This document shows, piece by piece, positions 1 to 56,462 of a stretch of 56,462 nt of DNA. The stretch comes from Candidatus Kaiserbacteria bacterium (lineage in GTDB: Bacteria > Patescibacteriota > Minisyncoccia > Phycocordibacterales > UBA2100), in contig JALWOZ010000030.1 in NCBI GenBank assembly GCA_027083345.1, forward strand, positions 66,977 through 123,438, in the 5' to 3' direction. Under the pieces are notes generated by a model, which saw nothing but the letters and a program-made list of their open reading frames with translations, had not been told where the DNA came from and ran no database searches. Positions within the stretch are counted from its first letter, which is position 1. Each line of letters begins with the position of its first letter. The translations under genes were made by a program, and so were the position numbers.

Positions 1-2
1 AT

Positions 3-290
3 CTTAAAAAAAGAATACGTAAAACCGGCAGAATAAAGGGACTTATAGTGTCTGGGGTATTCTTACAAGATGATAATAGCAAAGTGGATATACTTATCGT
101 AGGCGACTCTATTAAGCACAGAGTACTTGAGAGTGCTATACGCTCTAGTGAGGCAGAGCTGGGGCAAGACTTGCGTTACGCTGTCTTCACTACCAATGAA
201 TTCAAATATAGGCTAAATATGCGAGACAGGCTAATTAGTGAAGTGCTAGACTCTCCACATAAAAAACTTCTCAACAGGTTGGGACTTTAA
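3..290 (+). CDS. hypothetical protein, C-terminal fragment (frame open to the left window edge)
   Basis: No in-frame stop between nt 3 and the TAA at 288-290. The listed GTG at 48 is probably internal. No family recognised with confidence. Confidence 0.5.
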   Translation, partial: LKKRIRKTGRIKGLIVSGVFLQDDNSKVDILIVGDSIKHRVLESAIRSSEAELGQDLRYAVFTTNEFKYRLNMRDRLISEVLDSPHKKLLNRLGL

Positions 291-385
291 CTTAATTTTT
301 AATGGTATAATGTAGTAGGTCGAAACCATAAACCTGTAGATATCACAGGTTAATTATAAATCCGGATTCTTAATTAAAAAATCAT

Positions 386-1069
386 ATGTTAATAAACTCG
401 TGGTCATTAATATTACAGGAAGCATTTCAAGATGTATTCCGTACTTTTGTAAACTTTGTACCAAATGTGGTAGGAGCTATACTCTTTCTAGCTATTGGCT
501 GGCTAGTAGGAGTTATCTTAGCTCGCATAGTTACACAAGTATTTAAAGCTGTAAGACTAGACAGTGCACTTAAATACGCCGGAGCTGAAGGTATACTAAA
601 CAAAGCAGGTATACCTTTAAACTCAGCCGTATTTATGGGTGAGTTAGTTAAATGGCTTATAATCATAACATTCTTAATGTTCTCATTAAATGTTGTGGGA
701 TTAGGTCAAGCCTCTGTGTTCATCAAAGATGCAGTTGTTATATTGTTCCCTCAGGTTATTCTTGCGGCAACAATCTTGATTATTACAGCAGTTGTAGCTA
801 AGTTTGTAAACGGTATCGTTACAAGCTCTGCCAAAGCAGCTAACGTAGACTCAGCTAGCTTTATAGGTAGTTTGAGTAAGTGGACCATCTGGGTAATGGG
901 TGGCCTAACTGCCTTTGCTCAATTAGGTATTGACTCTTCATTCATCTACACCTTATTTACTGGTGTAGTTGTTGCATTTAGTCTTGCATTTGGACTAGCC
1001 TTCGGATTAGGTGGTCAATCTGCAGCGGCAAGTTATCTTGAAAAATTTAAAGCTGATATGCGTAAATAA
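386..1069 (+). CDS. polytopic membrane protein with repeated conserved TM-helix motif (resembles the N-terminal region of MscS-like channels)
   Basis: 227 aa with several hydrophobic helices and repeated motifs of the form 'P..VGAILFLAIGWLVG..LA'. Followed by a terminator hairpin. Confidence 0.55.
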   Translation: MLINSWSLILQEAFQDVFRTFVNFVPNVVGAILFLAIGWLVGVILARIVTQVFKAVRLDSALKYAGAEGILNKAGIPLNSAVFMGELVKWLIIITFLMFSLNVVGLGQASVFIKDAVVILFPQVILAATILIITAVVAKFVNGIVTSSAKAANVDSASFIGSLSKWTIWVMGGLTAFAQLGIDSSFIYTLFTGVVVAFSLAFGLAFGLGGQSAAASYLEKFKADMRK

Positions 1070-1099
1070 CATTTTTGGTAACTTACCAAACAGTTTATT

Positions 1100-1131
1100 A
1101 AAATCCCGTAGGTAAATGCTTACGGGATTTT
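1100..1131 (+). terminator. intrinsic terminator hairpin
   Basis: aaaatcccgta (1100-1110) is perfectly complementary to tacgggatttt (1121-1131). Lies 31 nt after the stop of the 386-1069 gene. Confidence 0.7.
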
Positions 1132-1136
1132 AATAT

Positions 1137-1164
1137 TTGACTATCTCTTACTATTTGATAGTAT
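1137..1164 (+). promoter_or_regulatory. candidate sigma70-type promoter of tuf
   Basis: TTGACT (1137-1142), 16-nt spacer, extended -10 TGaTAGTAT (1156-1164). The same TGnTAGTAT -10 recurs at 33366-33374. Confidence 0.45.
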
Positions 1165-1262
1165 ATATCGCATATTTGTGGTTACTTTTGTTAACTTTCC
1201 GTTCTCGCGGATTTAACAAAGGTTGCCCAAATGTTTATTAGTTATTAGTAAAAATAAATATT

Positions 1263-2456
1263 ATGGCAGATGAATTTAACAGAGATAAGGACCACATTAA
1301 CGTAGGTACTCTTGGTCACGTTGACCACGGTAAAACTACGCTTACTGCTGCTATCCTTAACTCATTACACCTAGATGGGCAAAATGTAAAGATGGCTAAA
1401 ATAGATGACATCGACAACGCCCCAGAGGAGAAGGAGCGTGGTATCACAATCGCTCTATCTCACAATGAGTATGAGACAGCGACTCGCCACTACGCTCACA
1501 TTGATGCTCCGGGTCACGCCGATTACATCAAAAACATGATTACAGGAGCTGCACAGATGGATGGAGCCATCCTTGTGGTAGCGGCTACTGATGGTCTTAT
1601 GCCACAAACTCGTGAGCACATATTGCTTGCTAAGCAAGTTGGTGTGCCTAAGATTATCGTGTTTATTAACAAAACAGACATGCCTGACGTTGATGATGAG
1701 ATGATAGAACTTGTAGAGGAGGAGATCCGCGAGGTTCTTACACAATACAAGTTTGACGGAGAGAATACTCCATTTATACGTGGTAGTGCTCTTAAAGCCG
1801 CAGAGGCAACAAGCAAAGATGAATGGGTAGAGAAAATCCTAGAGCTTACAAAGGCTATGGATGAGTACTTTGATGTACCTGAGCGCGACCTAGATAAACC
1901 TTTCCTTATGCCTATAGAGGACATCTTCTCTATTGAAGGACGTGGTACAGTTGTTACAGGTCGTATAGAGAGAGGTAAAGTAAAGGTTGGAGAAGAGGTT
2001 GAGATCGTTGGTATCAAAGACACAACCACAACAACCGTTACCGGAGTTGAGATGTTTAATAAAAATCTACAAGAGGGTCTCGCAGGAGACAATGCCGGTA
2101 TCCTATTACGTGGCACTAAAAAAGATGAGGTGCATCGTGGACAGGTACTTGCCGCAAAAGGTTCAATTACTCCACACACAGAGTTTGAGGCTGAGGTATA
2201 TATCCTTACTAAAGAGGAGGGAGGTCGTCATACACCATTCTTCTCAGGTTATAAGCCACAATTCTATATGCGTACAACAGATGTTACAGGAGAGGTAACT
2301 CTAGCTGAGGGCACAGAGATGGTAATGCCAGGAGATACTGTAACCTTTAAAGTTAAGTTGGTAGGACCTATCGCACTTGAAGATCAGATGCGTTTCGCCG
2401 TACGTGAGGGAGGTCGTACAGTTGGTGCTGGTGTTGTTACTAAAGTAATTGCGTAA
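1263..2456 (+). CDS. tuf: translation elongation factor Tu
   Basis: 397 aa with [10 protein letters not shown] (G1), DAPGHADY (G3) and NKTD (G4). Full-length colinearity with EF-Tu. Confidence 0.98.
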
Positions 2457-2572
2457 TTACTTTAGAGCTCTACTAATCCTAAACATAATTTAAGGATTAA
2501 CTATTGCGCTAAATATAAGTCTGTGGTAGATTATCACCACAATAAGTTGTACATTAAAAAATAAATAATCTT

Positions 2573-2938
2573 ATGGTAGAAAAAAAGAAGAAAGTTGCCC
2601 CAACTTCGCCCAAAAAGGCGACAAAGGGCACTGCAGAAAAATTACGTATAAATGTCCGTGCTTACGAACATAAGCTACTGGACATATCTACAAAACAAAT
2701 CATAGACACCGCTAAACGTTTTGACGCAGAGGTTCGCGGACCTGTCCCAATGCCTACCGAGATTAAAAAGTACACTGTATTACGCTCAACTTTCGTCAAT
2801 AAAGACGCGCGAGAACAGTTTGAGATACGCATACACAAAAGACTTATAGATATACTACACCCAGAGGCTAAAGTTATGGAAGCCTTAACAAACATCTCAC
2901 TTCCGTCTGGAGTATCAATAGATGTTAAAATGGTGTAA
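2573..2938 (+). CDS. rpsJ: 30S ribosomal protein S10 with a Lys-rich ~22-aa N-terminal extension
   Basis: Core 'RINVRAYEHKLLD...PVPMPTEIKKYTVLRS..VNKDAREQFEIRIHKRLIDI' matches S10. Sits directly after tuf. Confidence 0.93.
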   Translation: MVEKKKKVAPTSPKKATKGTAEKLRINVRAYEHKLLDISTKQIIDTAKRFDAEVRGPVPMPTEIKKYTVLRSTFVNKDAREQFEIRIHKRLIDILHPEAKVMEALTNISLPSGVSIDVKMV

Positions 2939-2965
2939 ATAGTAATTACATAACTTAAATATTAC

Positions 2966-2996
2966 AAAACCCGGCTCACGCCGGGTTTTGTTGTTA
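2966..2996 (+). terminator. intrinsic terminator after rpsJ
   Basis: aaaacccgg (2966-2974) pairs with ccgggtttt (2981-2989). Short loop, then a T-rich tail (ttttgttgtt). Confidence 0.8.
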
Positions 2997-3008
2997 TCGA
3001 TAGATTAT

Positions 3009-3497
3009 ATGTATAATAAGTATATGCAAAATATCGCACACAAAAGCTTATTTGCTACATCTGACTTTATACTATTAATGATGATAGTGATATCTACAGT
3101 GCTTAATACAATTAAGCCATTGAATATACTCCACATACCTTTATGGGTAAGAGTAGTGATGTCTACGGTATTACTCTTAACGGCTTGGGGTATCATACTG
3201 CTTACAAAAATAGAGTTTAAGAAACATAAAGAAAAGACTGGACCAGGACACAACACCAACGCCTTAATAACAAGTGGGCCATTACAATACTCTCGTAATC
3301 CTATTTATTTAGGGATATTTTTGTTATATATAAGTACATTCTTTATATTTAATAATCTTTGGGTCTTAATAACCTTACCTATAACATATTTACTTATAAA
3401 GTATTTACTAGTTCTACCAGAAGAGAAGATACTTAAAAAATATTTAAAAAAGATTACGTCACCTACACAAATAAGGTGCGCCGATGGATATAATTAG
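3009..3497 (+). CDS. isoprenylcysteine carboxyl / phospholipid methyltransferase family membrane protein, apparently frameshifted near the 3' end
   Basis: Multi-TM protein with 'GPLQYSRNPIYLGIFLL' and 'LPEEKILKKYL' (ICMT/PEMT-like). ATG at 3009 is preferred to the listed TTG at 2988, which lies inside the rpsJ terminator. The conserved family C-terminus DYVTYTNKVRRWI* is encoded in another frame (3452-3493), after an A6 run at 3446-3451. Confidence 0.6.
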   Translation: MYNKYMQNIAHKSLFATSDFILLMMIVISTVLNTIKPLNILHIPLWVRVVMSTVLLLTAWGIILLTKIEFKKHKEKTGPGHNTNALITSGPLQYSRNPIYLGIFLLYISTFFIFNNLWVLITLPITYLLIKYLLVLPEEKILKKYLKKITSPTQIRCADGYN

Positions 3498-3548
3498 AAA
3501 GTCCAACTAGTAGGCCTAATAGGACTTCTACATTTACAATATTATTTA

Positions 3549-3594
3549 CTAAAAAGGATTCTTAGCACCGCGAACTTCAAAGTGGAGGTGAGGG
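3549..3594. repeat. orphan copy of the 3' end of the M23 peptidase gene (direct repeat, copy 1)
   Basis: 44/46 nt identical to 4114-4159. On the minus strand it encodes PHLHFEVRGAKNPF*. Both mismatches (3573, 3585) are synonymous. Confidence 0.85.
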
Positions 3595-3598
3595 TTGG

Positions 3599-3626
3599 TT
3601 GCCTTGGTCCAAATCTTCCGTATAAT
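3599..3626 (+). promoter_or_regulatory. candidate promoter of hicBA
   Basis: TTGCCT (3599-3604), 16-nt spacer, perfect TATAAT (3621-3626). This ends 6 nt before the hicB ATG and no Shine-Dalgarno is visible, so the mRNA may be leaderless. Confidence 0.4.
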
Positions 3627-3632
3627 ACAAAT

Positions 3633-3860
3633 ATGCAAAATATAATACAATTTACTATTACCAAGTACACCGATGACGGTGTATATTATGTTGCTAGCGC
3701 CTCTAATGCACCAATTATAACACAAGGCGATACGCTAGATGAACTAGAATCTAATATGAAAGAAGCTATTCAATTATATCTAGAGGATGAAAAAGACTCT
3801 GCCTCGATGTTTACAAAACAACCGGCCGTGATGGCCAACTTCGAACTCGCATATGCCTAA
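3633..3860 (+). CDS. hicB: type II antitoxin, HicB family
   Basis: 'FTITKYTDDGVYYVASASNAPIITQGDTLDELESNMKEAIQLYLED' is the HicB/UPF0150 N-terminal fold pattern. Overlaps hicA by 8 nt. Start moved from the listed GTG at 3582, which lies inside the repeat. Confidence 0.75.
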   Translation: MQNIIQFTITKYTDDGVYYVASASNAPIITQGDTLDELESNMKEAIQLYLEDEKDSASMFTKQPAVMANFELAYA

Positions 3861-4107
3861 TATTCAAAAGGCAAAGTTACGCACTTTGTCTGGTAAAGAT
3901 GTGATCTCGATTTTTGAAAAGTTAGGTTTTGTGGTTAATCGTACTAAAGGGAGTCATGTTGTATTAAGACGCATGCACTTTGGTAACAAACAAACACTTA
4001 TTATACCAAAGCATAACAAGCTAAAAACAGGGATGCTGAGAGCCCTATACAAACAAGCTTTACAATATGTATCTGAAGATAAATTACGTGAACACTTTTA
4101 TACTTAA
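3853..4107 (+). CDS. hicA: type II toxin, HicA family mRNA interferase
   Basis: 'LSGKDVISIFEKLGFVVNRTKGSHVVLRR...IPKHNKLKTGMLRALYKQA' is a HicA/YcfA-like pattern. 84 aa. Confidence 0.8.
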   Translation: MPNIQKAKLRTLSGKDVISIFEKLGFVVNRTKGSHVVLRRMHFGNKQTLIIPKHNKLKTGMLRALYKQALQYVSEDKLREHFYT

Positions 4108-4113
4108 ATAACC

Positions 4114-4159
4114 CTAAAAAGGATTCTTAGCACCGCGGACTTCAAAGTGTAGGTGAGGG
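4114..4159. repeat. direct repeat copy 2, which is the genuine 3' end of the M23 peptidase gene
   Basis: See 3549-3594. The two copies are 565 nt apart and bracket hicBA. Confidence 0.85.
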
Positions 4160-5181
4160 CCTGTAGAGCGACCTGTGTTACCCACATAGCCAATTACCTG
4201 ACCTCGCACAACATTCTGACCAACATAGCTAATATTTTTACTCATATGAGCATACACGGTCTGGGTACCATTTGGATGTTTGATTATAGTATAGTGCCCA
4301 TAACCACCATTCCACCCCCTAGGACGCGCCAATATAACCTTACCGGGAGCACTGGCTACGATAGGAGTGCCTACAGGAGCTCCTATATCTACCGCATTAT
4401 AACCATGCAAGCCTTGAGTCTTTACTCCTCTATGATTCAATGGGTGTATAAAATACCCACCTAAATCACGAGATGACACATTATGAGCCCTACTTGTTGT
4501 ACCCCTACTACGACGCGCGATTCGACGTACTGGCTTGGGACTTGCAAACTCACCATTAGGTATAATCACAACGGTACCCTTAGCCAGCTCTTCATCAGGA
4601 CCAACTCCGTTGTATTCTGACGCCTCATCTATATTACCTCCATACTTTTTAATAACGTCTCTCAATGTACCACCACGCTTAATGGTGTATTTAATACCTG
4701 TCATAGGCAATATAACTAGTTGTTGCCCTATACGTATAGTTGAGCCCCTCTTGATGTCATTTGCCCATTTTATAGTATTAACAGATACACCAAAAGTCTT
4801 AGCTATTCCACTGAGTGTATCTCCTTTACGCACTATATATACACTAATCTGTCCATCTCCTTTATGCCCCTCGGAAAATTGGGTAACACTTCCAATGGGC
4901 CCACTCTCAGCAACTAAGGCTGAACCATTGCGCACAACAATATCTCCTCCACCTTTAGCTATATTAGGATCTATATTACGGGCTGCACGAGGAAGTGGTA
5001 TATTTTGTGAGTTATAACCATTATCTTGTATATACACTACCTTAGTAGAAAATAAATCGGTTATAGAATCCAATATACTGGCATCTGCCATAGAGGGGAG
5101 ACTAATCCCCAATGCAAAGAATATTGACACCCCAATAGAAGCAAAAGTCCTTTCTTTTATATTTATCTGTTTTATACGCAT
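4114..5181 (-). CDS. secreted LysM-domain M23 family metallopeptidase (peptidoglycan endopeptidase)
   Basis: N-terminal signal/TM segment. LysM repeats ('YIVRKGDTLSGIAKTFGVSVNTIKWAN', 'YTIKRGGTLRDVIKKYG'). M23 motifs 'HGYNAVDIGAPVGTP' and 'GNTGRSTGPHLHFEV'. Confidence 0.9.
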   Translation of the reverse strand: MRIKQINIKERTFASIGVSIFFALGISLPSMADASILDSITDLFSTKVVYIQDNGYNSQNIPLPRAARNIDPNIAKGGGDIVVRNGSALVAESGPIGSVTQFSEGHKGDGQISVYIVRKGDTLSGIAKTFGVSVNTIKWANDIKRGSTIRIGQQLVILPMTGIKYTIKRGGTLRDVIKKYGGNIDEASEYNGVGPDEELAKGTVVIIPNGEFASPKPVRRIARRSRGTTSRAHNVSSRDLGGYFIHPLNHRGVKTQGLHGYNAVDIGAPVGTPIVASAPGKVILARPRGWNGGYGHYTIIKHPNGTQTVYAHMSKNISYVGQNVVRGQVIGYVGNTGRSTGPHLHFEVRGAKNPF

Positions 5182-5358
5182 TGTTTTTACTGCTCGTCTT
5201 CCTTATTCTGAATTACTGTGTTTTATATATAATAACTATATATTCTTTTCTATCCTTATACTGTAACGTACCTATAAACATCGTCAACAGTCCACATATT
5301 GTACTGTGCATAACTAAAAAGTCAATACCACACCACATATCTCGGTAGTATGTCAATA

Positions 5359-6687
5359 CTAGTCTAAAATCTCTATATCTGCTCCAAGCTTATTGAGTCT
5401 TTGCGCTATAGCCTCATAACCCCTAGCTATAGAGTACACATTACGCAACACACTCTCACCCTCGGCCCCAAGCATAGCAAGGAATATAACAACAGCCGGG
5501 CGCAGTGCAGGGGGACACACGACTTGAGCGCCTTTAAGAGCCGTCTTGCCTGTTATTTCAACTCTGTGTGGGTCAAGCAGTTTAACCTGTGCGCCGAGTT
5601 TATTAAGCTCAGTAAAGTTAATAGCTCTGCTCTCCCACATCCAATCATGTATAAGAGTCGTACCCTCGGCCTGAGTGGCAATACTGGCGAAGTAGGGGAG
5701 ATTGTCTACATTAAGCCCTGGATATGGCAGTGGATGTATCTTATCCTCCGGTGCTGTGAGGGTGCTTTTATCTGCGTGTACTGTTATGTCTACAAGCTCC
5801 GTCTTGCCATTATTTGCCAAATACTTCTCTCCAATATCAAACTTCAACCCCATATATTTAAGCTTGAGCAATTCCACCTCAAGGAAGTTTATAGAGCATC
5901 TCTCAACAGTTAGCTCAGAGCTTGTCATTATAGATGCTGTGATAAAGCCCATTGCCTCTATTGGATCCTCACTGTTGTGCCACTCTGCATCCTTGTCTAT
6001 CTCACTTAGGCCCTCAATGGTTAATATGTGCGTACCAATTCCGCCTATCTTAACCCCCAAACTCTCCAAGAAGTAACATACATCCTGCACCTGATAGTTA
6101 GGTGGAGCGTACTTTATCACCGTCTTGCCCGGCACTCTTGCGGCCGCTATGAGTACATTAATAGCAGCAGTGTCACTGGCCTCATACATTATAATTTCTC
6201 TATCACTCTTTAACCCACTATTTGTAACCCTATAGTCATCGTCTAGCACCTCTATATTGACCCCAAGCTCCTCGAGGCCGTGCTTATGCGCAACAATAGT
6301 GCGCGCACCCATCTTGCACCCGCCGGCGTGAGGGAGTAAGAAGTCATCGCTGTAATGCACAAGAGAACCTAGGAGCATAAGTACAGAGCGCATCTTGCTT
6401 GCTGACTCTCTGTTTATCTTGCTAATATCCCACTCTTTAGGTGGCGTTATCTTAAGTGTAGTTTGCTCTCCTGTGTCCGGGTCAGGCAAAGCCTCCACCT
6501 CTATACCTAAGCTCTTAAATACTTCTAGCATACGACTTATCTCCTCGATGCGTGGTATGCCGTGCAGGGTAGTAGTGCCCTTGTTGATAAGTGCAGCAGA
6601 TACAAGCCCCATAGCCCCATTCTTAGAGGTATTAACCCGCACCGATCCACTCAACTTCCTTCCACCCCTAATCCTAAAGTCTGTCAT
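5359..6687 (-). CDS. murA: UDP-N-acetylglucosamine 1-carboxyvinyltransferase
   Basis: 442 aa. N-terminus 'FRIRGGRKLSGSVRVNTSKNGAMGLVSAALI' and catalytic-Cys loop 'AGGCKMGARTI' are typical of MurA. Confidence 0.9.
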   Translation of the reverse strand: MTDFRIRGGRKLSGSVRVNTSKNGAMGLVSAALINKGTTTLHGIPRIEEISRMLEVFKSLGIEVEALPDPDTGEQTTLKITPPKEWDISKINRESASKMRSVLMLLGSLVHYSDDFLLPHAGGCKMGARTIVAHKHGLEELGVNIEVLDDDYRVTNSGLKSDREIIMYEASDTAAINVLIAAARVPGKTVIKYAPPNYQVQDVCYFLESLGVKIGGIGTHILTIEGLSEIDKDAEWHNSEDPIEAMGFITASIMTSSELTVERCSINFLEVELLKLKYMGLKFDIGEKYLANNGKTELVDITVHADKSTLTAPEDKIHPLPYPGLNVDNLPYFASIATQAEGTTLIHDWMWESRAINFTELNKLGAQVKLLDPHRVEITGKTALKGAQVVCPPALRPAVVIFLAMLGAEGESVLRNVYSIARGYEAIAQRLNKLGADIEILD

Positions 6688-6722
6688 TGGGGTAAACTAT
6701 AACACCGTGCTAAAATACCGCA

Positions 6723-8741
6723 ATGTTAGATATTAATGAGCAGGAGCAATCTCGCTTAAAGGAGCTTAATACTCCGCAGCGGGAGGCAGTGCTCCATACC
6801 AACGGGCCATTACTCATAATAGCCGGAGCGGGAGCAGGGAAGACGCGGACCATTACACACCGCATAGTCCACCTTATTAAGAGTGGAGTAGTGCCCGAGA
6901 GTATCTTAGCTGTTACATTTACAAATAAAGCTGCCAAGGAGATGCGCGAGCGTATGCGAGAGTTGCTAAACTCAGACACTGAGATTAATCGTCCAATTAA
7001 TGCACTCAGCAGTGGTATGAGTATGCCATTTATGGCGACCTTCCACTCACTTGGAGTGCACATATTACGAGAGAATCATAAGCTACTGGGCCTACCACGC
7101 AACTTCACTATCTTCGATAGAGCAGACTCACTCAGAACCATCAAGAGTGCTTTAGTCAAGCTGGACTATGACCCAAAGCAATACGAACCTAAGACGATAC
7201 TGGGTATAATCTCTAAGAGTAAGGGTAGTAATGTAGGCCGAGAGGAGTTTACCGGCTCTGCTGCAGGAGGCAGTTATTATGGGGAGATAGCAAGTAAGGT
7301 ATGGCAGGAATATGAGAGAGCGCTTAACAAAGAGGGGGTATTAGACTTTGATGATCTACTAATAAAGACTCACGACCTGCTCTCGGAGCATGAGGATGTG
7401 CGCAGTAAATATCAAAAAAGGTGGCAATACCTACACATAGATGAGTACCAAGACACCAACGCCGTACAATACGACCTTGTGCGCCTTCTAGTGGGTGAGG
7501 AGCAGAACATCTGCGTCGTAGGTGATGGAGACCAGTGTGTCTACACTTGGCGTCAAGCCAAGCCAGAGAATATTAACCACTTTGAGAAGGAGTTTAACAA
7601 TGTTAAGACAATCCTACTTGAGCAAAACTACCGCTCTACGCAGAACATTTTAACTGCAGCTAATGACATAATCACCAAAAATACTAACAGGAAAGACAAG
7701 AAGCTCTTCACTCAAAATATAGAAGGCGAGAAAATCAGTATATACAGTGCATATAGTGCAGGAGACGAGGCCCGCTACATAGCAGGAGAATGCGAGAGAC
7801 TTATCAATGACGAGGGTGTCGCACCACGCGACATTGCCGTGCTCTACCGTGCCAACTTCCAGTCACGAGGCCTTGAAGAGAGACTCCTCTACTCCGGCGT
7901 ACCTTACCAAGTGCTTGGTACCAAGTTCTTTGACCGCAAGGAGGTTAAAGATGTCCTCAGTTATCTAAGAGCAGCACTCAACCCAAAGAGCACGGTGGAT
8001 ATGGCGCGCGCTGTAGCAACTCCAAGCCGAGGTATAGGCAAGATGACTCTCACTAAGATGCTTAGCGGGGAAGAACACACACTCGGCCCAGCACTACAAG
8101 AGAAGGTTCGCAAATTCAACAACCTCCTCACCGAAATTAAGCATGTCGCTCTCTCAAGTAAGCCGTCAGAGACCTTCACTCACATTATTAAAGCAAGTGG
8201 CATGGAGAATAAATATAAAAATGGCACAGAGGAGGAGCGCGAGCGCTTAGAGAACCTCAAAGAGCTTGTAACCCTAGCCACCAAGTACGACGCCCTAGAG
8301 CCGCAAGAAGGCCTGTCTGCCGGACAGGCAGGCATAGAGCATATACTACAAGATGCAGCCTTGGCCACAGACCAAGACGAGCTAGAGGAGGACAACAACG
8401 CAGTTAAGTTAATGACAGTACATGCCAGTAAGGGTCTGGAGTTTGACTATATCTTCATCACAGGGCTCGAGGAGGGCCTATTCCCCCATGATAAGTTGGG
8501 CGACAGTGCCGAAATAGACGACGAGGAGGAGAGGCGACTCTTCTATGTAGCTATTACCAGAGCGGGCAAAAAGTTATATTTGACCCACGCCACCACCCGT
8601 ACCATATATGGTAAAGAACAGGTCAATATGCCAAGCCAATTCTTAAACGACTTAGACCCGGGCTATCTTGAGGACGCCCGTGCAGAGGCCAGCGGCAATA
8701 CTACCAGCGACTCTAATAAAGTGGACTTAATAGACTTCTAA
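6723..8741 (+). CDS. uvrD: ATP-dependent DNA helicase, UvrD/PcrA family
   Basis: Walker A 'GAGAGKTRT', motif II 'DEYQDTN', 'VGDGDQCVY', 'QNYRST', 'VHASKGLEFD'. Confidence 0.93.
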   Translation: MLDINEQEQSRLKELNTPQREAVLHTNGPLLIIAGAGAGKTRTITHRIVHLIKSGVVPESILAVTFTNKAAKEMRERMRELLNSDTEINRPINALSSGMSMPFMATFHSLGVHILRENHKLLGLPRNFTIFDRADSLRTIKSALVKLDYDPKQYEPKTILGIISKSKGSNVGREEFTGSAAGGSYYGEIASKVWQEYERALNKEGVLDFDDLLIKTHDLLSEHEDVRSKYQKRWQYLHIDEYQDTNAVQYDLVRLLVGEEQNICVVGDGDQCVYTWRQAKPENINHFEKEFNNVKTILLEQNYRSTQNILTAANDIITKNTNRKDKKLFTQNIEGEKISIYSAYSAGDEARYIAGECERLINDEGVAPRDIAVLYRANFQSRGLEERLLYSGVPYQVLGTKFFDRKEVKDVLSYLRAALNPKSTVDMARAVATPSRGIGKMTLTKMLSGEEHTLGPALQEKVRKFNNLLTEIKHVALSSKPSETFTHIIKASGMENKYKNGTEEERERLENLKELVTLATKYDALEPQEGLSAGQAGIEHILQDAALATDQDELEEDNNAVKLMTVHASKGLEFDYIFITGLEEGLFPHDKLGDSAEIDDEEERRLFYVAITRAGKKLYLTHATTRTIYGKEQVNMPSQFLNDLDPGYLEDARAEASGNTTSDSNKVDLIDF

Positions 8742-8757
8742 CTGTAGACTAAAAAGT

Positions 8758-9531
8758 ATGCGAGCTAAAAAGTCATTAGGGCAAAACTTCTTAAAGAGTC
8801 CTGCTGTGGTGTGCAAGATGGTGGAGGTGGCCAAGCTCACAAATTCAGACACGGTGCTTGAGATAGGTCCTGGTAAAGGAGCCCTAACCTCAGAGCTACT
8901 TAACTCAGGGGCAAAGGTTATAGCTATAGAGAAGGACACCGAGTTAATCCCTATACTACAAAAGAAGTTTATAAGTGAGCTAGCCATCAAGCAATTAACA
9001 CTCTTCAATGCAGACATTTCCACATTTGACCCTGCTACATTGCCGGAGCACTACAAGCTCATAGCCAATATACCGTATTATATAACAGGGGAGATACTCA
9101 GGAGCTTCTTAGAGTCAGAACGGCAACCCTCAAGTATGACTCTCTTGGTACAAAAGGAGGTAGCACAGCGTATAGTCGCCAGAGATGCTAAGGAGAGCAT
9201 ATTGAGTATGAGTATTAAAGCCTACGGCGAGCCTAAGTATGTGCAGAAGGTGTCTGCAATGCTCTTCAACCCCAAGCCGAGAGTCGACTCTGCTGTATTA
9301 CACATCGCAAACATCTCTAAAGATTTCTTTATAACTAACAACATTACTGAAGGCGACTTCTTCAAGACTCTAAAGCTCGGCTTTTCTCAAAAACGTAAAA
9401 AACTAACAAATAATTTAAAAATCTCGCCAGACAGATTAATTAATATTGGTATAGACTCTAATGTTCGAGCAGAAGACTTATCTCTAGATCAATGGGGATT
9501 ATTATCAAAAGAATTTACAAAGATGCTATAA
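8758..9531 (+). CDS. rsmA: 16S rRNA (adenine1518/1519-N6)-dimethyltransferase
   Basis: 'KKSLGQNFL' and SAM motif 'EIGPGKGALT'. 257 aa. Confidence 0.9.
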   Translation: MRAKKSLGQNFLKSPAVVCKMVEVAKLTNSDTVLEIGPGKGALTSELLNSGAKVIAIEKDTELIPILQKKFISELAIKQLTLFNADISTFDPATLPEHYKLIANIPYYITGEILRSFLESERQPSSMTLLVQKEVAQRIVARDAKESILSMSIKAYGEPKYVQKVSAMLFNPKPRVDSAVLHIANISKDFFITNNITEGDFFKTLKLGFSQKRKKLTNNLKISPDRLINIGIDSNVRAEDLSLDQWGLLSKEFTKML

Positions 9532-9540
9532 TTAACTTAT

Positions 9541-9873
9541 ATGAGGAACCTAAAAGTCTTTATATTTTCTCTAATGTTATATCTAGCATTAGTAGCTCCA
9601 ACCGCAGAAGCCACAGTGCACTTTGGCGGTCAAATAACTAAAATAATAGGTTGTATAAACTTTGGAGTCATATATGCCCGACTAGGTCCCCCAAGAGGTG
9701 GTCCATATATATGGAGTCCGACTATAACAAAAACTTACTCATTTGGACCCCCAAGCCACGTTGGTCAATGGCTCTTGGGTAATGCGGGCCCATCTTATTA
9801 CTGTATAGAGAGGATCTATCCTTTAACTGTACACCCTGGACTACTTATATTAATGATGGGGTCAAGTAGATAA
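9541..9873 (+). CDS. small secreted protein (first gene of the T4SS-like operon)
   Basis: Signal peptide 'MRNLKVFIFSLMLYLALVAPTAEA'. Mature ~86 aa, Gly/Pro-rich with two 'GPP' segments. 9 nt after rsmA. Confidence 0.55.
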   Translation: MRNLKVFIFSLMLYLALVAPTAEATVHFGGQITKIIGCINFGVIYARLGPPRGGPYIWSPTITKTYSFGPPSHVGQWLLGNAGPSYYCIERIYPLTVHPGLLILMMGSSR

Positions 9874-9878
9874 TAAAT

Positions 9879-10769
9879 ATGAGCTCTATACAAAAAAAAC
9901 TATTCATAATCCTAATAACGCCTGTTATTGTTATTTTTATAATAATAACAGTATTTGCATTATCTATAATCACCCAAAATAATAAAAAAGATATTGTTTA
10001 TAAAGGAGGTACAGCGAACTCAATGCGTATTAATAGATTGCCTACCAAAGATATATTTACCAGTGCAAATAAACCAAATAATGTGATCAATAAAGTAAAC
10101 ACTCTACTCAACTCTTGGCAAAACTCAACCAAAATAAAACACTCTGCCTACACCCCCGATCCTACAAATACATCATCAACATTTGGTGTGGACACGGAGA
10201 TACAAAAAGACGTTCCAAAACCTCCTCAAGACTCTACCAAGCAGGATAATGAGCAATTTAACCCTTGGGATCTTATACCAAACCACTCAAAGCAAATCCA
10301 ATCAAAAAAGCCTGATAATAAAGCAAAAAACCCGGTCAAAATTACTATAAAAACTTATGGTAATACCTATGGCTCTACTATTAAAAAATATGCAGTACAG
10401 TTTGGAAACCAAAATAAAATAATGAGTGACTTGATAGATAAAAAATACGATGAATCGTCGAAAAAATCTGTACTAAATTTAGCACAACAATATATAGAAC
10501 TATCAAATGAACTCTTGAAGATCAACGGGGGTGACGCACTACATTCATCTGGGCAAAAATTAGCAAATGCTTATAAAAATGTAGGTTTGGCCACCAAAAA
10601 CCTAACACTATACACTGACGACACTGACACTCTAAAACGCTTATATACATACAATAGCGTGGTAGAAGATTTTACTAAAAAATATCTGGACTTCTCTACC
10701 TTATTTGGTGCATATGGCGTACAGTTTAGTGAGGGAGAAGGTGGGGATATATTTATGCCTCCAATGTAG
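9879..10769 (+). CDS. N-terminally TM-anchored protein, low-complexity linker plus helical C-terminal domain
   Basis: TM 'LFIILITPVIVIFIIITVFALSII'. Weak colinear similarity to the next gene product (TIKKY...SKK...). Confidence 0.6.
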   Translation: MSSIQKKLFIILITPVIVIFIIITVFALSIITQNNKKDIVYKGGTANSMRINRLPTKDIFTSANKPNNVINKVNTLLNSWQNSTKIKHSAYTPDPTNTSSTFGVDTEIQKDVPKPPQDSTKQDNEQFNPWDLIPNHSKQIQSKKPDNKAKNPVKITIKTYGNTYGSTIKKYAVQFGNQNKIMSDLIDKKYDESSKKSVLNLAQQYIELSNELLKINGGDALHSSGQKLANAYKNVGLATKNLTLYTDDTDTLKRLYTYNSVVEDFTKKYLDFSTLFGAYGVQFSEGEGGDIFMPPM

Positions 10770-10791
10770 CTTTGATGATATACTTAACCTT

Positions 10792-11592
10792 ATGCAAGGC
10801 TTTATATTAAGTAGGCGATTATTGTATGCCACCGTTTTTGGTATACTTATAATATTAGCTTCTTTATACACTACTATTACTAAAAAAAGTGAGGGGGGCA
10901 GATCCCAAACTCAGACGCAAAAAATCTCACCCAAAACATCTACTCAAGTATTAGACACTACTGTAAATACAAATAACAAAAGCGTACCAACAAACTCAAA
11001 TAACAAAACTCTAACAAAGACAGATGTTATTACTCGCGACTTGTTAGGCTCTTATGTACAACAAGTACGTAACAAAACGTATACTGAGCAGAGTGGTGAA
11101 AAGATAGTAAACAAAGTTACGGATGAGGTATTTGCTCTAAATTATAAACCTAAGCAACTAAGTACTCTTATAACAACACCAAACAACGATTACAATACTA
11201 TAAAAAAATATAAAGATTCTTTATATAAAACATTAAGCGCACTATCTAACCTAAAGGAGTATGAATTAACCATATATGCCAGAGCTATACAAAATAACTC
11301 TAAAAAAGATTTTGACGATCTGCGTAATATAAGCTTAATTTACTCTAATGTAGCTACAGACATGTTAGACATCACCGTACCTAAAGAGGTCTCTACCATA
11401 CACTTATCTATACTAAACAGCTTATACAAATTCTCAGAAGTACTTAAGAATATGGCGGACGGCTATAACGACCCGGCAGCCGGTCTCTCTGGTATAGGCA
11501 ACTTTACAAAGACTGAGGAAGAGATACAACAATCTTTTAGTAAATTAAAAACATATTTTATAGAAAAGAAACTATATAGCACCACAACATGA
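10792..11592 (+). CDS. N-terminally TM-anchored protein, probable distant paralog of 9879-10769
   Basis: Start chosen at ATG 10792 (MQGFILSRRLLYATVFGILIILASL), which avoids overlap with the upstream gene. Ends in TGA inside an ATGA overlap with the next gene. Confidence 0.6.
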   Translation: MQGFILSRRLLYATVFGILIILASLYTTITKKSEGGRSQTQTQKISPKTSTQVLDTTVNTNNKSVPTNSNNKTLTKTDVITRDLLGSYVQQVRNKTYTEQSGEKIVNKVTDEVFALNYKPKQLSTLITTPNNDYNTIKKYKDSLYKTLSALSNLKEYELTIYARAIQNNSKKDFDDLRNISLIYSNVATDMLDITVPKEVSTIHLSILNSLYKFSEVLKNMADGYNDPAAGLSGIGNFTKTEEEIQQSFSKLKTYFIEKKLYSTTT

Positions 11593-13304
11593 CCTTAAAA
11601 CCGATCACAAAACACCTAGCTACTATACTGTTTGTATCTACCGTTTTTGTGTTACCTATACCGTCATTAGCACAAGTAGCGGACACACCTACCAGTACAA
11701 CAACACTAAACATCCCTCAAGTTGCAGATAATCAGATATTTGACTGTAGTGGCAGTGCCCAAAATTCTGTAGGATGGGAGCAGGCTAGGGGTGTGTTCGT
11801 ACCCGTATCTGAAAATGCAGTTGCTCACAATACAAATGTGCTTGTATATAAAGAGTGTGTCCTAGATAGGATAGCCAATAAAATAAAAGAGTCTATGCTT
11901 GCATTTATGACCAAAAGTACTCTAAATTGGGTTAACAATACTTCAGACGGCACACCAGCATTTGTTACAAATTTACCTAATTTTAGAAAAGGAGTATCAG
12001 ATAAAACAATTAACCAATTTTTAACTGGTAAACAAACAGAAGTTTTGCCGGAAAAATATAGAGATGACATACGCAGAATCATCTTAAAAAATTATTCTAT
12101 CTTAACTAAAACTCCTGAAGCACTTTACACACCGACCATACCTGAAGATAAACAAGGGGCTGTAAACGACTTATTTGAGGGCAAGGGCACGTTTAAATGG
12201 GACACTTTTGAGATTGCAACACAACCTCAAAATAATCCGACAACACAACTTCTTTTAGCAACAAACCAGGCCATAGTAAACTTAAAAAGAGATGTGGCAG
12301 ACGCAGTAAAAGAGGTAGACTGGGGTCAAGGATTCAAACCACAGAAAAAATGCGAGCAAATACCTGCAGGTAATGGTACCTACAAAGAGATTTGTAATAT
12401 AGTAACACCAAGTTCTAGTATAAAAGACATAGTCAACTACACTCTATTAACCGGACAAAGACAAGTAGAGAATGCAGACCAAATGGATAAATTAGTAGGA
12501 TCCCTAATGAGTAACATTCACAATAGGATATTAACAAATACAGATGGTTTACGTGGTATAACAGACTCTAGTTATGGACAATCATACATAGACAAAGTGG
12601 TACAAGATGCTCAAGCAGGAGCTAAAATAACATATACTAATGTTGGTCTAGATTTTATATCTAAAATACTAGAATCAGAAAATGCATATTCAACCATACG
12701 TAACTCTACTCAAGATGCCCTCAATGCACTCATAACCCAATTAAAGAATAAAGAAACTACTTGTTGGGACGATTTAATTACTAGAGCTAAGATAGACATT
12801 ATAGATGAGGTTGAAGATCAAGCATGCAACCAACAACAAAGCGCTCAATGTTCCGCAACCGGCACCGCCACGGTAAAGACTGCTACATCTACAAACTCTG
12901 AATATCTAGTAAAAATAACAGGTAGAGCGGGTAATAACATAAAAAGTTATACTTTGTTACAAAATAATCAAAACTCTAAATCTGTTATACAAGATAATAT
13001 AACCCCCCTTATGAATCTGATTAGGAGAGATATAGACTACTCGGCACAATCCCTTGTTATACTAAACAACTTCCGCACAATGCTAGAATCCTCAAACTCA
13101 TTAGGCAACACTCGCTTTGTTATAAATGAGGTACAACAACTAATAAGAGAGGGTAAGGTGCATGGAGACGCTGAGGTCGCAAATGCACGCAACAGCCACC
13201 GTGATACACTAAGCTTTATAGAAAATTTATATACAGAGACCGAATCAACTTGGGACGACACATGGTGCAATCCGGATAATTGGAGAGCTCAAATAAAGAA
13301 ATAA
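11589..13304 (+). CDS. secreted 571-aa protein, unknown function
   Basis: Signal peptide 'HLATILFVSTVFVLPIPSLAQ'. Scattered Cys pairs. ATGA start-stop overlap with the upstream gene. Confidence 0.65.
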   Translation: MTLKPITKHLATILFVSTVFVLPIPSLAQVADTPTSTTTLNIPQVADNQIFDCSGSAQNSVGWEQARGVFVPVSENAVAHNTNVLVYKECVLDRIANKIKESMLAFMTKSTLNWVNNTSDGTPAFVTNLPNFRKGVSDKTINQFLTGKQTEVLPEKYRDDIRRIILKNYSILTKTPEALYTPTIPEDKQGAVNDLFEGKGTFKWDTFEIATQPQNNPTTQLLLATNQAIVNLKRDVADAVKEVDWGQGFKPQKKCEQIPAGNGTYKEICNIVTPSSSIKDIVNYTLLTGQRQVENADQMDKLVGSLMSNIHNRILTNTDGLRGITDSSYGQSYIDKVVQDAQAGAKITYTNVGLDFISKILESENAYSTIRNSTQDALNALITQLKNKETTCWDDLITRAKIDIIDEVEDQACNQQQSAQCSATGTATVKTATSTNSEYLVKITGRAGNNIKSYTLLQNNQNSKSVIQDNITPLMNLIRRDIDYSAQSLVILNNFRTMLESSNSLGNTRFVINEVQQLIREGKVHGDAEVANARNSHRDTLSFIENLYTETESTWDDTWCNPDNWRAQIKK

Positions 13305-13305
13305 T

Positions 13306-15549
13306 ATGGGAATTGATACTGCCATACAAATAATCATACTCTTACTACTAGCAAATCTTTTACCTGGACTTTTGCTTACTAATGCAGGGAAACTCTTTGA
13401 TGGGTCTATGTACTTTACATTGATTCATTTTGGAGAAACCATTAACCCTCTTTTAGAAATTATAAAAATAATATGGACAGCAGGTAGAGATATAACAAAT
13501 ATTCTTATAATAGGAGCTTTTGTATACATAGCTATATCTAAAATATTAAGTATCAATAAAAACTTTAATAAAGCAATCGTGCAGTTATTGTTAGTTGCAA
13601 CGCTTATAAACTTTAGTTTCTTTTTTGCTCAAGTGCCTATAGATATATCTAATTGGACAACAATACAAGTGTACAACTCAATAATCTTTAATACAGATAA
13701 ATTTACTAGCGATACTCAATCATTATCAGAGATAATTAAACAAAGCCTCGAAAAGCAAATACCTCAACAAAATGCTTTAGGGGTACCAGCGCCATGGGAT
13801 TTTGTTGGCATTCTAGCTACAATAGGAAGTTCGATTGCCAATATACTGCCGACTCTTGGATTGTTTTTTGTTTGGGTAATTGAGCAAATTGTAATTGCTC
13901 TGTTATTCTTTAGAATATCAATAATATTAATCACTCGATGGATAACATTAGTCTTACTAATGGCTACCTCCTCTTTAGGGTTTGCAACAATGTTAATACC
14001 GGGCCTAAAATCTTATTGGAGGTATTGGTATAAAGGATTAGTATATAATTCAATAATTGCCCCACTATTATTATTTTTACTATGGGGGGTAACTCTAATA
14101 ATTGTTGGGCTAAGATCAATAACCCCAACAGGGAATGCTACATTATACAATTATCTAACATCCTTCTTAAGTATTGGTCTTTTATGGGCTGCCATACGTG
14201 TGTCCACCATAATCTCAGAAAAAGCAACAAACTCTGCGGGGGGATTGGGTAAATATGTAAATAAAGCTACAGGATATATACAAGGATTAGGAGTCAGGGC
14301 TGGAGCTAGCTCATTGAGTTTTGCTGGACGCAATACACTTGGTAGAGGCTTCTCCAAAATGGGAGACAGACTAGAAAATATTGCCGGGGGTAAGCGTTTT
14401 GCAAACTCCACTGGACTAATGAGGCTCGCCGGAGACACTATAAATAGCACTGGTAAGCAGCTTAATAAAATAGGTAAAAGTGGCTTCGATATACGCACAA
14501 CTAAAGCATTTAAAAATGTAACTAAAAATGCCGGACTAGACTCCAAGGCCATTGGGTCCGGCATCAAAGATGGATTTGAAAAAATTGAAAAAAGGAAAGA
14601 ACAAGAACGTAAAGCGTCTATACAAAAAGCCGATAAAACAAGAGAGGAGGAAATCAAACAAAAACTAGAAGCAGAGTCAGAAATAAACAGAGCTCGTCAA
14701 GAAGAAATTAAAGATCTAGAAAAACAAAACAGTCAAAACGCCAAACAAGTACGAGACAATATGAGTCAAGCCTCACAACTGCAAAATGAGGCTACGAAGG
14801 AAAAAGCAGAGAAAACCAATAAAGAAGAGGAGAGGAATATCCTAAAAGGCGAGGTTGAGAGAGTTGAAAAAGAGATAGAAACCAAAAAAACAGAGAAAAG
14901 TCAACTAGAAGAAGCTCGCAAAACTGGTAGCATGAGAAAGGAAGGAGACAAAATAAATAAACTTAGCGAAGAAATAGCGAATCTTGAGGAACGCAGAGAA
15001 GATGGTCGAAATAAGTTAGAGATATTGAACAGCTCTATAGACAATTTAGACACCTCGATAAGTACAAAAGAGTCAAGAGCTAATGAACTTACACAAGAAG
15101 CTAATCTCATAAATCCTAGACTACGCAAACTATACCAAGAGGACGAAGAATTTAGCAGATTGGTAGACACTGAGGTAACAAATATGGTAGATGGCTTGAG
15201 TATGGTAACAGCATTAGAGCCAGACAGCTCAAAAGACTCTGCAAGTGAACAAATAGCAAGACTGGAGCAAGAGAGGACCGAGCTACAAGAAAGGCTAAAT
15301 AGCACAACAAACGCAACTAGTGATGAGGACAAGAAAAAGGATTCGGATAAATTAAATAAAGTGAATAGTGAATTGGCAAAATTACATAAATATAATAGAG
15401 TTCGTAAAGAACAAGCAAATAAATTCAAGAAAAATACAACGATGACTAAAGAGCAAATAGAGAAGGAGAAAAAACGCAAAGCTGTAGAAGATGCATTATT
15501 TAGAATAAACCAAGACCCATCATCTCAAAACGACTTTAAAAATACATAA
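13306..15549 (+). CDS. polytopic membrane protein (VirB6/TrbL-like) fused to a ~320-aa Glu/Lys-rich coiled-coil tail
   Basis: At least 7 hydrophobic helices in aa 1-330. From about aa 425 (nt ~14578) there is continuous heptad-like E/K/Q/N-rich sequence. Position in an operon with VirB3/VirB4 homologs. Confidence 0.5.
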   Translation: MGIDTAIQIIILLLLANLLPGLLLTNAGKLFDGSMYFTLIHFGETINPLLEIIKIIWTAGRDITNILIIGAFVYIAISKILSINKNFNKAIVQLLLVATLINFSFFFAQVPIDISNWTTIQVYNSIIFNTDKFTSDTQSLSEIIKQSLEKQIPQQNALGVPAPWDFVGILATIGSSIANILPTLGLFFVWVIEQIVIALLFFRISIILITRWITLVLLMATSSLGFATMLIPGLKSYWRYWYKGLVYNSIIAPLLLFLLWGVTLIIVGLRSITPTGNATLYNYLTSFLSIGLLWAAIRVSTIISEKATNSAGGLGKYVNKATGYIQGLGVRAGASSLSFAGRNTLGRGFSKMGDRLENIAGGKRFANSTGLMRLAGDTINSTGKQLNKIGKSGFDIRTTKAFKNVTKNAGLDSKAIGSGIKDGFEKIEKRKEQERKASIQKADKTREEEIKQKLEAESEINRARQEEIKDLEKQNSQNAKQVRDNMSQASQLQNEATKEKAEKTNKEEERNILKGEVERVEKEIETKKTEKSQLEEARKTGSMRKEGDKINKLSEEIANLEERREDGRNKLEILNSSIDNLDTSISTKESRANELTQEANLINPRLRKLYQEDEEFSRLVDTEVTNMVDGLSMVTALEPDSSKDSASEQIARLEQERTELQERLNSTTNATSDEDKKKDSDKLNKVNSELAKLHKYNRVRKEQANKFKKNTTMTKEQIEKEKKRKAVEDALFRINQDPSSQNDFKNT

Positions 15550-15558
15550 AATGAGAAT

Positions 15559-16905
15559 ATGGAAAAAATTAATAACAGCAATATAAAAAAAGAAATACCT
15601 GATGAAGGTCATGGAGATTACAAAAAAGCTCTCTATGTCGATAATAAGTATTTTGAAATCTTAAAAGAAAAAGGTGTCTCGGAGGCTAAGAATTACAGAA
15701 TGAGAGCCAATATAAAAAGTGAATATTATGATACATATGCAAGACTGATAAACGAAGGAAAGCAAAAAGAAGCATATAAATTAGCAAAAAAGCACGCCAA
15801 AACAATATCGGGAGCCGCAGCAAAGAATCACAGAGAGAGGAGGGAAGGCAAGTACAAAGATATAAGAAGGGATCGTAATGAAGAGAATAATACAAAGCAA
15901 ATAGAGGAACATGTAAAAACAATTCAGAAAAAACAAGAGGTAGAGGATGGGACAAGACATACCCAAACCTCTAATAACAATACAAACATTATACCACCTG
16001 GAACTTTTGATGACACATTAGATAATACCCCAAACAACACTCCGACTAACAACGAGGAAGTAGGGGGCGTGAGGAGCTATAAAGACATATTGAGAGGGGT
16101 AGAGGAGATGAAGGGTGCAGCTTTATTAGAATATTATAGAAAGATTACGGGAGAGAAGAATCCCACAATACCAACAGGATCAAGTTTTGAAAAATTAACT
16201 AAAAAGTGGAATGTACTAAAAAAGGCTTCTCTTTACACCATAATGGGCTCATTACCTGCACTAGGAGTTGTTGCTGGGGGAGTCTTAACTGGAGGAGCAT
16301 CACTTTGGATACACACATTAGCAACACTGGGAGGCTCTATGACAGGGGTTGCGATGTCATCTATAATCAACAAAGTTGGCAGTAAATCCGGCAGTAGACT
16401 ACATGACATGCAAGCCTTACGAGGTCTTGAAGAATTAAACAAGCGTTTAAATAACAAAGGCTACCTACCTAAACCAAAATACAATATATTGCACCAATCT
16501 TTACGAGAATTATTCGGACACAGACCACAACGCAATAGACGTTTAACTGAAATCTCCAGAGGAGACCTGTACTACATATTAAACAGTGGCTCACTTAAAG
16601 AAAAGAAGTTACAAAAAAATATAAAACTGGTGTCAGTAGTATTATCTTTATTAACCGCCGGACTCGCACACCAATTTCTTGCACCCACAGACACTGCAAC
16701 AAATGAGGCAGCACCAGCACCAACTATACCACCGCACAGTACAACAGAACAATCTATAAAAGCCCCAATTTTTGATGGAAAAAGTTTTATGAAAAATATT
16801 ACAGATTTCTGGGGAAACTTCTTTACATTTGATGGTAAAACTATGCCTGGCTTTAGTGCTCCCCATGTACCTAATTGTTATTCACCAAAATCTTTACTTA
16901 CATAA
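15559..16905 (+). CDS. membrane protein with a highly charged N-terminal half and central Gly-rich TM hairpin, unknown function
   Basis: 448 aa. TM region 'LYTIMGSLPALGVVAGGVLTGGASLWIHTLATLGGSMTGVAMSSII' and a later TM 'LVSVVLSLLTAGLAHQFL'. Confidence 0.6.
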   Translation: MEKINNSNIKKEIPDEGHGDYKKALYVDNKYFEILKEKGVSEAKNYRMRANIKSEYYDTYARLINEGKQKEAYKLAKKHAKTISGAAAKNHRERREGKYKDIRRDRNEENNTKQIEEHVKTIQKKQEVEDGTRHTQTSNNNTNIIPPGTFDDTLDNTPNNTPTNNEEVGGVRSYKDILRGVEEMKGAALLEYYRKITGEKNPTIPTGSSFEKLTKKWNVLKKASLYTIMGSLPALGVVAGGVLTGGASLWIHTLATLGGSMTGVAMSSIINKVGSKSGSRLHDMQALRGLEELNKRLNNKGYLPKPKYNILHQSLRELFGHRPQRNRRLTEISRGDLYYILNSGSLKEKKLQKNIKLVSVVLSLLTAGLAHQFLAPTDTATNEAAPAPTIPPHSTTEQSIKAPIFDGKSFMKNITDFWGNFFTFDGKTMPGFSAPHVPNCYSPKSLLT

Positions 16906-16925
16906 TAATATGATAAAATTATAAT

Positions 16926-17249
16926 ATGACACAATTAAACCAGCAACAAATAACAGAGAGATTATCTAGGGATCTAAATATACAACATCTCTCACCACAA
17001 GAGCAAAAAGAGATAATAACCCAAATGAGTACTGTGCTACTAGACAGAATAACAATAGCCTTAATAGCAGAGCTACCACAAACTGAGATGTCTCGTATAG
17101 ATATGTTATTAGAGCATGACCAAACAGAAGCCGTACAAGCACTATTAGCAAAGAATATTCCTAATTCCAATGAAGTCGCGGAAGAAGTTATAAACACAAC
17201 CCTAAAAGAGTTTGAAGAACTTGTTAATAATAAATCTCTAGATGAATAA
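16926..17249 (+). CDS. small acidic helical cytoplasmic protein, unknown function
   Basis: 107 aa with no hydrophobic segment. 8-nt overlap (ATGAATAA) with the next gene. Confidence 0.55.
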   Translation: MTQLNQQQITERLSRDLNIQHLSPQEQKEIITQMSTVLLDRITIALIAELPQTEMSRIDMLLEHDQTEAVQALLAKNIPNSNEVAEEVINTTLKEFEELVNNKSLDE

Positions 17250-17727
17250 CATAGAGCAACAACTGACAGACGCTTTCTCTAACTTGCCTAAAGTACTGCA
17301 AGATGTAATCTCTAGTGCCGATGTACAACAAAAATTACGCAACCTAGCGGACGTACATAAATTGCATTTAGATAAGTGGAACATCCTAGAATATGAGATA
17401 ATGCAAGCACTACTGGGTATAACAGACCCTAACAGTCTACCGCAAAATATAAGCAAAGCTATTAATATACCTCTAGAGAAGGCTCAAGAAATAACAAACT
17501 CTGTTGTAAAAATTGTTTTTAATCCTATACAAAAAAAACTCAGGGAGAAAGTAGGGGAACCTACAACAATAGCAGAAGAAGTGGTTGCAAATGATGTGAG
17601 AGGGGAATTTACAAAAATAGATATAAGTAAATTTTCAGAAGCCCCGACAACACCTGGAGCATACAAACCTAAAACAACAAAAAAATATGCGGACAACAAT
17701 GACCCTTATCACGAGCCCATAGAATAA
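17242..17727 (+). CDS. cytoplasmic protein, unknown function
   Basis: 161 aa, translationally coupled to the upstream gene. Confidence 0.55.
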   Translation: MNNIEQQLTDAFSNLPKVLQDVISSADVQQKLRNLADVHKLHLDKWNILEYEIMQALLGITDPNSLPQNISKAINIPLEKAQEITNSVVKIVFNPIQKKLREKVGEPTTIAEEVVANDVRGEFTKIDISKFSEAPTTPGAYKPKTTKKYADNNDPYHEPIE

Positions 17728-17765
17728 CCCAATTTATCATAATGTAACTGTGATATAATACATCC

Positions 17766-18224
17766 ATGCAATATCCGGTACCACAATTCCAAGATGTTGA
17801 AGATAAAGTTATAGGACCACTAACTTTTAAGCAGTTTATATACTTATTAGGTGGAGGTGGGTTGTCTTACGTGCTCTTACGAGTATTACCCTCTGGACTT
17901 AATTTATTATTAATAGCCATTGTGATGGGGACATCCACAGCACTAGCTTTTTACAAAATAAACAATCAACCTTTTATAAACATCTTAGAGGCCGCTTTTT
18001 ATTATAGTATAAAAAATAAACTATATTTATGGAGCAACAAAAGGCCTAAAAAAGACCAGGTAACACGAGATGATACTCCAAAAAACGAAGCCTCTATACA
18101 ACTCCCAAATTTAACAAAAAGCAAGATGAAAGACATATCATGGAATTTAGACATAAACGAAGAGGTACAAAAGGCTCAAGAGGCAGAGAACAGTAATCAA
18201 TATAATGTATTAAGTAATATATAG
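17766..18224 (+). CDS. PrgI / VirB3-like small membrane protein
   Basis: 'VPQFQDVEDKVIGPLTFKQFIYLLGGGGLSYVLL' matches the PrgI-family N-terminal pattern (xP....E.KV.G.LT..Q), followed by 2 TM helices. Lies upstream of the VirB4 gene, as in Gram-positive T4SSs. Confidence 0.6.
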   Translation: MQYPVPQFQDVEDKVIGPLTFKQFIYLLGGGGLSYVLLRVLPSGLNLLLIAIVMGTSTALAFYKINNQPFINILEAAFYYSIKNKLYLWSNKRPKKDQVTRDDTPKNEASIQLPNLTKSKMKDISWNLDINEEVQKAQEAENSNQYNVLSNI

Positions 18225-18225
18225 T

Positions 18226-18876
18226 ATGCCCAAAAATATAACTCCCAAAGAAGCCTCTCAAAATTTTGTACCCGTAAAAGAAGTACGAGATGGCATAGTT
18301 ACTCTTAGAGATGGTGGTTTAAGGGCTGTTTTAATGGCGAGCTCTCTTAACTTTGCTCTTAAAAGCGAGGACGAACAAAATGCATTTATCATACAATTTC
18401 AAAACTTTTTAAACTCATTAGACTTCTCTGTACAGATATCTATCCAATCTCGTAAATTAGATATAAGACCTTACATAACTACATTAGAAAATAGACTAAC
18501 ACAAACTCTAGATGAATTAATGCGCATCCAAATAAGAGAGTATATAGATTTTATAAAAAGCTTCACAGAGGCAGCAAACATAATGACAAAACACTTTTTT
18601 GTTGTAGTACCATATACACCGGCAACTCTTAATATAAGCAAGTCAAACCCATTATCAAAAATACCTTTATTCAAAAAAGATAAAAAACCTGATGTGAGCT
18701 TCACTTTTGAAGAAAATGTATCACAATTAGAACAGAGAATATCTATAGTCCAACAAGGATTAGTGAGGTCGGGTGTGCGCTCTGTACAACTGGGCACTGA
18801 GGAGGTGGTAGAATTACTCTATAAGATATTTAACCCTGGTGAGCTAGACCAACCAATGCAAACTAACAAAACTTAA
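18226..18876 (+). CDS. cytoplasmic protein resembling a free-standing VirB4/TraC N-terminal domain
   Basis: 'VPVKEVRDGIVTLRDGGLRAVLMASSLNFALKSEDEQNAFIIQFQNFLNSLDFSVQISIQS' follows the pattern seen at the N-termini of VirB4-class ATPases. 1 nt after the VirB3-like gene and 7 nt before VirB4. Confidence 0.4.
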   Translation: MPKNITPKEASQNFVPVKEVRDGIVTLRDGGLRAVLMASSLNFALKSEDEQNAFIIQFQNFLNSLDFSVQISIQSRKLDIRPYITTLENRLTQTLDELMRIQIREYIDFIKSFTEAANIMTKHFFVVVPYTPATLNISKSNPLSKIPLFKKDKKPDVSFTFEENVSQLEQRISIVQQGLVRSGVRSVQLGTEEVVELLYKIFNPGELDQPMQTNKT

Positions 18877-18883
18877 AGATATT

Positions 18884-20731
18884 ATGGGGATATTTGACTT
18901 TTTACAAAAAAATAAAAATGAAACAAAGCAAGAGACAGTTATGCCAGTGTTGCCAGCTGAGATATATAAACAAGGGGTCTTAGAATTACAAGATGTCATA
19001 GCGCCTTCAGCACTACAAATAACACCTAAGAGTCTGTCATTGGGAGAGAAGATGGCCAGAACCTTCTTCGTCATCTCTTATCCTCGTTTTCTCACAACAG
19101 GCTGGTTCTCTCCTATAATAAACTTAGATAAGATGTTTGATATATCAATACATATTCATCCACTTGAGACAACGGAGATTCTGCGCAAATTCCAAAGAAG
19201 AGTAGCTGAGATTGAGAGTCAAATATCGATAAGAGAAGACAAAGGGCTAGTGAGAGACCCTAAATTAGATACAGCGTATGCAGATTTAGAATACTTAAGA
19301 AATAGACTACAGCAAGCACAAGAAAAGTTATTTGATGTTGGATTGTATATAACAATTTATGGAGATACAAGAGAGGAGATAGACAAAATAGAGACAGAGA
19401 TACGCTCAATACTCGAGGCACGGCTAATATATCTTAAACCAGCCCTCTTCCAACAAGAACAAGGACTTAAAAGTGTTTTACCTCTATCTGACGATAAACT
19501 AAATGTACTAAATAAGTTAAACTCAGACCCTCTCTCTAGTATATTCCCATTTGTATCATTTGACCTCACATCAGACAGGGGGATACTCTACGGCATAAAT
19601 AGACACAACTCCAGTTTAGTACTATTTGATAGATTTAGTTTAGAAAACTATAACTCGGTAGTGTTTGCCAAGTCAGGTGCAGGTAAGAGTTACATGATGA
19701 AGTTAGAAATATTAAGATCTTTAATGTTTGACGCAGATATTATAATAATAGACCCAGAGAGAGAATATGAATATTTAGCAGAAACCGCAGGAGGTAGGTA
19801 CTTTAATATAACTCTCTCGAGTGAGCACCATATTAACCCTTTTGATTTGCCAACCCCCAGAGAAGATGAGAATCCAGCAGATGTATTAAGAAGTAACATC
19901 ATAACTTTAGTTGGTTTGTTCCGTATTATGTTAGGAGGCCTAACCCCAAGTGAAGACTCTATTATAGACAAAGCCATAACAGAAACTTACGCCCTAAAAG
20001 ACATCAATAGCGAAAGTGATTTCACAAATATAGAACCTCCTATATTATCGGATTTTGAACTTGTTTTATCAGGTATGGAGGGGAGTGAGAGCCTGGTACA
20101 AAGACTAACAAAATACACACAAGGTACTTGGAGTGGCTTCTTAAATAGAGCAACTAATGTAGACATGAATAAGAGACTTATAGTTTTTTCTGTTAGAGAC
20201 ATGGAGGATGAGTTAAAACCCGTCGCAATGTATATAATAACACACCATGTATGGAACATCGTACGGAAAACATTAAAAAAACGTATTTTGGTTGTAGATG
20301 AGGCATGGTGGATGATGAAGAGCGACGACACAGCAAGCTTTCTATACTCAATAGCCAAGAGAGGTCGTAAATACTTCTTGGGCTTGGCTACAATAACTCA
20401 GGATGTTGCCGACTTCTTAGGGTCTAAATATGGTAAGGCTATGTTGACCAACTCATCTATACAGATATTACTAAGACAGTCTCCGACATCCATAGACCTT
20501 ATTCAAGATACTTTTAAGTTATCTGACGAAGAAAAATACTTACTACTTGAGAGTGATGTAGGTGAAGGCATCTTCTTCGCCGGCCTTAAACACGTAGCTA
20601 TAAAAGTTATAGCTAGCTACACAGAAGACCAAATCATAACTTCTGACCCTTCACAAATATTAGCTATAAAAAAAGCCAAACAAGAACACGCCGAAGAACA
20701 AGGAGGAGGATTAGACTCTATAGAATTGTAG
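18884..20731 (+). CDS. virB4: VirB4/TraC-class type IV secretion ATPase
   Basis: 615 aa. Walker A 'FAKSGAGKSYMM', Walker B 'RILVVDEAWWMM', 'GLATITQDVADF'. The N-terminal domain 'ARTFFVISYPRFL..GW' is typical of Gram-positive VirB4 homologs. Confidence 0.85.
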   Translation: MGIFDFLQKNKNETKQETVMPVLPAEIYKQGVLELQDVIAPSALQITPKSLSLGEKMARTFFVISYPRFLTTGWFSPIINLDKMFDISIHIHPLETTEILRKFQRRVAEIESQISIREDKGLVRDPKLDTAYADLEYLRNRLQQAQEKLFDVGLYITIYGDTREEIDKIETEIRSILEARLIYLKPALFQQEQGLKSVLPLSDDKLNVLNKLNSDPLSSIFPFVSFDLTSDRGILYGINRHNSSLVLFDRFSLENYNSVVFAKSGAGKSYMMKLEILRSLMFDADIIIIDPEREYEYLAETAGGRYFNITLSSEHHINPFDLPTPREDENPADVLRSNIITLVGLFRIMLGGLTPSEDSIIDKAITETYALKDINSESDFTNIEPPILSDFELVLSGMEGSESLVQRLTKYTQGTWSGFLNRATNVDMNKRLIVFSVRDMEDELKPVAMYIITHHVWNIVRKTLKKRILVVDEAWWMMKSDDTASFLYSIAKRGRKYFLGLATITQDVADFLGSKYGKAMLTNSSIQILLRQSPTSIDLIQDTFKLSDEEKYLLLESDVGEGIFFAGLKHVAIKVIASYTEDQIITSDPSQILAIKKAKQEHAEEQGGGLDSIEL

Positions 20732-20750
20732 CTCGTGTTACAATAACAAC

Positions 20751-21284
20751 ATGAGTACCGAATATAGGATAAACAACTTTACTAGATTTTGGATGCTATC
20801 TTTAGCAATATCTTTTGATTTACTACAATTTCTTACTCCAGGTATCCTAGATAAATTCATAACTCTTATAGCTACAATAGTATTTGGTATGTTATTTGCA
20901 GAAAAAGGAGCCCTCACAATGAAAGGTAAGGGAATTATTAGAATCCTTAAATTATTAGGTCCGATATCAGATATAATTATAGGTAATATACCGGGCATAA
21001 CATTAACTGTATGGGCTCAAATTGAAGAATCTCGCATTATAGACAAAGTAGCTCCAGACTCTGCAAAAGCTGTTTTACAAAATAAACAAAAGTTAAAGAG
21101 CCCAAAGAGAGGTGTGGGTACCAAAGTAACACAAGATACTATACAGAACCCTACAAAATATGGTAAAGGTAGGAGGGGGCAAAGAACCCTATCAAGAGAA
21201 TATACCCGCAGTATCAATAGAAACACGCATTCTAAACAAAGAAGTCTGCAAAATACAAAACTACCTTCCAAACACATGTTATAA
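20751..21284 (+). CDS. membrane protein with a basic C-terminal tail, unknown function
   Basis: 2-3 TM helices in the first 100 aa, then a Lys/Arg-rich tail. Confidence 0.5.
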   Translation: MSTEYRINNFTRFWMLSLAISFDLLQFLTPGILDKFITLIATIVFGMLFAEKGALTMKGKGIIRILKLLGPISDIIIGNIPGITLTVWAQIEESRIIDKVAPDSAKAVLQNKQKLKSPKRGVGTKVTQDTIQNPTKYGKGRRGQRTLSREYTRSINRNTHSKQRSLQNTKLPSKHML

Positions 21285-21291
21285 TTATAAT

Positions 21292-22326
21292 ATGCGTCTA
21301 TTATATATATTTGCCATATTTATATTATTCACTCCATATGTGCAAGCATATACTCCTTCAAATTTTGATGAGTTTACAGATGCGTCCATGTATATACAAC
21401 CTAAATACCCAGAACCAGGAGAAGAGGTATTGGTAAACCTACAAAGTTACACTAACAATTTACACAACATATTCATACAGTGGTTATATGGAGGTAAAAT
21501 TATAAAAGAGGGAGTAGGTGTAACTAATGTAAAAATTATCGCACCAAAATTAGGAAAGAGTCTAAAATTAAAAGCTAAAATTAAAGGTGTTACAGATCTA
21601 GAAAGAGACATAGCACCTATACTAATAGATATATTGTGGACAGCACAAACTTATACCCCCAAAAGATACCTTGGTAGAGCCCTGCCAACAAACAGATCTA
21701 AAATACAAGCAGTGGCAATACCTCACTTAGGTAAAAGTAATATAGACCCTAACAAGCTTACATACAATTGGTATAAAAACAATAGATTCTTAACAAAAAA
21801 CTCGGGTATAAATATGTCAAAAATAACAACGGCGTCGCCTAATATATATGATGAATACATACTAAATGTAGAAGTCTTAGATAGAAAGGGTAATAAATTA
21901 GGTAGAAGTGGCGTAAATATAAAAACGGTCAAGCCAGAGGTTTTACTATATACAATACACCCTTTATTAGGAGTACGTTATAATACATCCTTAAATAATC
22001 CAACTCTAAATAATAATATCTCAGATGAGGCCCGTATAGTAGCTGAGCCATACTATTTTAGTACCATAAACACAAATTTATTAAGTTATGTATGGAAAGC
22101 TAATAATATGAATCTTGAAAAAACATCAAGCCCACAATCTGTCACAATCCTAAAATCAACCCCTGGCGCAAGTTTATCTGTTTATGTAAAAGATAAAAAC
22201 AAACTCCTACAGTATAGCGACACGACATACACAATGTCCAGGAAAAATAACAGCTTAAACACATCTCCTAATACACAAAACAATAAGACATACACGTCGC
22301 CTTTTGGATCACCGCCAGGAATATAA
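21292..22326 (+). CDS. secreted beta-rich protein, unknown function
   Basis: Start moved to ATG 21292 (MRLLYIFAIFILFTPYVQA, a signal peptide). The listed upstream extension overlaps the previous gene. Confidence 0.6.
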   Translation: MRLLYIFAIFILFTPYVQAYTPSNFDEFTDASMYIQPKYPEPGEEVLVNLQSYTNNLHNIFIQWLYGGKIIKEGVGVTNVKIIAPKLGKSLKLKAKIKGVTDLERDIAPILIDILWTAQTYTPKRYLGRALPTNRSKIQAVAIPHLGKSNIDPNKLTYNWYKNNRFLTKNSGINMSKITTASPNIYDEYILNVEVLDRKGNKLGRSGVNIKTVKPEVLLYTIHPLLGVRYNTSLNNPTLNNNISDEARIVAEPYYFSTINTNLLSYVWKANNMNLEKTSSPQSVTILKSTPGASLSVYVKDKNKLLQYSDTTYTMSRKNNSLNTSPNTQNNKTYTSPFGSPPGI

Positions 22327-22333
22327 ATAAAAT

Positions 22334-23572
22334 ATGGAAAAACGAAAACTATATATAATAACAGCTCTAATAATAATCTCATTACTCTCGGGATTATCTT
22401 TTTGGTATTTGTATATAATTAAACAAAAATCAAATATAACAAAAGTAACAAATCTAGACATTCAAGGGCCAGAAGATAAGAATGCAATACTAAAACTACC
22501 TCCATCTAATCCTTTTGGTGAGAATTCTACTACAACTACTATAGATAAAGATTTTAAACAAGCATCAAATACTGAGCAAAATGCAATAACATCTTCTACA
22601 ACTACCACTCCTATAGAAAAATGGGAGCTGATCCAAATATATGATAAGCCTGTAGCAGGTTACAGCATAGCAGAAAACACAATAAAATTTATAGATAAAA
22701 GTACAGGCAATATTAATGAATGGTTTGACAATAATATAATACGGCTTTCTGGTATAACTATTCAAAAGGTACAAGATGCGTATGTACTATCAGATTCCTC
22801 TACCTTAATAACTCAAAACAGTACCTCAACCCCTGTATTGATTAAAATAAAAGGAGAGGAAGCTACTACTGAAAGCACTAATATGGACTCCGACATACTC
22901 CAGTCAGCACAATCAAGAGATACTATCTATTACACAAAACTTAATAATAGTGGAGAATTAGTATTAAAAAACTCAAAATCTCCAAAAAGAATTCTGTGGA
23001 CATTTGATATTCCAGATTGGTTAATACAGGCGACTAATAAAGATATAGTAATAACTCAAAAGGCTTCATATAACATACCAGGGTACTCTTATTTATTAAA
23101 CAAAGATAACCTCAAAAATAAGACCGCTCAATTAAAGCCGATTATACGAGATACTCCAGGTCTTATCACTAACGTATCTCCAGATAGCCAACAAGTTCTT
23201 TACTCATCTTTTGGGAAGAAACAAGCGTCACTAAATCTTAAGCAGATAAATAACAATAAGAACATTACTCTATCTGTAATAACATTAGCAAATAAATGTA
23301 GTTGGGGTAACGATAGTTTAGTTTTATATTGTGCTATACCTAAGACAATCCCACAAAATATAATAAATAAACTACCAGACATATGGTACAAAGGAGAAAT
23401 TAGTTTTAATGACGATTTATGGAAGATAGACACAAAATCCGGAGATGCTTTAAGGTTGGCACGAGATACAACACTTGATATAATCAATATTAAAGAGGGA
23501 GATGGCTTGATTGTCTTTACTAATAAAATAGACCAATCACTCTGGGCAATGGTAAGAAGTAATAAAGAATAA
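22334..23572 (+). CDS. N-terminally TM-anchored extracytoplasmic protein, unknown function
   Basis: TM 'LYIITALIIISLLSGLSFWYLYII', Thr-rich linker, then a beta-rich domain. Confidence 0.6.
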   Translation: MEKRKLYIITALIIISLLSGLSFWYLYIIKQKSNITKVTNLDIQGPEDKNAILKLPPSNPFGENSTTTTIDKDFKQASNTEQNAITSSTTTTPIEKWELIQIYDKPVAGYSIAENTIKFIDKSTGNINEWFDNNIIRLSGITIQKVQDAYVLSDSSTLITQNSTSTPVLIKIKGEEATTESTNMDSDILQSAQSRDTIYYTKLNNSGELVLKNSKSPKRILWTFDIPDWLIQATNKDIVITQKASYNIPGYSYLLNKDNLKNKTAQLKPIIRDTPGLITNVSPDSQQVLYSSFGKKQASLNLKQINNNKNITLSVITLANKCSWGNDSLVLYCAIPKTIPQNIINKLPDIWYKGEISFNDDLWKIDTKSGDALRLARDTTLDIINIKEGDGLIVFTNKIDQSLWAMVRSNKE

Positions 23573-23577
23573 ATAAT

Positions 23578-23952
23578 ATGTTTAATATAAAATCACTACT
23601 TGCCTCGATTAGTTATGTACCAATGACTAAAATACCTTTTTTGACAAATAACATACCAAATATAGATGGAGTGGGGATAGCCAGTCCTGTTGAATTATTT
23701 AATGCTTTATTCACACTGTCTATCACAATAGGAGCTATCTTAGCTGTTGTGATGTTTATGTATGGAGGCATACAAATGATAACAGCCAGGGATAATGCAG
23801 GTACAGTGGGGAAAGGTAAAAAAAGAATGACAAATGCTATATATGGGCTACTTATGCTTTTATCTACCTATATAGTCTTAAACACAATAAATCCACAATT
23901 AACCAACCTAGACCTATTCCAAAACTTCCAGAAAATAAACCCAAATAATTAA
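23578..23952 (+). CDS. type IV secretion pilin-like protein (TrbC/VirB2-type, CPR T4SS_pilin-like)
   Basis: 124 aa. Two hydrophobic helices ('LFTLSITIGAILAVVMFMYGGIQMI' and 'AIYGLLMLLSTYIVL') separated by a short basic loop. Last gene of the operon. Confidence 0.6.
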   Translation: MFNIKSLLASISYVPMTKIPFLTNNIPNIDGVGIASPVELFNALFTLSITIGAILAVVMFMYGGIQMITARDNAGTVGKGKKRMTNAIYGLLMLLSTYIVLNTINPQLTNLDLFQNFQKINPNN

Positions 23953-23953
23953 A

Positions 23954-24406
23954 TTAATCTACCCATTTAATCACAACTCTACGATCAAAACCCTCTCCAA
24001 TTGAAGATGTCTTTATATTTTTATCTTTAGCAAAATACGAATGCACTAACATACGTTCGTAACCATTTGCAGGTTGTAGCTCTAGACTATGCTTAAGCTC
24101 TTTTACAACACGAGCTTGGGCTTCAGCATTCTCTATTATAGAGTCTATATGATTTCTCTTATAATCATTTACATCTAGTATAATTCTTACTCTACTGTTT
24201 AATTCTCTCTCCAATAAACGATTTATCAATAAGTTTAATGCTCGCATCGTGAAGCCTTTCTCTCCAATAAGTAAACCACTATCAGACTCACTAACTTTTA
24301 TATTATAAAACACCTGATTAACCACTTCTTTCTCCTCGATTCCATCATTATCTATACCTACCTTACTTAGGAGTGTATTTACTATTTGTTCAACATTACT
24401 TTTCAT
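23954..24406 (-). CDS. jag: Jag-type KH + R3H RNA-binding protein
   Basis: KH-like 'LLIGEKGFTMRALNLLI' and R3H-like 'ERMLVHSYFAKDKNIKTSSIGEGFDRRVVI'. Lies downstream of yidC, as usual. Confidence 0.8.
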   Translation of the reverse strand: MKSNVEQIVNTLLSKVGIDNDGIEEKEVVNQVFYNIKVSESDSGLLIGEKGFTMRALNLLINRLLERELNSRVRIILDVNDYKRNHIDSIIENAEAQARVVKELKHSLELQPANGYERMLVHSYFAKDKNIKTSSIGEGFDRRVVIKWVD

Positions 24407-25142
24407 AAGAGTTATCTAACTTTAATTGTTTACGAACAAAGATCTCCTGTAAAATTGTAAATATATTACTTGTAACCCAATATAGAGCCACTGCAGCAGA
24501 TATTGTATAAGCTACAAACGTTATTATTATAGGCATAACATACTTCATTTGTACATGCATACTACGTGCAATATCATCTTTAATGTTTAATTGTTTATTG
24601 CCCTTAACAACCTCAGGGGCTTTCGGTATAATAATCGCCATATTTACAAATTGAGTTATCCCAGCAAGTAAAGCCAGCACTACACTTTTACCAGCCATAT
24701 CCACAATACCTACAAAATTCATATTAGGTAAGACTTTATTATTAATAAAAGGATACACTATAGACAAATCTATCGCAGGCAAACCTCCTTTAGCAAAAAC
24801 CCAGTACAAACCTAGTACAATAGGCAATTGTATAAATAAGACAAGTATACCAGAAAATGGGTTTATCTTATTCTTTTTATACAAATCAAATACTTTTGTA
24901 GTTTGTAATTGTTTATCATCTTTGTATTTAATTTTAATTTCTTCTAGTTCTGGTTGCATCTTTTTTACCAATACCTGTGTACGAGACATATTGTGAGCCA
25001 TAGGGAAGAGTAATAGTTTAACCAAAATTGTAAGCAATATAACTGCAATCCCGACATCTGCACCAGGTACTACCCCAACAAGAAAAATAAGTGCGTTATA
25101 TAGAGGTGTATATACAATATTATGAAATAGTGTAGAAAACAT
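24396..25142 (-). CDS. yidC: membrane protein insertase YidC (short form)
   Basis: 248 aa, 5 TM. 'MQPELEEIKIKYKDDKQ' and 'INPFSGILVLFIQLPI' motifs. rnpA-yidC-jag synteny. Confidence 0.9.
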   Translation of the reverse strand: MFSTLFHNIVYTPLYNALIFLVGVVPGADVGIAVILLTILVKLLLFPMAHNMSRTQVLVKKMQPELEEIKIKYKDDKQLQTTKVFDLYKKNKINPFSGILVLFIQLPIVLGLYWVFAKGGLPAIDLSIVYPFINNKVLPNMNFVGIVDMAGKSVVLALLAGITQFVNMAIIIPKAPEVVKGNKQLNIKDDIARSMHVQMKYVMPIIITFVAYTISAAVALYWVTSNIFTILQEIFVRKQLKLDNSYEK

Positions 25143-25175
25143 TGAGAATAATAATACACTAGTAGAGATATATTA

Positions 25176-25457
25176 TCAATTGACACTACTTAAAATCTCT
25201 AGCGCCTCTTTCTTTAAATCTAAATATGACAAGTCGCTAATGCCTTTTTTAACATAAACGATACCCTTAAGTTTTTTATTCTTAAGTGACAATCCTTCTG
25301 TAAATATATGTCTTAATCTTCTCTTTATTTTGTTTCTATTTACAGCTAACTTAACAAATTTTTTAGGTACAATAACAATCACAGGGTAGGAACTAACGCT
25401 CGCTACCCTGTTATCAAGTTGTTTCAGAATTAAGTGCTTTGAACTTAATTTAACCAT
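25176..25457 (-). CDS. rnpA: ribonuclease P protein component
   Basis: '[21 protein letters not shown]' (RNR motif). Follows rpmH. Confidence 0.85.
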
Positions 25458-25611
25458 TTTTACGATGAGTAGGCACAGCCAATTGTTTTCTCCCTTTACG
25501 TCTTCGTCTCAATATAAGCCTTTTACCTGTAACAGACTTGATACGAGATAGAAAACCGTGCTTCTTAGCTCTTTTTCTTTTAGATGGTTGATATGTTCTC
25601 TTAGTTGACAT
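25450..25611 (-). CDS. rpmH: 50S ribosomal protein L34 (not in the supplied ORF track because it is under 60 aa)
   Basis: Hand translation of the minus strand gives [53 protein letters not shown]. The stop overlaps the rnpA ATG (8-nt overlap). Confidence 0.9.
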
Positions 25612-25680
25612 TGTTTAATATTTTACATAAAAAAACCACAAAAGCAACTGAATGTTAATCTACTGAAAGCTATTAACAAC

Positions 25681-25689
25681 TTATCCACA
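25681..25689 (+). promoter_or_regulatory. perfect DnaA box TTATCCACA
   Basis: Exact consensus 9-mer, embedded in a 15-nt arm aacaacttatccaca (25675-25689). Confidence 0.8.
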
Positions 25690-25756
25690 TAGTTTTATAC
25701 TTTTACTGTAGGATTGGTATTTGTTGTTGTGTTTGTAGTCTAGTATAATGCGAATC

Positions 25757-25765
25757 TGTGGATAA
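25757..25765 (-). promoter_or_regulatory. perfect DnaA box (TGTGGATAA on the + strand)
   Basis: Exact reverse complement of the consensus. The arm tgtggataagttgtt (25757-25771) is the perfect inverted repeat of 25675-25689. Confidence 0.8.
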
Positions 25766-25805
25766 GTTGTTCTTATCTTAATTTATTAAACTTAATACTC
25801 TGCGC

Positions 25806-27167
25806 ATGACAAATAACACAAACTTATGGGAAACAGCTCTCCTAAAAATAGAACAAGAGACTACTGAGGCCAGTTTTAAGACTTGGTTTAAAGATAGTGT
25901 TTTATTAAAACAAGAAGACGGTGTTGTATACATAGGAGTAGCAACAAGAATCATGCGTGATTGGTTACAAGATAAATATTACAAACTAATATTAAAAACT
26001 GTTAGAGAGATAGATCCTGAATTACGTAATGTTGAGTTTACAGTAAGTAAAATGGTAGGTAAGAAAAAAAATCTAAAAAAAGACACCTCAAACACTCAAT
26101 CTACAGCACATATAAATTCATTACCTATGGATAATTTATATGTAGATAAAAATGATAATTTAAACCCCAGATACACATTTGACACATTTGTTGTAGGCCC
26201 TTTTAATCAATTAGCTAATGCAGCTGCGGAGGCAGTATTAAATAGTCCTGCTTTAACATATAACCCACTCTATATATATGGATCAACAGGACATGGTAAA
26301 ACACACCTTATACAAGCAATTGGTAATAAATTTAAAAAATTATACCCTAATAAGAAGGTATTTTATGTTAGTTCAGAGAAATTTACGGTAGACTACACAA
26401 ACGCTGTGCAAACCGGTAGGGGTAAGCAATTTAAAGATAAATATCGTCAATATGATGTATTAATAGTTGATGATGTACAATTTATAGCAGATAAAGAAAA
26501 AACTCAAGAAGAGCTTTTCCACTTATTTAATGCTTTATACGATTGTAATAAGCAAATAATATTCTCATCAGATAAACACCCTAATTCTATGCCAGGATTA
26601 GAGGATAGGCTAAGAGGCAGATTTAGCTCTGGTATGGTAACTGAAATACCAGCTCCCGACACCGACTCTAGGATAGCAATATTAAAAGAGAAAATTGCAT
26701 CCCATAACTTTGTTTTAGATAATAAAATAATAGAAACAATAGCAAAAGAACTTAGAGGTAATATAAGAGATATAGAAGGTATAGTTAACAATATTGTCTT
26801 AACCACTATGTCAAAAGGTAGAGATTTAAGACTCCCAGAGATACGATCTATTATACAAAATAACATGAAGCCTACAAAAAATATAACCCCTAAAGAGGTA
26901 ATAAATATCGTAGCGGATTATTATAATATAAACCCTACTGTAATTTATGAAAAAACAAGAAAAAAAGAAGTTGTTAAACCACGTCAAATTATAATGTACA
27001 TCCTGCGTGAGGATGTTGGTATATCATATCCAACAATAGGAGAGCAGTTAGGTGGTAGAGATCATACAACAGTTATACATTCATGTGATAGAGTTAAAAA
27101 AATGATAGAGGATGATCAAAACTTACAACAAGAAATTGATCAAATAAGAGTAATAATGAGAGACTAA
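25806..27167 (+). CDS. dnaA: chromosomal replication initiator DnaA
   Basis: AAA+ Walker A 'GSTGHGKTHL', 'LIVDDVQF', and C-terminal DNA-binding 'GGRDHTTVIHSCDRV'. Confidence 0.97.
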   Translation: MTNNTNLWETALLKIEQETTEASFKTWFKDSVLLKQEDGVVYIGVATRIMRDWLQDKYYKLILKTVREIDPELRNVEFTVSKMVGKKKNLKKDTSNTQSTAHINSLPMDNLYVDKNDNLNPRYTFDTFVVGPFNQLANAAAEAVLNSPALTYNPLYIYGSTGHGKTHLIQAIGNKFKKLYPNKKVFYVSSEKFTVDYTNAVQTGRGKQFKDKYRQYDVLIVDDVQFIADKEKTQEELFHLFNALYDCNKQIIFSSDKHPNSMPGLEDRLRGRFSSGMVTEIPAPDTDSRIAILKEKIASHNFVLDNKIIETIAKELRGNIRDIEGIVNNIVLTTMSKGRDLRLPEIRSIIQNNMKPTKNITPKEVINIVADYYNINPTVIYEKTRKKEVVKPRQIIMYILREDVGISYPTIGEQLGGRDHTTVIHSCDRVKKMIEDDQNLQQEIDQIRVIMRD

Positions 27168-27432
27168 TGTTTATAACACTGTTAATAATTATCTGATTAG
27201 TACTGTATAAATACCTAATATATAACATAATAAACTGTTAGTAACTTTATATATTTACAACTAAAAGACAAGATTAGATATTAGATAACATATTAATAAA
27301 AATTATTATAGTAATATACACACATAGTTTATGTTAAAATATATTATAAATTATAGTTAAAATACTTATAATCCACATATACACACACTTAATAGAAACA
27401 ATTGATAAAATTTAAATAATAATACACACACT
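27168..27432. other. very AT-rich dnaA-dnaN spacer, candidate oriC unwinding region
   Basis: 265 nt of mostly A/T. One near-consensus DnaA box, TAATCCACA, at 27369-27377. Three 'acacaca' motifs. Canonical position between dnaA and dnaN. Confidence 0.5.
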
Positions 27433-28542
27433 ATGAGATTAACTTGTAATAAATCAGAACTGTCAGAATCTGTACAAACAGCAATGAGAGTTGTTAATAC
27501 AAACGCAACATTAGAGTCATTAAGAGGTGTTTTGATTATAGTGCAAAATGGTAATACTTACATTAAAGCTACTAATTTAGAAGTTGGAGTCGATATACCA
27601 CTAGCATCTATTGATAATGAGGATGGCTCTGTATTAGTGAATCCAAAAATACTTATTGACGCTATTAAGTATTCAGATTCTAAAAAAGTAACACTAAAAT
27701 CAGATAATAATAAGAATATATTGAATATAGAATTAGAGACAGGAGAAACTAAATTAAAAACTCTAAATAGTACAGAATTTCCAAATATTGTTAAACAAAA
27801 ATCAGGAGATAAAATTAAAATTAAGATCAGTAGTATTGTAAATGGTGTTAAGTCTGTTATATATGCTGTATCTCATTCTGTTATTAAGCCTGAGCTGTCC
27901 AGTGTGTATATATGGCAAGATGGACAGCAACTTACTTTTGTAGCTACAGATTCTTTTAGGTTAGCAGAAAAAAAGATAAATCAAAACATAACAACAGATG
28001 ATTTATCTATACTTATTCCACAAAAAAATATACAAGACCTAATTTCGATATTAGAGCAATTAGACCAAAATGAGTTAATTGATGTTTATATAGATAAAGA
28101 TCAATTTTCTATATACATAGAAGAAACATATATAACATTAAGAACAATAGATGGGGCATTCCCTGATTATAAAAAGATAATCCCATCAGAACCAACAACA
28201 GAGATAACAGTTTTAAAACAGGACTTATCTCAAATAATTAAAAAAGCAGGTGTTTTTTCAGATAAGTTTAATAAAATAGTTATTAAAGTGGATTCTGGTA
28301 ATGATAAAATAATTATAAATACAGAAGACGGAGATTTTGGAGAGACTAAAGATATGTTAAGTGGTAAAGTTGAAGGAGTTGACGTGTCTATATCTGTGAA
28401 TCATAAGTACATATTAGATTGTTTACAGAGTATATATTCAGATAGTTTAGTACTTTCATTTTTTGGGCAAGGTAAACCAATGATTATAAGAGGTGTAGGA
28501 GATAAATCATTTACATACCTAGTTATGCCTATGAATAATTAA
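27433..28542 (+). CDS. dnaN: DNA polymerase III beta sliding clamp
   Basis: 369 aa directly after dnaA. Clamp-like three-domain length and a C-terminus 'YLVMPMNN'. Confidence 0.9.
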   Translation: MRLTCNKSELSESVQTAMRVVNTNATLESLRGVLIIVQNGNTYIKATNLEVGVDIPLASIDNEDGSVLVNPKILIDAIKYSDSKKVTLKSDNNKNILNIELETGETKLKTLNSTEFPNIVKQKSGDKIKIKISSIVNGVKSVIYAVSHSVIKPELSSVYIWQDGQQLTFVATDSFRLAEKKINQNITTDDLSILIPQKNIQDLISILEQLDQNELIDVYIDKDQFSIYIEETYITLRTIDGAFPDYKKIIPSEPTTEITVLKQDLSQIIKKAGVFSDKFNKIVIKVDSGNDKIIINTEDGDFGETKDMLSGKVEGVDVSISVNHKYILDCLQSIYSDSLVLSFFGQGKPMIIRGVGDKSFTYLVMPMNN

Positions 28543-28543
28543 T

Positions 28544-28801
28544 ATGAAAACAGTCGGAGATTTATTAAGTAGGTTCAAAAAAATAAGAGCTCCAGAGAGG
28601 TGGGTTAAGGAAGCTGTAATAAAATCCATAGAAGAGATTGTAAATATAAAACTAGATCCTAATGAAATTAGAGTTCATAATAACATATTGTTTTTAACAA
28701 CAAAATCTACAATTAAAAATTTAATTTTTGAGGATAAAATAAATATAATATCAAGAACCAATAATATACTTGGTGTAAATCATATAAAATATATTAAATA
28801 G
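28544..28801 (+). CDS. small DUF721/DciA-like protein (tentative)
   Basis: 85 aa immediately after dnaN. The pattern '...EIRVHNNILFLTTKSTIKNLIFEDKINIISRTNNILG' resembles the DUF721 core. The call rests on position plus this weak motif. Confidence 0.35.
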   Translation: MKTVGDLLSRFKKIRAPERWVKEAVIKSIEEIVNIKLDPNEIRVHNNILFLTTKSTIKNLIFEDKINIISRTNNILGVNHIKYIK

Positions 28802-28804
28802 TTT

Positions 28805-31207
28805 TTATTTTGTGTTAAAAGACACAGAGTCTGTTACAGTACCTCCAAAATCTCCCATAAAGCCAATAACTTTAATAGTACTCATATTGTAATTATTTTT
28901 AGGTACAATAGTCATACTAAATGGTTTCTTTATAGATGTACCAACATAAACACCATCTAAGAAGTATTGGACTTTTGATATTTTATCTGTACCTCCTAAT
29001 TTAATTGTTATAGGTATTCCGGATTGTATTGTTGAGTTTTGAGAAGGGTTTAGTATTTTTATATTTGATAAATTTGTATTAATATTATTAGTTGTAGATT
29101 GTTGGTTGATAGGTATATTATCAGGAGTGGTAGTCCCAATATTTATATTATTTGCCCATAATTGCACAGGATATTCCCAGTTTGAGTATTCGGGATCGTC
29201 AGTAGATGTCTTAGATGTAGAATCAAGAGGGTTATCTTTATTTATAAAATATAAAATTGAATGTGCTCCTCCTGCCTTTTTAAAAGCACCTACCCAATCA
29301 CCATTAAGAATAGGTTTAATATCTTCTGGTAGAGGTTCAGGTGCTTTAAAACTTTCATTCTTTGTTAAAGGTAACACCTCGTCCATATAGGCTCTCCACA
29401 TTGGGGCTATCACAAATCCGGCAACTTTCTTAACAATTGGAGAGTTATTATTATTACCAGCCCAAGTTCCAACAGCTATGTCTGGTGTATAACCAACAAC
29501 CCATACATCCCTAAAGTCGTTAGTTGTACCTGTTTTAGCTGCTACATCTCTACCTTCAAAATATAAAAAAGATCTGCGTCCATATGATGGAGTCCTCGCA
29601 ACATTGTCGGATAGGATGTCGGAGACTGTCCTAGCTGCATTTGCAGAGAGTACCCTTTTAGGATTAGACTCATACTCTTCAAGTATATTACCAGAAGCAT
29701 CTTCTACTTTTAATATACCTGTAGTTTTATTATAGATACCATCATTTGCAAATACAGCGTAGGCACCTGTTAGCTCAAGAGGTGTTACCTCACCTCCACC
29801 AAGTACCAAAGACAAACCATAATGTTTAGCGTCTTTTGTTAGGCTCTCAATACCCATTAGACGTGCTTTCTCTAAAGCGTTTTCTATCCCAACTAAATGT
29901 AACATTTTTACAGCTGGTACATTTACAGATTGTGCTAAAGCGTTACGTATAGTTATAGGACCTTGAAATTTACCATCATAATTAACAGGAGAATAGCACC
30001 CATTATCCATAGTGAAGTTATTAGCAGGGCATGAGGTAGAGAATTGTGTTTGCAAATCAAATAAGACTGTTTCAGATGTGTACCCTTGTTCAAAAGCTGT
30101 TCCATATACAATAGGTTTGAATGTTGAGCCTGGCTGACGCTTAGCAGTAGCTACATTAAACTTACCATCAATATCCTCGTCAAAATAATCCCTAGATCCA
30201 ACCATTGCTAATATTTGACCGGTTTTTGGGTCTATAGCTACTAATGCAGCATTTTCTGCGTTAAACTTTTTTTCATTCATTGTTGCAAATTTTTTGAGTA
30301 TTTTTTCCCCAGATTCTTGCATATCGCTGTTTATTGTTGTTGTAACTTTAAGTCCACCTTTATATACTGCTTCTTCACCATACTTTTTTATTAAGTAATC
30401 ACGTATAAAGAAAACAAAATGAGGGGCAAGGATGTTGTGGTCTTTATATTTATTAAATGTTACATGCTCATTTAATGCATCATTGTACTCCTCTTTAGAT
30501 ATAAAAGAGTTTTCAAGCATTCTAGATAATACTAGATTTTTTCTTTTTTCTAATTCTTTAAAATGTGCACCATGAGGAGAGTAATATGAGGGACTTTGGG
30601 GTAGGGCAGCTAGATATGCAGACTCTGCTAAAGTTAATTTGGATGCTTCTTTACCGAAAAAGTATTTGGATGCTTCTTGTGCGCCGTATATAGTACCTCC
30701 ATAAGGCATCTCATTGAGGTACACTCCTAGTATTTGGTCTTTTGTGAGTTTCTTTTCTAAAGCTAATGCTAATATCCATTCTTTGATCTTCCTTGTTATT
30801 GTTTTTTCTCTTGTTAGGTATACATTTTTAACAACTTGTTGAGTTAATGTGGAGCCTCCTTGAGATGTGCCGTATATTATATTATCAAAAACAGCTTTTA
30901 GTATTCTTGTTGGGCGTATACCCTTATGTTGGTAGAATTCGTCATCTTCTATAGCTACTGTTGCATTGCGTAGATGTCTTGATATTTTATTAAGAGGTAC
31001 TACTGTTCTACGTATATCCCCGTGTATATTAAAAAGTAGTTGTTTACCTGTTCTATCGTATATTTTTGTAGATTGGTCAATTTGTCTAGTGTTAAAACCA
31101 CTAACAGAGGGTATCTCAAGTCTAGATACCCACCAAAAGCCATATAAAACAGCAGAAAGAGTAGCTACAAAGCCTACTAAAGCCAATATTTTAATTGTTC
31201 TCACCAT
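28805..31207 (-). CDS. class A penicillin-binding protein (glycosyltransferase GT51 + transpeptidase) with an Asn/Thr-rich, Ig-like C-terminal extension
   Basis: N-terminal TM. GT51 motifs 'EDDEFYQHKGIRP' and 'GGSTLTQQVVKN'. Transpeptidase motifs 'STFKP', 'SVN' and 'KTGTT'. Confidence 0.93.
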   Translation of the reverse strand: MVRTIKILALVGFVATLSAVLYGFWWVSRLEIPSVSGFNTRQIDQSTKIYDRTGKQLLFNIHGDIRRTVVPLNKISRHLRNATVAIEDDEFYQHKGIRPTRILKAVFDNIIYGTSQGGSTLTQQVVKNVYLTREKTITRKIKEWILALALEKKLTKDQILGVYLNEMPYGGTIYGAQEASKYFFGKEASKLTLAESAYLAALPQSPSYYSPHGAHFKELEKRKNLVLSRMLENSFISKEEYNDALNEHVTFNKYKDHNILAPHFVFFIRDYLIKKYGEEAVYKGGLKVTTTINSDMQESGEKILKKFATMNEKKFNAENAALVAIDPKTGQILAMVGSRDYFDEDIDGKFNVATAKRQPGSTFKPIVYGTAFEQGYTSETVLFDLQTQFSTSCPANNFTMDNGCYSPVNYDGKFQGPITIRNALAQSVNVPAVKMLHLVGIENALEKARLMGIESLTKDAKHYGLSLVLGGGEVTPLELTGAYAVFANDGIYNKTTGILKVEDASGNILEEYESNPKRVLSANAARTVSDILSDNVARTPSYGRRSFLYFEGRDVAAKTGTTNDFRDVWVVGYTPDIAVGTWAGNNNNSPIVKKVAGFVIAPMWRAYMDEVLPLTKNESFKAPEPLPEDIKPILNGDWVGAFKKAGGAHSILYFINKDNPLDSTSKTSTDDPEYSNWEYPVQLWANNINIGTTTPDNIPINQQSTTNNINTNLSNIKILNPSQNSTIQSGIPITIKLGGTDKISKVQYFLDGVYVGTSIKKPFSMTIVPKNNYNMSTIKVIGFMGDFGGTVTDSVSFNTK

Positions 31208-31254
31208 ATTATACAGCGATTATAACACCCTAAACACACAATATCCACAGTTAA

Positions 31255-31725
31255 TTAACTATTATACGCAGAGTGTGTTATGCATACAGCAATAGCATCA
31301 TACTCATCGTCATATTTTATTTTTTTAGTAATTTGAATAAGATTCGGAATCATGGACATCATTTGGTTTTTATTGGCCTTACCATTACCTGTACAAGCAG
31401 ATTTTATCTGTAGGGGAGTGTATTCATGCACATTCATATTTCTAGATTTAGCTATGTATATAATTGCTCCTATTACTTGAGACACATTCATGGCGGTTTT
31501 CTGATTATTGGTAAAATAAAGCTTTTCTATAGCTAGTACGTTCGGCTCATATATTGATATTAGATCGGATACAGTCTCTCCAACATCTTTTAACCTATCA
31601 ATAAAAGTATCTTTTTTTTGTGTTTTTACACATTCAGAATATAGAAGACGTTCAGTATCTGAATCTTTCTCAATAATAGCAACTCCCAATCTGTCGTATC
31701 CGGGATCTATACCAAGTATCCTCAT
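31255..31725 (-). CDS. ruvC: crossover junction endodeoxyribonuclease RuvC
   Basis: 'MRILGIDPGYDRLGVAIIE' and C-terminal 'DEYDAIAVCITH'. Confidence 0.9.
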   Translation of the reverse strand: MRILGIDPGYDRLGVAIIEKDSDTERLLYSECVKTQKKDTFIDRLKDVGETVSDLISIYEPNVLAIEKLYFTNNQKTAMNVSQVIGAIIYIAKSRNMNVHEYTPLQIKSACTGNGKANKNQMMSMIPNLIQITKKIKYDDEYDAIAVCITHSAYNS

Positions 31726-31748
31726 TATTTTAGTGTATCATAAATTGT

Positions 31749-32279
31749 TTATTTTGCGTTAGTATACACATTTTGTACATCATCGTGATCATTTAGGGCC
31801 TCCATTAACTTTTCTAACTTCTCCTCATCAGCCTCATTTATTTCTGTATTAGTATTTGGCTCGTAGCCCTCACTTGTCTTGGTAAAGGCCCATGTTGCTG
31901 AGCCACTAGCTGCGAGTTCTAGGCCCTGCTTACTTAATGTGTGGCGTATCTCTGGGGTCGTCCTGTTTTTATTGTCTGTTATAGCCTCTATTATTATAGC
32001 TATTCCTCCCGGGCCATATGCCTCGTAGATAACCTCTTCAAAGTCAGACCCACCTGCTCCAGCGCCCTTGGCCACAGCTCGCTCCATGTTAGCTTTAGGC
32101 ATACCCTCTTTTTTTGCACGCTCTAGTACATTACGCAAAGAAGGGGAGTTAACATCCCCACCACACTTTTTAGACTCTAGTGCTATAAGTTGTGCATACT
32201 TACCAAATACCTTGCTCTTAGCAGCGTCTGTTGCTGCTTTTTTGTGTTTAATTTTACTCCATTTATTGTGTCCACTCAT
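31749..32279 (-). CDS. yebC: YebC/PmpR family protein, shortened (176 aa versus ~240 typical)
   Basis: 'MSGHNKWSKIKHKKAATDAAKSKVFGK' and 'YEAYGPGGIAIIIEAITDNKNRT'. The middle part of the C-terminal domain is missing. Confidence 0.85.
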   Translation of the reverse strand: MSGHNKWSKIKHKKAATDAAKSKVFGKYAQLIALESKKCGGDVNSPSLRNVLERAKKEGMPKANMERAVAKGAGAGGSDFEEVIYEAYGPGGIAIIIEAITDNKNRTTPEIRHTLSKQGLELAASGSATWAFTKTSEGYEPNTNTEINEADEEKLEKLMEALNDHDDVQNVYTNAK

Positions 32280-32332
32280 ATTTACTTGTTAATTAATTAA
32301 GGTTATATTTTTTAAAGACTACAATATATTTA

Positions 32333-33352
32333 TTATTTATTCAAATGTTCTTTGGCAGCTTGGGTGGCGACTCTACCTCTTGGACTGCGCTCTAGTAGGC
32401 CGAGTTGTATCAGATATGGCTCATGTACACTCTCTATGGTGTCTGCATCCTCACCGGTAGCAGCAGAGAGGGTAGAGAGCCCTACCGGCCCACCAGAGAA
32501 CTTGTTTATTATTACGTCAAGAAGCTCTCGGTCTGAGTGGTTGAGTCCAAGTTCATCCACCTCTAGTAGCTCGAGTGCCTTATGTGCTGACTCTGCACCT
32601 AGCTTGCCTCCACGCACCTCTACAAAGTCGCGACACCGCTTAAGTAGATAGTTTGCTATACGGGGTGTAAAGCGACTTCGTTTGGCTATCTCGGTTATGG
32701 CAGAGTATTCAAGATTAACATTTAGTATTTCTGCACTACGCTCTAATATTTGCTCAATATCTTCTTGTTTATAATATTCAAGGCGAAAAGCTCCTCCAGA
32801 AAAACGACTACGCAATGGTGCAGATAGGCCGGCAACTTGGGTGGTAGCAGCTACAAGAGTAAATGGTGGCAACTCAAGCTGCAACGTGCGGGCCGACGGC
32901 CCCTTACCTATAATAATATCAAGTGTGCCACTCTCCATGGCAGGATAGAGCACCTCCTCTATACTTTTATTAAGCCTGTGTATTTCATCTATAAACAATA
33001 CATCACCTTTATTAAGATTGGTTATAATACTTGCAAGATCACCAACCTTCTCTATGGCTGGGCCACTTGTTAGCTTCATTTGTGTATTAAGCTCCTTAGC
33101 TATTAAATGTGCAAGAGTTGTTTTGCCTAATCCCGGAGGTCCGTAAAAGAGTATATGTTCCGGAGGGAGTTTGCGAGCCTTAGCTGCTGTAAGTAAAATA
33201 TGTAAATTGTCTTTGACTCTTTTTTGTCCAATGTAGTCTGCCCAAACATTAGGGCGCAGGTCTGAGTCTAATACAGTATCTTTTGTAAGAGTTGTGTCAG
33301 AATTATTTTTAACCGCTTTTTTAACGGTATTTTCGTCATTTACTGTTGACAT
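32333..33352 (-). CDS. ruvB: Holliday junction branch migration helicase RuvB
   Basis: 'GPPGLGKTTLA', 'LFIDEIHRL', 'ATTQVAGLSAPLRSRF'. Confidence 0.96.
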   Translation of the reverse strand: MSTVNDENTVKKAVKNNSDTTLTKDTVLDSDLRPNVWADYIGQKRVKDNLHILLTAAKARKLPPEHILFYGPPGLGKTTLAHLIAKELNTQMKLTSGPAIEKVGDLASIITNLNKGDVLFIDEIHRLNKSIEEVLYPAMESGTLDIIIGKGPSARTLQLELPPFTLVAATTQVAGLSAPLRSRFSGGAFRLEYYKQEDIEQILERSAEILNVNLEYSAITEIAKRSRFTPRIANYLLKRCRDFVEVRGGKLGAESAHKALELLEVDELGLNHSDRELLDVIINKFSGGPVGLSTLSAATGEDADTIESVHEPYLIQLGLLERSPRGRVATQAAKEHLNK

Positions 33353-33374
33353 AATATTCTTTTTGTGTTAGTAT
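33346..33374 (+). promoter_or_regulatory. near-consensus sigma70 promoter reading into the structured element
   Basis: TTGACA (33346-33351, overlapping the ruvB start codon on the other strand), 17-nt spacer, extended -10 TGtTAGTAT (33366-33374). Confidence 0.5.
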
Positions 33375-33381
33375 ATTCGGC

Positions 33382-33554
33382 AGAAAAGCGCACAATTCTC
33401 TAAATGACCCATAATGTGGATATGATCAAGGACGAAGTGGTATAAGGTTTCGACCAAACTACTGCGACTATCCTCAGATTATATTCAGCTTTCAACTTGA
33501 TTCTCCCCACGAGATTCACGAAAGTATCATTTAGAGAATTGTGCGCTTTTATTA
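33382..33554 (+). ncRNA. candidate ~170-nt structured small RNA, family unknown
   Basis: A perfect 24-bp closing stem (33384-33407 with 33527-33550) ends in a U tract and encloses two hairpins, one capped by GGU-UUCG-ACC (33446-33455). The G-U pairs (33439-33460, 33424-33480, 33419-33485) and the UUCG loop exist only in the + sense. Confidence 0.45.
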
Positions 33555-33632
33555 TACCACAAAAGTATACAAGGTATTTTTTAAATGATATTCTGACATT
33601 ATCAGACTTAAAGCGTATAAGCAAATTATATC

Positions 33633-35324
33633 TTAATCGCGGAACAAATCCTCTTTAATGTCAACTACTCTAGAGAGCTCTTCTAAAGAGGTTATGCCAT
33701 CTAACACCTTAACTATACCGTCTTCCACCATCCTTCTTATGTTTTGCGGTCTTGAGGCTCTCCAAATATCTGCTTCACTTGGGTTATTGCGTGCGGCCTT
33801 CTCCACTGCGCTATCTACCAACACAGCTTCTAACACTGCGATCCTGCCTTTGTATCCACTATTTCCACATTTATCGCACCCTCCTTCACTGGGGTGCCAT
33901 AAAGTATCTCTATTTGTTGGGAGATCTTCCGGTCTTGGTATTGTTTTTAGTATTTTATTAATTATGTCTTGTTCTTCTTTATTCATTGGACGAGATACTC
34001 GGCAGGTTGTACACAGTTTCCTTGTTAGTCTTTGTGCCATAGAGACGGAAAGTGCAGCACCTATTATTTCAGGAGACACGTCAAGATCTATTATCCTAGG
34101 GAAGGTGCCTGCAGCGTTATTTGTATGCAGTGTTGAGAATACTAAGTGTCCTGTTAGTGCGGCATTAACAGCTGTAGAGGCTACCTCCGGGTCGCGGATC
34201 TCTCCAACCATTATAACATCTGGGTCTTGCCTCAAAATTGCTCGTAAACCGTCAGCAAAACTATAGTTTTTAGTGATTTGTGTTTGTACTATACCCTCTA
34301 AATGATATTCAATAGGGTTCTCTAGGGTTATTATTTTTACATCTGGTTTATTAACATTATTTAAAAAGGCATATAGAGTGGTGGTTTTACCAGAGCCTGT
34401 TGGGCCAGTATTTAAGATCATGCCGTTAGGCTTACTTATTTCATTTAAGAATATTTTCTTAAGATACGGATCCATACCTATAGAGTCAATGTCTAATCCT
34501 AAGGCAGATGGATCTAGAATACGCATAACAATACTTTCACCATAAGCTCCTGGTATCACAGAGGATCTTATCTCTATCTCATTTTCTCCTATATTTATAC
34601 TAAAGCGACCGTCTTGGGCCATATTATTTATATTTATTTTCATTCCAGAGAGGAGTTTGGTTCTTGATCGCATAAGTTTGTATATATTTGGCGCAAGATC
34701 CATTATATCTGTTAATACACCATCAATCCTATATCTGATTCTTATATGCTCGCCCTCAGGTTCTATATGGACATCAGATGCTCCAAGAGCCATAGCCCCT
34801 CCGAGCAGGACTTCCAATATGCGTGATATTCTATGGTTTCTATTACTTGTTAGTGCATCTTCTAAATTTCCTTTAATATCATCTATCGTGTGTAATTCTT
34901 CTTGCATTTTTGATATAGTTTCCGACGATAGTGTAAGGACACCCCCCTCAGATGCGGTGGCATAGGAGAGGTCTGCATAATGCTTCCATGCGTGCTCTAG
35001 AGAGCGCAGAGAGACCATAAATACTTTAACCTTGTAACCAAGATTTTTTATATAATTTATTTGCTCCACAGAGTCCGCTCTTTTGGGTGAGCGTACTGCT
35101 ATATATACTGTTTTGACAACAATTTTAAAGGCGGCAACCTCTGTTTCTCTAGCAACTTTTTCCGGTATTAATTTTAAGGCATCTGTGCTTATGCCTTGTC
35201 TAGTTAAGTCTACATACCCCACATTATATCTTTTGGATAATATTTGTGCGAGCTTCTCTTCCTCTTTTAGGTGTAATTCCTCTAATCTTGAGGAGTTCTT
35301 GTCGTCATTAAATTGTATTGACAT
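33633..35324 (-). CDS. pilB: type IV pilus assembly ATPase PilB (GspE family)
   Basis: Walker A 'GPTGSGKTT', 'DPDVIMVGEIRD', and tetracysteine 'CTTC...CDKCGNSGYKGR'. Confidence 0.92.
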   Translation of the reverse strand: MSIQFNDDKNSSRLEELHLKEEEKLAQILSKRYNVGYVDLTRQGISTDALKLIPEKVARETEVAAFKIVVKTVYIAVRSPKRADSVEQINYIKNLGYKVKVFMVSLRSLEHAWKHYADLSYATASEGGVLTLSSETISKMQEELHTIDDIKGNLEDALTSNRNHRISRILEVLLGGAMALGASDVHIEPEGEHIRIRYRIDGVLTDIMDLAPNIYKLMRSRTKLLSGMKININNMAQDGRFSINIGENEIEIRSSVIPGAYGESIVMRILDPSALGLDIDSIGMDPYLKKIFLNEISKPNGMILNTGPTGSGKTTTLYAFLNNVNKPDVKIITLENPIEYHLEGIVQTQITKNYSFADGLRAILRQDPDVIMVGEIRDPEVASTAVNAALTGHLVFSTLHTNNAAGTFPRIIDLDVSPEIIGAALSVSMAQRLTRKLCTTCRVSRPMNKEEQDIINKILKTIPRPEDLPTNRDTLWHPSEGGCDKCGNSGYKGRIAVLEAVLVDSAVEKAARNNPSEADIWRASRPQNIRRMVEDGIVKVLDGITSLEELSRVVDIKEDLFRD

Positions 35325-35347
35325 ATATATAATGATACCATATTTAT

Positions 35348-35797
35348 ATGAAGTTTACGGTATCTAGTGAACAAGATATGCATAATGTTGTAGTTGCAGT
35401 GCTTAGCCTTCTTAAGGATGTATCACAACCCAGTCCAGCTGTTGTGCTTGCCCTTAATGGTGATTTGGGAGCTGGTAAGACTACCTTTGTAAAAAATTTA
35501 GCTAAAGAGTTGGGTGTTGTAGAGTATGTTACTAGTCCTACTTTTGTAATACAAAAGAGCTATGATATTAACTATAAGAATAAAGATAGACAATTTAATA
35601 AACTGGTACACATAGATGCATATAGACTCATGAGCGGAGTTGACACTGAAGTACTTGATTTTAAGCAAACACTATTAACCCCAAATGCTTTAGTTGCGAT
35701 AGAGTGGGCCGAGAATATAAAAGATGTGTTACCAAAAGATGTAATAACTTTAAACTTTAAGTATGTAGATGAGACTATCAGAGAGGTGTTTTTGTAG
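35348..35797 (+). CDS. tsaE: tRNA t6A37 biosynthesis ATPase TsaE
   Basis: 'LNGDLGAGKTTFVKNLAKELGV...VTSPTFVI'. Confidence 0.85.
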   Translation: MKFTVSSEQDMHNVVVAVLSLLKDVSQPSPAVVLALNGDLGAGKTTFVKNLAKELGVVEYVTSPTFVIQKSYDINYKNKDRQFNKLVHIDAYRLMSGVDTEVLDFKQTLLTPNALVAIEWAENIKDVLPKDVITLNFKYVDETIREVFL

Positions 35798-35834
35798 ATG
35801 ATATAACACCATACTATGTGGTACACTAAGAGGT

Positions 35835-38258
35835 ATGACTAAGAACCAAAAGACACTCGTACTACTAGACGCACACGCTATTATACATCGTGCTTATCAT
35901 GCATTGCCCGATTTTAGTAACAGTAAAGGCGAGCCTACAGGAGCTCTTTACGGTATTGTTGCAATGTTGGTCAATATATTAAATGATGTTAAGCCTGATT
36001 ATATAGTAGCCTGTTTTGATCTATCTAAACCAACCTTTAGACATAAGGTCTTTAAAGAATATAAAGGCACAAGAAAAAAGAGTGATGATGCACTGGTGGC
36101 CCAGATAATACGCTCTAAAGAGTTGTTTAAGGCATTCAATATACCAATTTATGAGTTAGAGGGGTATGAGGCAGATGATTTATTGGGTACCATATCTAAT
36201 CAAATAATGAATACCGATGAATTAAGTAAGGTATCTGTAGTTATAGCATCAGGAGATATGGACACTATGCAGTTGGTTAATAAAAACAGGGTACAGGTCT
36301 ATACTTTAAAGAAAGGAGTTAAAGATACTGTTATGTATAATGAGGAGACTGTTAAAGATAGGTTTGGTTTTGGTCCCAAACTTTTGCCTGATTATAAAGG
36401 GTTAAGAGGCGACCCATCAGATAATATACCCGGTATTAAAGGTGTAGGAGAGAAGACTGCCACATCTCTTATCGTTACATTTGGTAATCTAGATTCAATA
36501 TACAAAGCCTTAGAGGGTAATAGTAAGAAGCTTAATGAGGTCAAATTAACTCCTCGTATAATAAACTTGCTATTAGAAGGTAAGGATGAGGCCTACTTCT
36601 CTAAAATGCTGGCTACCATAAAAATTGATGCACCTATTAAGTTTATATTACCTAAAAAGAGGTGGTTAGATGAGGTAAACTCTGAGTTGGTGATGTCTAT
36701 CTTATTAGAGTTAGAACTGAGATCTTTGGTTCCCAGAGTTAGAGCTCTTTTAGGTATTGAAGATGAGAACAATGAGAGTAATGACATAATTACTAAGACA
36801 ATAGATGAAGAGGAGATCCGTGAGGTTGGCATAATGCTATGGCTCATAAAGTCAGACATTACAAATCCTACCTTAGATGATATATTACAATTTGCTAATA
36901 CAAATAACTGGCAAAAAGCCAAAGAGAGCATTGAGATAACTTTAGAAGAGAGAGGATTAAAAAATTTATATGAAAAAATAGAAAAACCACTAATACCTAT
37001 AATACAAGAGGTTAATGATGCTGGGATTTTGGTTGACCTTGAGTACTTTGATAAATTATCAAAAGAATATCACAAGGAGTTAAGTAAAATAGAGAGCAGT
37101 ATATACAAATTAGCAGGAGTTAAGTTTAACATAAGATCTCCTAAACAATTAGGAGAAGTTTTATTTGATAAGTTGGGTCTGAAAAGTGGCAAAAGGACAA
37201 CTAATGGTAGCTACTCTACAAACGAGAAGGAGTTAAACAAATTAGTTGATGAGCACCCAATTATTAAGAAAGTGTTTGACTACAGAGAGTTGCAAAAATT
37301 ATTGTCAACATATGTAGATAATTTACCCCAAATGGTTACACCAATAGATGAAGGGGGAGATGGTAGGTTGCATACACAATTTTTGCAGGCCGGTACAACT
37401 ACTGGGCGTATGGCTAGCCAAAATCCAAATTTACAAAATATCCCAACCAAGTCTGAGTATGGGAGGAGAGTAAGGGGTGGTTTTGTAGCATCCAAAGGGA
37501 GCTCTTTGGTGGCGTTAGATTACTCTCAAGTAGAGCTTCGATTAGCTGCTATATTGTCTGGGGATGAGAATATGATAAAGATATTTAAGAGTGGGAGAGA
37601 TATACATTCAGAGGTTGCGAGTGAGGTTTTTGGTGTCTCAACTCAAGATGTAACAAAAGAGATGCGCAGAAGAGCCAAGATAATTAATTTCGGCATACTC
37701 TATGGCATGGGTGTCAATGCTTTAAAGTCAAACTTGCAGGAGGGTATACCAGAGGACTCTAATGAGAAAATAACATTAAAACAAGCTAGAGAGTACCTAG
37801 ACAAGTATTTTGAGAGCTTTAGTGGATTAGCTAAGTGGATAGACACAACAAAGGCAGAGGCCGGTAGGTTAGGGTGCACTATAACAATATTTGGACGTAA
37901 GCGCTTTTTTGAGGGTTTACACTCTAAAATACCTTTTTTAAGAGCTTCTGCAGAGAGGATGGCGGTTAATGCTCCAGTGCAAGGTAGCTCAGCAGATATA
38001 ATTAAAAAAGCTACTATCTGTGTAGATAAGTATTTAAAAGAGAATAAATTAAAAGATGATATAAAATTGATATTACAAGTTCACGATGAACTAATATATG
38101 AGATGTCAAACAATCTAGTAAATAAGCACACACTAAAGATTAAGAATATCATGGAGGGAGTTTTAGCATCTGATCTCTCTAAGGGGGTGCCTCTAAAGGT
38201 AGATGCAAAGTACGGAGATAATTGGGCAGGCTTGAGAGATTATAAAGGACATTTATAA
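35835..38258 (+). CDS. polA: DNA polymerase I
   Basis: 5' nuclease domain 'LLDAHAIIHRAYHA', 'GIKGVGEKTA'. Pol motif A 'DYSQVELRLAA', motif B 'RRRAKIINFGILYG', motif C 'QVHDELIYE'. Confidence 0.95.
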   Translation: MTKNQKTLVLLDAHAIIHRAYHALPDFSNSKGEPTGALYGIVAMLVNILNDVKPDYIVACFDLSKPTFRHKVFKEYKGTRKKSDDALVAQIIRSKELFKAFNIPIYELEGYEADDLLGTISNQIMNTDELSKVSVVIASGDMDTMQLVNKNRVQVYTLKKGVKDTVMYNEETVKDRFGFGPKLLPDYKGLRGDPSDNIPGIKGVGEKTATSLIVTFGNLDSIYKALEGNSKKLNEVKLTPRIINLLLEGKDEAYFSKMLATIKIDAPIKFILPKKRWLDEVNSELVMSILLELELRSLVPRVRALLGIEDENNESNDIITKTIDEEEIREVGIMLWLIKSDITNPTLDDILQFANTNNWQKAKESIEITLEERGLKNLYEKIEKPLIPIIQEVNDAGILVDLEYFDKLSKEYHKELSKIESSIYKLAGVKFNIRSPKQLGEVLFDKLGLKSGKRTTNGSYSTNEKELNKLVDEHPIIKKVFDYRELQKLLSTYVDNLPQMVTPIDEGGDGRLHTQFLQAGTTTGRMASQNPNLQNIPTKSEYGRRVRGGFVASKGSSLVALDYSQVELRLAAILSGDENMIKIFKSGRDIHSEVASEVFGVSTQDVTKEMRRRAKIINFGILYGMGVNALKSNLQEGIPEDSNEKITLKQAREYLDKYFESFSGLAKWIDTTKAEAGRLGCTITIFGRKRFFEGLHSKIPFLRASAERMAVNAPVQGSSADIIKKATICVDKYLKENKLKDDIKLILQVHDELIYEMSNNLVNKHTLKIKNIMEGVLASDLSKGVPLKVDAKYGDNWAGLRDYKGHL

Positions 38259-38268
38259 AGGACATTGT

Positions 38269-38916
38269 ATGTTGTATATTTTCTATGGGACAGATGACAT
38301 TAAAATCCGTAATAAGATTAATGAGTTAATCAGTGCTTTGCGGAGTAAGGCGTCAGAAGCAGAGTTGATACGAATAACAAGTGAGAATGTTACAGGTGTT
38401 AATATTAGCAACTTGTTAAATACTCAAGGGCTCTTTAAGCGTAATTATATATTATACTTAGATAACATAGATGATGTTTTTTTAGGTTTCAATGATATTC
38501 AGCTTAAAGAGATGAAACACTCTAAAAATATATGTGTAGTATCATTAGGTAAGTTGAGTCTCAAAAATAAAAGCTTCTTAGAGCAATGTGCTAATAAAAT
38601 AACTGAATATTCTAAATTTAAAAAGAGTAATGCGGGGTTTAATATTTTTAGCATAGCAAATGCTATAAAGAGGAGAGACAAGAAAGGGATGTGGATTGCT
38701 CTTAATAAGGCTAGGTTTAGTGGGGTTGAGGGTGAGTCTGTGGTGGGTATGGCGTTTTGGGCGGTTAAAGATCTTTTTATTAAAAATAATACCAATAAGT
38801 ACTCTAAAAAAGAGCTTAAAGAGATGATTGTAGGGTTGTCGAGTTTGCCCCATAAAGCAAGACGAAAGGGCGTTAGTATATTTAATAAGTTAGAGAACTT
38901 CTTTTTAGGGTTATAG
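38269..38916 (+). CDS. holA: DNA polymerase III delta subunit-like protein, shortened
   Basis: 'MLYIFYGTDDIKIRNKI...LLNTQGLFKRNYILYLDN' and '...ANAIKRRDKKGMWIALNK' follow the HolA pattern. 215 aa versus ~330 typical. Confidence 0.45.
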   Translation: MLYIFYGTDDIKIRNKINELISALRSKASEAELIRITSENVTGVNISNLLNTQGLFKRNYILYLDNIDDVFLGFNDIQLKEMKHSKNICVVSLGKLSLKNKSFLEQCANKITEYSKFKKSNAGFNIFSIANAIKRRDKKGMWIALNKARFSGVEGESVVGMAFWAVKDLFIKNNTNKYSKKELKEMIVGLSSLPHKARRKGVSIFNKLENFFLGL

Positions 38917-39013
38917 AAACCTTATTTACATATAATTTTGTTGTGGTGTGTAAAGTGTATAATTATGTGTATAACATGGTTGTATAGTAGATATTTAGGG
39001 TTACAATTGTCAT

Positions 39014-42000
39014 ATGTCCAATGCTTTTAATGTGCTTTATAGACTATTTGCACCTTTGTTGGTTGTGGTACTTATAATTGTAGGGGTTGATTTAAGCTCC
39101 GGACTTATTAAAAACTCTCAAAGAGTACAAACAGCTATAGCCGGAGAGACTAGTGGTGATAAGACTGGAGAGAAAGCCAACTTGAATCCGTTTGCAAATG
39201 ACTATTCATTAAAGAGCGGTAAGTGTCCAATGGGTATAACTAAAGTTGTGCCGGACTCCTGTCCTAAAAAAGATATATTTGGCCGTTGTGTGCCTGGTCA
39301 GGTTTGTAAGGCGACCATAGTTAACAATGGTACAAAAATAGTTGTTAAAGGGTTCTTTAAGCCTGAGGATTGTTGTATAGCGGTTAAATACCCTGCCCCT
39401 AAGAGGGAAGGTTTCAAAATTAAACTGGAAGATATATTAAAAGGACTCGAGGGACTTAAGAGCTTAATGGGGGGAGGTGGAGGAGGAAGTATACCTGCTC
39501 CAGATGGAGGAGGGAATAAAAGTGGTAAGGCTCCTAGTTGTAGTAGCGCTACTGTCATACCATCCTCTCCTATAAATCCGGGAGACAGCGCAACTATAAC
39601 TTGGCTTATAGAGGGGGGGAAACCAGACAAGGTCAGTATATCGCCTGGTATTGGGTTAGTGCATGGTAGTAGTGTTAGTGTGTCTCCTGACATAAGCACT
39701 ACATATACAATAACCGCTACTAATAAGGCAGGTTCTACAACGTGCCCCGCAGTTAGGGTGCATGTTGGCCCCAGTACATATGACGACTCTACATTTGACA
39801 GCGCAAGTGGTACAACCAACTCTACAGATACAACTTCGGAGCAACAAGGGGGTTCTACCCCCAGCTCTGATGGAGGTGTAGTTGTGGGTGTGTCTAATGT
39901 GAGAGGGGCAAACGCTACTTATGACGACTTAACTCCCAAAGCAGGGGACAGCACTCAACAAGGCGACACAAGAGCATTAACTAACAATGAGGGAGATAAT
40001 AACAACACCTCTTATAATTCAGATACCTCAACAGATGCACTGACTCCTATTGGTAGAGATTATTATAAAGACACCTATACTGATTTTAATTCAGATAGTG
40101 TAAATAGTAATAATGGAGTGGGTGTCCAAAGTATTGACCAAACCACACTTGGCGATGTTAATGATTATGTTGATTATCAAGAGACACAACCGCAGACTTA
40201 TCAAAATGGAGTGGTTAATAATGACCCACAAAAGACAAATGGTTTAACTAATGAAGAGTTATATGGTGTGTGGCACAGACCGCAGAGCCCCGTAACCGGG
40301 AGCTTCAGCTCTTCAGGAGTTGGGGGTAATGATAATGCTATAAGGATTACAAATGAGCAATTGCAAGAGGACACCTTTACTAAAGTTTTAAAGTGGTTTA
40401 AGGGCACGTTTTGTTTTTGGTGTAATGACACTACTGCGTATGTAGATTCTAATAGTCAAGTAGCCAGACCCGCCATTAATTGGGGTAATCCAGCTCCTTA
40501 TTACATAGGCAGTAAACCATCTGAGGATCAAAACAATTATAATGTTTCACCTTTTACTCCAGAGCAATTGCAGCAAATGATAGAGAGCACTTCTGGTGGT
40601 AACTCAGATGAAACCACTAATAATAAACCACCATCCCAAGTCCTTGAGAGTTCTAATTGTTTCAAATTAATTCATTTAGAGGATGGTAGTAATAAGAGAA
40701 TAAATGTGTGTTCTCCAACCCTAAATACATCCTATGATCAATTAATAAAGGATTGTACTAATAGAGGCGGAGTTTTGAGTGGAATTGGCTTAGGAAGTCT
40801 TAGGTGTATAGTCAATGACCACCTAACTTCACTGGGTTGGTCATTTGATTGGACTCTACCAGGTAGAAACGGTCAACCAGTAAGACATAAAATATTGCAC
40901 ATAGGAGTTGTTGACACCGCACAGCAGATTACTAAAAACATTCAAGATTCCAATAAAGATATAAAACAATTTACAATTACAAAAAACAACACTCAAGATA
41001 AGTATAATTTTACAGTGTTTAAAAAGGGTTGGTATAGAAATAATTGGTTAGAAGTTTGGATAACTCATAATAATATAAAAGATGGAAATATCACATTTAT
41101 AGGCAAGAGAAAGGCTTCAGTGTCATGTAAATCTGATAAATTAGCAATAGTAGGTAATCTACATACACCCATTGGGGGTTCTCCACTTGAAAATGTCGAT
41201 TCTTATTATGAAAAAATTGTTGGTGATTATAAGATAGACCTAACAGATGGGCAAAAGACACCAGATGATTGGGACGGATTCTTAGGTTATGGATTTTATT
41301 GTGGAGATGTAAAGGGTGCCACTGTTGGAGATGGGACTAATAACACTAACACACAAAGTCAGCAACCCGCAGAGACACCACAGAGCCCAACCAGTACTAG
41401 GAATGTTATAGGAGGATACCCGAATTCAAACATCGGAATGCCAGATCCTCCTAGTGGCACAGATAAAACACAAACTCCAGACACATCGTACGATCAATTA
41501 ATAAAGGATTGTGCTAATAGAGGCGGAGTTTTGAGTGGAGTTGGCTTAGGAAGTCTTAGGTGTGTTAAATCTCCTACTCCCAATCCTTCTGTTTCTACAC
41601 CAACACCAACAAGTGCAGGACAACCCAAAACACGCTCCGGTTTTGACAATGTCCAATTTGGCGATGGTGTAGAGTGTCAAAGTGGATATAAGAATATAGG
41701 AGGTAGGTGTGTTTATTTTGGATATTCAACACAAACAGGTACAGAACATCAACAGACTACCAGTAACCCTCTACCATCTAATATACAAGAGGTTCCATCC
41801 CTTCAACCACAAGTAACTCAACAATCAACTTCAGATACACAAAATACACAATATACTCAACCATACCCACAACCCCCACAGTACAGACAACAACCTCCTG
41901 TCTACATACAACAGCAACCACAACAGCGACCATATTATGCACAACAACCAAATAGGTTACCTAAAAAACAAAAGAAGGAGAAGAGTTGGTTTGAGAAGTT

Positions 42001-42739
42001 GATAGACTCTCTAAAGGGCGGTACAGGTAGCGGAGGTAGAGGTGGTGATAATAATTCTAATAGAGATAATCCTAATAACAACAACACAGATAACAATACA
42101 GATCAGCCTAAATTCCCAGAGGTTGTGGCTAAGCCACAATGTATATCTTTTGAGTCAAATAAGATAGAGATTAACAAAGGCGATGAGATAGTGTTGCAAT
42201 GGGTGGTTAAAGGAGCTACTAAATTGATAATATCTCCAAAGGTAGAGGTTATCACCGTGTCTAATAGCTCTGGAGACAAAAAACAAATAGCTAAGGCCAC
42301 TCCTGATAACTCTGTGAAGTATACGTTAACAGCAATAAACAAAGATGGAGACTCACACACTTGCCAAACTAAGCAAATTGTAGTCAAAGACGAGACACCA
42401 GCTCCTGTGTGTAGTGGAGCAATAGATAATGTAGATATATCCGTAGATCCGGAGAGTATAACCAGACCAGCCTGCGACCCTGAGTTAAATGGAGACGAGT
42501 GTGATAACGCTTGGGATGGTAAACCTATTAAAATAAAATGGAGTGTAACACCTAATGAGTGTATTGCTAATTGTGTAGTCGGCAATCAAGATGGAGAGAT
42601 CTGGACGAGTAAAGAGGACTTAGAAAAGGGAGAGAATACGGGTCAACTTAGAGATACAAGTATATTTAAAATACAATGTACAGACGGAGTTGGTAATAGT
42701 GTAGATGCACAAACTGAGGCTAAAGTCATACAACAATAA
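39014..42739 (+). CDS. 1241-aa membrane-anchored surface protein with Ig-like Cys-bounded modules and low-complexity tracts
   Basis: N-terminal anchor 'LFAPLLVVVLIIVGVDL' and a Gly run. Three modules of pattern C...I.W...[KT]Y.[IL].A...C (about 39534-39765, 42127-42380, 42400-42736). S/T/N/D-rich tract. Q/P-rich tract (about 41795-41985). Internal 81-nt repeat. Confidence 0.8.
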   Translation: MSNAFNVLYRLFAPLLVVVLIIVGVDLSSGLIKNSQRVQTAIAGETSGDKTGEKANLNPFANDYSLKSGKCPMGITKVVPDSCPKKDIFGRCVPGQVCKATIVNNGTKIVVKGFFKPEDCCIAVKYPAPKREGFKIKLEDILKGLEGLKSLMGGGGGGSIPAPDGGGNKSGKAPSCSSATVIPSSPINPGDSATITWLIEGGKPDKVSISPGIGLVHGSSVSVSPDISTTYTITATNKAGSTTCPAVRVHVGPSTYDDSTFDSASGTTNSTDTTSEQQGGSTPSSDGGVVVGVSNVRGANATYDDLTPKAGDSTQQGDTRALTNNEGDNNNTSYNSDTSTDALTPIGRDYYKDTYTDFNSDSVNSNNGVGVQSIDQTTLGDVNDYVDYQETQPQTYQNGVVNNDPQKTNGLTNEELYGVWHRPQSPVTGSFSSSGVGGNDNAIRITNEQLQEDTFTKVLKWFKGTFCFWCNDTTAYVDSNSQVARPAINWGNPAPYYIGSKPSEDQNNYNVSPFTPEQLQQMIESTSGGNSDETTNNKPPSQVLESSNCFKLIHLEDGSNKRINVCSPTLNTSYDQLIKDCTNRGGVLSGIGLGSLRCIVNDHLTSLGWSFDWTLPGRNGQPVRHKILHIGVVDTAQQITKNIQDSNKDIKQFTITKNNTQDKYNFTVFKKGWYRNNWLEVWITHNNIKDGNITFIGKRKASVSCKSDKLAIVGNLHTPIGGSPLENVDSYYEKIVGDYKIDLTDGQKTPDDWDGFLGYGFYCGDVKGATVGDGTNNTNTQSQQPAETPQSPTSTRNVIGGYPNSNIGMPDPPSGTDKTQTPDTSYDQLIKDCANRGGVLSGVGLGSLRCVKSPTPNPSVSTPTPTSAGQPKTRSGFDNVQFGDGVECQSGYKNIGGRCVYFGYSTQTGTEHQQTTSNPLPSNIQEVPSLQPQVTQQSTSDTQNTQYTQPYPQPPQYRQQPPVYIQQQPQQRPYYAQQPNRLPKKQKKEKSWFEKLIDSLKGGTGSGGRGGDNNSNRDNPNNNNTDNNTDQPKFPEVVAKPQCISFESNKIEINKGDEIVLQWVVKGATKLIISPKVEVITVSNSSGDKKQIAKATPDNSVKYTLTAINKDGDSHTCQTKQIVVKDETPAPVCSGAIDNVDISVDPESITRPACDPELNGDECDNAWDGKPIKIKWSVTPNECIANCVVGNQDGEIWTSKEDLEKGENTGQLRDTSIFKIQCTDGVGNSVDAQTEAKVIQQ
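40727..40807 (+). repeat. internal direct repeat, copy 1 (encodes TSYDQLIKDCTNRGGVLSGIGLGSLRC)
   Basis: 77/81 nt identical to 41483-41563. The offset is 756 nt, exactly 252 codons. Confidence 0.9.
41483..41563 (+). repeat. internal direct repeat, copy 2 (encodes TSYDQLIKDCANRGGVLSGVGLGSLRC)
   Basis: See 40727-40807. Confidence 0.9.
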
Positions 42740-42744
42740 TAGGT

Positions 42745-43950
42745 ATGAGGAACGCAATATTAACAACTAGCTTGGTGATTGCTGTTATTATGTTCGTGTT
42801 GCAATTCCCGACAGATACACTTCTGAGTCCTGCACGCTCTCTTGGGCTAGTTTTGCAATCCCAAGCTTCATATGGAGAGCATGTGGCTGTGGTGATAGAC
42901 AAAGTGGTTAAAAATATTCACGCTAGGATACCTAATGCCGAGATTACTCACGCTGATGTACTAACTATTATGTGTATGGAGTCTGCAGGGTTGTTAGGTA
43001 GGAGACAAACCATAACATCTGGGGCTGGTGCACGTGGTGTAACTCAGGTTATGCCAGCCACATTAAGATATTATGCCAGTAGTCATGTTGGAGGGTTTTA
43101 TTTGCCAAATAGGCCCGACTTATTATATGACGACCTTAGATACTCTATAGAGGCAGGAGCTCTTATATACAATCATCATTTAATGAACTATGTCCCAAGA
43201 TATGGGAATACAAGAGGTAGAACAAAGGCAGCCATAGCATATAATGGTGGTCCAGGTAGGGTAAACAGTAGGAGTTTACCTAGAGAAACTTATAATTACG
43301 CTTATAGAAAACTGCCAAATTGTTTTAATAAAATAATAAGAGGGCAATCACCTGTTAATACGTCTATTTGGAAGTCTATGATGGCTAAGACAGTGCAAAT
43401 TACAGGGGGCAGACTCCTAGGTAGGGTCAATGGTGTTGCCTCAGCTATACCATCTATAAATACAGCCCCAAGATTGGTAGATAAAATAACCGCTTCTAAT
43501 AATCAATGGTGGCAGTCTAGTGCAGGGAGGAGGGTCGCACAGAGTCAGCTTTTGGCTCCTGGTGGCTACAATAACTCCACTAATAGTGTAGACGACTCAA
43601 GGACCAGAAAAGTAAATTGGTTAAAGAGCTTATTTAATAATAGTGTTGCAAGGTCAACAAATGGTAATGATATTAAAAAACATAATACCAGTCAGAGTAC
43701 TAATAAAAATATTTCAAAATATCCAAAAGCTAAGATTAGTTGTCAGAGACGTAAGGAGCTTGTTAGGGTAAAGTGGACGTGCCCAACAGGCACTACCATT
43801 AGTAGAGGTACTGCAACTAAAGGTGTCGAGTTTGATACGGGTGGTGCTAATGTAGGTGTTGTTGTATTTAAAAATATTGATAAATCTGAGTATATATTGC
43901 AATGCCTTAAGGGGCATAAGTTATATGCTAGATCTAGGTGTAGCATATAG
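42745..43950 (+). CDS. secreted lytic transglycosylase (SLT/GH23-like) with a C-terminal Cys-bounded module
   Basis: N-terminal TM/signal. 'IMCMESAGL...GARGVTQVMPATL...IAYNGGPGRV' is an SLT motif series. C-terminal 'ISCQRRKELVRVKWTC...EYILQCL...RCSI'. Confidence 0.65.
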   Translation: MRNAILTTSLVIAVIMFVLQFPTDTLLSPARSLGLVLQSQASYGEHVAVVIDKVVKNIHARIPNAEITHADVLTIMCMESAGLLGRRQTITSGAGARGVTQVMPATLRYYASSHVGGFYLPNRPDLLYDDLRYSIEAGALIYNHHLMNYVPRYGNTRGRTKAAIAYNGGPGRVNSRSLPRETYNYAYRKLPNCFNKIIRGQSPVNTSIWKSMMAKTVQITGGRLLGRVNGVASAIPSINTAPRLVDKITASNNQWWQSSAGRRVAQSQLLAPGGYNNSTNSVDDSRTRKVNWLKSLFNNSVARSTNGNDIKKHNTSQSTNKNISKYPKAKISCQRRKELVRVKWTCPTGTTISRGTATKGVEFDTGGANVGVVVFKNIDKSEYILQCLKGHKLYARSRCSI

Positions 43951-43995
43951 TATTATTTGTTATTAAATATAGCCGGATAGTTGTGGTAGAATTAG

Positions 43996-45396
43996 ATGAT
44001 GAAGTTTGCTAGGTATAAGTATGCTTTTATTGTACTAGTTGCTTTACTGATGTTTGCTGGTATTACGCGCGCACAAACTCCTACTCTAGGTAAGATAGAT
44101 TTAACAGATGTCGGTAGGGTTGCTGGTGCCACTTGTGATGTAGAGAAGGCATATGCTTTTTTGCAATCCAGAGCAGTAGGGCACGGGTGGAAGATAACAC
44201 CAGGACAAGGAGGTAGTCCAGGACTTGACCCGGAGTTTGCATGTAGATTAGAGAGACTTTTTAAAGCTGCTGGTTGCGGGGTTATTTTTAGTGCTGTGCG
44301 AGATAGGCAAGATACTATAAGAGCTTGTGGTACAGATAAAGGCAGGAGAGGGTGCAATGCCTATGGCAGGTCGTGTCATAATTATGGGCTTGCTGTTGAT
44401 GTGGGCGATGGTAGTTGTGCTTTAAAATTGAGGAGGATGGCCCCACAGTTTAAATTACACTTTCCTTACAGCAAGCCTCATATACAATGTATAGAGCATA
44501 GGTATCCTCACTGTAGTGCCGAGACGATATCATGTGGAGGCAGAGAAAATTCTAGGTCAGTCTCGGATATTATAAAAAAGTTTTATGAGGATAATCCTAC
44601 TTTAAAAGATGCTGTGTCTAATATCATTAATACATCTCAACCATCTCAACAACAATCTTATACTCAAAACTTTGGAGATACTCAAGGTAGTATTAATACC
44701 AACAGAGGTATATCTAATCAATTGCCTAGCCAATCGTTTGGTGGAGGCCAATCTAATAACTCTAACAGAGGCGGGCAAAATACAATATATAATTCTAAAA
44801 GGCAGAATCAATATCGAAACTTACAACAACAAAATAGAGTGCAACATTCTATTTGGGACTTTTTTAAATTTAAAAAGAGAGTTGCCAGTATCTCATGTGC
44901 GTCTAATGAGATAAATGCAGGAGAGAGAGTGTTGATTAAATGGAGCTGTGGCGGAGGTAGTGATAGGAGTAGAGGGGGTACAACAAAAATAGAAAATAGA
45001 TTTAACACCAGAGGGATTTTGGTAGGTGGTGGTTATGCGAGACCTCTAACAAATACTAAATATATGATACAGTGCTTATCTAACGATAAGGTTATAGGAG
45101 AAGATGTCTGTAGTATAGATGTCAAAGGTTCTGTGTATTCTACTATTAAGGATTCAAAACCAAACCCTATATATCTAAAGTCTAAACAAGAAATTTTGTC
45201 TTGGGGGTCCGGTACAACAATAAGTTGGTATGCAAAAGGAGCTAAGAGCTGTATTTTGCGAGGTGGTAGTGTTAGAGAGGTTGGTATTAAAGGTTCTGTG
45301 AGTACTGGTAGACTATTCCACTCTACTGTATATGCTTTAGAGTGTGATTTGGGGTCAATAACAGAGATGAAGAAGATTGAAGTTGTTGTAAGATAA
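43996..45396 (+). CDS. secreted peptidase M15-like (VanY/YcbK-type) cell-wall hydrolase with two C-terminal Cys-bounded modules
   Basis: Signal peptide 'FIVLVALLMFAGITRAQ'. 'SAVRDRQDT...SCHNYGLAVDV' fits the H-x6-D zinc motif of M15 peptidases. Asn/Gln-rich linker. Modules at about 44881-45123 and 45160-45393. Confidence 0.5.
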   Translation: MMKFARYKYAFIVLVALLMFAGITRAQTPTLGKIDLTDVGRVAGATCDVEKAYAFLQSRAVGHGWKITPGQGGSPGLDPEFACRLERLFKAAGCGVIFSAVRDRQDTIRACGTDKGRRGCNAYGRSCHNYGLAVDVGDGSCALKLRRMAPQFKLHFPYSKPHIQCIEHRYPHCSAETISCGGRENSRSVSDIIKKFYEDNPTLKDAVSNIINTSQPSQQQSYTQNFGDTQGSINTNRGISNQLPSQSFGGGQSNNSNRGGQNTIYNSKRQNQYRNLQQQNRVQHSIWDFFKFKKRVASISCASNEINAGERVLIKWSCGGGSDRSRGGTTKIENRFNTRGILVGGGYARPLTNTKYMIQCLSNDKVIGEDVCSIDVKGSVYSTIKDSKPNPIYLKSKQEILSWGSGTTISWYAKGAKSCILRGGSVREVGIKGSVSTGRLFHSTVYALECDLGSITEMKKIEVVVR

Positions 45397-45399
45397 TTG

Positions 45400-45472
45400 T
45401 CCGCCCAGCAGGGCTCGAACCTGCGACACACGGATTAAGAGTCCGTTGCTCTACCAGCTGAGCTATGGGCGG
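45400..45472 (-). tRNA. tRNA-Lys (anticodon CUU)
   Basis: Hand-folded cloverleaf: acceptor CCGCCCA/TGGGCGG, D arm GCTC-AGCTGGTA-GAGC, anticodon arm ACGGA-CTCTTAA-TCCGT, T arm GCAGG-TTCGAGC-CCTGC. CCA is not encoded. As read, the first pair is an unusual C1-G72. Confidence 0.85.
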
Positions 45473-45483
45473 ATATTGTTTTT

Positions 45484-45562
45484 AGTCTCATGTTTGAGAC
45501 ACACGCAAGGGTTTAATGTAGAGTCCCTTTCTCTACCGCCGCTAGGCAAGCTATGGGCGGAT
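45484..45562 (-). pseudogene. decayed tandem copy of tRNA-Lys
   Basis: Shares atccgcccatagct (14/14), ggtagag, gggactct and gtgtgtc blocks in the same order as the intact tRNA. It has insertions in the D and anticodon loops, no T-loop consensus, and no 3' acceptor strand. Confidence 0.6.
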
Positions 45563-45577
45563 GCAATAGATTGTACA

Positions 45578-46444
45578 TTAATATTTCAATACATCAACAA
45601 CCCTACCTTGTGAGTCTAAGAGTTGTATAGCCTCATAAGTGTTTCTCCATATTTCAGCATTGTGGTTAAGATACAAATACCAACCACCATTATTAAATAT
45701 TTTATACCCCTCCTTGTTAAAGCCGTCAGATAAACAAGAGTGATAGTTTAATTTCCTAGCTACAAGATCACGACATGCAGGTAGTAAATTTGCCGGCATC
45801 TCGTTGGTGTACGATTTGCAAGATTTTGCTTGCCTTAGAAAGTCTATGCACTCTGCTCCATAGGTCTTAACGTTTTCCGGAGTGGGGGGTAAAATGGTTT
45901 TAGTATCAACACATGTACTACTTAGGGTAGGAGTAAAGTTATTGAATTCAGATATATAGCCTATACACTTATTAGTATGGAAGGAGGGGGTTACACTATA
46001 AATAGGAGATCTACCAGATATAAGTATGGCATACTCTCCGGGTGCTAAGTACACTGGGTCGGTTGTATTTGAGCCTATCATCTTTAACATCAAAGTAGCT
46101 GGAGGGAAGTATACCTTAGTATTTGAGACTATAGATTTTATAGACCAGCCAGACATGTCTATTGCTGTACTATTAGACTTTTTCGCTCTTATGTATATAT
46201 ACTCCTTATCAGGATTCTCTTGTTTTGGAGTGCTCTTTTCAGAGATGGTTATAGCACCTCTTAGAGGAGATGGATTACTCCATAGTTCTGCATCTGTTAT
46301 TTGTAAGGGTGGTCTATTGTTTAATACTCTAGACCAGCTAATATTGCTAGATACAACACCTTTTAATAAATAATAGGCTATTACTAAAAGTATAAACACA
46401 AAAACAACTTTTAAAAAGTCAAACATTAATAGTATTATACACAA
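45578..46444 (-). CDS. TM-anchored lamin-tail-domain (LTD)-like protein with a Cys-rich C-terminal half
   Basis: TM 'FLKVVFVFILLVIAYYLL'. 'EYIYIRAKKSNSTAIDMSGWSIKS...LAPGEYAILISG' follows the LTD pattern (E[FY]IEL.N....DLSGW.L....L.PG). Confidence 0.5.
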   Translation of the reverse strand: MCIILLMFDFLKVVFVFILLVIAYYLLKGVVSSNISWSRVLNNRPPLQITDAELWSNPSPLRGAITISEKSTPKQENPDKEYIYIRAKKSNSTAIDMSGWSIKSIVSNTKVYFPPATLMLKMIGSNTTDPVYLAPGEYAILISGRSPIYSVTPSFHTNKCIGYISEFNNFTPTLSSTCVDTKTILPPTPENVKTYGAECIDFLRQAKSCKSYTNEMPANLLPACRDLVARKLNYHSCLSDGFNKEGYKIFNNGGWYLYLNHNAEIWRNTYEAIQLLDSQGRVVDVLKY

Positions 46445-46507
46445 AAGTGGGGTGTATTTGTTATTTTAATAAAGTATACTGTGTATATAGTAAATAATAA
46501 TAAGATT

Positions 46508-48448
46508 ATGAGTAAGTTAATAAATAGTTTGATTACAGGGATGAGTATACTTGTTTTGTGTACGGTATTTTTGGTCAATACTACAGAGGCTAGTACTAGA
46601 TTTTCTGTTACCCCAACTTCTGGGTCAGAGCCACTTACTGTAACTTTTACAGCTGAGGCATTTGCTAACTCTTGGACAGACTCAAATACCGGCAACATTG
46701 TGCAGATAGTAGACCGTGGTGATAGATATATTTCTTTTGGGGATGGAAGTAATGATGTTAAATTGACCTGTGTTAATCCAACAGCCAGCACATGTCAAGT
46801 ACAGATATCTCACATATACTCAAGTAAGGGCACTTTTAATGCGTCTTTATTTACGGCGGGGTATTATGGGATCAAGAATGATGATAAGTATGGTACTAAA
46901 AGTATTGTTGAGTCATTAAGTATAGTAGTTGGAGGTAATGTGCTCACTGGACAATACACATCTTGTGTTGATGCCAAAGAGAAGGGTAATAACAATAGCG
47001 GGCAGTATAACATAATAGGATTAGGATCTGTGTATTGCGACATGGCTACCAATGGTGGGGGTTGGACCGGCATAACTCCAGAGATAGCCCATCGTAATTT
47101 AGGTGGTACTCTGACTATACTAGAGGGTAATGGTACTGTAAACAGTGGGTTCAGCTCAGATAGGCCGTATACTCAAGATGGTGCGGGCGGGCATACAGCT
47201 TATTATACTTTTAAGCTACCCTTTATGGTTAAAGAGTTTTATCTTAAGGACTATGTAATTATGTCTAATGCTGGACCCAATGATGCCTCAGATATAGATC
47301 CTAATAAATTTACTCAAACATCTTGGAGCGATGCTAATGGCTCTAGTGTCGGAGATGTGTCTTTTGGGTTTGCAAATGATTCTGGTCCTGTCGCTAGTTT
47401 TGCTAGAGAGCTTAATGGGGAGACTCTGCGTAGTTTTAAAGAGACTGTGGCGTGGCCCAGCTCTAATAAGGTATTTACTGGCGCGGGCAGTAAGGATTTT
47501 AGGATAGGTTGGGGAGACGAAGGTTTGCCTAGTGAAGGTTGGTATCCGTGGTGGAGTGGGCTTATAATGGTTAGAGAGAGGAGACCCTCAACTACTGTTA
47601 TAGGTACCGTTAAGATTATGTCTCCAACCGGCGGTGTTACAATTACTTCTACCAATCCTTTAATAGAAGGTTCCGGAGTGCCCAACAATACGGTAGTAGT
47701 TAAATCCGTACATAAGCTTTGTAATGCCGTGGTTAATAGTATAGGTAGATGGTCTTGTACATTGCAGGGTTTAGCGCCAGGTTCGTATAATATAGTAGCT
47801 TATCAATACACTCAGGCAGGAGCTCCTAATGGAGTAAGTACGGCCGGTTTTGTTATAAAGCAAGCCAATAATACAGGATTATGTACACAAGAGATTACGA
47901 GTTATATGAAGATTGGACAATATAATGATCCAGCTCAAGTTAAAAAATTACAGGAGTATCTAAACAGTAGAGAAGGTGAGCGTCTAGCAGTTACAGGAGT
48001 GTTCGATTTTACCACAGAGGCAGCAGTTAAGAGGTATCAACAGAAGTATGCAAGAGACATATTGTATCCTTGGGGTATGTATCAGCCTAGTGGTTATGTG
48101 TACAAAACAACAATAAATCATATAAATAGACAATTATGTTCTGGTCAAATACAGTGTCCTGTATTTACTCAATACTACAAGCGAGGTCAATATGGTGGAG
48201 AGATAGGCAAGATACAGAGCTTTTTAAAGTCTTATGGGTATTATAGTGGTCCGATAACAGGTTACTTTGATTGGGCTACTGATGCCGGGATTAAGGCCTT
48301 TCAAGAGGAGTTTAGGCCTATGGTACTAACTCCTTGGAATCTTGCGGCACCAACAGGCAATTGGTATAAGACTAGTCGTAAACAAGCTAATTGGCTACAG
48401 GGTTGTTATGAACAGGTAACACTAGAGGGGGTGGGACTTACATTTTAG
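46508..48448 (+). CDS. secreted multidomain protein: PKD-like, fibrinogen-like YCDxxxxGGGW, Ig-like, and 2x peptidoglycan-binding domains
   Basis: Start at ATG 46508 (MSKLINSLITGMSILVLCTVFLVNTTEA). 'FSVTPTSGSEPLTVTFTAEA' (PKD-like). 'CVDAKEKGNNNSGQYNIIGLGSVYCDMATNGGGWTGI' (fibrinogen-related signature). 'QVKKLQEYLN...VTGVFDFTTEAAVKRYQ' and 'EIGKIQSFLK...ITGYFDWATDAGIKAFQ' (PG_binding_1-like). Confidence 0.7.
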   Translation: MSKLINSLITGMSILVLCTVFLVNTTEASTRFSVTPTSGSEPLTVTFTAEAFANSWTDSNTGNIVQIVDRGDRYISFGDGSNDVKLTCVNPTASTCQVQISHIYSSKGTFNASLFTAGYYGIKNDDKYGTKSIVESLSIVVGGNVLTGQYTSCVDAKEKGNNNSGQYNIIGLGSVYCDMATNGGGWTGITPEIAHRNLGGTLTILEGNGTVNSGFSSDRPYTQDGAGGHTAYYTFKLPFMVKEFYLKDYVIMSNAGPNDASDIDPNKFTQTSWSDANGSSVGDVSFGFANDSGPVASFARELNGETLRSFKETVAWPSSNKVFTGAGSKDFRIGWGDEGLPSEGWYPWWSGLIMVRERRPSTTVIGTVKIMSPTGGVTITSTNPLIEGSGVPNNTVVVKSVHKLCNAVVNSIGRWSCTLQGLAPGSYNIVAYQYTQAGAPNGVSTAGFVIKQANNTGLCTQEITSYMKIGQYNDPAQVKKLQEYLNSREGERLAVTGVFDFTTEAAVKRYQQKYARDILYPWGMYQPSGYVYKTTINHINRQLCSGQIQCPVFTQYYKRGQYGGEIGKIQSFLKSYGYYSGPITGYFDWATDAGIKAFQEEFRPMVLTPWNLAAPTGNWYKTSRKQANWLQGCYEQVTLEGVGLTF

Positions 48449-49697
48449 CCAGCTCTTCTCTTATAGTCTCTGCGTCATTCCAAGGTATTTCTTTACCGTT
48501 TACGGTGCGACTTGTATAATGCCCCATACCTGCAACTACTACAACATCTCCATCTGAGGCTTTAGATAGGGCGTATCTTATAGCCTCTCTTCTGTCTTGT
48601 ATATTTATGTAGTCTCCTTTGTTTTTTGCCGCTTTTATATATTCTATGAGATTTTTGCGTATCTTGTTAGGGTTTCCATCATAAGGTTCATCATCGGTTA
48701 CTATTGCTAAGTCAGATCCCTCAGCAACCGCTTTGGCTAAGCCAGGGTGTACAGATGAGTCGTGTTGCCCACCAGTAGCTCCAAATACGACTATTACCTG
48801 ATTATTTTTAGCAAGTTCTCTAGCTGTGTTTAGAGCACTTTGCATAGCTCGTTGTGTTAGGGCAAAGTCTACAATGGCTAGTATATTATGATTTAGGGAC
48901 TCTCGTATGATTTGCATTCTACCAAGTATACCGTCAAAATTTTTTAAAGCTTTTAATGATTTGTCTACATTAATATTGTTAATTGTTTGATGTATTGCTA
49001 ATGCTGAGGCTACAGCATTACCCGCATTGTACGTTCCTAACATAGGCATTGAATAAGCAATGTTGCCATAAGTAAAACTCGTTCCCTCTATGCTTGTTGT
49101 AGCTTTTGGTTGGTTATATGCCACCGCATTGGTAAATTCCTTAAGCCATTTATTGCCGTACTTGTCTTCCGTTGGCAGTATTGCTACACCGTCTTTTTTT
49201 AAATATTTGGTAAATAGTAGCTTCTTAGCATTTGCGTATCTTTTTAAGGTTTTGTGATAATTAAGATGTTCGTGCGTAATGTTTGTTAATATGGCTGTAT
49301 CAAATTTTAATCCTAATATACGCCATTGTACAAGAGAGTGAGAGGATACCTCTATAACTGCTACCCTTGCTTTTTGGTTAATAGCTTGTTTCAACAATCT
49401 CCTTAATTGCCATAGTGAAGGCGTTGTGCGTTTGCTTGTAGAGATTACGGATTCATCAATCTTAACATCAATACTTGAGGAGCTTAAATAAGAGATGTTA
49501 AGCTCTTTTAATATATGAGACAGCATCTCGACTGTAGTTGTCTTGCCATCTGTACCGGTTACTCCTATGAGCTTTATTTTTTTTATATCAACAGGTATTA
49601 AAAGACGCGCATATATTTGTTGTAGTCTGGTATACCACAACCTTAAAGGGGAGTTATGAGGGATTACCCTCCTCAAATAGCGTATAAAGTCTCTCAT
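48438..49697 (-). CDS. murE: Mur ligase, most like UDP-MurNAc-L-Ala-D-Glu:diamino acid ligase MurE (short N-terminus)
   Basis: 'IGVTGTDGKTTTVEML', 'VTDDEPYDGNP', 'DVVVVAGMGHYTSRTVNGKEIPWND'. 11-nt convergent overlap with the previous gene. Confidence 0.65.
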   Translation of the reverse strand: MRDFIRYLRRVIPHNSPLRLWYTRLQQIYARLLIPVDIKKIKLIGVTGTDGKTTTVEMLSHILKELNISYLSSSSIDVKIDESVISTSKRTTPSLWQLRRLLKQAINQKARVAVIEVSSHSLVQWRILGLKFDTAILTNITHEHLNYHKTLKRYANAKKLLFTKYLKKDGVAILPTEDKYGNKWLKEFTNAVAYNQPKATTSIEGTSFTYGNIAYSMPMLGTYNAGNAVASALAIHQTINNINVDKSLKALKNFDGILGRMQIIRESLNHNILAIVDFALTQRAMQSALNTARELAKNNQVIVVFGATGGQHDSSVHPGLAKAVAEGSDLAIVTDDEPYDGNPNKIRKNLIEYIKAAKNKGDYINIQDRREAIRYALSKASDGDVVVVAGMGHYTSRTVNGKEIPWNDAETIREELAKM

Positions 49698-49704
49698 AGT
49701 GTAG

Positions 49705-50274
49705 TTAATTTATTAATTTTAGTGCTTCTGCAACTCTAGCATTTAACCCTTTGGTCTCTCCAGATATTTGTTTTATAGCTTCTCTAGCTTCTGATTGCTT
49801 GTAGCCCATAGCCTCTAAGGCTTCCATAACACTAGCATCTTCAGAGGTTGATCCTCTTTGTGTTGCTATGTTGCCAACCTTGTCTTTTAGTTCTAACACA
49901 ATCTTTTGGGCTATTTTTTTACCGATTCCGGATACTTTTGTTAGTATGGTTATGTCGTTTTCTATTATAGCATTTTGTAGAGTGGGGACATCTGATAATG
50001 ATAGGATCAATAATGCTGACTTTGGTCCAACTCCTGATATGTTTATAAGTAAATTAAAAAAATGCTTTTCATCAAGAGTCGTAAATCCATATAAGTCTAA
50101 TGCGGTTTCTCTAACAACTGTGTGTATGTATAGGTGGAGCTTGTCGTTTATGGTTAAGTTAGATATTGTAGAGACGGGAACAAATACTACATAACCTACA
50201 TTATTGACATTTAAAAGTATGTTATTTGCTATTATATCTACGTGTTGTATAGAGCCGGTTAGTGATCCAATCAT
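49705..50274 (-). CDS. ruvA: Holliday junction DNA helicase subunit RuvA
   Basis: Start set at ATG 50274 (MIGSLTGSIQHVD...). HhH motifs 'ISGVGPKSALLILS' and 'VSGIGKKIAQKIVLEL'. The listed upstream extension is hydrophobic junk. Confidence 0.88.
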   Translation of the reverse strand: MIGSLTGSIQHVDIIANNILLNVNNVGYVVFVPVSTISNLTINDKLHLYIHTVVRETALDLYGFTTLDEKHFFNLLINISGVGPKSALLILSLSDVPTLQNAIIENDITILTKVSGIGKKIAQKIVLELKDKVGNIATQRGSTSEDASVMEALEAMGYKQSEAREAIKQISGETKGLNARVAEALKLIN

Positions 50275-50339
50275 TAGCTTAATAATAACAGAGGTTGCGT
50301 AAGACGCAAAATTGTGTAGAATTGCGCACATAAAACAAT

Positions 50340-50603
50340 ATGGCAACATCAAAATCAGCAAAAAAGAGTTATAAACAAGCAAACCGTAAAAGGGTTTTAA
50401 ATCTGCGTGTTTTAAGAAATTTAAAGTCTTCCGTAAAAGAGGTTAAGGATGCTATACAGAAAAAAGACATTAAAACTGCTGAGTCTATAATCCCAAAAGT
50501 TTATAAGAGTATAGATAAGGCTTCTAAGAGAGGTATAATAAAAAAGAATAACGCTTCTCGCAAAAAGTCTCGTATAATGGCGGCAATAGCTAAACTTAAA
50601 TAA
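50340..50603 (+). CDS. rpsT: 30S ribosomal protein S20
   Basis: 'SAKKSYKQANRKRVLNLRVLRNLKSSVK...ASKRGIIKKNNASRKKSR' is the S20 pattern. Confidence 0.9.
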   Translation: MATSKSAKKSYKQANRKRVLNLRVLRNLKSSVKEVKDAIQKKDIKTAESIIPKVYKSIDKASKRGIIKKNNASRKKSRIMAAIAKLK

Positions 50604-50632
50604 AACTGACTCTAGAGTCGGTTTTATTTTTT
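50602..50632 (+). terminator. intrinsic terminator after rpsT
   Basis: aaaactgac / gtcggtttt stem (one G-U pair), loop tctaga, then a T-rich tail (attttt). Confidence 0.7.
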
Positions 50633-50756
50633 AGTCGTTGCCCTACTACGCACTTCGTGTTTCGAAGGACTACTACTCACCGCCATACAATCTAGATGAA
50701 CATAGAAAAAGAGAGTGTTGTGCACCTCGAAGCTTTTATTTGTAAAAGCGTAGTAG

Positions 50757-50828
50757 TGCTCCCGTTAGGAGTCGAACCTAAATCGCAGGTACCGCAAACC
50801 TGTATTCTATCCATTGAACTACGGGAGC
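50757..50828 (-). tRNA. tRNA-Arg (anticodon GCG as read)
   Basis: Hand-folded cloverleaf: acceptor GCTCCCG/CGGGAGC, anticodon arm CAGGT-TTGCGGT-ACCTG, T arm TTAGG-TTCGACT-CCTAA. 72 nt. Confidence 0.75.
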
Positions 50829-50854
50829 AATGCACAGACTATACCAGAGTTTTA

Positions 50855-51343
50855 TTAAAAACCAAATAATTCAGCTATCCTTGAGGCAGGGGATTCATAC
50901 AACTCTACCTCAGGTAAATAATCCAAAAGCAAGTCTTGTAGAGCGTCTTTGTCTAAAGACTCTGGCAGTAATATTGCTATGTGTGGCACAAGAGGTTTGC
51001 GAGTGTCTAACAGTAGAAGGTCTTTTTTAGGATGAGTTTCATCTATCCAAAAAGCCTCTAATTTTGTGTAGGGATGTAGTTGTCCATTTATTGTTACACC
51101 CCTTATGCCAACAGAATAGTTGTTCTTTCGAGGTTCTTGATTTGCAGACATCGCAATAACTCCCGCAGCTAATAAAATAAGTATTCCAAATAAAACATTA
51201 CCTAATATTATTGACGCTATCGCACTAAAGACCGAGATAACCCCAAGAGACCAAAACCAATCTTGACCTTTGGTGGGTTTATGAATGTCTTCATAAGAAC
51301 TCCACTCTATAGTCCTTTTGATTTTTGAGTTATCCTCACTCAT
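50855..51343 (-). CDS. membrane protein (2 TM plus a soluble C-terminal domain), unknown function
   Basis: 'WFWSLGVISVFSAIASIILGNVLFGILILLAAGVIAM'. 6 nt downstream of the pilin gene on the same strand. Confidence 0.55.
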   Translation of the reverse strand: MSEDNSKIKRTIEWSSYEDIHKPTKGQDWFWSLGVISVFSAIASIILGNVLFGILILLAAGVIAMSANQEPRKNNYSVGIRGVTINGQLHPYTKLEAFWIDETHPKKDLLLLDTRKPLVPHIAILLPESLDKDALQDLLLDYLPEVELYESPASRIAELFGF

Positions 51344-51349
51344 TTTATG

Positions 51350-51769
51350 TTACGGTGTTTTAGAATTGTTGCATCCTTGACTATAATTAGGTATTGAGTT
51401 GGTTTCTAAACAAAAGTATATGGTAAAGTCGGTGCCCAAATTGTTCGTAATGTATGTGTAGGCATAGTCAGGATACAAGGGGTCTGTGGGCATTTTATTT
51501 ATTGCATTATCTCCAATTAGTTTGCTAGAGACGTTGTCGCTACCTGTTATGGTTGTCGTAGCTACGGCTATCGGTACTCTGCCATGCCCTGTCTGATAGA
51601 TTTGTAGGGCTTTAAAGATGGCATTAATATCTGTTATGCGGCGGGTATCACGACTCTTTTTTTGTATATGTCCCATACCGGCTAAGATAAGAGAACTAAG
51701 TAATGCTATAATTGTTAGCACTACCAATAGCTCTATAAGAGTAAAACCTTTTTTGTAGTTCTCATGCAT
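51350..51769 (-). CDS. type IV pilin / pseudopilin with a prepilin N-terminal methylation motif
   Basis: 'KKGFTLIELLVVLTIIALLSSLILAG' is the class III signal, with cleavage expected after Gly. Confidence 0.88.
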   Translation of the reverse strand: MHENYKKGFTLIELLVVLTIIALLSSLILAGMGHIQKKSRDTRRITDINAIFKALQIYQTGHGRVPIAVATTTITGSDNVSSKLIGDNAINKMPTDPLYPDYAYTYITNNLGTDFTIYFCLETNSIPNYSQGCNNSKTP

Positions 51770-51916
51770 ATAAATAGTATAATAGAAAAATATTTAATAA
51801 CTATATGCAATGATGCTCCCTGTTGATAAGTTGTGAGTGTTTGTTGGAGTATCTAGATTGGAGCGGAGCAAAGTCCCGCTCCAAATTCAGCCGAAAACGC
51901 AAAAATTCAAAATTTG

Positions 51917-52001
51917 CGGAGAGGACAGGATTCGAACCTGCGGTACCTTGCGATACTCCGGTTTTCAAGACCGGTGCTTTCAACCACTCAGCCACCTCTC
52001 C
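51917..52001 (-). tRNA. tRNA-Ser (anticodon UGA)
   Basis: GGAGAGG acceptor, D arm GGCTGAGTGGTTGAAAGC, anticodon arm CCGGT-CTTGAAA-ACCGG, long variable arm, T loop TTCGAAT. 85 nt. Confidence 0.88.
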
Positions 52002-52103
52002 GAGAACCATAGTACAGTTAAATATATTTTTTTCAAGCTATTGGTATTTATATAAGATTGCTTTTGGTTGTGGATATGATATTTTAAACTTAGATCATAA
52101 GCT

Positions 52104-52634
52104 ATGGAGGATAAGAGTATGAATAAGAATAAAGATATTCAAATTCCAGAAGACTTTCTTTTGGATATAAACGGCAAGTTGTGGTTGCCTGGAAATGTTT
52201 TCTTTGCTGATGCATGGCGATTGGCAAAAAAGTTGAGAGCTGACTTCAAAAACTACCCTCATATATATTGCTTAGCCAGAGGGGGTTACTCTTTTGGCTC
52301 TGTTGTGGGTAACTGTTTTGAGAGGAATGATATTCCTTCTCTTATGGTGAAATCCTATGCTGGGGAAGAGAGTGGAGAGTTAACAATAAATAGTGAGATT
52401 CCCTTGGAACTATTGCAGAGCGGTGGCAAAGATATGCTCATCTTGGACGACCTTTTTGATACTGGTAAAACGGTGCGGAGGTTAAAGGAGATTCTCCCGA
52501 ATGCAATCTTTGCTGCGGTATATGCGAAACCCCAAGGAGAGGTGGTCGCTGACTTTTTTCTCCGGAGAGTGCCGGACATTTGGATTGTATTTCCTTGGGA
52601 GGGAGATATGAGAGACTTTGTCTCGGCTTCGTAA
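52104..52634 (+). CDS. gpt: xanthine-guanine phosphoribosyltransferase-like PRTase
   Basis: 'MLILDDLFDTGKTV' (PRPP loop) and 'AAVYAKPQGEVVADFFLRRVPDIWIVFPWE' are colinear with Gpt. An alternative start exists at 52119. Confidence 0.75.
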   Translation: MEDKSMNKNKDIQIPEDFLLDINGKLWLPGNVFFADAWRLAKKLRADFKNYPHIYCLARGGYSFGSVVGNCFERNDIPSLMVKSYAGEESGELTINSEIPLELLQSGGKDMLILDDLFDTGKTVRRLKEILPNAIFAAVYAKPQGEVVADFFLRRVPDIWIVFPWEGDMRDFVSAS

Positions 52635-52652
52635 TTCGCTTTTGATATTTTT

Positions 52653-52686
52653 GACACCGCCCAATGATATGGGCGGTGTCTTTTTG
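52653..52686 (+). terminator. intrinsic terminator after gpt
   Basis: gacaccgccc (52653-52662) pairs with gggcggtgtc (52671-52680), followed by tttttg. Confidence 0.85.
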
Positions 52687-52747
52687 TTGTAGTAATTATT
52701 ATTTGTGTATTGTATAACATGATATGTAGTGTATCCTTTAAAATAAT

Positions 52748-53194
52748 ATGAAATACATAGGCATAGATTATGGCACTAAAAAGGTTGGTGTAGCTATTAG
52801 TGAAGGTGTTGTAGCCTTACCCAAGGAGGTGCTTGTTAACGATGCTGATTTGGTGAGCGTGATAAGTGGTTATATAGAAGATGGTGGAGTGGAGGCCATT
52901 GTGGTTGGTAAATCAATGACATTAAGTGGAGGTCTAAATAATTTGGCATTAGAGGTAGAGGATTTTATTAAGAAGTTAAAGTCTATTACAAAAGCAGAGT
53001 TTGATGTGTATTATGAGGATGAGAGATATACAACTAAACAAGCCCGCACATTGCCACAAGAGGGAGTTAGTAGAGGAGAAGTGGCTAACAAAAGATTAAA
53101 TAAAAATATTAGTGCCAATGGGTCTTTGGCTGATGCTCAAGCGGCTACTATAATTTTACAGAGTTTTTTAGACAAACAAAATAATTTAAGTTAA
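52748..53194 (+). CDS. ruvX: YqgF/RuvX-type putative pre-16S rRNA nuclease
   Basis: 'MKYIGIDYGTKKVGVAIS' and 'EDERYTTKQA'. Confidence 0.85.
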   Translation: MKYIGIDYGTKKVGVAISEGVVALPKEVLVNDADLVSVISGYIEDGGVEAIVVGKSMTLSGGLNNLALEVEDFIKKLKSITKAEFDVYYEDERYTTKQARTLPQEGVSRGEVANKRLNKNISANGSLADAQAATIILQSFLDKQNNLS

Positions 53195-53204
53195 ACTATG
53201 TATT

Positions 53205-53561
53205 ATGAAGATTAAAGATGAAATATCATATGAGGATTTTGCAAAATTAGATATTAGAGTAGGTTTAATTAAGAGTGCCGAGATGGTTCCGGACACAGAT
53301 AAACTTATAAAATGTATAATAGACTTTGGAGAAGATATTGGCGAAAGAGTTATAGTCTCGGGTATAAGAGAATGGTATGAACCAGAGGATTTAGTAGGTA
53401 AAAGGTTGCCATATTTGATAAATCTTGCACCACGCAATTTAAGAGGAGTTGTTAGTGAGGGTATGTTATTAGCCGGGTCGATTATAAAAGATTCAGGAGA
53501 TAAGGACCTGGCACTAATGGAGTTATCTGCAGGAGTACCGCAAGGTACCACTATTGGATAG
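53205..53561 (+). CDS. tRNA-binding domain protein (CsaA/Trbp111/EMAP-like)
   Basis: 'LDIRVGLIKSAEMVPDTDKLIKCIIDFGE...RVIVSGIREWYEPEDLVGKRLPYLINLAPRNLRGVVSEGMLLA'. Confidence 0.85.
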   Translation: MKIKDEISYEDFAKLDIRVGLIKSAEMVPDTDKLIKCIIDFGEDIGERVIVSGIREWYEPEDLVGKRLPYLINLAPRNLRGVVSEGMLLAGSIIKDSGDKDLALMELSAGVPQGTTIG

Positions 53562-53611
53562 TTATATATGGGTATATTTTTATATTAAATTGTAACTATT
53601 TGGTATAATAA

Positions 53612-54598
53612 ATGCCAATGGCTAATAAAACACATAAAATAAATCCATTATCTAGCTGGGTTATTGATGCTTTCCCAACTCCTAAATATATGAGGATGCC
53701 ATCGGCAGCTATAGATATTTCTCCCAACTCTGTTAAATATTTAGATAGTAGATACACATCTAAAGGGGTCCTACCGACTGGGTTTAAGGAAGTATTTTTA
53801 CCAGAAGGTACTATAGTAGATGGCGTTATAGATGATGAGAGAGCTTTTGTGGAGGCCCTTAATGAGTTGAGGCAACATAGTAAGCACCAATTTGTATTTG
53901 TGTCTATGCCTGAGAGCGCTCTATATTTGTATACTATGGTTGTAAACAGAGGCTTAAATCGCAATAACATATTACAACAAATAGAGTTTTCATTTGCAGA
54001 TAATGTACCTATCAACATAGAGGAGGCGGTTTACGACTTCGATATTATAGGAGAGTCTAGAGAGGGTGTCGCAATTAGTGTTACAGTAGCTCCCAGAGCT
54101 GTAGTAGAGGACTATCACAAAGCATTAAATGAGGCAGGGTTTGTTACAAGATCTTTAGAGTTAGAGGCCTATGCCATAACTCGCAGTGTATATACTTGTG
54201 ATGTAGCAGGAGCAGTGGAGATGATAGTGGATGTTGGGCATACTAGAGCTGGTATAATAATTGCAAAGAGCGGATTACCGATCTTTAGTATTACTGTAAA
54301 AGGAGGCAAGGATATGCTCAATAAGGTTGTTGATGAGTGTAAAAAACAATATACCTTTTGGGATACACAGACAAATACAAAAGGTAGGAGGGTAGATCGT
54401 ATTAAAAAAGTTTTAATTTGTGGAGGGGCCGCAGAGGAGATTTTAGAGCCTTTAGAGAAGAGGTTAGGAGTGCATATAGCATACGCAAATGTGTGGCAAC
54501 ACCTATTTGATATAAATGATTTTATCCCTGACATAACCTTCCACCAGTCGTTGACTACCGCAACATTGGCGGGGCTCCTATTAAATAATAAGATATAA
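53612..54598 (+). CDS. pilM: PilM-like actin-fold type IV pilus assembly protein
   Basis: 328 aa. 'AAIDISPNSVKYL', 'LELEAYAITRSV', 'KVLICGGAAEE'. Followed by two bitopic proteins, as in pilMNO. Confidence 0.6.
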   Translation: MPMANKTHKINPLSSWVIDAFPTPKYMRMPSAAIDISPNSVKYLDSRYTSKGVLPTGFKEVFLPEGTIVDGVIDDERAFVEALNELRQHSKHQFVFVSMPESALYLYTMVVNRGLNRNNILQQIEFSFADNVPINIEEAVYDFDIIGESREGVAISVTVAPRAVVEDYHKALNEAGFVTRSLELEAYAITRSVYTCDVAGAVEMIVDVGHTRAGIIIAKSGLPIFSITVKGGKDMLNKVVDECKKQYTFWDTQTNTKGRRVDRIKKVLICGGAAEEILEPLEKRLGVHIAYANVWQHLFDINDFIPDITFHQSLTTATLAGLLLNNKI

Positions 54599-54604
54599 AG
54601 CAGT

Positions 54605-55147
54605 ATGACGAATATACTACCTCCAGAAATTAAGAAGATATTAGAATGGCAAAGGATGTTGCGCAGAGTTATTGTGTTTATGGTGGTTGGATTACTTGGT
54701 ATACTCCTTGCTTTTGCTTCAATTGTGCCTATGTATGTTTATGTACACATAATAAAACTCGGTGTAAGTGATAAGTTAACGTATAAAGATGTAGATATAA
54801 GTACAAAAAGACAAGAGGTATCAAAGAGACTTAATAATGCCAAAAAGTTAGTAACCACCACTTATAGTATGTCTAAGATGCCAGATACAAAGATTTTATT
54901 AGATAGTATCTTTGACTCTATGTCGAAGATAAAAGATATTGATATACGATCTATACATTTAGTGGGTGATATGGAGAAATATCAATATTTAATAAGAGTA
55001 TCCGGCGTCTCTAAGAGTCGTGAGGGAGTTGTTATGGCCAGAGATCTTTTGCGTGATGATGGGTTTGACATTGTAGACTTCCCAATAAGTAATTTAACTC
55101 TGCGGGGAGGAGGTTATAATTTTGTTATAGAAGTAAAAGCAAAATAG
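54605..55147 (+). CDS. pilN: PilN-like bitopic protein
   Basis: 'NILPPEIKK...' followed by a single TM 'VIVFMVVGLLGILLAFASIV'. Position after pilM. Confidence 0.5.
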   Translation: MTNILPPEIKKILEWQRMLRRVIVFMVVGLLGILLAFASIVPMYVYVHIIKLGVSDKLTYKDVDISTKRQEVSKRLNNAKKLVTTTYSMSKMPDTKILLDSIFDSMSKIKDIDIRSIHLVGDMEKYQYLIRVSGVSKSREGVVMARDLLRDDGFDIVDFPISNLTLRGGGYNFVIEVKAK

Positions 55148-55666
55148 ATGAACAAAATAGGATTACAAAAAAATATAAGTACTGCAGTCGCATTATTATC
55201 AATGATAGTATTTTTCTCATTTTTATGGTTTTTTTGGGTTAGTGCTTCTAAGATATATACAGATTTGATTGTGATTAATAGCAATAGTAATCCTTCAGGA
55301 GCTAAGTTGCAGTCTATGCGTAAAGAGCTAAGATATGTGTCTAAAGATATTGTTTTATTAAAAAGCTTAACCGTCGAGGAAGGCCAGATTCCCGCACTTT
55401 TAAATACGATAGAGAGAATGGGCAACAAGGGGGTCGGAGTATCTGTACAGTCAGTAGATCTTATAAAAGGTGATGAACTTGTTGAAATATCAATATCTCT
55501 TGCCGGGAACCTAAAAGATGTTAGGGAGGCTATGGATGATATTATTTCTATGAAATACGCAATATCTCCTAACTCTATAGACATCAGGCCTCAGGAGTCT
55601 TTTGATGAACCTTCAAATAATTGGAATGTAAATTTAAGCATAAGGTTGCCTCTGATTAAAAATTAA
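55148..55666 (+). CDS. pilO: PilO-like bitopic protein
   Basis: Single N-terminal TM 'TAVALLSMIVFFSFLWFFWV'. Start abuts the pilN-like stop. The call is mainly positional. Confidence 0.4.
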   Translation: MNKIGLQKNISTAVALLSMIVFFSFLWFFWVSASKIYTDLIVINSNSNPSGAKLQSMRKELRYVSKDIVLLKSLTVEEGQIPALLNTIERMGNKGVGVSVQSVDLIKGDELVEISISLAGNLKDVREAMDDIISMKYAISPNSIDIRPQESFDEPSNNWNVNLSIRLPLIKN

Positions 55667-55672
55667 AATCGT

Positions 55673-55933
55673 ATGAAGTTAAATATTAATAGAGTAGAGA
55701 AGATAAGGTGCTCAGAGCCAGGTAGCAGATTGTCTTTAGTAGTTTTTGTGTGGCAGAGTATATTGTTGTTTGTATTTGTGTTGACGTTGGCACTAATAAC
55801 CTTTTGGTATTATAGATTTTATACTGTTGTAAACATTGGCAAAGAGCAGTTAAATAATATAGAGGTATATAAACCTATTGTAGATAAGAAAATGTTAGAT
55901 AGTGTGTTGGTTAGGTATAAATTAAGACATTAA
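55673..55933 (+). CDS. small single-TM protein, last gene of the pilMNO-like cluster
   Basis: 86 aa with TM 'LSLVVFVWQSILLFVFVLTLALITFWYY'. Confidence 0.45.
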   Translation: MKLNINRVEKIRCSEPGSRLSLVVFVWQSILLFVFVLTLALITFWYYRFYTVVNIGKEQLNNIEVYKPIVDKKMLDSVLVRYKLRH

Positions 55934-55982
55934 CGTAAAACTGGATTTTGTATATAAAAGTTGATAGACTACCTAAGTTCTT

Positions 55983-56054
55983 GCTCCTGTAGTTTAATGG
56001 ATAGAACAGCGGGTTTCTACCCCGCCGATGAGGGTTCGATTCCTTCCGGGAGCA
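55983..56054 (+). tRNA. tRNA-Arg (anticodon UCU)
   Basis: Acceptor GCTCCTG/CGGGAGC, anticodon arm GCGGG-TTTCTAC-CCCGC, T arm GAGGG-TTCGATT-CCTTC. 72 nt. Confidence 0.85.
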
Positions 56055-56189
56055 CAAAATACAAAGTGTTGGAGCATGGTTTTGACACTTAGTAAAATAT
56101 TAAAAAGCGAGAGATTGTTTTGCTTTTTATTATGGTGCGTTTATTTTACCAAGCTCGGACTCATTTCCAAAATCACAATTAAGGAAAAG

Positions 56190-56462
56190 GAACGCACGGA
56201 GTGCGTGCTGTCCATTGTGTGCGCCTGAGGGCGCACACTCTCCACGGCGAGAGCGCATGGTAACTCTAGCACAAACTCTCCGCAAGGAGAGTGTAGTGGT
56301 AACTCTGCCAACAACACCGCACCACTCTCGCCTCGCTTCACTCGGCGAGCCGTCCGCCAAAACCATTTCCTTTCAATTTTTGTTCGGCTCCTCCCCAAAC
56401 CCCTCCGCCGCCGCAAGGCGGAAATTAAAAGGTAAGGAAATGGTTTTGCGGTCGGGTTCGCT
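56190..56462 (+). ncRNA. GC-rich, hairpin-dense noncoding segment truncated by the window edge, candidate large structured RNA or intron 5' part (unidentified)
   Basis: Hairpins: 56217-56238 (9 bp, loop UGAG), 56276-56291 (CUCUCC-GCAA-GGAGAG), 56327-56349, 56408-56421 (CCGCC-GCAA-GGCGG). Also a 15-bp long-range pairing, 56358-56372 with 56434-48. GNRA loops read correctly only on the + strand. GC is far above the flanking sequence. Confidence 0.35.

Follow-up and report, generated by a model that had tools for sequence, protein, structure and literature searches.

A type IV secretion system (T4SS) of the Patescibacteria has been described in papers from 2023 to 2025. In the parts of the survey by Quinonero-Coronel et al. 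(2025, Microb Genom, PMC12102498) used here, the Patescibacteria-clade T4SS is chromosomal and has no relaxase nearby; its parts are VirB4, TrsD encoded next to it, PrgI/VirB3, a VirB2-like pilin and a VirB6-like protein, and in Paceibacteria it lies in a dnaA, dnaN, rnpA and ksgA (rsmA) neighbourhood. Saccharibacteria need the homologous cluster, pilins included, to grow as epibionts (Wang et al., 2023, Cell, PMC10633639); a review of Patescibacteria T4SS appeared in 2025 (PMC12857230). We analysed a stretch of 56,462 nt (the window) from a Paceibacteria/Parcubacteria genome (ultra-small Patescibacteria), in which one locus resembles the surveyed system in each of these respects. It is very probably a Paceibacteria-type chromosomal T4SS of this clade, derived from monoderm (MPF_FATA) conjugation machinery minus the DNA-processing module, and fixed as a housekeeping locus beside oriC.

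The locus consists of 15 ORFs between 9541 and 23952, all on the + strand as an earlier note on this DNA had claimed, and the junction spacing it gave agrees with our measurements (-8 to +38 nt). Both overlaps it pointed out were read directly: ATGA is shared by genes 3 and 4 (11589-11592), and ATGAATAA by genes 7 and 8 (17242-17249). The same holds for its count of anchored or polytopic products, since in a Kyte-Doolittle scan 11 of the 15 (genes 1-6, 9, and 12-15) have a hydrophobic segment, either at the N-terminus or internally. For two genes the start given in the earlier note lies downstream of the mechanical ORF start and agrees with the lengths of the orthologues: 10792 instead of 10705 for gene 3 (the orthologues in the closest related loci, L081 and L082, have 268 and 272 aa), and 21292 instead of 21160 for gene 13 (orthologues of 341 and 335 aa). 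The genes are:

Gene 1, 9541-9873, + strand: 110 aa, N-terminal signal-like segment, no named family; peripheral member.
Gene 2, 9879-10769, + strand: bitopic protein, N-terminal TM helix and extracytoplasmic domain; paralogue of gene 3.
Gene 3, 10792-11592, + strand: bitopic membrane protein; paralogue of gene 2.
Gene 4, 11589-13304, + strand: exported protein of 571 aa with about 10 cysteines; conserved, unnamed family.
Gene 5, 13306-15549, + strand: extended polytopic protein, putatively VirB6-like.
Gene 6, 15559-16905, + strand: 448 aa, two hydrophobic segments; lineage-restricted accessory gene.
Gene 7, 16926-17249, + strand: cytoplasmic helical protein of 107 aa, DUF5663-like; lineage-restricted.
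Gene 8, 17242-17727, + strand: soluble protein of 161 aa, conserved unnamed family, immediately upstream of PrgI.
Gene 9, 17766-18224, + strand: small membrane protein of the PrgI/VirB3 family.
Gene 10, 18226-18876, + strand: TrsD-like, corresponding to the N-terminal domain of full-length VirB4.
Gene 11, 18884-20731, + strand: VirB4-class ATPase of MPF_FATA type, without the first ~180 positions of the full-length model.
Gene 12, 20751-21284, + strand: small membrane protein with a basic C-terminal tail; unnamed.
Gene 13, 21292-22326, + strand: surface protein, signal/anchor helix followed by three predicted tandem Ig/FnIII-like beta-sandwich domains.
Gene 14, 22334-23572, + strand: bitopic, large extracytoplasmic domain with a conserved Cys pair.
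Gene 15, 23578-23952, + strand: VirB2-like pilin (T4SS_pilin).

The cluster is flanked by tuf, rpsJ, uvrD, and rsmA on one side and by khpB, yidC, rnpA, dnaA, and dnaN on the other. Its proximity to the replication origin, which had been proposed before, is borne out by dnaA at 25806 and by the DnaA boxes: the window has just two perfect ones (25681 and 25757), and both lie in the rnpA-dnaA spacer. Type IV pilus parts are also encoded in the window: PilB, a prepilin, and PilM. A T2SSE-family ATPase at 33633-35324 has an MshEN domain; this protein is not a VirB11 but a type IV pilus ATPase of the PilB type.

Sequence models assign four components: VirB4, its TrsD-like N-domain, PrgI, and the pilin. 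The gene 11 product scores 372 bits against NCBIfam NF045971 (the CD1110 family; cut-off 325), covering profile positions 184-733 of 752; it also matches Pfam P-loop_TraG (E = 1.4e-27) and, as had been anticipated, AAA_10 (E = 1.4e-11), and among PDB sequences the VirB4 4AG5 (E = 9.7e-43) and TrwK (E = 1e-6). With its Walker A (AKSGAGKS) and Walker B (ILVVDEAW) motifs, it belongs to the VirB4 class to which it had been assigned. The gene 10 product, which had been left unclassified, matches NCBIfam models at scores below their whole-protein cut-offs: best VirB4_plasma (profile positions 100-233, E = 1e-11), then TrsD (E = 5.1e-5) and CD1110 VirB4 (positions 2-118, E = 7.5e-5); its 80%-identical orthologues in L081 and L082 carry a precomputed PF26593 TraC-like match. 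Since these matches fall in the N-terminal region of VirB4 models, VirB4 is encoded here by two separate genes. Gene 10 occurs in 77 related loci, with a median tblastn identity of 61%.

The ATPase also weakly matches the CedB DNA-import model (E = 9.7e-11, far under that model's cut-off), which would suit a T4SS working in reverse, as in Helicobacter ComB or archaeal Ced, and importing host DNA for nucleotides or genes. Patescibacteria are unable to make nucleotides (PMC10633639), and no relaxase or coupling protein is encoded locally, which would also fit such uptake; but the CedB match is short (query residues 441-515) and much weaker than those to conjugative VirB4 models, and the cluster has no DNA-binding or competence genes. 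In Southlakia epibionticum, moreover, competence needs ComEC and type IV pili, and deletion of comEC ended competence and left viability unaffected, from which the review concludes that a functional interaction with ComEC cannot account for the essentiality of the T4SS (PMC12857230). We therefore regard DNA uptake as improbable.

Gene 9 matches Pfam PrgI (E = 2.3e-10; 41.3 bits, cut-off 27) and lies directly upstream of gene 10 and VirB4 in every one of 74 related loci. Gene 15 encodes two hydrophobic helices separated by a basic loop and matches PF18895 (E = 6.9e-11; 42.5 bits, cut-off 26.6); it is found in 65 related loci, with 124 aa here and 146-470 aa in the relatives. Both assignments had been proposed, and the Pfam matches expected for them were obtained above cut-off. 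In known systems, proteins of the VirB6 family form part of the translocon. Gene 5 had been called VirB6/TrbL-like, and the TrbL/VirB6 match expected on it was found in neither Pfam nor NCBIfam; fold and architecture do point to VirB6. The protein has six hydrophobic segments and consists of an N-terminal helical membrane domain (~330 aa) followed by a charged, coiled-coil-like tail (~400 aa), and is encoded in 65 related loci at lengths of 750-940 aa. An AlphaFold2 model of residues 1-340 (pLDDT 74.7, pTM 0.70) was compared with the PDB by Foldseek, and the top eight matches were all R388 TrwI/VirB6 stalk chains, with a marginal E-value of 1.5e-3 at probability 1.00 and low TM-scores (0.33-0.45); in a profile search of PDB sequences TrwI ranked second (E = 0.44). 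Gene 5 may thus be read as VirB6 by fold-level resemblance and architecture, not by sequence models.

Most of the remaining genes had been described as orphans. They do lack family names, but they are not unique: the gene 13 family alone comprises 2714 clusters at 50% identity, and most others turn up repeatedly within the class. The gene 13 product is predicted to be an N-terminal helix followed entirely by beta strands (AlphaFold2, pLDDT 90.0, pTM 0.77), and its Foldseek matches are multi-domain Ig/FnIII proteins (CD45, Hoc, titin, and SiiE); a profile match to phage Hoc (E = 7e-5) points the same way, and the gene occurs in 74 related loci. Genes 2 (TM segment at residues 8-26) and 3 are recognised as paralogues because iterated HMM searches seeded with either end at one common set of 64 ORFs in 51 loci; profile searches with them against the PDB gave insignificant helical matches alone, and no VirB8/NTF2. 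Gene 4 has a hydrophobic N-terminus, is present in 51 related loci (54% identity to L081), and has no sequence match in Pfam, NCBIfam, PHROGs or PDB. Gene 8 lacks a TM segment and is present in 70 related loci (65% identity to L081). Gene 14 (TM segment at residues 6-24; 69 loci) has the invariant residues K321, C322, W324, and C333, and its extracytoplasmic domain is possibly a beta-propeller, with weak, non-significant matches to eIF2A (E = 0.012) and TolB (E = 0.23). Gene 12 has hydrophobic segments and 48% identity to L081; its relatives in 24 loci, polytopic proteins of 115-124 aa, were seen only after HMM iteration. Gene 1 has no match in Pfam, NCBIfam or PHROGs and is found in just ~20 related loci, mostly on the opposite strand (on the + strand in L081 and L082). 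Genes 6 and 7 are restricted to L081 and L082: gene 6 has 47% and 31% identity to them over the C-terminal 280 aa and is missing from 80 species-level loci, and gene 7 matches Pfam DUF5663 at 23.3 bits, just under the cut-off of 23.7 (E = 1e-4).

The block as a whole is syntenic, a point the earlier note had left to be checked. L081 and L082 keep all 15 genes in collinear order, and a core of about 12 genes, together with the flanks (rsmA; khpB-yidC-rnpA-dnaA), recurs in 46 full-flank Paceibacteria species loci, labelled Kaiserbacteria, Nomurabacteria, Campbellbacteria, Taylorbacteria, and Paceibacterota. Identity to L081 falls from 94% for VirB4 through 80% for TrsD and 64% for PrgI to 34-54% for the envelope proteins, a gradient that would fit a surface evolving rapidly around a conserved motor.

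Mobility genes are absent locally. Among the 50 window ORFs scanned there was no Pfam match to a relaxase, VirD4/T4CP, VirB9/10 or integrase, which agrees with the earlier claim that these, and VirB11, are lacking in the window. In the 10 kb further upstream, each called gene either has a housekeeping role or carries no annotation, and none belongs to a relaxase, coupling-protein, integrase or other mobility family; the lack of a coupling ATPase claimed before thus holds for the window and these 10 kb, the extent to which the absence of relaxase and T4CP applies. A decayed ICE, or an active one with its relaxase, T4CP, and integrase outside the window, would accord with the definition of the VirB4 family on conjugative elements (CD1110/CTn2), with the ~66 kb of genome inspected, and with the VirD4-like genes that, according to the parts of the 2025 survey used here (PMC12102498), lie far from virB4 in most Patescibacteria genomes. 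However, the same gene order and flanks in 46 species-level loci are not expected of an independently inserting element, and the 72-94% identity of VirB4 between species indicates strong purifying selection. We noticed no integrase, repeats or tRNA-type boundary, and the same parts of the survey count only 15 relaxase genes near virB4 among 2,417 assemblies with VirB4. An ICE is therefore highly improbable, and the reading of the locus as a chromosomal, non-conjugative, T4SS-derived envelope machine of an episymbiont, which had been put forward before, is supported and matches the published descriptions (PMC12102498; PMC10633639).

That the 15 genes form one transcription unit is not shown. 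In five internal genes a putative -10 box precedes the ATG by exactly 12 nt:

17754-17759, + strand: putative internal -10 box TATAAT, 12 nt before the PrgI start (gene 9); hexamer at -12, extended form TGTGATATAAT.
15547-15552: equivalent putative box TAAAAT, at -12 of gene 6.
16914-16919: equivalent putative box TAAAAT, at -12 of gene 7.
20739-20744: equivalent putative box, TGTTACAAT, hexamer at -12 of gene 12.
21280-21285: equivalent putative box, TGTTATAAT, hexamer at -12 of gene 13.

In addition, TATAAT stands at -14 from the ATG of gene 1. The peak at -12 comprises 7 of the 50 window genes, where the background rate is 0.0065 per position (P ~ 1e-6); the box is enriched at -12 in relatives as well (85 of 1257 ORFs), and a box at -15 to -12 is kept in ~27% of PrgI and gene 13 orthologues. 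Boxes in this position argue against a single transcript and suggest several leaderless sub-transcripts, that is, multi-promoter transcription of the cluster; the box at 17754-17759 would imply one spanning genes 9-11.

As a working model, the cytoplasmic motor would be the split VirB4, formed by the TrsD-like N-domain (18226-18876) and the ATPase (18884-20731), and would dock on a membrane translocon of PrgI/VirB3 (17766-18224) and the extended VirB6-like protein (13306-15549). VirB4 would extract the VirB2-like pilin (23578-23952) from the membrane and polymerise it, yielding a pilus or conduit. Spanning the wall and contacting the host may fall to the fast-evolving extracytoplasmic proteins: the 9879/10792 pair, the Cys-rich 11589 product, the triple-Ig 21292 product, and the bitopic 22334 product; this envelope part is conjecture, since the cluster yielded neither a VirB8-like (NTF2) nor a VirB1-like component. 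With the relaxase missing nearby, the substrate is more likely protein than DNA, or the pilus itself serves host contact. In the extreme form of the latter, VirB4, VirB3, VirB6, and the pilin would build a VirB2-type pilus that holds the host, with nothing translocated. The cluster encodes an Ig-like surface protein as well as the pilin, which according to the parts of PMC12102498 used here is normally missing from monoderm conjugative systems; no T4CP is nearby, and the pilin array of Saccharibacteria is essential (PMC10633639). Against this stand the translocon role of the VirB6 family and the type IV pilus parts in the window, which are credited with adhesion in Saccharibacteria (PMC10633639); the present results do not separate a pilus alone from a pilus with secretion, and we consider a pilus-only organelle unlikely. 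By analogy with S. epibionticum, the organism probably requires the T4SS to grow on a host cell; the assembly order and the essentiality in this organism are what we infer.

Of the described systems, the cluster of S. epibionticum ML1 (SEML1_0006-0019; PMC10633639) likewise encodes pilins of PF18895, a protein of the PrgI family, and a TrbL/VirB6-like protein that is very long and carries a helical extension. No relaxase or coupling protein is recognisable in that cluster either, and the systems it most resembles are Gram-positive conjugative ones. It differs in its six-member pilin array (one pilin here) and in an NTF2/VirB8-like protein, SEML1_0012, a fold not found in the present locus; S. 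epibionticum belongs to another class (Saccharimonadia), and essentiality was demonstrated in it only. We also compared the monoderm MPF_FATA systems of CTn2 of C. difficile (CD1110 VirB4), pGO1/pSK41 Trs (TrsD and TrsE), and pCF10 Prg (PrgH/I/J). The present VirB4 passes the CD1110-family model, a TrsD-type N-domain gene precedes VirB4 as in Trs, and a PrgI-family VirB3 and the absence of an outer-membrane core (VirB7/9/10) are shared. Unlike these mobile elements, the present locus is fixed in the chromosome, has a VirB2-like pilin, and is without relaxase, T4CP, PrgK/TrsG-type hydrolase, PrgL/VirB8, and PrgB adhesin. Mycoplasma ICEs are mobile as well, with a single-chain VirB4 in contrast to the split one here; the best NCBIfam match of gene 10 is to the N-terminal region of their Mbov_0397-type VirB4, and gene 15 weakly matches their pilin-like family (Mbov_0395; NF045849, E = 0.002), both below the curated cut-offs. 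The TrwI (VirB6) of R388 Trw (PDB 7O3V, 8RT9, and 8RTD), the sole top match of the predicted membrane domain of gene 5, shares 13-16% identity with it and lacks the 400-aa charged tail; the R388 system is diderm and has VirB5 as well as an outer-membrane core. From the Patescibacteria-clade T4SS, as given in the parts of PMC12102498 used here, there is no essential difference. Those parts do not give the triple Ig-like protein at 21292-22326, the 9879/10792 paralogy, the conserved families of genes 4, 8, and 14, or the promoter-like boxes at -12; the first two and the boxes are minor additions to the literature. The cluster is real and conserved and, the system having been published (PMC12102498; PMC10633639; PMC12857230), this copy is an ordinary member of it.

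Fifteen ORFs, all on the + strand and numbered here as genes 1-15, occupy 9541-23952 at the coordinates that an earlier note had claimed, with intergenic distances of -8 to +38 nt, again as claimed. The ATGA overlap at 11589 and the ATGAATAA overlap at 17242 were both seen by direct reading of the sequence, and the shorter starts preferred in that note for 10792 and 21292 match the lengths of the orthologues. In addition, a hydropathy scan placed hydrophobic segments, N-terminal or internal, in 11 of 15 products. Along the composition profile, no GC shift of the kind seen at genomic islands coincides with the borders of the cluster, apart from a GC-richer uvrD/rsmA stretch.

Genes of the cluster (a single coordinate is a gene start)
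9541-9873, +, gene 1, unnamed
9879-11592, +, genes 2 and 3 (starts at 9879 and 10792), unnamed
11589, +, gene 4, unnamed
13306-15549, +, gene 5, probable VirB6-like protein
15559, 16926 and 17242, +, genes 6, 7 and 8, unnamed
17766-18224, +, gene 9, PrgI/VirB3
18226-18876, +, gene 10, TrsD-like
18884-20731, +, gene 11, VirB4
20751, 21292 and 22334, +, genes 12, 13 and 14, unnamed
23578-23952, +, gene 15, VirB2-like pilin

The product of gene 11 carries the quoted Walker A (AKSGAGKS) and Walker B (ILVVDEAW) motifs in its translation, and gives the expected AAA_10-type result, with Pfam P-loop_TraG and AAA_10 both matching. Its match to NCBIfam NF045971 (the CD1110 family of VirB4-like conjugal ATPases) scores 372.3 bits, where the cut-off is 325 (E 4.7e-111), and its closest solved relative is the C-terminal domain of Thermoanaerobacter VirB4 (4AG5, E 9.7e-43). 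The earlier note had named FtsK/HerA or pilus ATPases as the alternative to VirB4. Each of the 11 best NCBIfam matches is to a VirB4/TraC/TraG/CedB/TrbE model from conjugation or DNA import, and the four weakest (E 0.03-0.08; TcpF 0.004) include chance-level ones to SMC-related, Rad50 and isochorismate lyase models; in Pfam, DUF87/HerA is a minor overlapping match (6.6e-8, versus 1.4e-27 for P-loop_TraG). Thus the VirB4 call stands. A machine dedicated to DNA import is a rival reading of the locus, which we regard as improbable.

The alignment of gene 11 (615 aa) to NF045971 begins only at profile position 184, and by this alignment the chain is without the N-terminal (membrane- or VirB3-proximal) domain of the VirB4 family. 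Directly upstream lies gene 10 (216 aa), which the earlier note had left unclassified, and which matches positions 2-118 of the same NCBIfam profile (below cut-off), positions 100-233 of NF045975 (VirB4_plasma; E 1e-11, also below cut-off), and the TrsD model with 23 bits, where the cut-off is 200; its orthologues (80% identical) have a precomputed match to PF26593 (“TraC-like”). Genes 10 and 11 are adjacent in 77 related loci. Since gene 10 covers the N-terminal stretch of VirB4 and gene 11 starts at position 184, we read VirB4 as split over two genes, one for a TrsD-like N-domain and one for the ATPase, the same arrangement as in the staphylococcal Trs system (TrsD/TrsE). An iterated VirB4 HMM search drew in 74 gene 10 homologues, and the homology between genes 10 and 11 that it implied was rejected as profile contamination, traced to one borderline phmmer match (E 3.5e-4 among 1472 sequences) with a negative reciprocal search; the assignment of gene 10 is therefore based on the NCBIfam and precomputed PF26593 matches, not on the iterated search. 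Aligning the gene 10 family to residues 1-250 of the gene 11 product with hhalign found no homology (probability 0.3%), as expected if the two genes are complementary parts rather than paralogues; we accordingly describe them as predicted complementary parts, not duplicates.

Two further components gave the family matches expected of them. Gene 9 matches PrgI (Pfam PF12666, E 2.3e-10, 41.3 bits versus a cut-off of 27), has a hydrophobic segment at residues 36-54 plus one before it, and sits one gene from virB4 in 74 related loci. Gene 15 matches T4SS_pilin (PF18895, E 6.9e-11, 42.5 bits versus a cut-off of 26.6), and its product reads as two hydrophobic helices with a KGKKR basic loop between them. 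We assign it by family as a VirB2-like pilin of PF18895, for which pilus assembly is a prediction. The product is only 124 aa long, while its orthologues (146-470 aa) also have a third hydrophobic segment and are extended at the C-terminus. Convergent with gene 15, khpB ends 2 nt past the pilin stop codon, so this lineage has lost the extension. An organelle consisting of a pilus only, and used for adhesion, is another rival reading of the locus; we consider it unlikely.

Gene 5 had been proposed as a polytopic VirB6/TrbL-like protein; its architecture and fold resemblance make this probable, while the expected sequence-model match did not appear. No match was found in Pfam at E <= 1 (TrbL PF04610 included) or in NCBIfam at E <= 0.1, and none of the 20 retrievable homologues has a precomputed Pfam domain. 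A word-indexed homologue search with the membrane domain gave one sequence, and these 20 when an alignment served as query; because so few were retrieved, the alignment used for AlphaFold was shallow. With this alignment, the membrane domain (residues 1-340) was modelled by AlphaFold2 as all-helical (pLDDT 74.7, pTM 0.70). The best eight Foldseek matches of the model in the PDB are chains that belong to R388 stalk entries (TrwJ/VirB5-TrwI/VirB6), at probability 1.00, TM 0.33-0.45 and E values starting at 1.5e-3; 7o3v_F is named TrwI, and we assume the other chains to be the remaining TrwI protomers. An independent search of the gene 5 profile against PDB sequences put TrwI in second place, without significance (E 0.44). 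At least six hydrophobic segments are present in the protein, together with a long charged or hydrophilic tail, which fits the “extended VirB6” architecture with a long tail described in PMC12857230, and the gene is conserved, at a fixed position in the cluster, in 65 loci. We conclude that gene 5 is probably VirB6-like by its model and architecture, with family membership not demonstrated.

Parcubacteria/Paceibacteria MAGs have VirB4 homologues in abundance, with identities of 72-94%, and at least 120 listed homologues with an organism name, as well as 80 of 80 genome loci, come from Patescibacteria or unclassified MAGs. The expected synteny was recovered: the two closest genomes, whose VirB4 proteins are 94% and 90% identical to this one, carry the 15 genes collinearly and at similar lengths. 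In the 46 full-flank species-level loci, the order rsmA, genes 2-3-4-5, gene 8, PrgI, TrsD-like, VirB4, gene 13, gene 14, pilin, khpB, yidC, dnaA is kept; genes 6 and 7 are confined to the closest relatives, and gene 12 could be detected in 24 loci. Among related species (loci L001, L003-L008 and others), gene 1 is inverted in most and missing in many, so that its membership of the system is probably not obligate. Against the nearest relative (locus L081), identity falls from 94% for VirB4 to 80% for the TrsD-like protein, 64% for PrgI and 34-54% for the exported or bitopic proteins; the gradient between the window and the two closest loci (L081 and L082) is consistent with a conserved motor and a fast-evolving surface, whose parts may be under diversifying pressure. 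Many of the most similar loci (L001, L002, L004, L007 and others) are labelled “uncultured Candidatus Saccharibacteria” (TPA_asm MAGs); these look like mislabels, because gene order and VirB4 identity group the loci with those labelled Kaiserbacteria, Nomurabacteria and Paceibacterota.

The cluster is flanked by housekeeping genes on both sides:

Left flank: tuf, rpsJ, an EPSP-synthase-family gene, uvrD, rsmA
Right flank: khpB, yidC, rnpA, dnaA, dnaN, a class A PBP gene, ruvCAB, polA

The spacer between rnpA and dnaA holds two perfect DnaA boxes (TTATCCACA) on opposite strands, at 25681-25689 and 25757-25765, the only ones in the 56 kb. The pair probably marks oriC, about 1.7 kb past the cluster end, and it is thus reasonable to place the cluster next to the origin, as had been done. 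Not one of the 50 window ORFs scanned with Pfam matches a relaxase, a VirD4-type coupling protein, VirB9/10 or an integrase, in agreement with the absences reported earlier, and the genes called in the 10 kb upstream of the window include no mobility family. The hallmark of an ICE or conjugative element (linked relaxase, T4CP and integrase) is therefore absent from the window and its upstream flank. An ICE remnant is very unlikely, because the genomic context is fixed across the class.

The remaining window genes with a bearing on envelope functions are as follows:

4114-5181, -, M23 peptidase with LysM domain, candidate cell-wall hydrolase
33633-35324, -, PilB
42745-43950, SLT lytic-transglycosylase-domain protein, 401 aa
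51350-51769, -, N-methyl prepilin
53612-55666, +, PilM, with two small genes downstream

The gene at 33633-35324 encodes the sole T2SSE-family ATPase in the window. It was considered as VirB11 and rejected: the protein has an MshEN domain and other type IV pilus genes are found in the window, so it is PilB. Beside the M23 gene, at about 3853-4107 (+), a small HicA-toxin-family gene follows a 75-aa ORF (called on the matching public contig). The SLT gene belongs to a second co-directional block of envelope genes at 38269-45396, encoding proteins of 215 aa, 1241 aa (no family), 401 aa (the SLT protein) and 466 aa.

The close packing of the genes would allow co-transcription; several internal -10-like boxes, however, speak against a single transcription unit, and that claim is unproven. 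Shine-Dalgarno motifs are nearly absent. In 7 of the 50 window genes, the hexamer TAnAwT, which resembles a -10 box and often follows a TG, begins precisely at -12 relative to the ATG (P ~1e-6 versus chance):

6711-6716
15547-15552 (gene at 15559)
16914-16919 (gene at 16926)
17754-17759 (gene at 17766)
20739-20744 (gene at 20751)
21280-21285 (gene at 21292)
39002-39007

Five of the seven thus belong to cluster genes, and gene 1 has a box at -14. The same -12 peak is found in 85 of the 1257 ORFs of the 80 related loci, and the box is kept at about 27% of the PrgI and gene 13 orthologues. Its position suggests a signature of leaderless mRNAs that is widespread in this lineage, which would make several promoters within the cluster probable. 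Only this positional analysis was informative on promoters: generic scans gave 55 promoter-like sites versus 59 in shuffles and 8 terminator-like sites versus 9.5 in shuffles, with no enrichment in either case. No relevant paper on leaderless translation, whether in Parcubacteria or in CPR, turned up in literature searches.

Most structural parts had been described as orphans. They are unnamed yet not unique; for example, the gene 13 family is widespread, with 2714 representatives at 50% clustering. In the AlphaFold2 model of gene 13 (pLDDT 90), an N-terminal helix leads into three beta-sandwich domains of Ig/FnIII-like fold, and the gene 13 profile matches phage Hoc (E 7e-5), which makes a surface spacer or adhesin plausible; a VirB8-like (NTF2) identity was ruled out by the fold. 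Genes 2 and 3 are tandem, bitopic paralogues with about 13% pairwise identity, on which iterated searches converge as one family; they too were tried as VirB8-like candidates and discarded, the profile yielding insignificant helical matches only. For gene 14 there are weak beta-propeller hints from non-significant PDB sequence searches, the PDB sequence search with gene 4 was empty, and PHROGs gave nothing useful for the ten unnamed products. Inside the cluster, the searches found no VirB8 or VirB1 equivalent; the SLT protein at 42745-43950 is a possible VirB1 stand-in.

A bolder reading, which we hold to be doubtful, joins the unnamed families of extracytoplasmic proteins that are conserved in this Paceibacteria-type locus: 9879/10792 (a paralogous helical pair), 11589 (Cys-rich), 21292 (triple-Ig) and 22334 (possibly beta-propeller). 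Together they would form a wall-spanning, host-contact structure without counterpart in described T4SSs, replacing VirB8, VirB1 and the adhesin and turning the split-VirB4/VirB3/VirB6/pilin core into a feeding or effector conduit made from several leaderless sub-transcripts. In the mechanism that we find most likely, a split VirB4 motor would be mounted on a membrane platform of PrgI and the VirB6-like protein, and this platform would polymerise the VirB2-like pilin through an envelope scaffold that is specific to the lineage and evolves rapidly. Such a machine would serve host interaction (protein delivery or contact) rather than conjugation, where the substrate and the roles of the unnamed parts are as we infer them.

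The locus is very probably a member of the known Patescibacteria T4SS, a biologically important system that occurs almost throughout a vast and largely uncultured radiation and is covered by a 2025 review (PMC12857230). A requirement for it in epibiotic growth was shown in the single species tested: by Tn-seq, the Saccharibacteria counterpart including its pilins was essential, and the missing relaxase and coupling protein were also remarked upon (Wang et al., 2023; PMC10633639). The earlier inference of a non-conjugative, T4SS-derived machine is therefore correct but not new, the system having been described already (PMC12102498, PMC10633639). The cluster changes nothing in the known picture; it is a clean Paceibacteria example, on which the split VirB4, PrgI and VirB6 core could be modelled structurally and the use of leaderless transcripts in these genomes tested. 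It could also help to give names to the conserved “grey” genes that surround virB4, among them the triple-Ig family (>2700 clusters at 50% identity).

The closest comparison is with the survey of 3,035 Patescibacteria genomes by Quinonero-Coronel et al. (2025; PMC12102498). There, the Patescibacteria T4SS forms a monophyletic VirB4 clade nested in MPF_FATA; by NCBIfam score, the best curated model for gene 11 is an MPF_FATA prototype. The virB4 neighbours reported in the survey are TrsD, VirB3/PrgI, VirB6 and VirB2-like pilins, with relaxases almost always absent, and in Paceibacteria the T4SS lies near dnaA, dnaN, rnpA and ksgA. Our cluster follows this pattern: it is relaxase-free across the 50 window ORFs scanned and the genes called in the upstream 10 kb, chromosomal, located beside dnaA/dnaN/rnpA/ksgA, and conserved in relatives.

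Follow-up and report, generated by a model that had tools for sequence, protein, structure and literature searches.

A conserved gene cluster for predicted exported proteins in a Candidatus Kaiserbacteria bacterium, with Ig-like modules shared between a lytic transglycosylase, a VanY/LdcB-like protein and a giant membrane-anchored protein

The window analysed here is a stretch of 56,462 nucleotides from a Candidatus Kaiserbacteria bacterium, an ultrasmall, Parcubacteria-type member of the Patescibacteria (CPR). Five adjacent genes within it (P1 to P5), whose calls and coordinates were checked against the window's ORF list and are right, flank a tRNA-Lys gene (Table 1). A hydrophobicity scan found exactly one hydrophobic 19-aa segment, N-terminal in position, in each of the five products, in agreement with a preliminary description of the locus as five consecutive signal- or TM-anchored proteins. 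Every Cys-bearing exported domain contains an even number of Cys. The start of P2 lies 5 nt past the stop of P1, the gap between P2 and P3 is 45 nt, and no terminator-like site was found between these three genes, which from their arrangement are probably co-transcribed.

Table 1. Positions in the window of the five genes, their domains and modules, and the tRNA gene.
Feature	Position	Strand	Basis
P1, giant protein of 1241 aa with N-terminal membrane anchor	39014..42739	+	ORF
Module P1a, type C1, Ig-like, bounding Cys pair C176/C244	39527..39772	+	C1 HMM 3.5e-40; C2 HMM 3.6e-12
Variable centre of P1, aa 478-987	40445..41974	+	no alignment to closest orthologue
Module P1b, type C2	42125..42388	+	C2 HMM 8.7e-40; C1 HMM 1e-8
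Module P1c, type D, B-like Ig with Cys-rich insertion, C-terminus of P1	42401..42736	+	D HMM 8.9e-54; B HMM 1.4e-3
P2, 401 aa, N-terminally anchored GH23/SLT lytic transglycosylase with C-terminal type A module	42745..43950	+	ORF, Pfam, alignment
SLT catalytic domain of P2, aa 67-176	42943..43272	+	Pfam SLT 7.3e-7, 29.2 bits (cutoff 21.3)
Catalytic Glu79 codon of P2	42979-42981	+	
Module P2a, type A, four Cys 333/346/387/399, C-terminus of P2	43726..43947	+	A HMM 6.8e-22
P3, 466 aa, Sec signal, LAS/VanY-like head, N/Q/S-rich disordered linker, types A and B	43996..45396	+	
LAS (M15B, VanY/LdcB-like) head of P3, aa 45-182	44128..44541	+	
Zinc ligand codon of P3, H128	44377-44379	+	
Zinc ligand codon of P3, D135	44398-44400	+	
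Zinc ligand codon of P3, H162	44479-44481	+	
Low-complexity linker of P3, aa 183-295 (N 14%, Q 14%, S 13%)	44542..44880	+	
Module P3a, type A, Cys 301/318/360/372	44884..45126	+	A HMM 4.7e-29
Module P3b, type B, internal Cys pair 419/450, C-terminus of P3	45169..45393	+	B HMM 1.1e-25
tRNA-Lys (CTT)	45399..45472	-	ARAGORN
P4, 288 aa, N-terminally anchored LTD-domain protein, without module	45578..46444	-	Pfam LTD, module HMMs
P5, 655 aa, signal-peptide protein, fibrinogen-like GGGWT and two PG_binding_1, without module	46481..48448	+	

HMMs built from homologues located six module copies, all of them in P1, P2 and P3 and within ~10 nt of the positions proposed earlier; no further copy was found among the other ORFs of the 203 in the window, and neither P4 nor P5 matches any module HMM. 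The copies are homologous to one another. Pairwise BLAST connects P1a with P1b (5e-10), P2a with P3a (8e-12) and P1b with P3a (1e-4), and hhalign aligns the type profiles end to end for C1 and C2 (1.8e-15), B and D (1.7e-7, probability 90%), B and C2 (3.3e-7), A and B (5.8e-6), and A and C2 (2.2e-5). Real type pairs score 22-84 versus at most 12.3 for reversed or column-shuffled controls, so that the copies, previously proposed to share a single Cys-bounded module, do align by profile methods, although they are not uniform. A bounding Cys pair occurs in P1a and P1b, the internal pair alone (W..C / Y.L.C) in P3b, and both pairs in P2a and P3a. A structure model predicts a beta-sandwich at aa 297-377 (P3a) and aa 392-465 (P3b) of P3, and Foldseek searches with the module models return tandem Ig domains. 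The modules are predicted Ig-like beta-sandwiches in three disulfide flavours rather than one identical module.

Related domains are found far beyond this locus. The B and C types have profile matches in 6225 representative clusters (E<=1e-3), with up to 37 copies per protein, a number that the B half of the profile reaches in giant proteins, and P1a is 43-48% identical to tandem repeats of the giant proteins P0019 and P0020, which are unrelated to P1. P3b, P1a and P1b directly match the 2-Cys Ig-like tandem repeat of giant surface proteins (L.WSS.NA.SC ... Y.L.C), which has profile matches to thousands of proteins and weak I-set-like matches only in Pfam. P3b belongs to a very widespread bacterial repeat that Pfam does not model, and the module is one form of an Ig-like repeat found almost everywhere, not a locus-specific invention. 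Because the family is so common, the sharing of B and C types says less about a common, specific function than it might seem. The enzymes described here differ from the repeat proteins in carrying the domain singly or as A+B at the extreme C-terminus, not in long arrays, and type A differs in its additional bounding disulfide. Ig-like domains are often mere spacers, which speaks against a role as a shared address.

The SLT domain of P2 contains the motifs ES, GARGVTQVMP and AYNGGPGRV, aligns to P. aeruginosa Slt structures, and has E79, Q101, M103, P104 and A165-V173 invariant among nine aligned homologues. These features point to an active-looking family-1 GH23 lytic transglycosylase, confirming both the GH23-like identity first suggested for P2 and its catalytic residues. 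P2 resembles other family 1 lytic transglycosylases (GH23; SLT PF01464), such as Slt70/Slt of E. coli and P. aeruginosa, in its ES (Glu79), GxxQxMP and AYNxGxGxV motifs, but differs from them in its C-terminal four-Cys Ig-like module and in having four extra residues between ES and SG, and is missing the superhelical N-domain of Slt70 as well as any CHAP/NlpC partner domain. P2 also shares an N-terminal hydrophobic anchor with the monoderm VirB1 analogues (such as PrgK/TraG); it is not encoded with T4SS genes.

The head of P3 can be assigned with confidence, from structural modelling, to the VanY/LdcB (M15B/LAS) fold. A head-only AF2 model has a pLDDT of 88.9 and a pTM of 0.86, the top 24 Foldseek matches are all LAS peptidases, and a P3 profile reaches LdcB/VanXY/VanY structures in the PDB at 3e-8; P3 itself has no Pfam match, and its homologues carry VanY. 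The H-x6-D...H zinc triad (H128/D135/H162), S99/R102 and S126 are invariant in 16/16 sequences. The earlier assignment of an M15-like peptidase is therefore upheld for the LAS fold and the zinc ligands. The canonical ExxH Glu is replaced by Ser159 at position -3 of His162. Members of this Cys-rich subtype have Ser, Asn, Glu, Trp or another residue at that position, versus EPWH in canonical orthologues. Compared with LAS peptidases of MEROPS M15B (VanY, VanXY, LdcB/DacB) and the M15C phage endolysins (Ply500, LysB4), P3 matches in fold (Foldseek TM ~0.5), in the SxxR and SxHxxGxAxD motifs and in the third His, and differs in a compact head with ten Cys and no EPWH loop, hence no canonical general-base Glu, in the subtype-specific motifs LHFPY and HIQC(I/V)EH, and in the fusion of this head via a ~110-aa tether to two Ig-like modules. 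The tether is predicted to be disordered (pLDDT <50 over most of aa 185-294).

P3 may be catalytically inactive, because the general-base Glu of ExxH is absent and the protein has no Pfam match of its own. The loss of this Glu as a canonical residue across the Cys-rich subtype, together with the missing VanY match, would fit a pseudo-enzyme, that is, a stem-peptide-binding lectin on a LAS scaffold without catalysis. We consider this rather doubtful given the invariance of the zinc triad, Ser99/Arg102 and Ser126. Furthermore, a base could come from His155 and Glu167-His168, which members of the subtype conserve, much as His or Asp serves in other LAS enzymes (MepA, EndoT5-type).

P1 has a hydrophobic segment at aa 3-35 and no Pfam or PDB sequence match. 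Its giant orthologues (P0017, P0018 and those at loci L018/L001) align only to aa 1-477 and 988-1241, and the variable centre between these regions contains a duplicated motif, SYDQLIKDC[TA]NRGGVLSG[IV]GLGSLRC, at aa 573 and aa 825. P4 is LTD-like, as anticipated, with a Pfam match (2.7e-8, 34.6 bits) barely above the cutoff of 34.3; it is encoded on the same strand as the Mur ligase and RuvA, and its orthologues in L003, L006, L007 and L018 are 38-65% identical. In P5, the two PG_binding_1 domains (Pfam 7e-19; ~47939-48115 and ~48194-48370) and the fibrinogen-like domain (of GGGWT type, ~46958-47074; Fibrinogen_C 22.3 bits, cutoff 22.0) of the preliminary description are recovered. The Pfam models GGGWT, Big_13 and PKD score under their thresholds, and the Ig/PKD-like regions are weak. 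No catalytic domain was found in P5. The P5 orthologue in L018 is 72% identical and lacks the N-terminal PKD-like part; L020 and L021 also encode an orthologue, and L003, L006 and L007 do not. Both P4 and P5 are conserved neighbours associated with the wall, and neither carries the module. The tRNA gene is no more than a conserved neighbour by synteny, and nothing points to a functional link; L003, L006 and L007 have a tRNA-Lys(TTT) at the equivalent position.

At least eight Parcubacteria-type relatives keep the order PolA-holA-giant-enzymes-tRNA-Lys-LTD-[PG-binding]-Mur ligase-RuvA. The MAGs compared are few and related, and their relatedness may account for part of this conservation. L018, L020, L021 and L001 have the same gene order, and L003, L006, L007 and L022 have an expanded version with 5-8 module-bearing genes, including some with GH114 heads. 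At these loci, each of the consecutive genes lying between holA and tRNA-Lys has A, A+B, C2+D or C2+A+B at its C-terminal end. Heads are swapped on this tail: among relatives, the C-terminal A(+B) cassette follows canonical VanY, Peptidase_M15_3, GH114, SLT and unknown heads. Head and tail identities are also discordant: P3 and its syntenic orthologue P0006 are 31% identical in the head but 61% and 51% in the modules, and the head of P3 is 75% identical to P0005, which has no modules. By sequence comparison, the variety of heads on one cassette strongly reinforces the idea of different heads with a common module. Together with the discordant identities it supports the modular extracellular toolkit originally proposed; P4 and P5 lack the module.

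Similar plans are known elsewhere. Gram-positive and phage wall hydrolases with C-terminal binding domains (LysM, SH3b, CW_binding, PG_binding_1) have the same succession of head, linker and module, shuffled among paralogues; the tail here differs in being a disulfide-bonded Ig-like cassette of putative wall affinity, and the membrane-anchored giant P1, a non-enzyme of the same cluster, has it too. In T9SS C-terminal domains and cellulosomal dockerin/X-module tails, enzymes with unrelated heads likewise share a module of ~80 aa at the very C-terminus, and the T9SS domain is also an Ig-like sandwich. However, the sequences are not similar, the window contains neither T9SS nor cohesin components, and the source organism is expected to be monoderm. 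A comparable tag-like role for the module is speculation by analogy.

We consider it moderately probable that P1-P2-P3 form a lineage-conserved exported envelope cluster in which the Ig-like cassette is a shared, interchangeable and non-catalytic address or retention module for hydrolase heads. Each enzyme consists of an N-terminal export signal or anchor, a catalytic head, a long N/Q/S-rich disordered tether that would let the head reach the wall, and a C-terminal disulfide-stabilised cassette (A or A+B). The P2 head would cut the glycan strands of peptidoglycan, and the compact, Cys-rich zinc peptidase fold of P3 would bind stem peptides and might also trim them. Anchored in the membrane, P1 carries homologous Ig-like modules (C1 ... 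C2+D) on either side of a fast-evolving centre.

An alternative, which we regard as possible but on balance unlikely, is that P2 and P3 are housekeeping autolysins remodelling the cell's own peptidoglycan (turnover, stem-peptide trimming, division), with the Ig-like domains as generic spacers without a shared ligand and P1 as an unrelated surface protein that uses the same common repeat by chance. The core-genome synteny beside wall-synthesis genes, the ubiquity and structurally generic nature of the module family, and the standard use of both enzyme families in wall maintenance are consistent with this, but the four-Cys type A module is strictly C-terminal in every cluster gene at eight loci, too regular for incidental spacers, and the tails are kept while the heads are exchanged. 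The GH114 heads of relatives also argue against it, as GH114 is an exopolysaccharide hydrolase family that is not needed for a cell's own peptidoglycan. The same heads, within the expanded paralogue sets of L006, L003, L007 and L022, would suit enzymes delivered to, or acting on, the wall or matrix of a host bacterium where the symbiont attaches, as the preliminary description suggested for the host wall, with the cassette and the variable P1 giving host recognition; head swapping and the non-conserved P1 centre fit a fast-evolving interface, and the tethers are long. Against such host attack, for which we see a similarly limited likelihood, the locus lies in the core chromosome (PolA/holA to Mur ligase/RuvA), its base composition is not atypical, a class A PBP is also encoded within the window, the N-terminus of P2 is apparently anchored in the producer's own membrane, and LdcB/VanY-type carboxypeptidases are typically housekeeping maturation enzymes. 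Host attack is favoured by the literature, where lytic transglycosylases of Patescibacteria are proposed to compromise the envelopes of hosts (PMC11665869).

It is much less probable that P2, with or without P3, is a VirB1-like accessory, making a local gap in the wall where the T4SS-like machine or the type IV pili encoded elsewhere in the window could assemble. The PrgI/VirB4/pilin (T4SS-like) cluster at 17.7-24 kb has no Pfam-recognisable hydrolase domain, in keeping with the earlier remark that no VirB1-type hydrolase lies there, but several of its unannotated ORFs could hide one. Monoderm VirB1 analogues are TM-anchored SLT proteins, as P2 is, and many Patescibacteria have no virB4-linked VirB1 (PMC12102498). 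Nevertheless, P2 lies ~22 kb from VirB4, its conserved partners are P1, P3, PolA and holA and not T4SS/T4P genes, and the shared cassette and expanded paralogues would be left unexplained.

The modular design is real but fairly ordinary in kind. Under the favoured reading of a shared cassette, evolution puts different heads onto one tail, and this tail would tie the various hydrolases to a shared structure outside the cell, either in the symbiont envelope or at the symbiont-host contact zone.

Six copies of a Cys-bearing module are carried by three of the five proteins encoded in the block, namely the giant surface protein P1 (P1a, P1b and P1c), the SLT/GH23 protein P2 (P2a) and the LAS/VanY-like protein P3 (P3a and P3b). 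HMMs built from homologues essentially reproduced the positions assigned to these copies in the preliminary description, and matched nothing else among the 203 ORFs of the window. The Ig/PKD-like regions of the PG-binding protein P5 and the Big_7 Ig domain at the C-terminus of the class A PBP were ruled out as further copies, since the module HMMs do not match them.

Features of the gene block, its module copies and other window regions discussed in the text
Feature	Position in window	Strand	Length or type	Remark
P1, giant surface protein	39014-42739	+	1241 aa	
P1 centre	40445-41974		aa 478-987	
P2, SLT/GH23 protein	42745-43950	+	401 aa	
P3, LAS/VanY-like protein	43996-45396	+	466 aa	
P3 head	44128-44541			
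tRNA-Lys(CTT)	45399-45472	-		
P4, LTD protein	45578-46444	-	288 aa	
P5, PG-binding protein	46481-48448	+	655 aa	
P5 N-terminal PKD-like part	46481-46955		aa 1-158	
P5/Mur ligase 3' overlap	48438-48448		11 nt	
Module P1a	39527-39772		type C1	HMM from homologues
Module P1b	42125-42388		type C2	HMM from homologues
Module P1c	42401-42736		type D	HMM from homologues
Module P2a	43726-43947		type A	HMM from homologues
Module P3a	44884-45126		type A	HMM from homologues
Module P3b	45169-45393		type B	HMM from homologues
Monoderm-type T4SS-like cluster	17766-23949			many unannotated ORFs
PrgI-like	17766-18221			within T4SS-like cluster
VirB4/TraG P-loop ATPase	18884-20728			within T4SS-like cluster
T4SS pilin	23578-23949			within T4SS-like cluster
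DnaA + DnaN	25806-31207			probable origin region

The homology of the copies, proposed earlier from shared residues, was borne out under profile methods. Pairwise BLAST links P2a with P3a (8e-12), P1a with P1b (5e-10) and P1b with P3a (1e-4). When profiles of the five types, each built from 4 to 34 sequences, were compared using hhalign, seven of the ten type pairs were linked (C1-C2, P-value 1.8e-15; B-D, 1.7e-7; B-C2, 3.3e-7; A-B, 5.8e-6; A-C2, 2.2e-5; A-C1 and B-C1, about 3e-4 each), with every type connected and the alignments running at full length. The real pairs score 22-84, against no more than 12.3 for reversed or column-shuffled targets. The types are distinguished by their cysteines: the C types have a bounding pair, type B an internal one (W..C and Y.L.C) and type A both, and type D carries an additional Cys-rich insertion. 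Four Cys and one Trp are the sole invariant columns in an alignment of 22 type A sequences. In the AF2 model of P3, a disordered stretch of ~110 residues is followed by two domains made of beta strands only, aa 297-377 and aa 392-465 (pLDDT mostly 74-93). Foldseek searches with P3 against the PDB and viral libraries returned tandem Ig-like receptors, domains of PKD/FN3 type and Ig-like proteins of phages. The modules are predicted to adopt an Ig-like beta-sandwich.

No curated Pfam or NCBIfam family was reached by the module, the only matches being sub-threshold (I-set, 0.41; PKD_6, 0.066), and no similarity was found to the LysM, SH3b, SPOR, PG_binding or CBM families; PG_binding_1 occurs in P5 only. 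The module family is not unique to the block. P1a shares 43-48% identity with tandem repeats of unrelated giant proteins, and an exhaustive search using the A+B profile recovered 6225 representative clusters at E<=1e-3, of which 1848 reach E<=1e-10. The best of these matches are giant proteins in which the B half is present in up to 37 copies (pattern L.WSS.NA.SC...Y.L.C), and these repeat-rich proteins have no significant match to a Pfam model. What is specific to the block is the four-Cys type A, and the A+B pair, at the extreme C-terminus of enzymes. Among species representatives no close relative of the P3 tail alone was found, and no description of the cassette (the C-terminal type A or A+B) or of the locus was found in the literature. 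The tail belongs to an uncurated Ig-like family, of which the four-Cys variant with strict C-terminal placement across a whole cluster is apparently undescribed as far as the literature was searched, while the heads, the N-terminal domains preceding it, come from known families, P2 as a member and P3 as a variant.

Family-1 GH23 lytic transglycosylases display three signature motifs, E-S with the catalytic Glu, a GLMQ-type motif and AYNxG. P2 matches Pfam SLT (PF01464) at 7.3e-7 and 29.2 bits (gathering threshold 21.3), and the same model is found in 7/8 of its homologues. Glu79 is invariant among nine aligned sequences, the next residue being Ser in eight, and G98-T100-Q101-V102-M103-P104 (in GARGVTQVMP) and A165-Y-N-G-G-P-G-R-V173 are likewise invariant; these motifs align with P. 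aeruginosa Slt structures. The earlier assignment of P2 to GH23 is thereby confirmed at the sequence level, as a family-1 lytic transglycosylase with intact catalytic motifs.

P3 by itself has no Pfam match at E<=1, no NCBIfam match and no PDB sequence match, and its placement came only through homologues and profiles. Pfam VanY (PF02557) is found in 9 of 15 P3 homologues, and a profile of the family matches LdcB, VanXY, VanY and Ply500 structures in the PDB with E down to 3e-8. Foldseek searches with the whole protein were dominated by generic tandem-Ig matches in the PDB and viral libraries, and hence the head was modelled alone (AF2; pLDDT 88.9, pTM 0.86). The top 24 PDB matches of this model are all LAS structures (VanXYc, BaLdcB, Ply500, VanXYg, LdcB, LysB4, VanY and VanX; E down to 2e-4, TM ~0.5). 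S99, R102, S126, H128, D135 and H162 are invariant across 16 sequences; the H-x6-D motif recognized in the preliminary description is therefore real (H128 and D135), and is joined by a third zinc ligand (H162) and an SxxR substrate-binding motif (S99, R102). P3 is thus a predicted LAS-fold protein with a zinc site, and a putative peptidase.

The canonical general-base Glu of VanY and LdcB is located three residues before the third His (ExxH, EPWH). P3 lacks this residue, reading S159-K-P-H162, and no conserved acid is present at the position throughout its Cys-rich subtype; the syntenic orthologues P0006, P0008 and P0009 have the canonical EPWHIE. His155 (LHFPY) or Glu167-His168 (HIQCIEH) might act as a substitute base. 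The P3 head represents a compact VanY/LdcB-like subtype with ten Cys, missing the EPWH loop along with its Glu and keeping LHFPY and HIQC(I/V)EH, and the syntenic gene of the closest relatives encodes an EPWHIE head. The lack of the ExxH Glu in this subtype poses a small enzymological question by itself.

Direct searches of Pfam, NCBIfam and PDB sequences gave no match for P1, and a full-length homologue search returned few matches, with low-complexity words crowding the candidate list. The N- and C-terminal parts of P1 are conserved and aa 478-987 are not, even in comparison with the closest relative, to whose orthologue this centre is unalignable. The centre includes a duplicated 30-aa Cys-bounded motif, SYDQLIKDC[TA]NRGGVLSG[IV]GLGSLRC, at aa 573 and 825.

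Relatives of the block proteins were found in Patescibacteria (CPR) MAGs only, of Parcubacteria, Paceibacteria, Minisyncoccia or Kaiserbacteria type, and their loci display two arrangements. Three related loci (L018, L020 and L021) share the order PolA-holA-giant-LT-VanY-like-(tRNA-Lys)-LTD(minus)-PG-binding-Mur ligase-RuvA-S20, which L001 follows up to its contig end. In four others (L003, L006, L007 and L022) the holA to tRNA-Lys block is expanded to 5-8 consecutive genes, all of which end in A, A+B or C2+A+B behind VanY, Peptidase_M15_3, GH114 and several unknown heads; single A+B proteins elsewhere have VanY or M15_3 heads. P3 and its syntenic orthologue P0006 are 31% identical in the head, and 61% and 51% in the modules, while the homologue P0005 is 75% identical to P3 in the head and has no modules. 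Because head and tail identities disagree, these comparisons are direct evidence of domain shuffling. Together with the swapping of heads onto the same cassette, this discordance supports the earlier idea of a modular toolkit.

L006 (10063-11595) and L007 (4046-5626) each encode a fusion in which a GH114 head precedes the same type A module at the C-terminus. GH114 is a PelA-like exopolysaccharide hydrolase family, and these fusions suggest that targets beyond peptidoglycan are possible. At the P2 position of L001 (6848-7972) the type A module is kept behind another head, which has no Pfam SLT match and is weakly similar to the phiKZ gp144 endolysin/lytic transglycosylase (E 0.007). Ahead of the giant gene, L020 (1066-5123) and L021 (618-4579) have two further genes with modules, which encode proteins of ~465 aa with B only and ~850 aa with C1+A+B, both with unannotated heads.

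P4 and P5 contain no module. Orthologues of P4 occur together with Mur ligase/RuvA in all loci, and those of P5 are limited to the nearest relatives. The L018 orthologue of P5 lacks the PKD-like N-terminal part and is otherwise 72% identical; this difference points to a recent domain gain or loss. The tRNA-Lys gene occupies the same syntenic slot in L003 (13092-13165), L006 (14471-14544) and L007 (7030-7103), where the anticodon is TTT versus CTT here, and a functional role for this syntenic neighbour was dropped.

Each of the five proteins has one strongly hydrophobic 19-residue window, N-terminal in every case by a heuristic without a dedicated predictor, and on this basis all five would be exported or N-terminally anchored. 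The P1/P2 and P2/P3 gaps are 5 nt and 45 nt, and a promoter/terminator scan, itself uninformative, gave no terminator-like site between these genes. P5 and the Mur ligase gene (- strand) are convergent and overlap at their 3' ends. With this Mur ligase and a class A PBP both encoded in the window, the organism builds its own peptidoglycan. The DnaA and DnaN region, with the lowest GC (0.29-0.31), adjoins the class A PBP gene. Horizontal acquisition of the block was rejected, the base composition profile being without an island-like anomaly, and PADLOC found no defence-system match among the five proteins.

We consider it reasonably probable that the cassette serves different heads as a common module for retention or targeting, which would place them on one extracellular structure. 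The tethers of P2 and P3 are long, N/Q/S-rich and disordered, and the enzyme cassettes, Ig-like and of a disulfide type, are homologous to modules of the neighboring giant anchor protein. Gram-positive and phage wall hydrolases likewise combine a head, a tether and a C-terminal non-catalytic module. The cassette has no sequence similarity to T9SS CTD or dockerin tags, and neither T9SS genes nor a cohesin partner were found among the window proteins scanned. The wall that is cut may be the organism's own, as suggested by the synteny with wall-synthesis genes in the core chromosome, by the anchoring of P2 through its N-terminus and by the housekeeping nature of LdcB-type enzymes. Alternatively, it may be that of a host; paralogue expansion, GH114 heads and head swapping in relatives, and the variable P1 centre point in this direction, as does the published proposal that host envelopes are damaged by lytic transglycosylases of Patescibacteria (PMC11665869). 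A more elaborate version, in which A(+B) is a Patescibacteria-specific tag docking swappable heads (LT, VanY-like, M15_3, GH114 and unknown) on P1 or a common surface layer, forming a cellulosome-like organelle that degrades the host envelope where episymbiont and host meet, its host specificity set by the variable P1 centre, seems to us improbable.

A VirB1-like role of P2 is weakly supported. As previously described, no VirB1-type hydrolase is detectable inside the T4SS-like cluster, where Pfam detects no hydrolase domain and many ORFs are unannotated, and many Patescibacteria are without a virB4-linked VirB1 (PMC12102498). However, P2 is far from VirB4, neither within nor adjoining the cluster, and the conserved neighbors of its orthologues are PolA, holA, the giant protein and VanY, with no T4SS genes among them.

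Host attachment and resource extraction by Patescibacteria are largely obscure, with secreted wall hydrolases counting among the few effectors that have been proposed. The block provides defined, conserved and experimentally tractable candidates, comprising a predicted lytic transglycosylase, a Cys-rich LAS-fold protein, a fast-evolving giant protein and a shared Ig-like tail, borne by at least five types of head in relatives. If the tail is only a spacer, the locus would represent ordinary wall housekeeping. Should it instead prove to direct targeting, the exported envelope-active proteins of these lineages could be catalogued through it, and its ligand sought on self or host.
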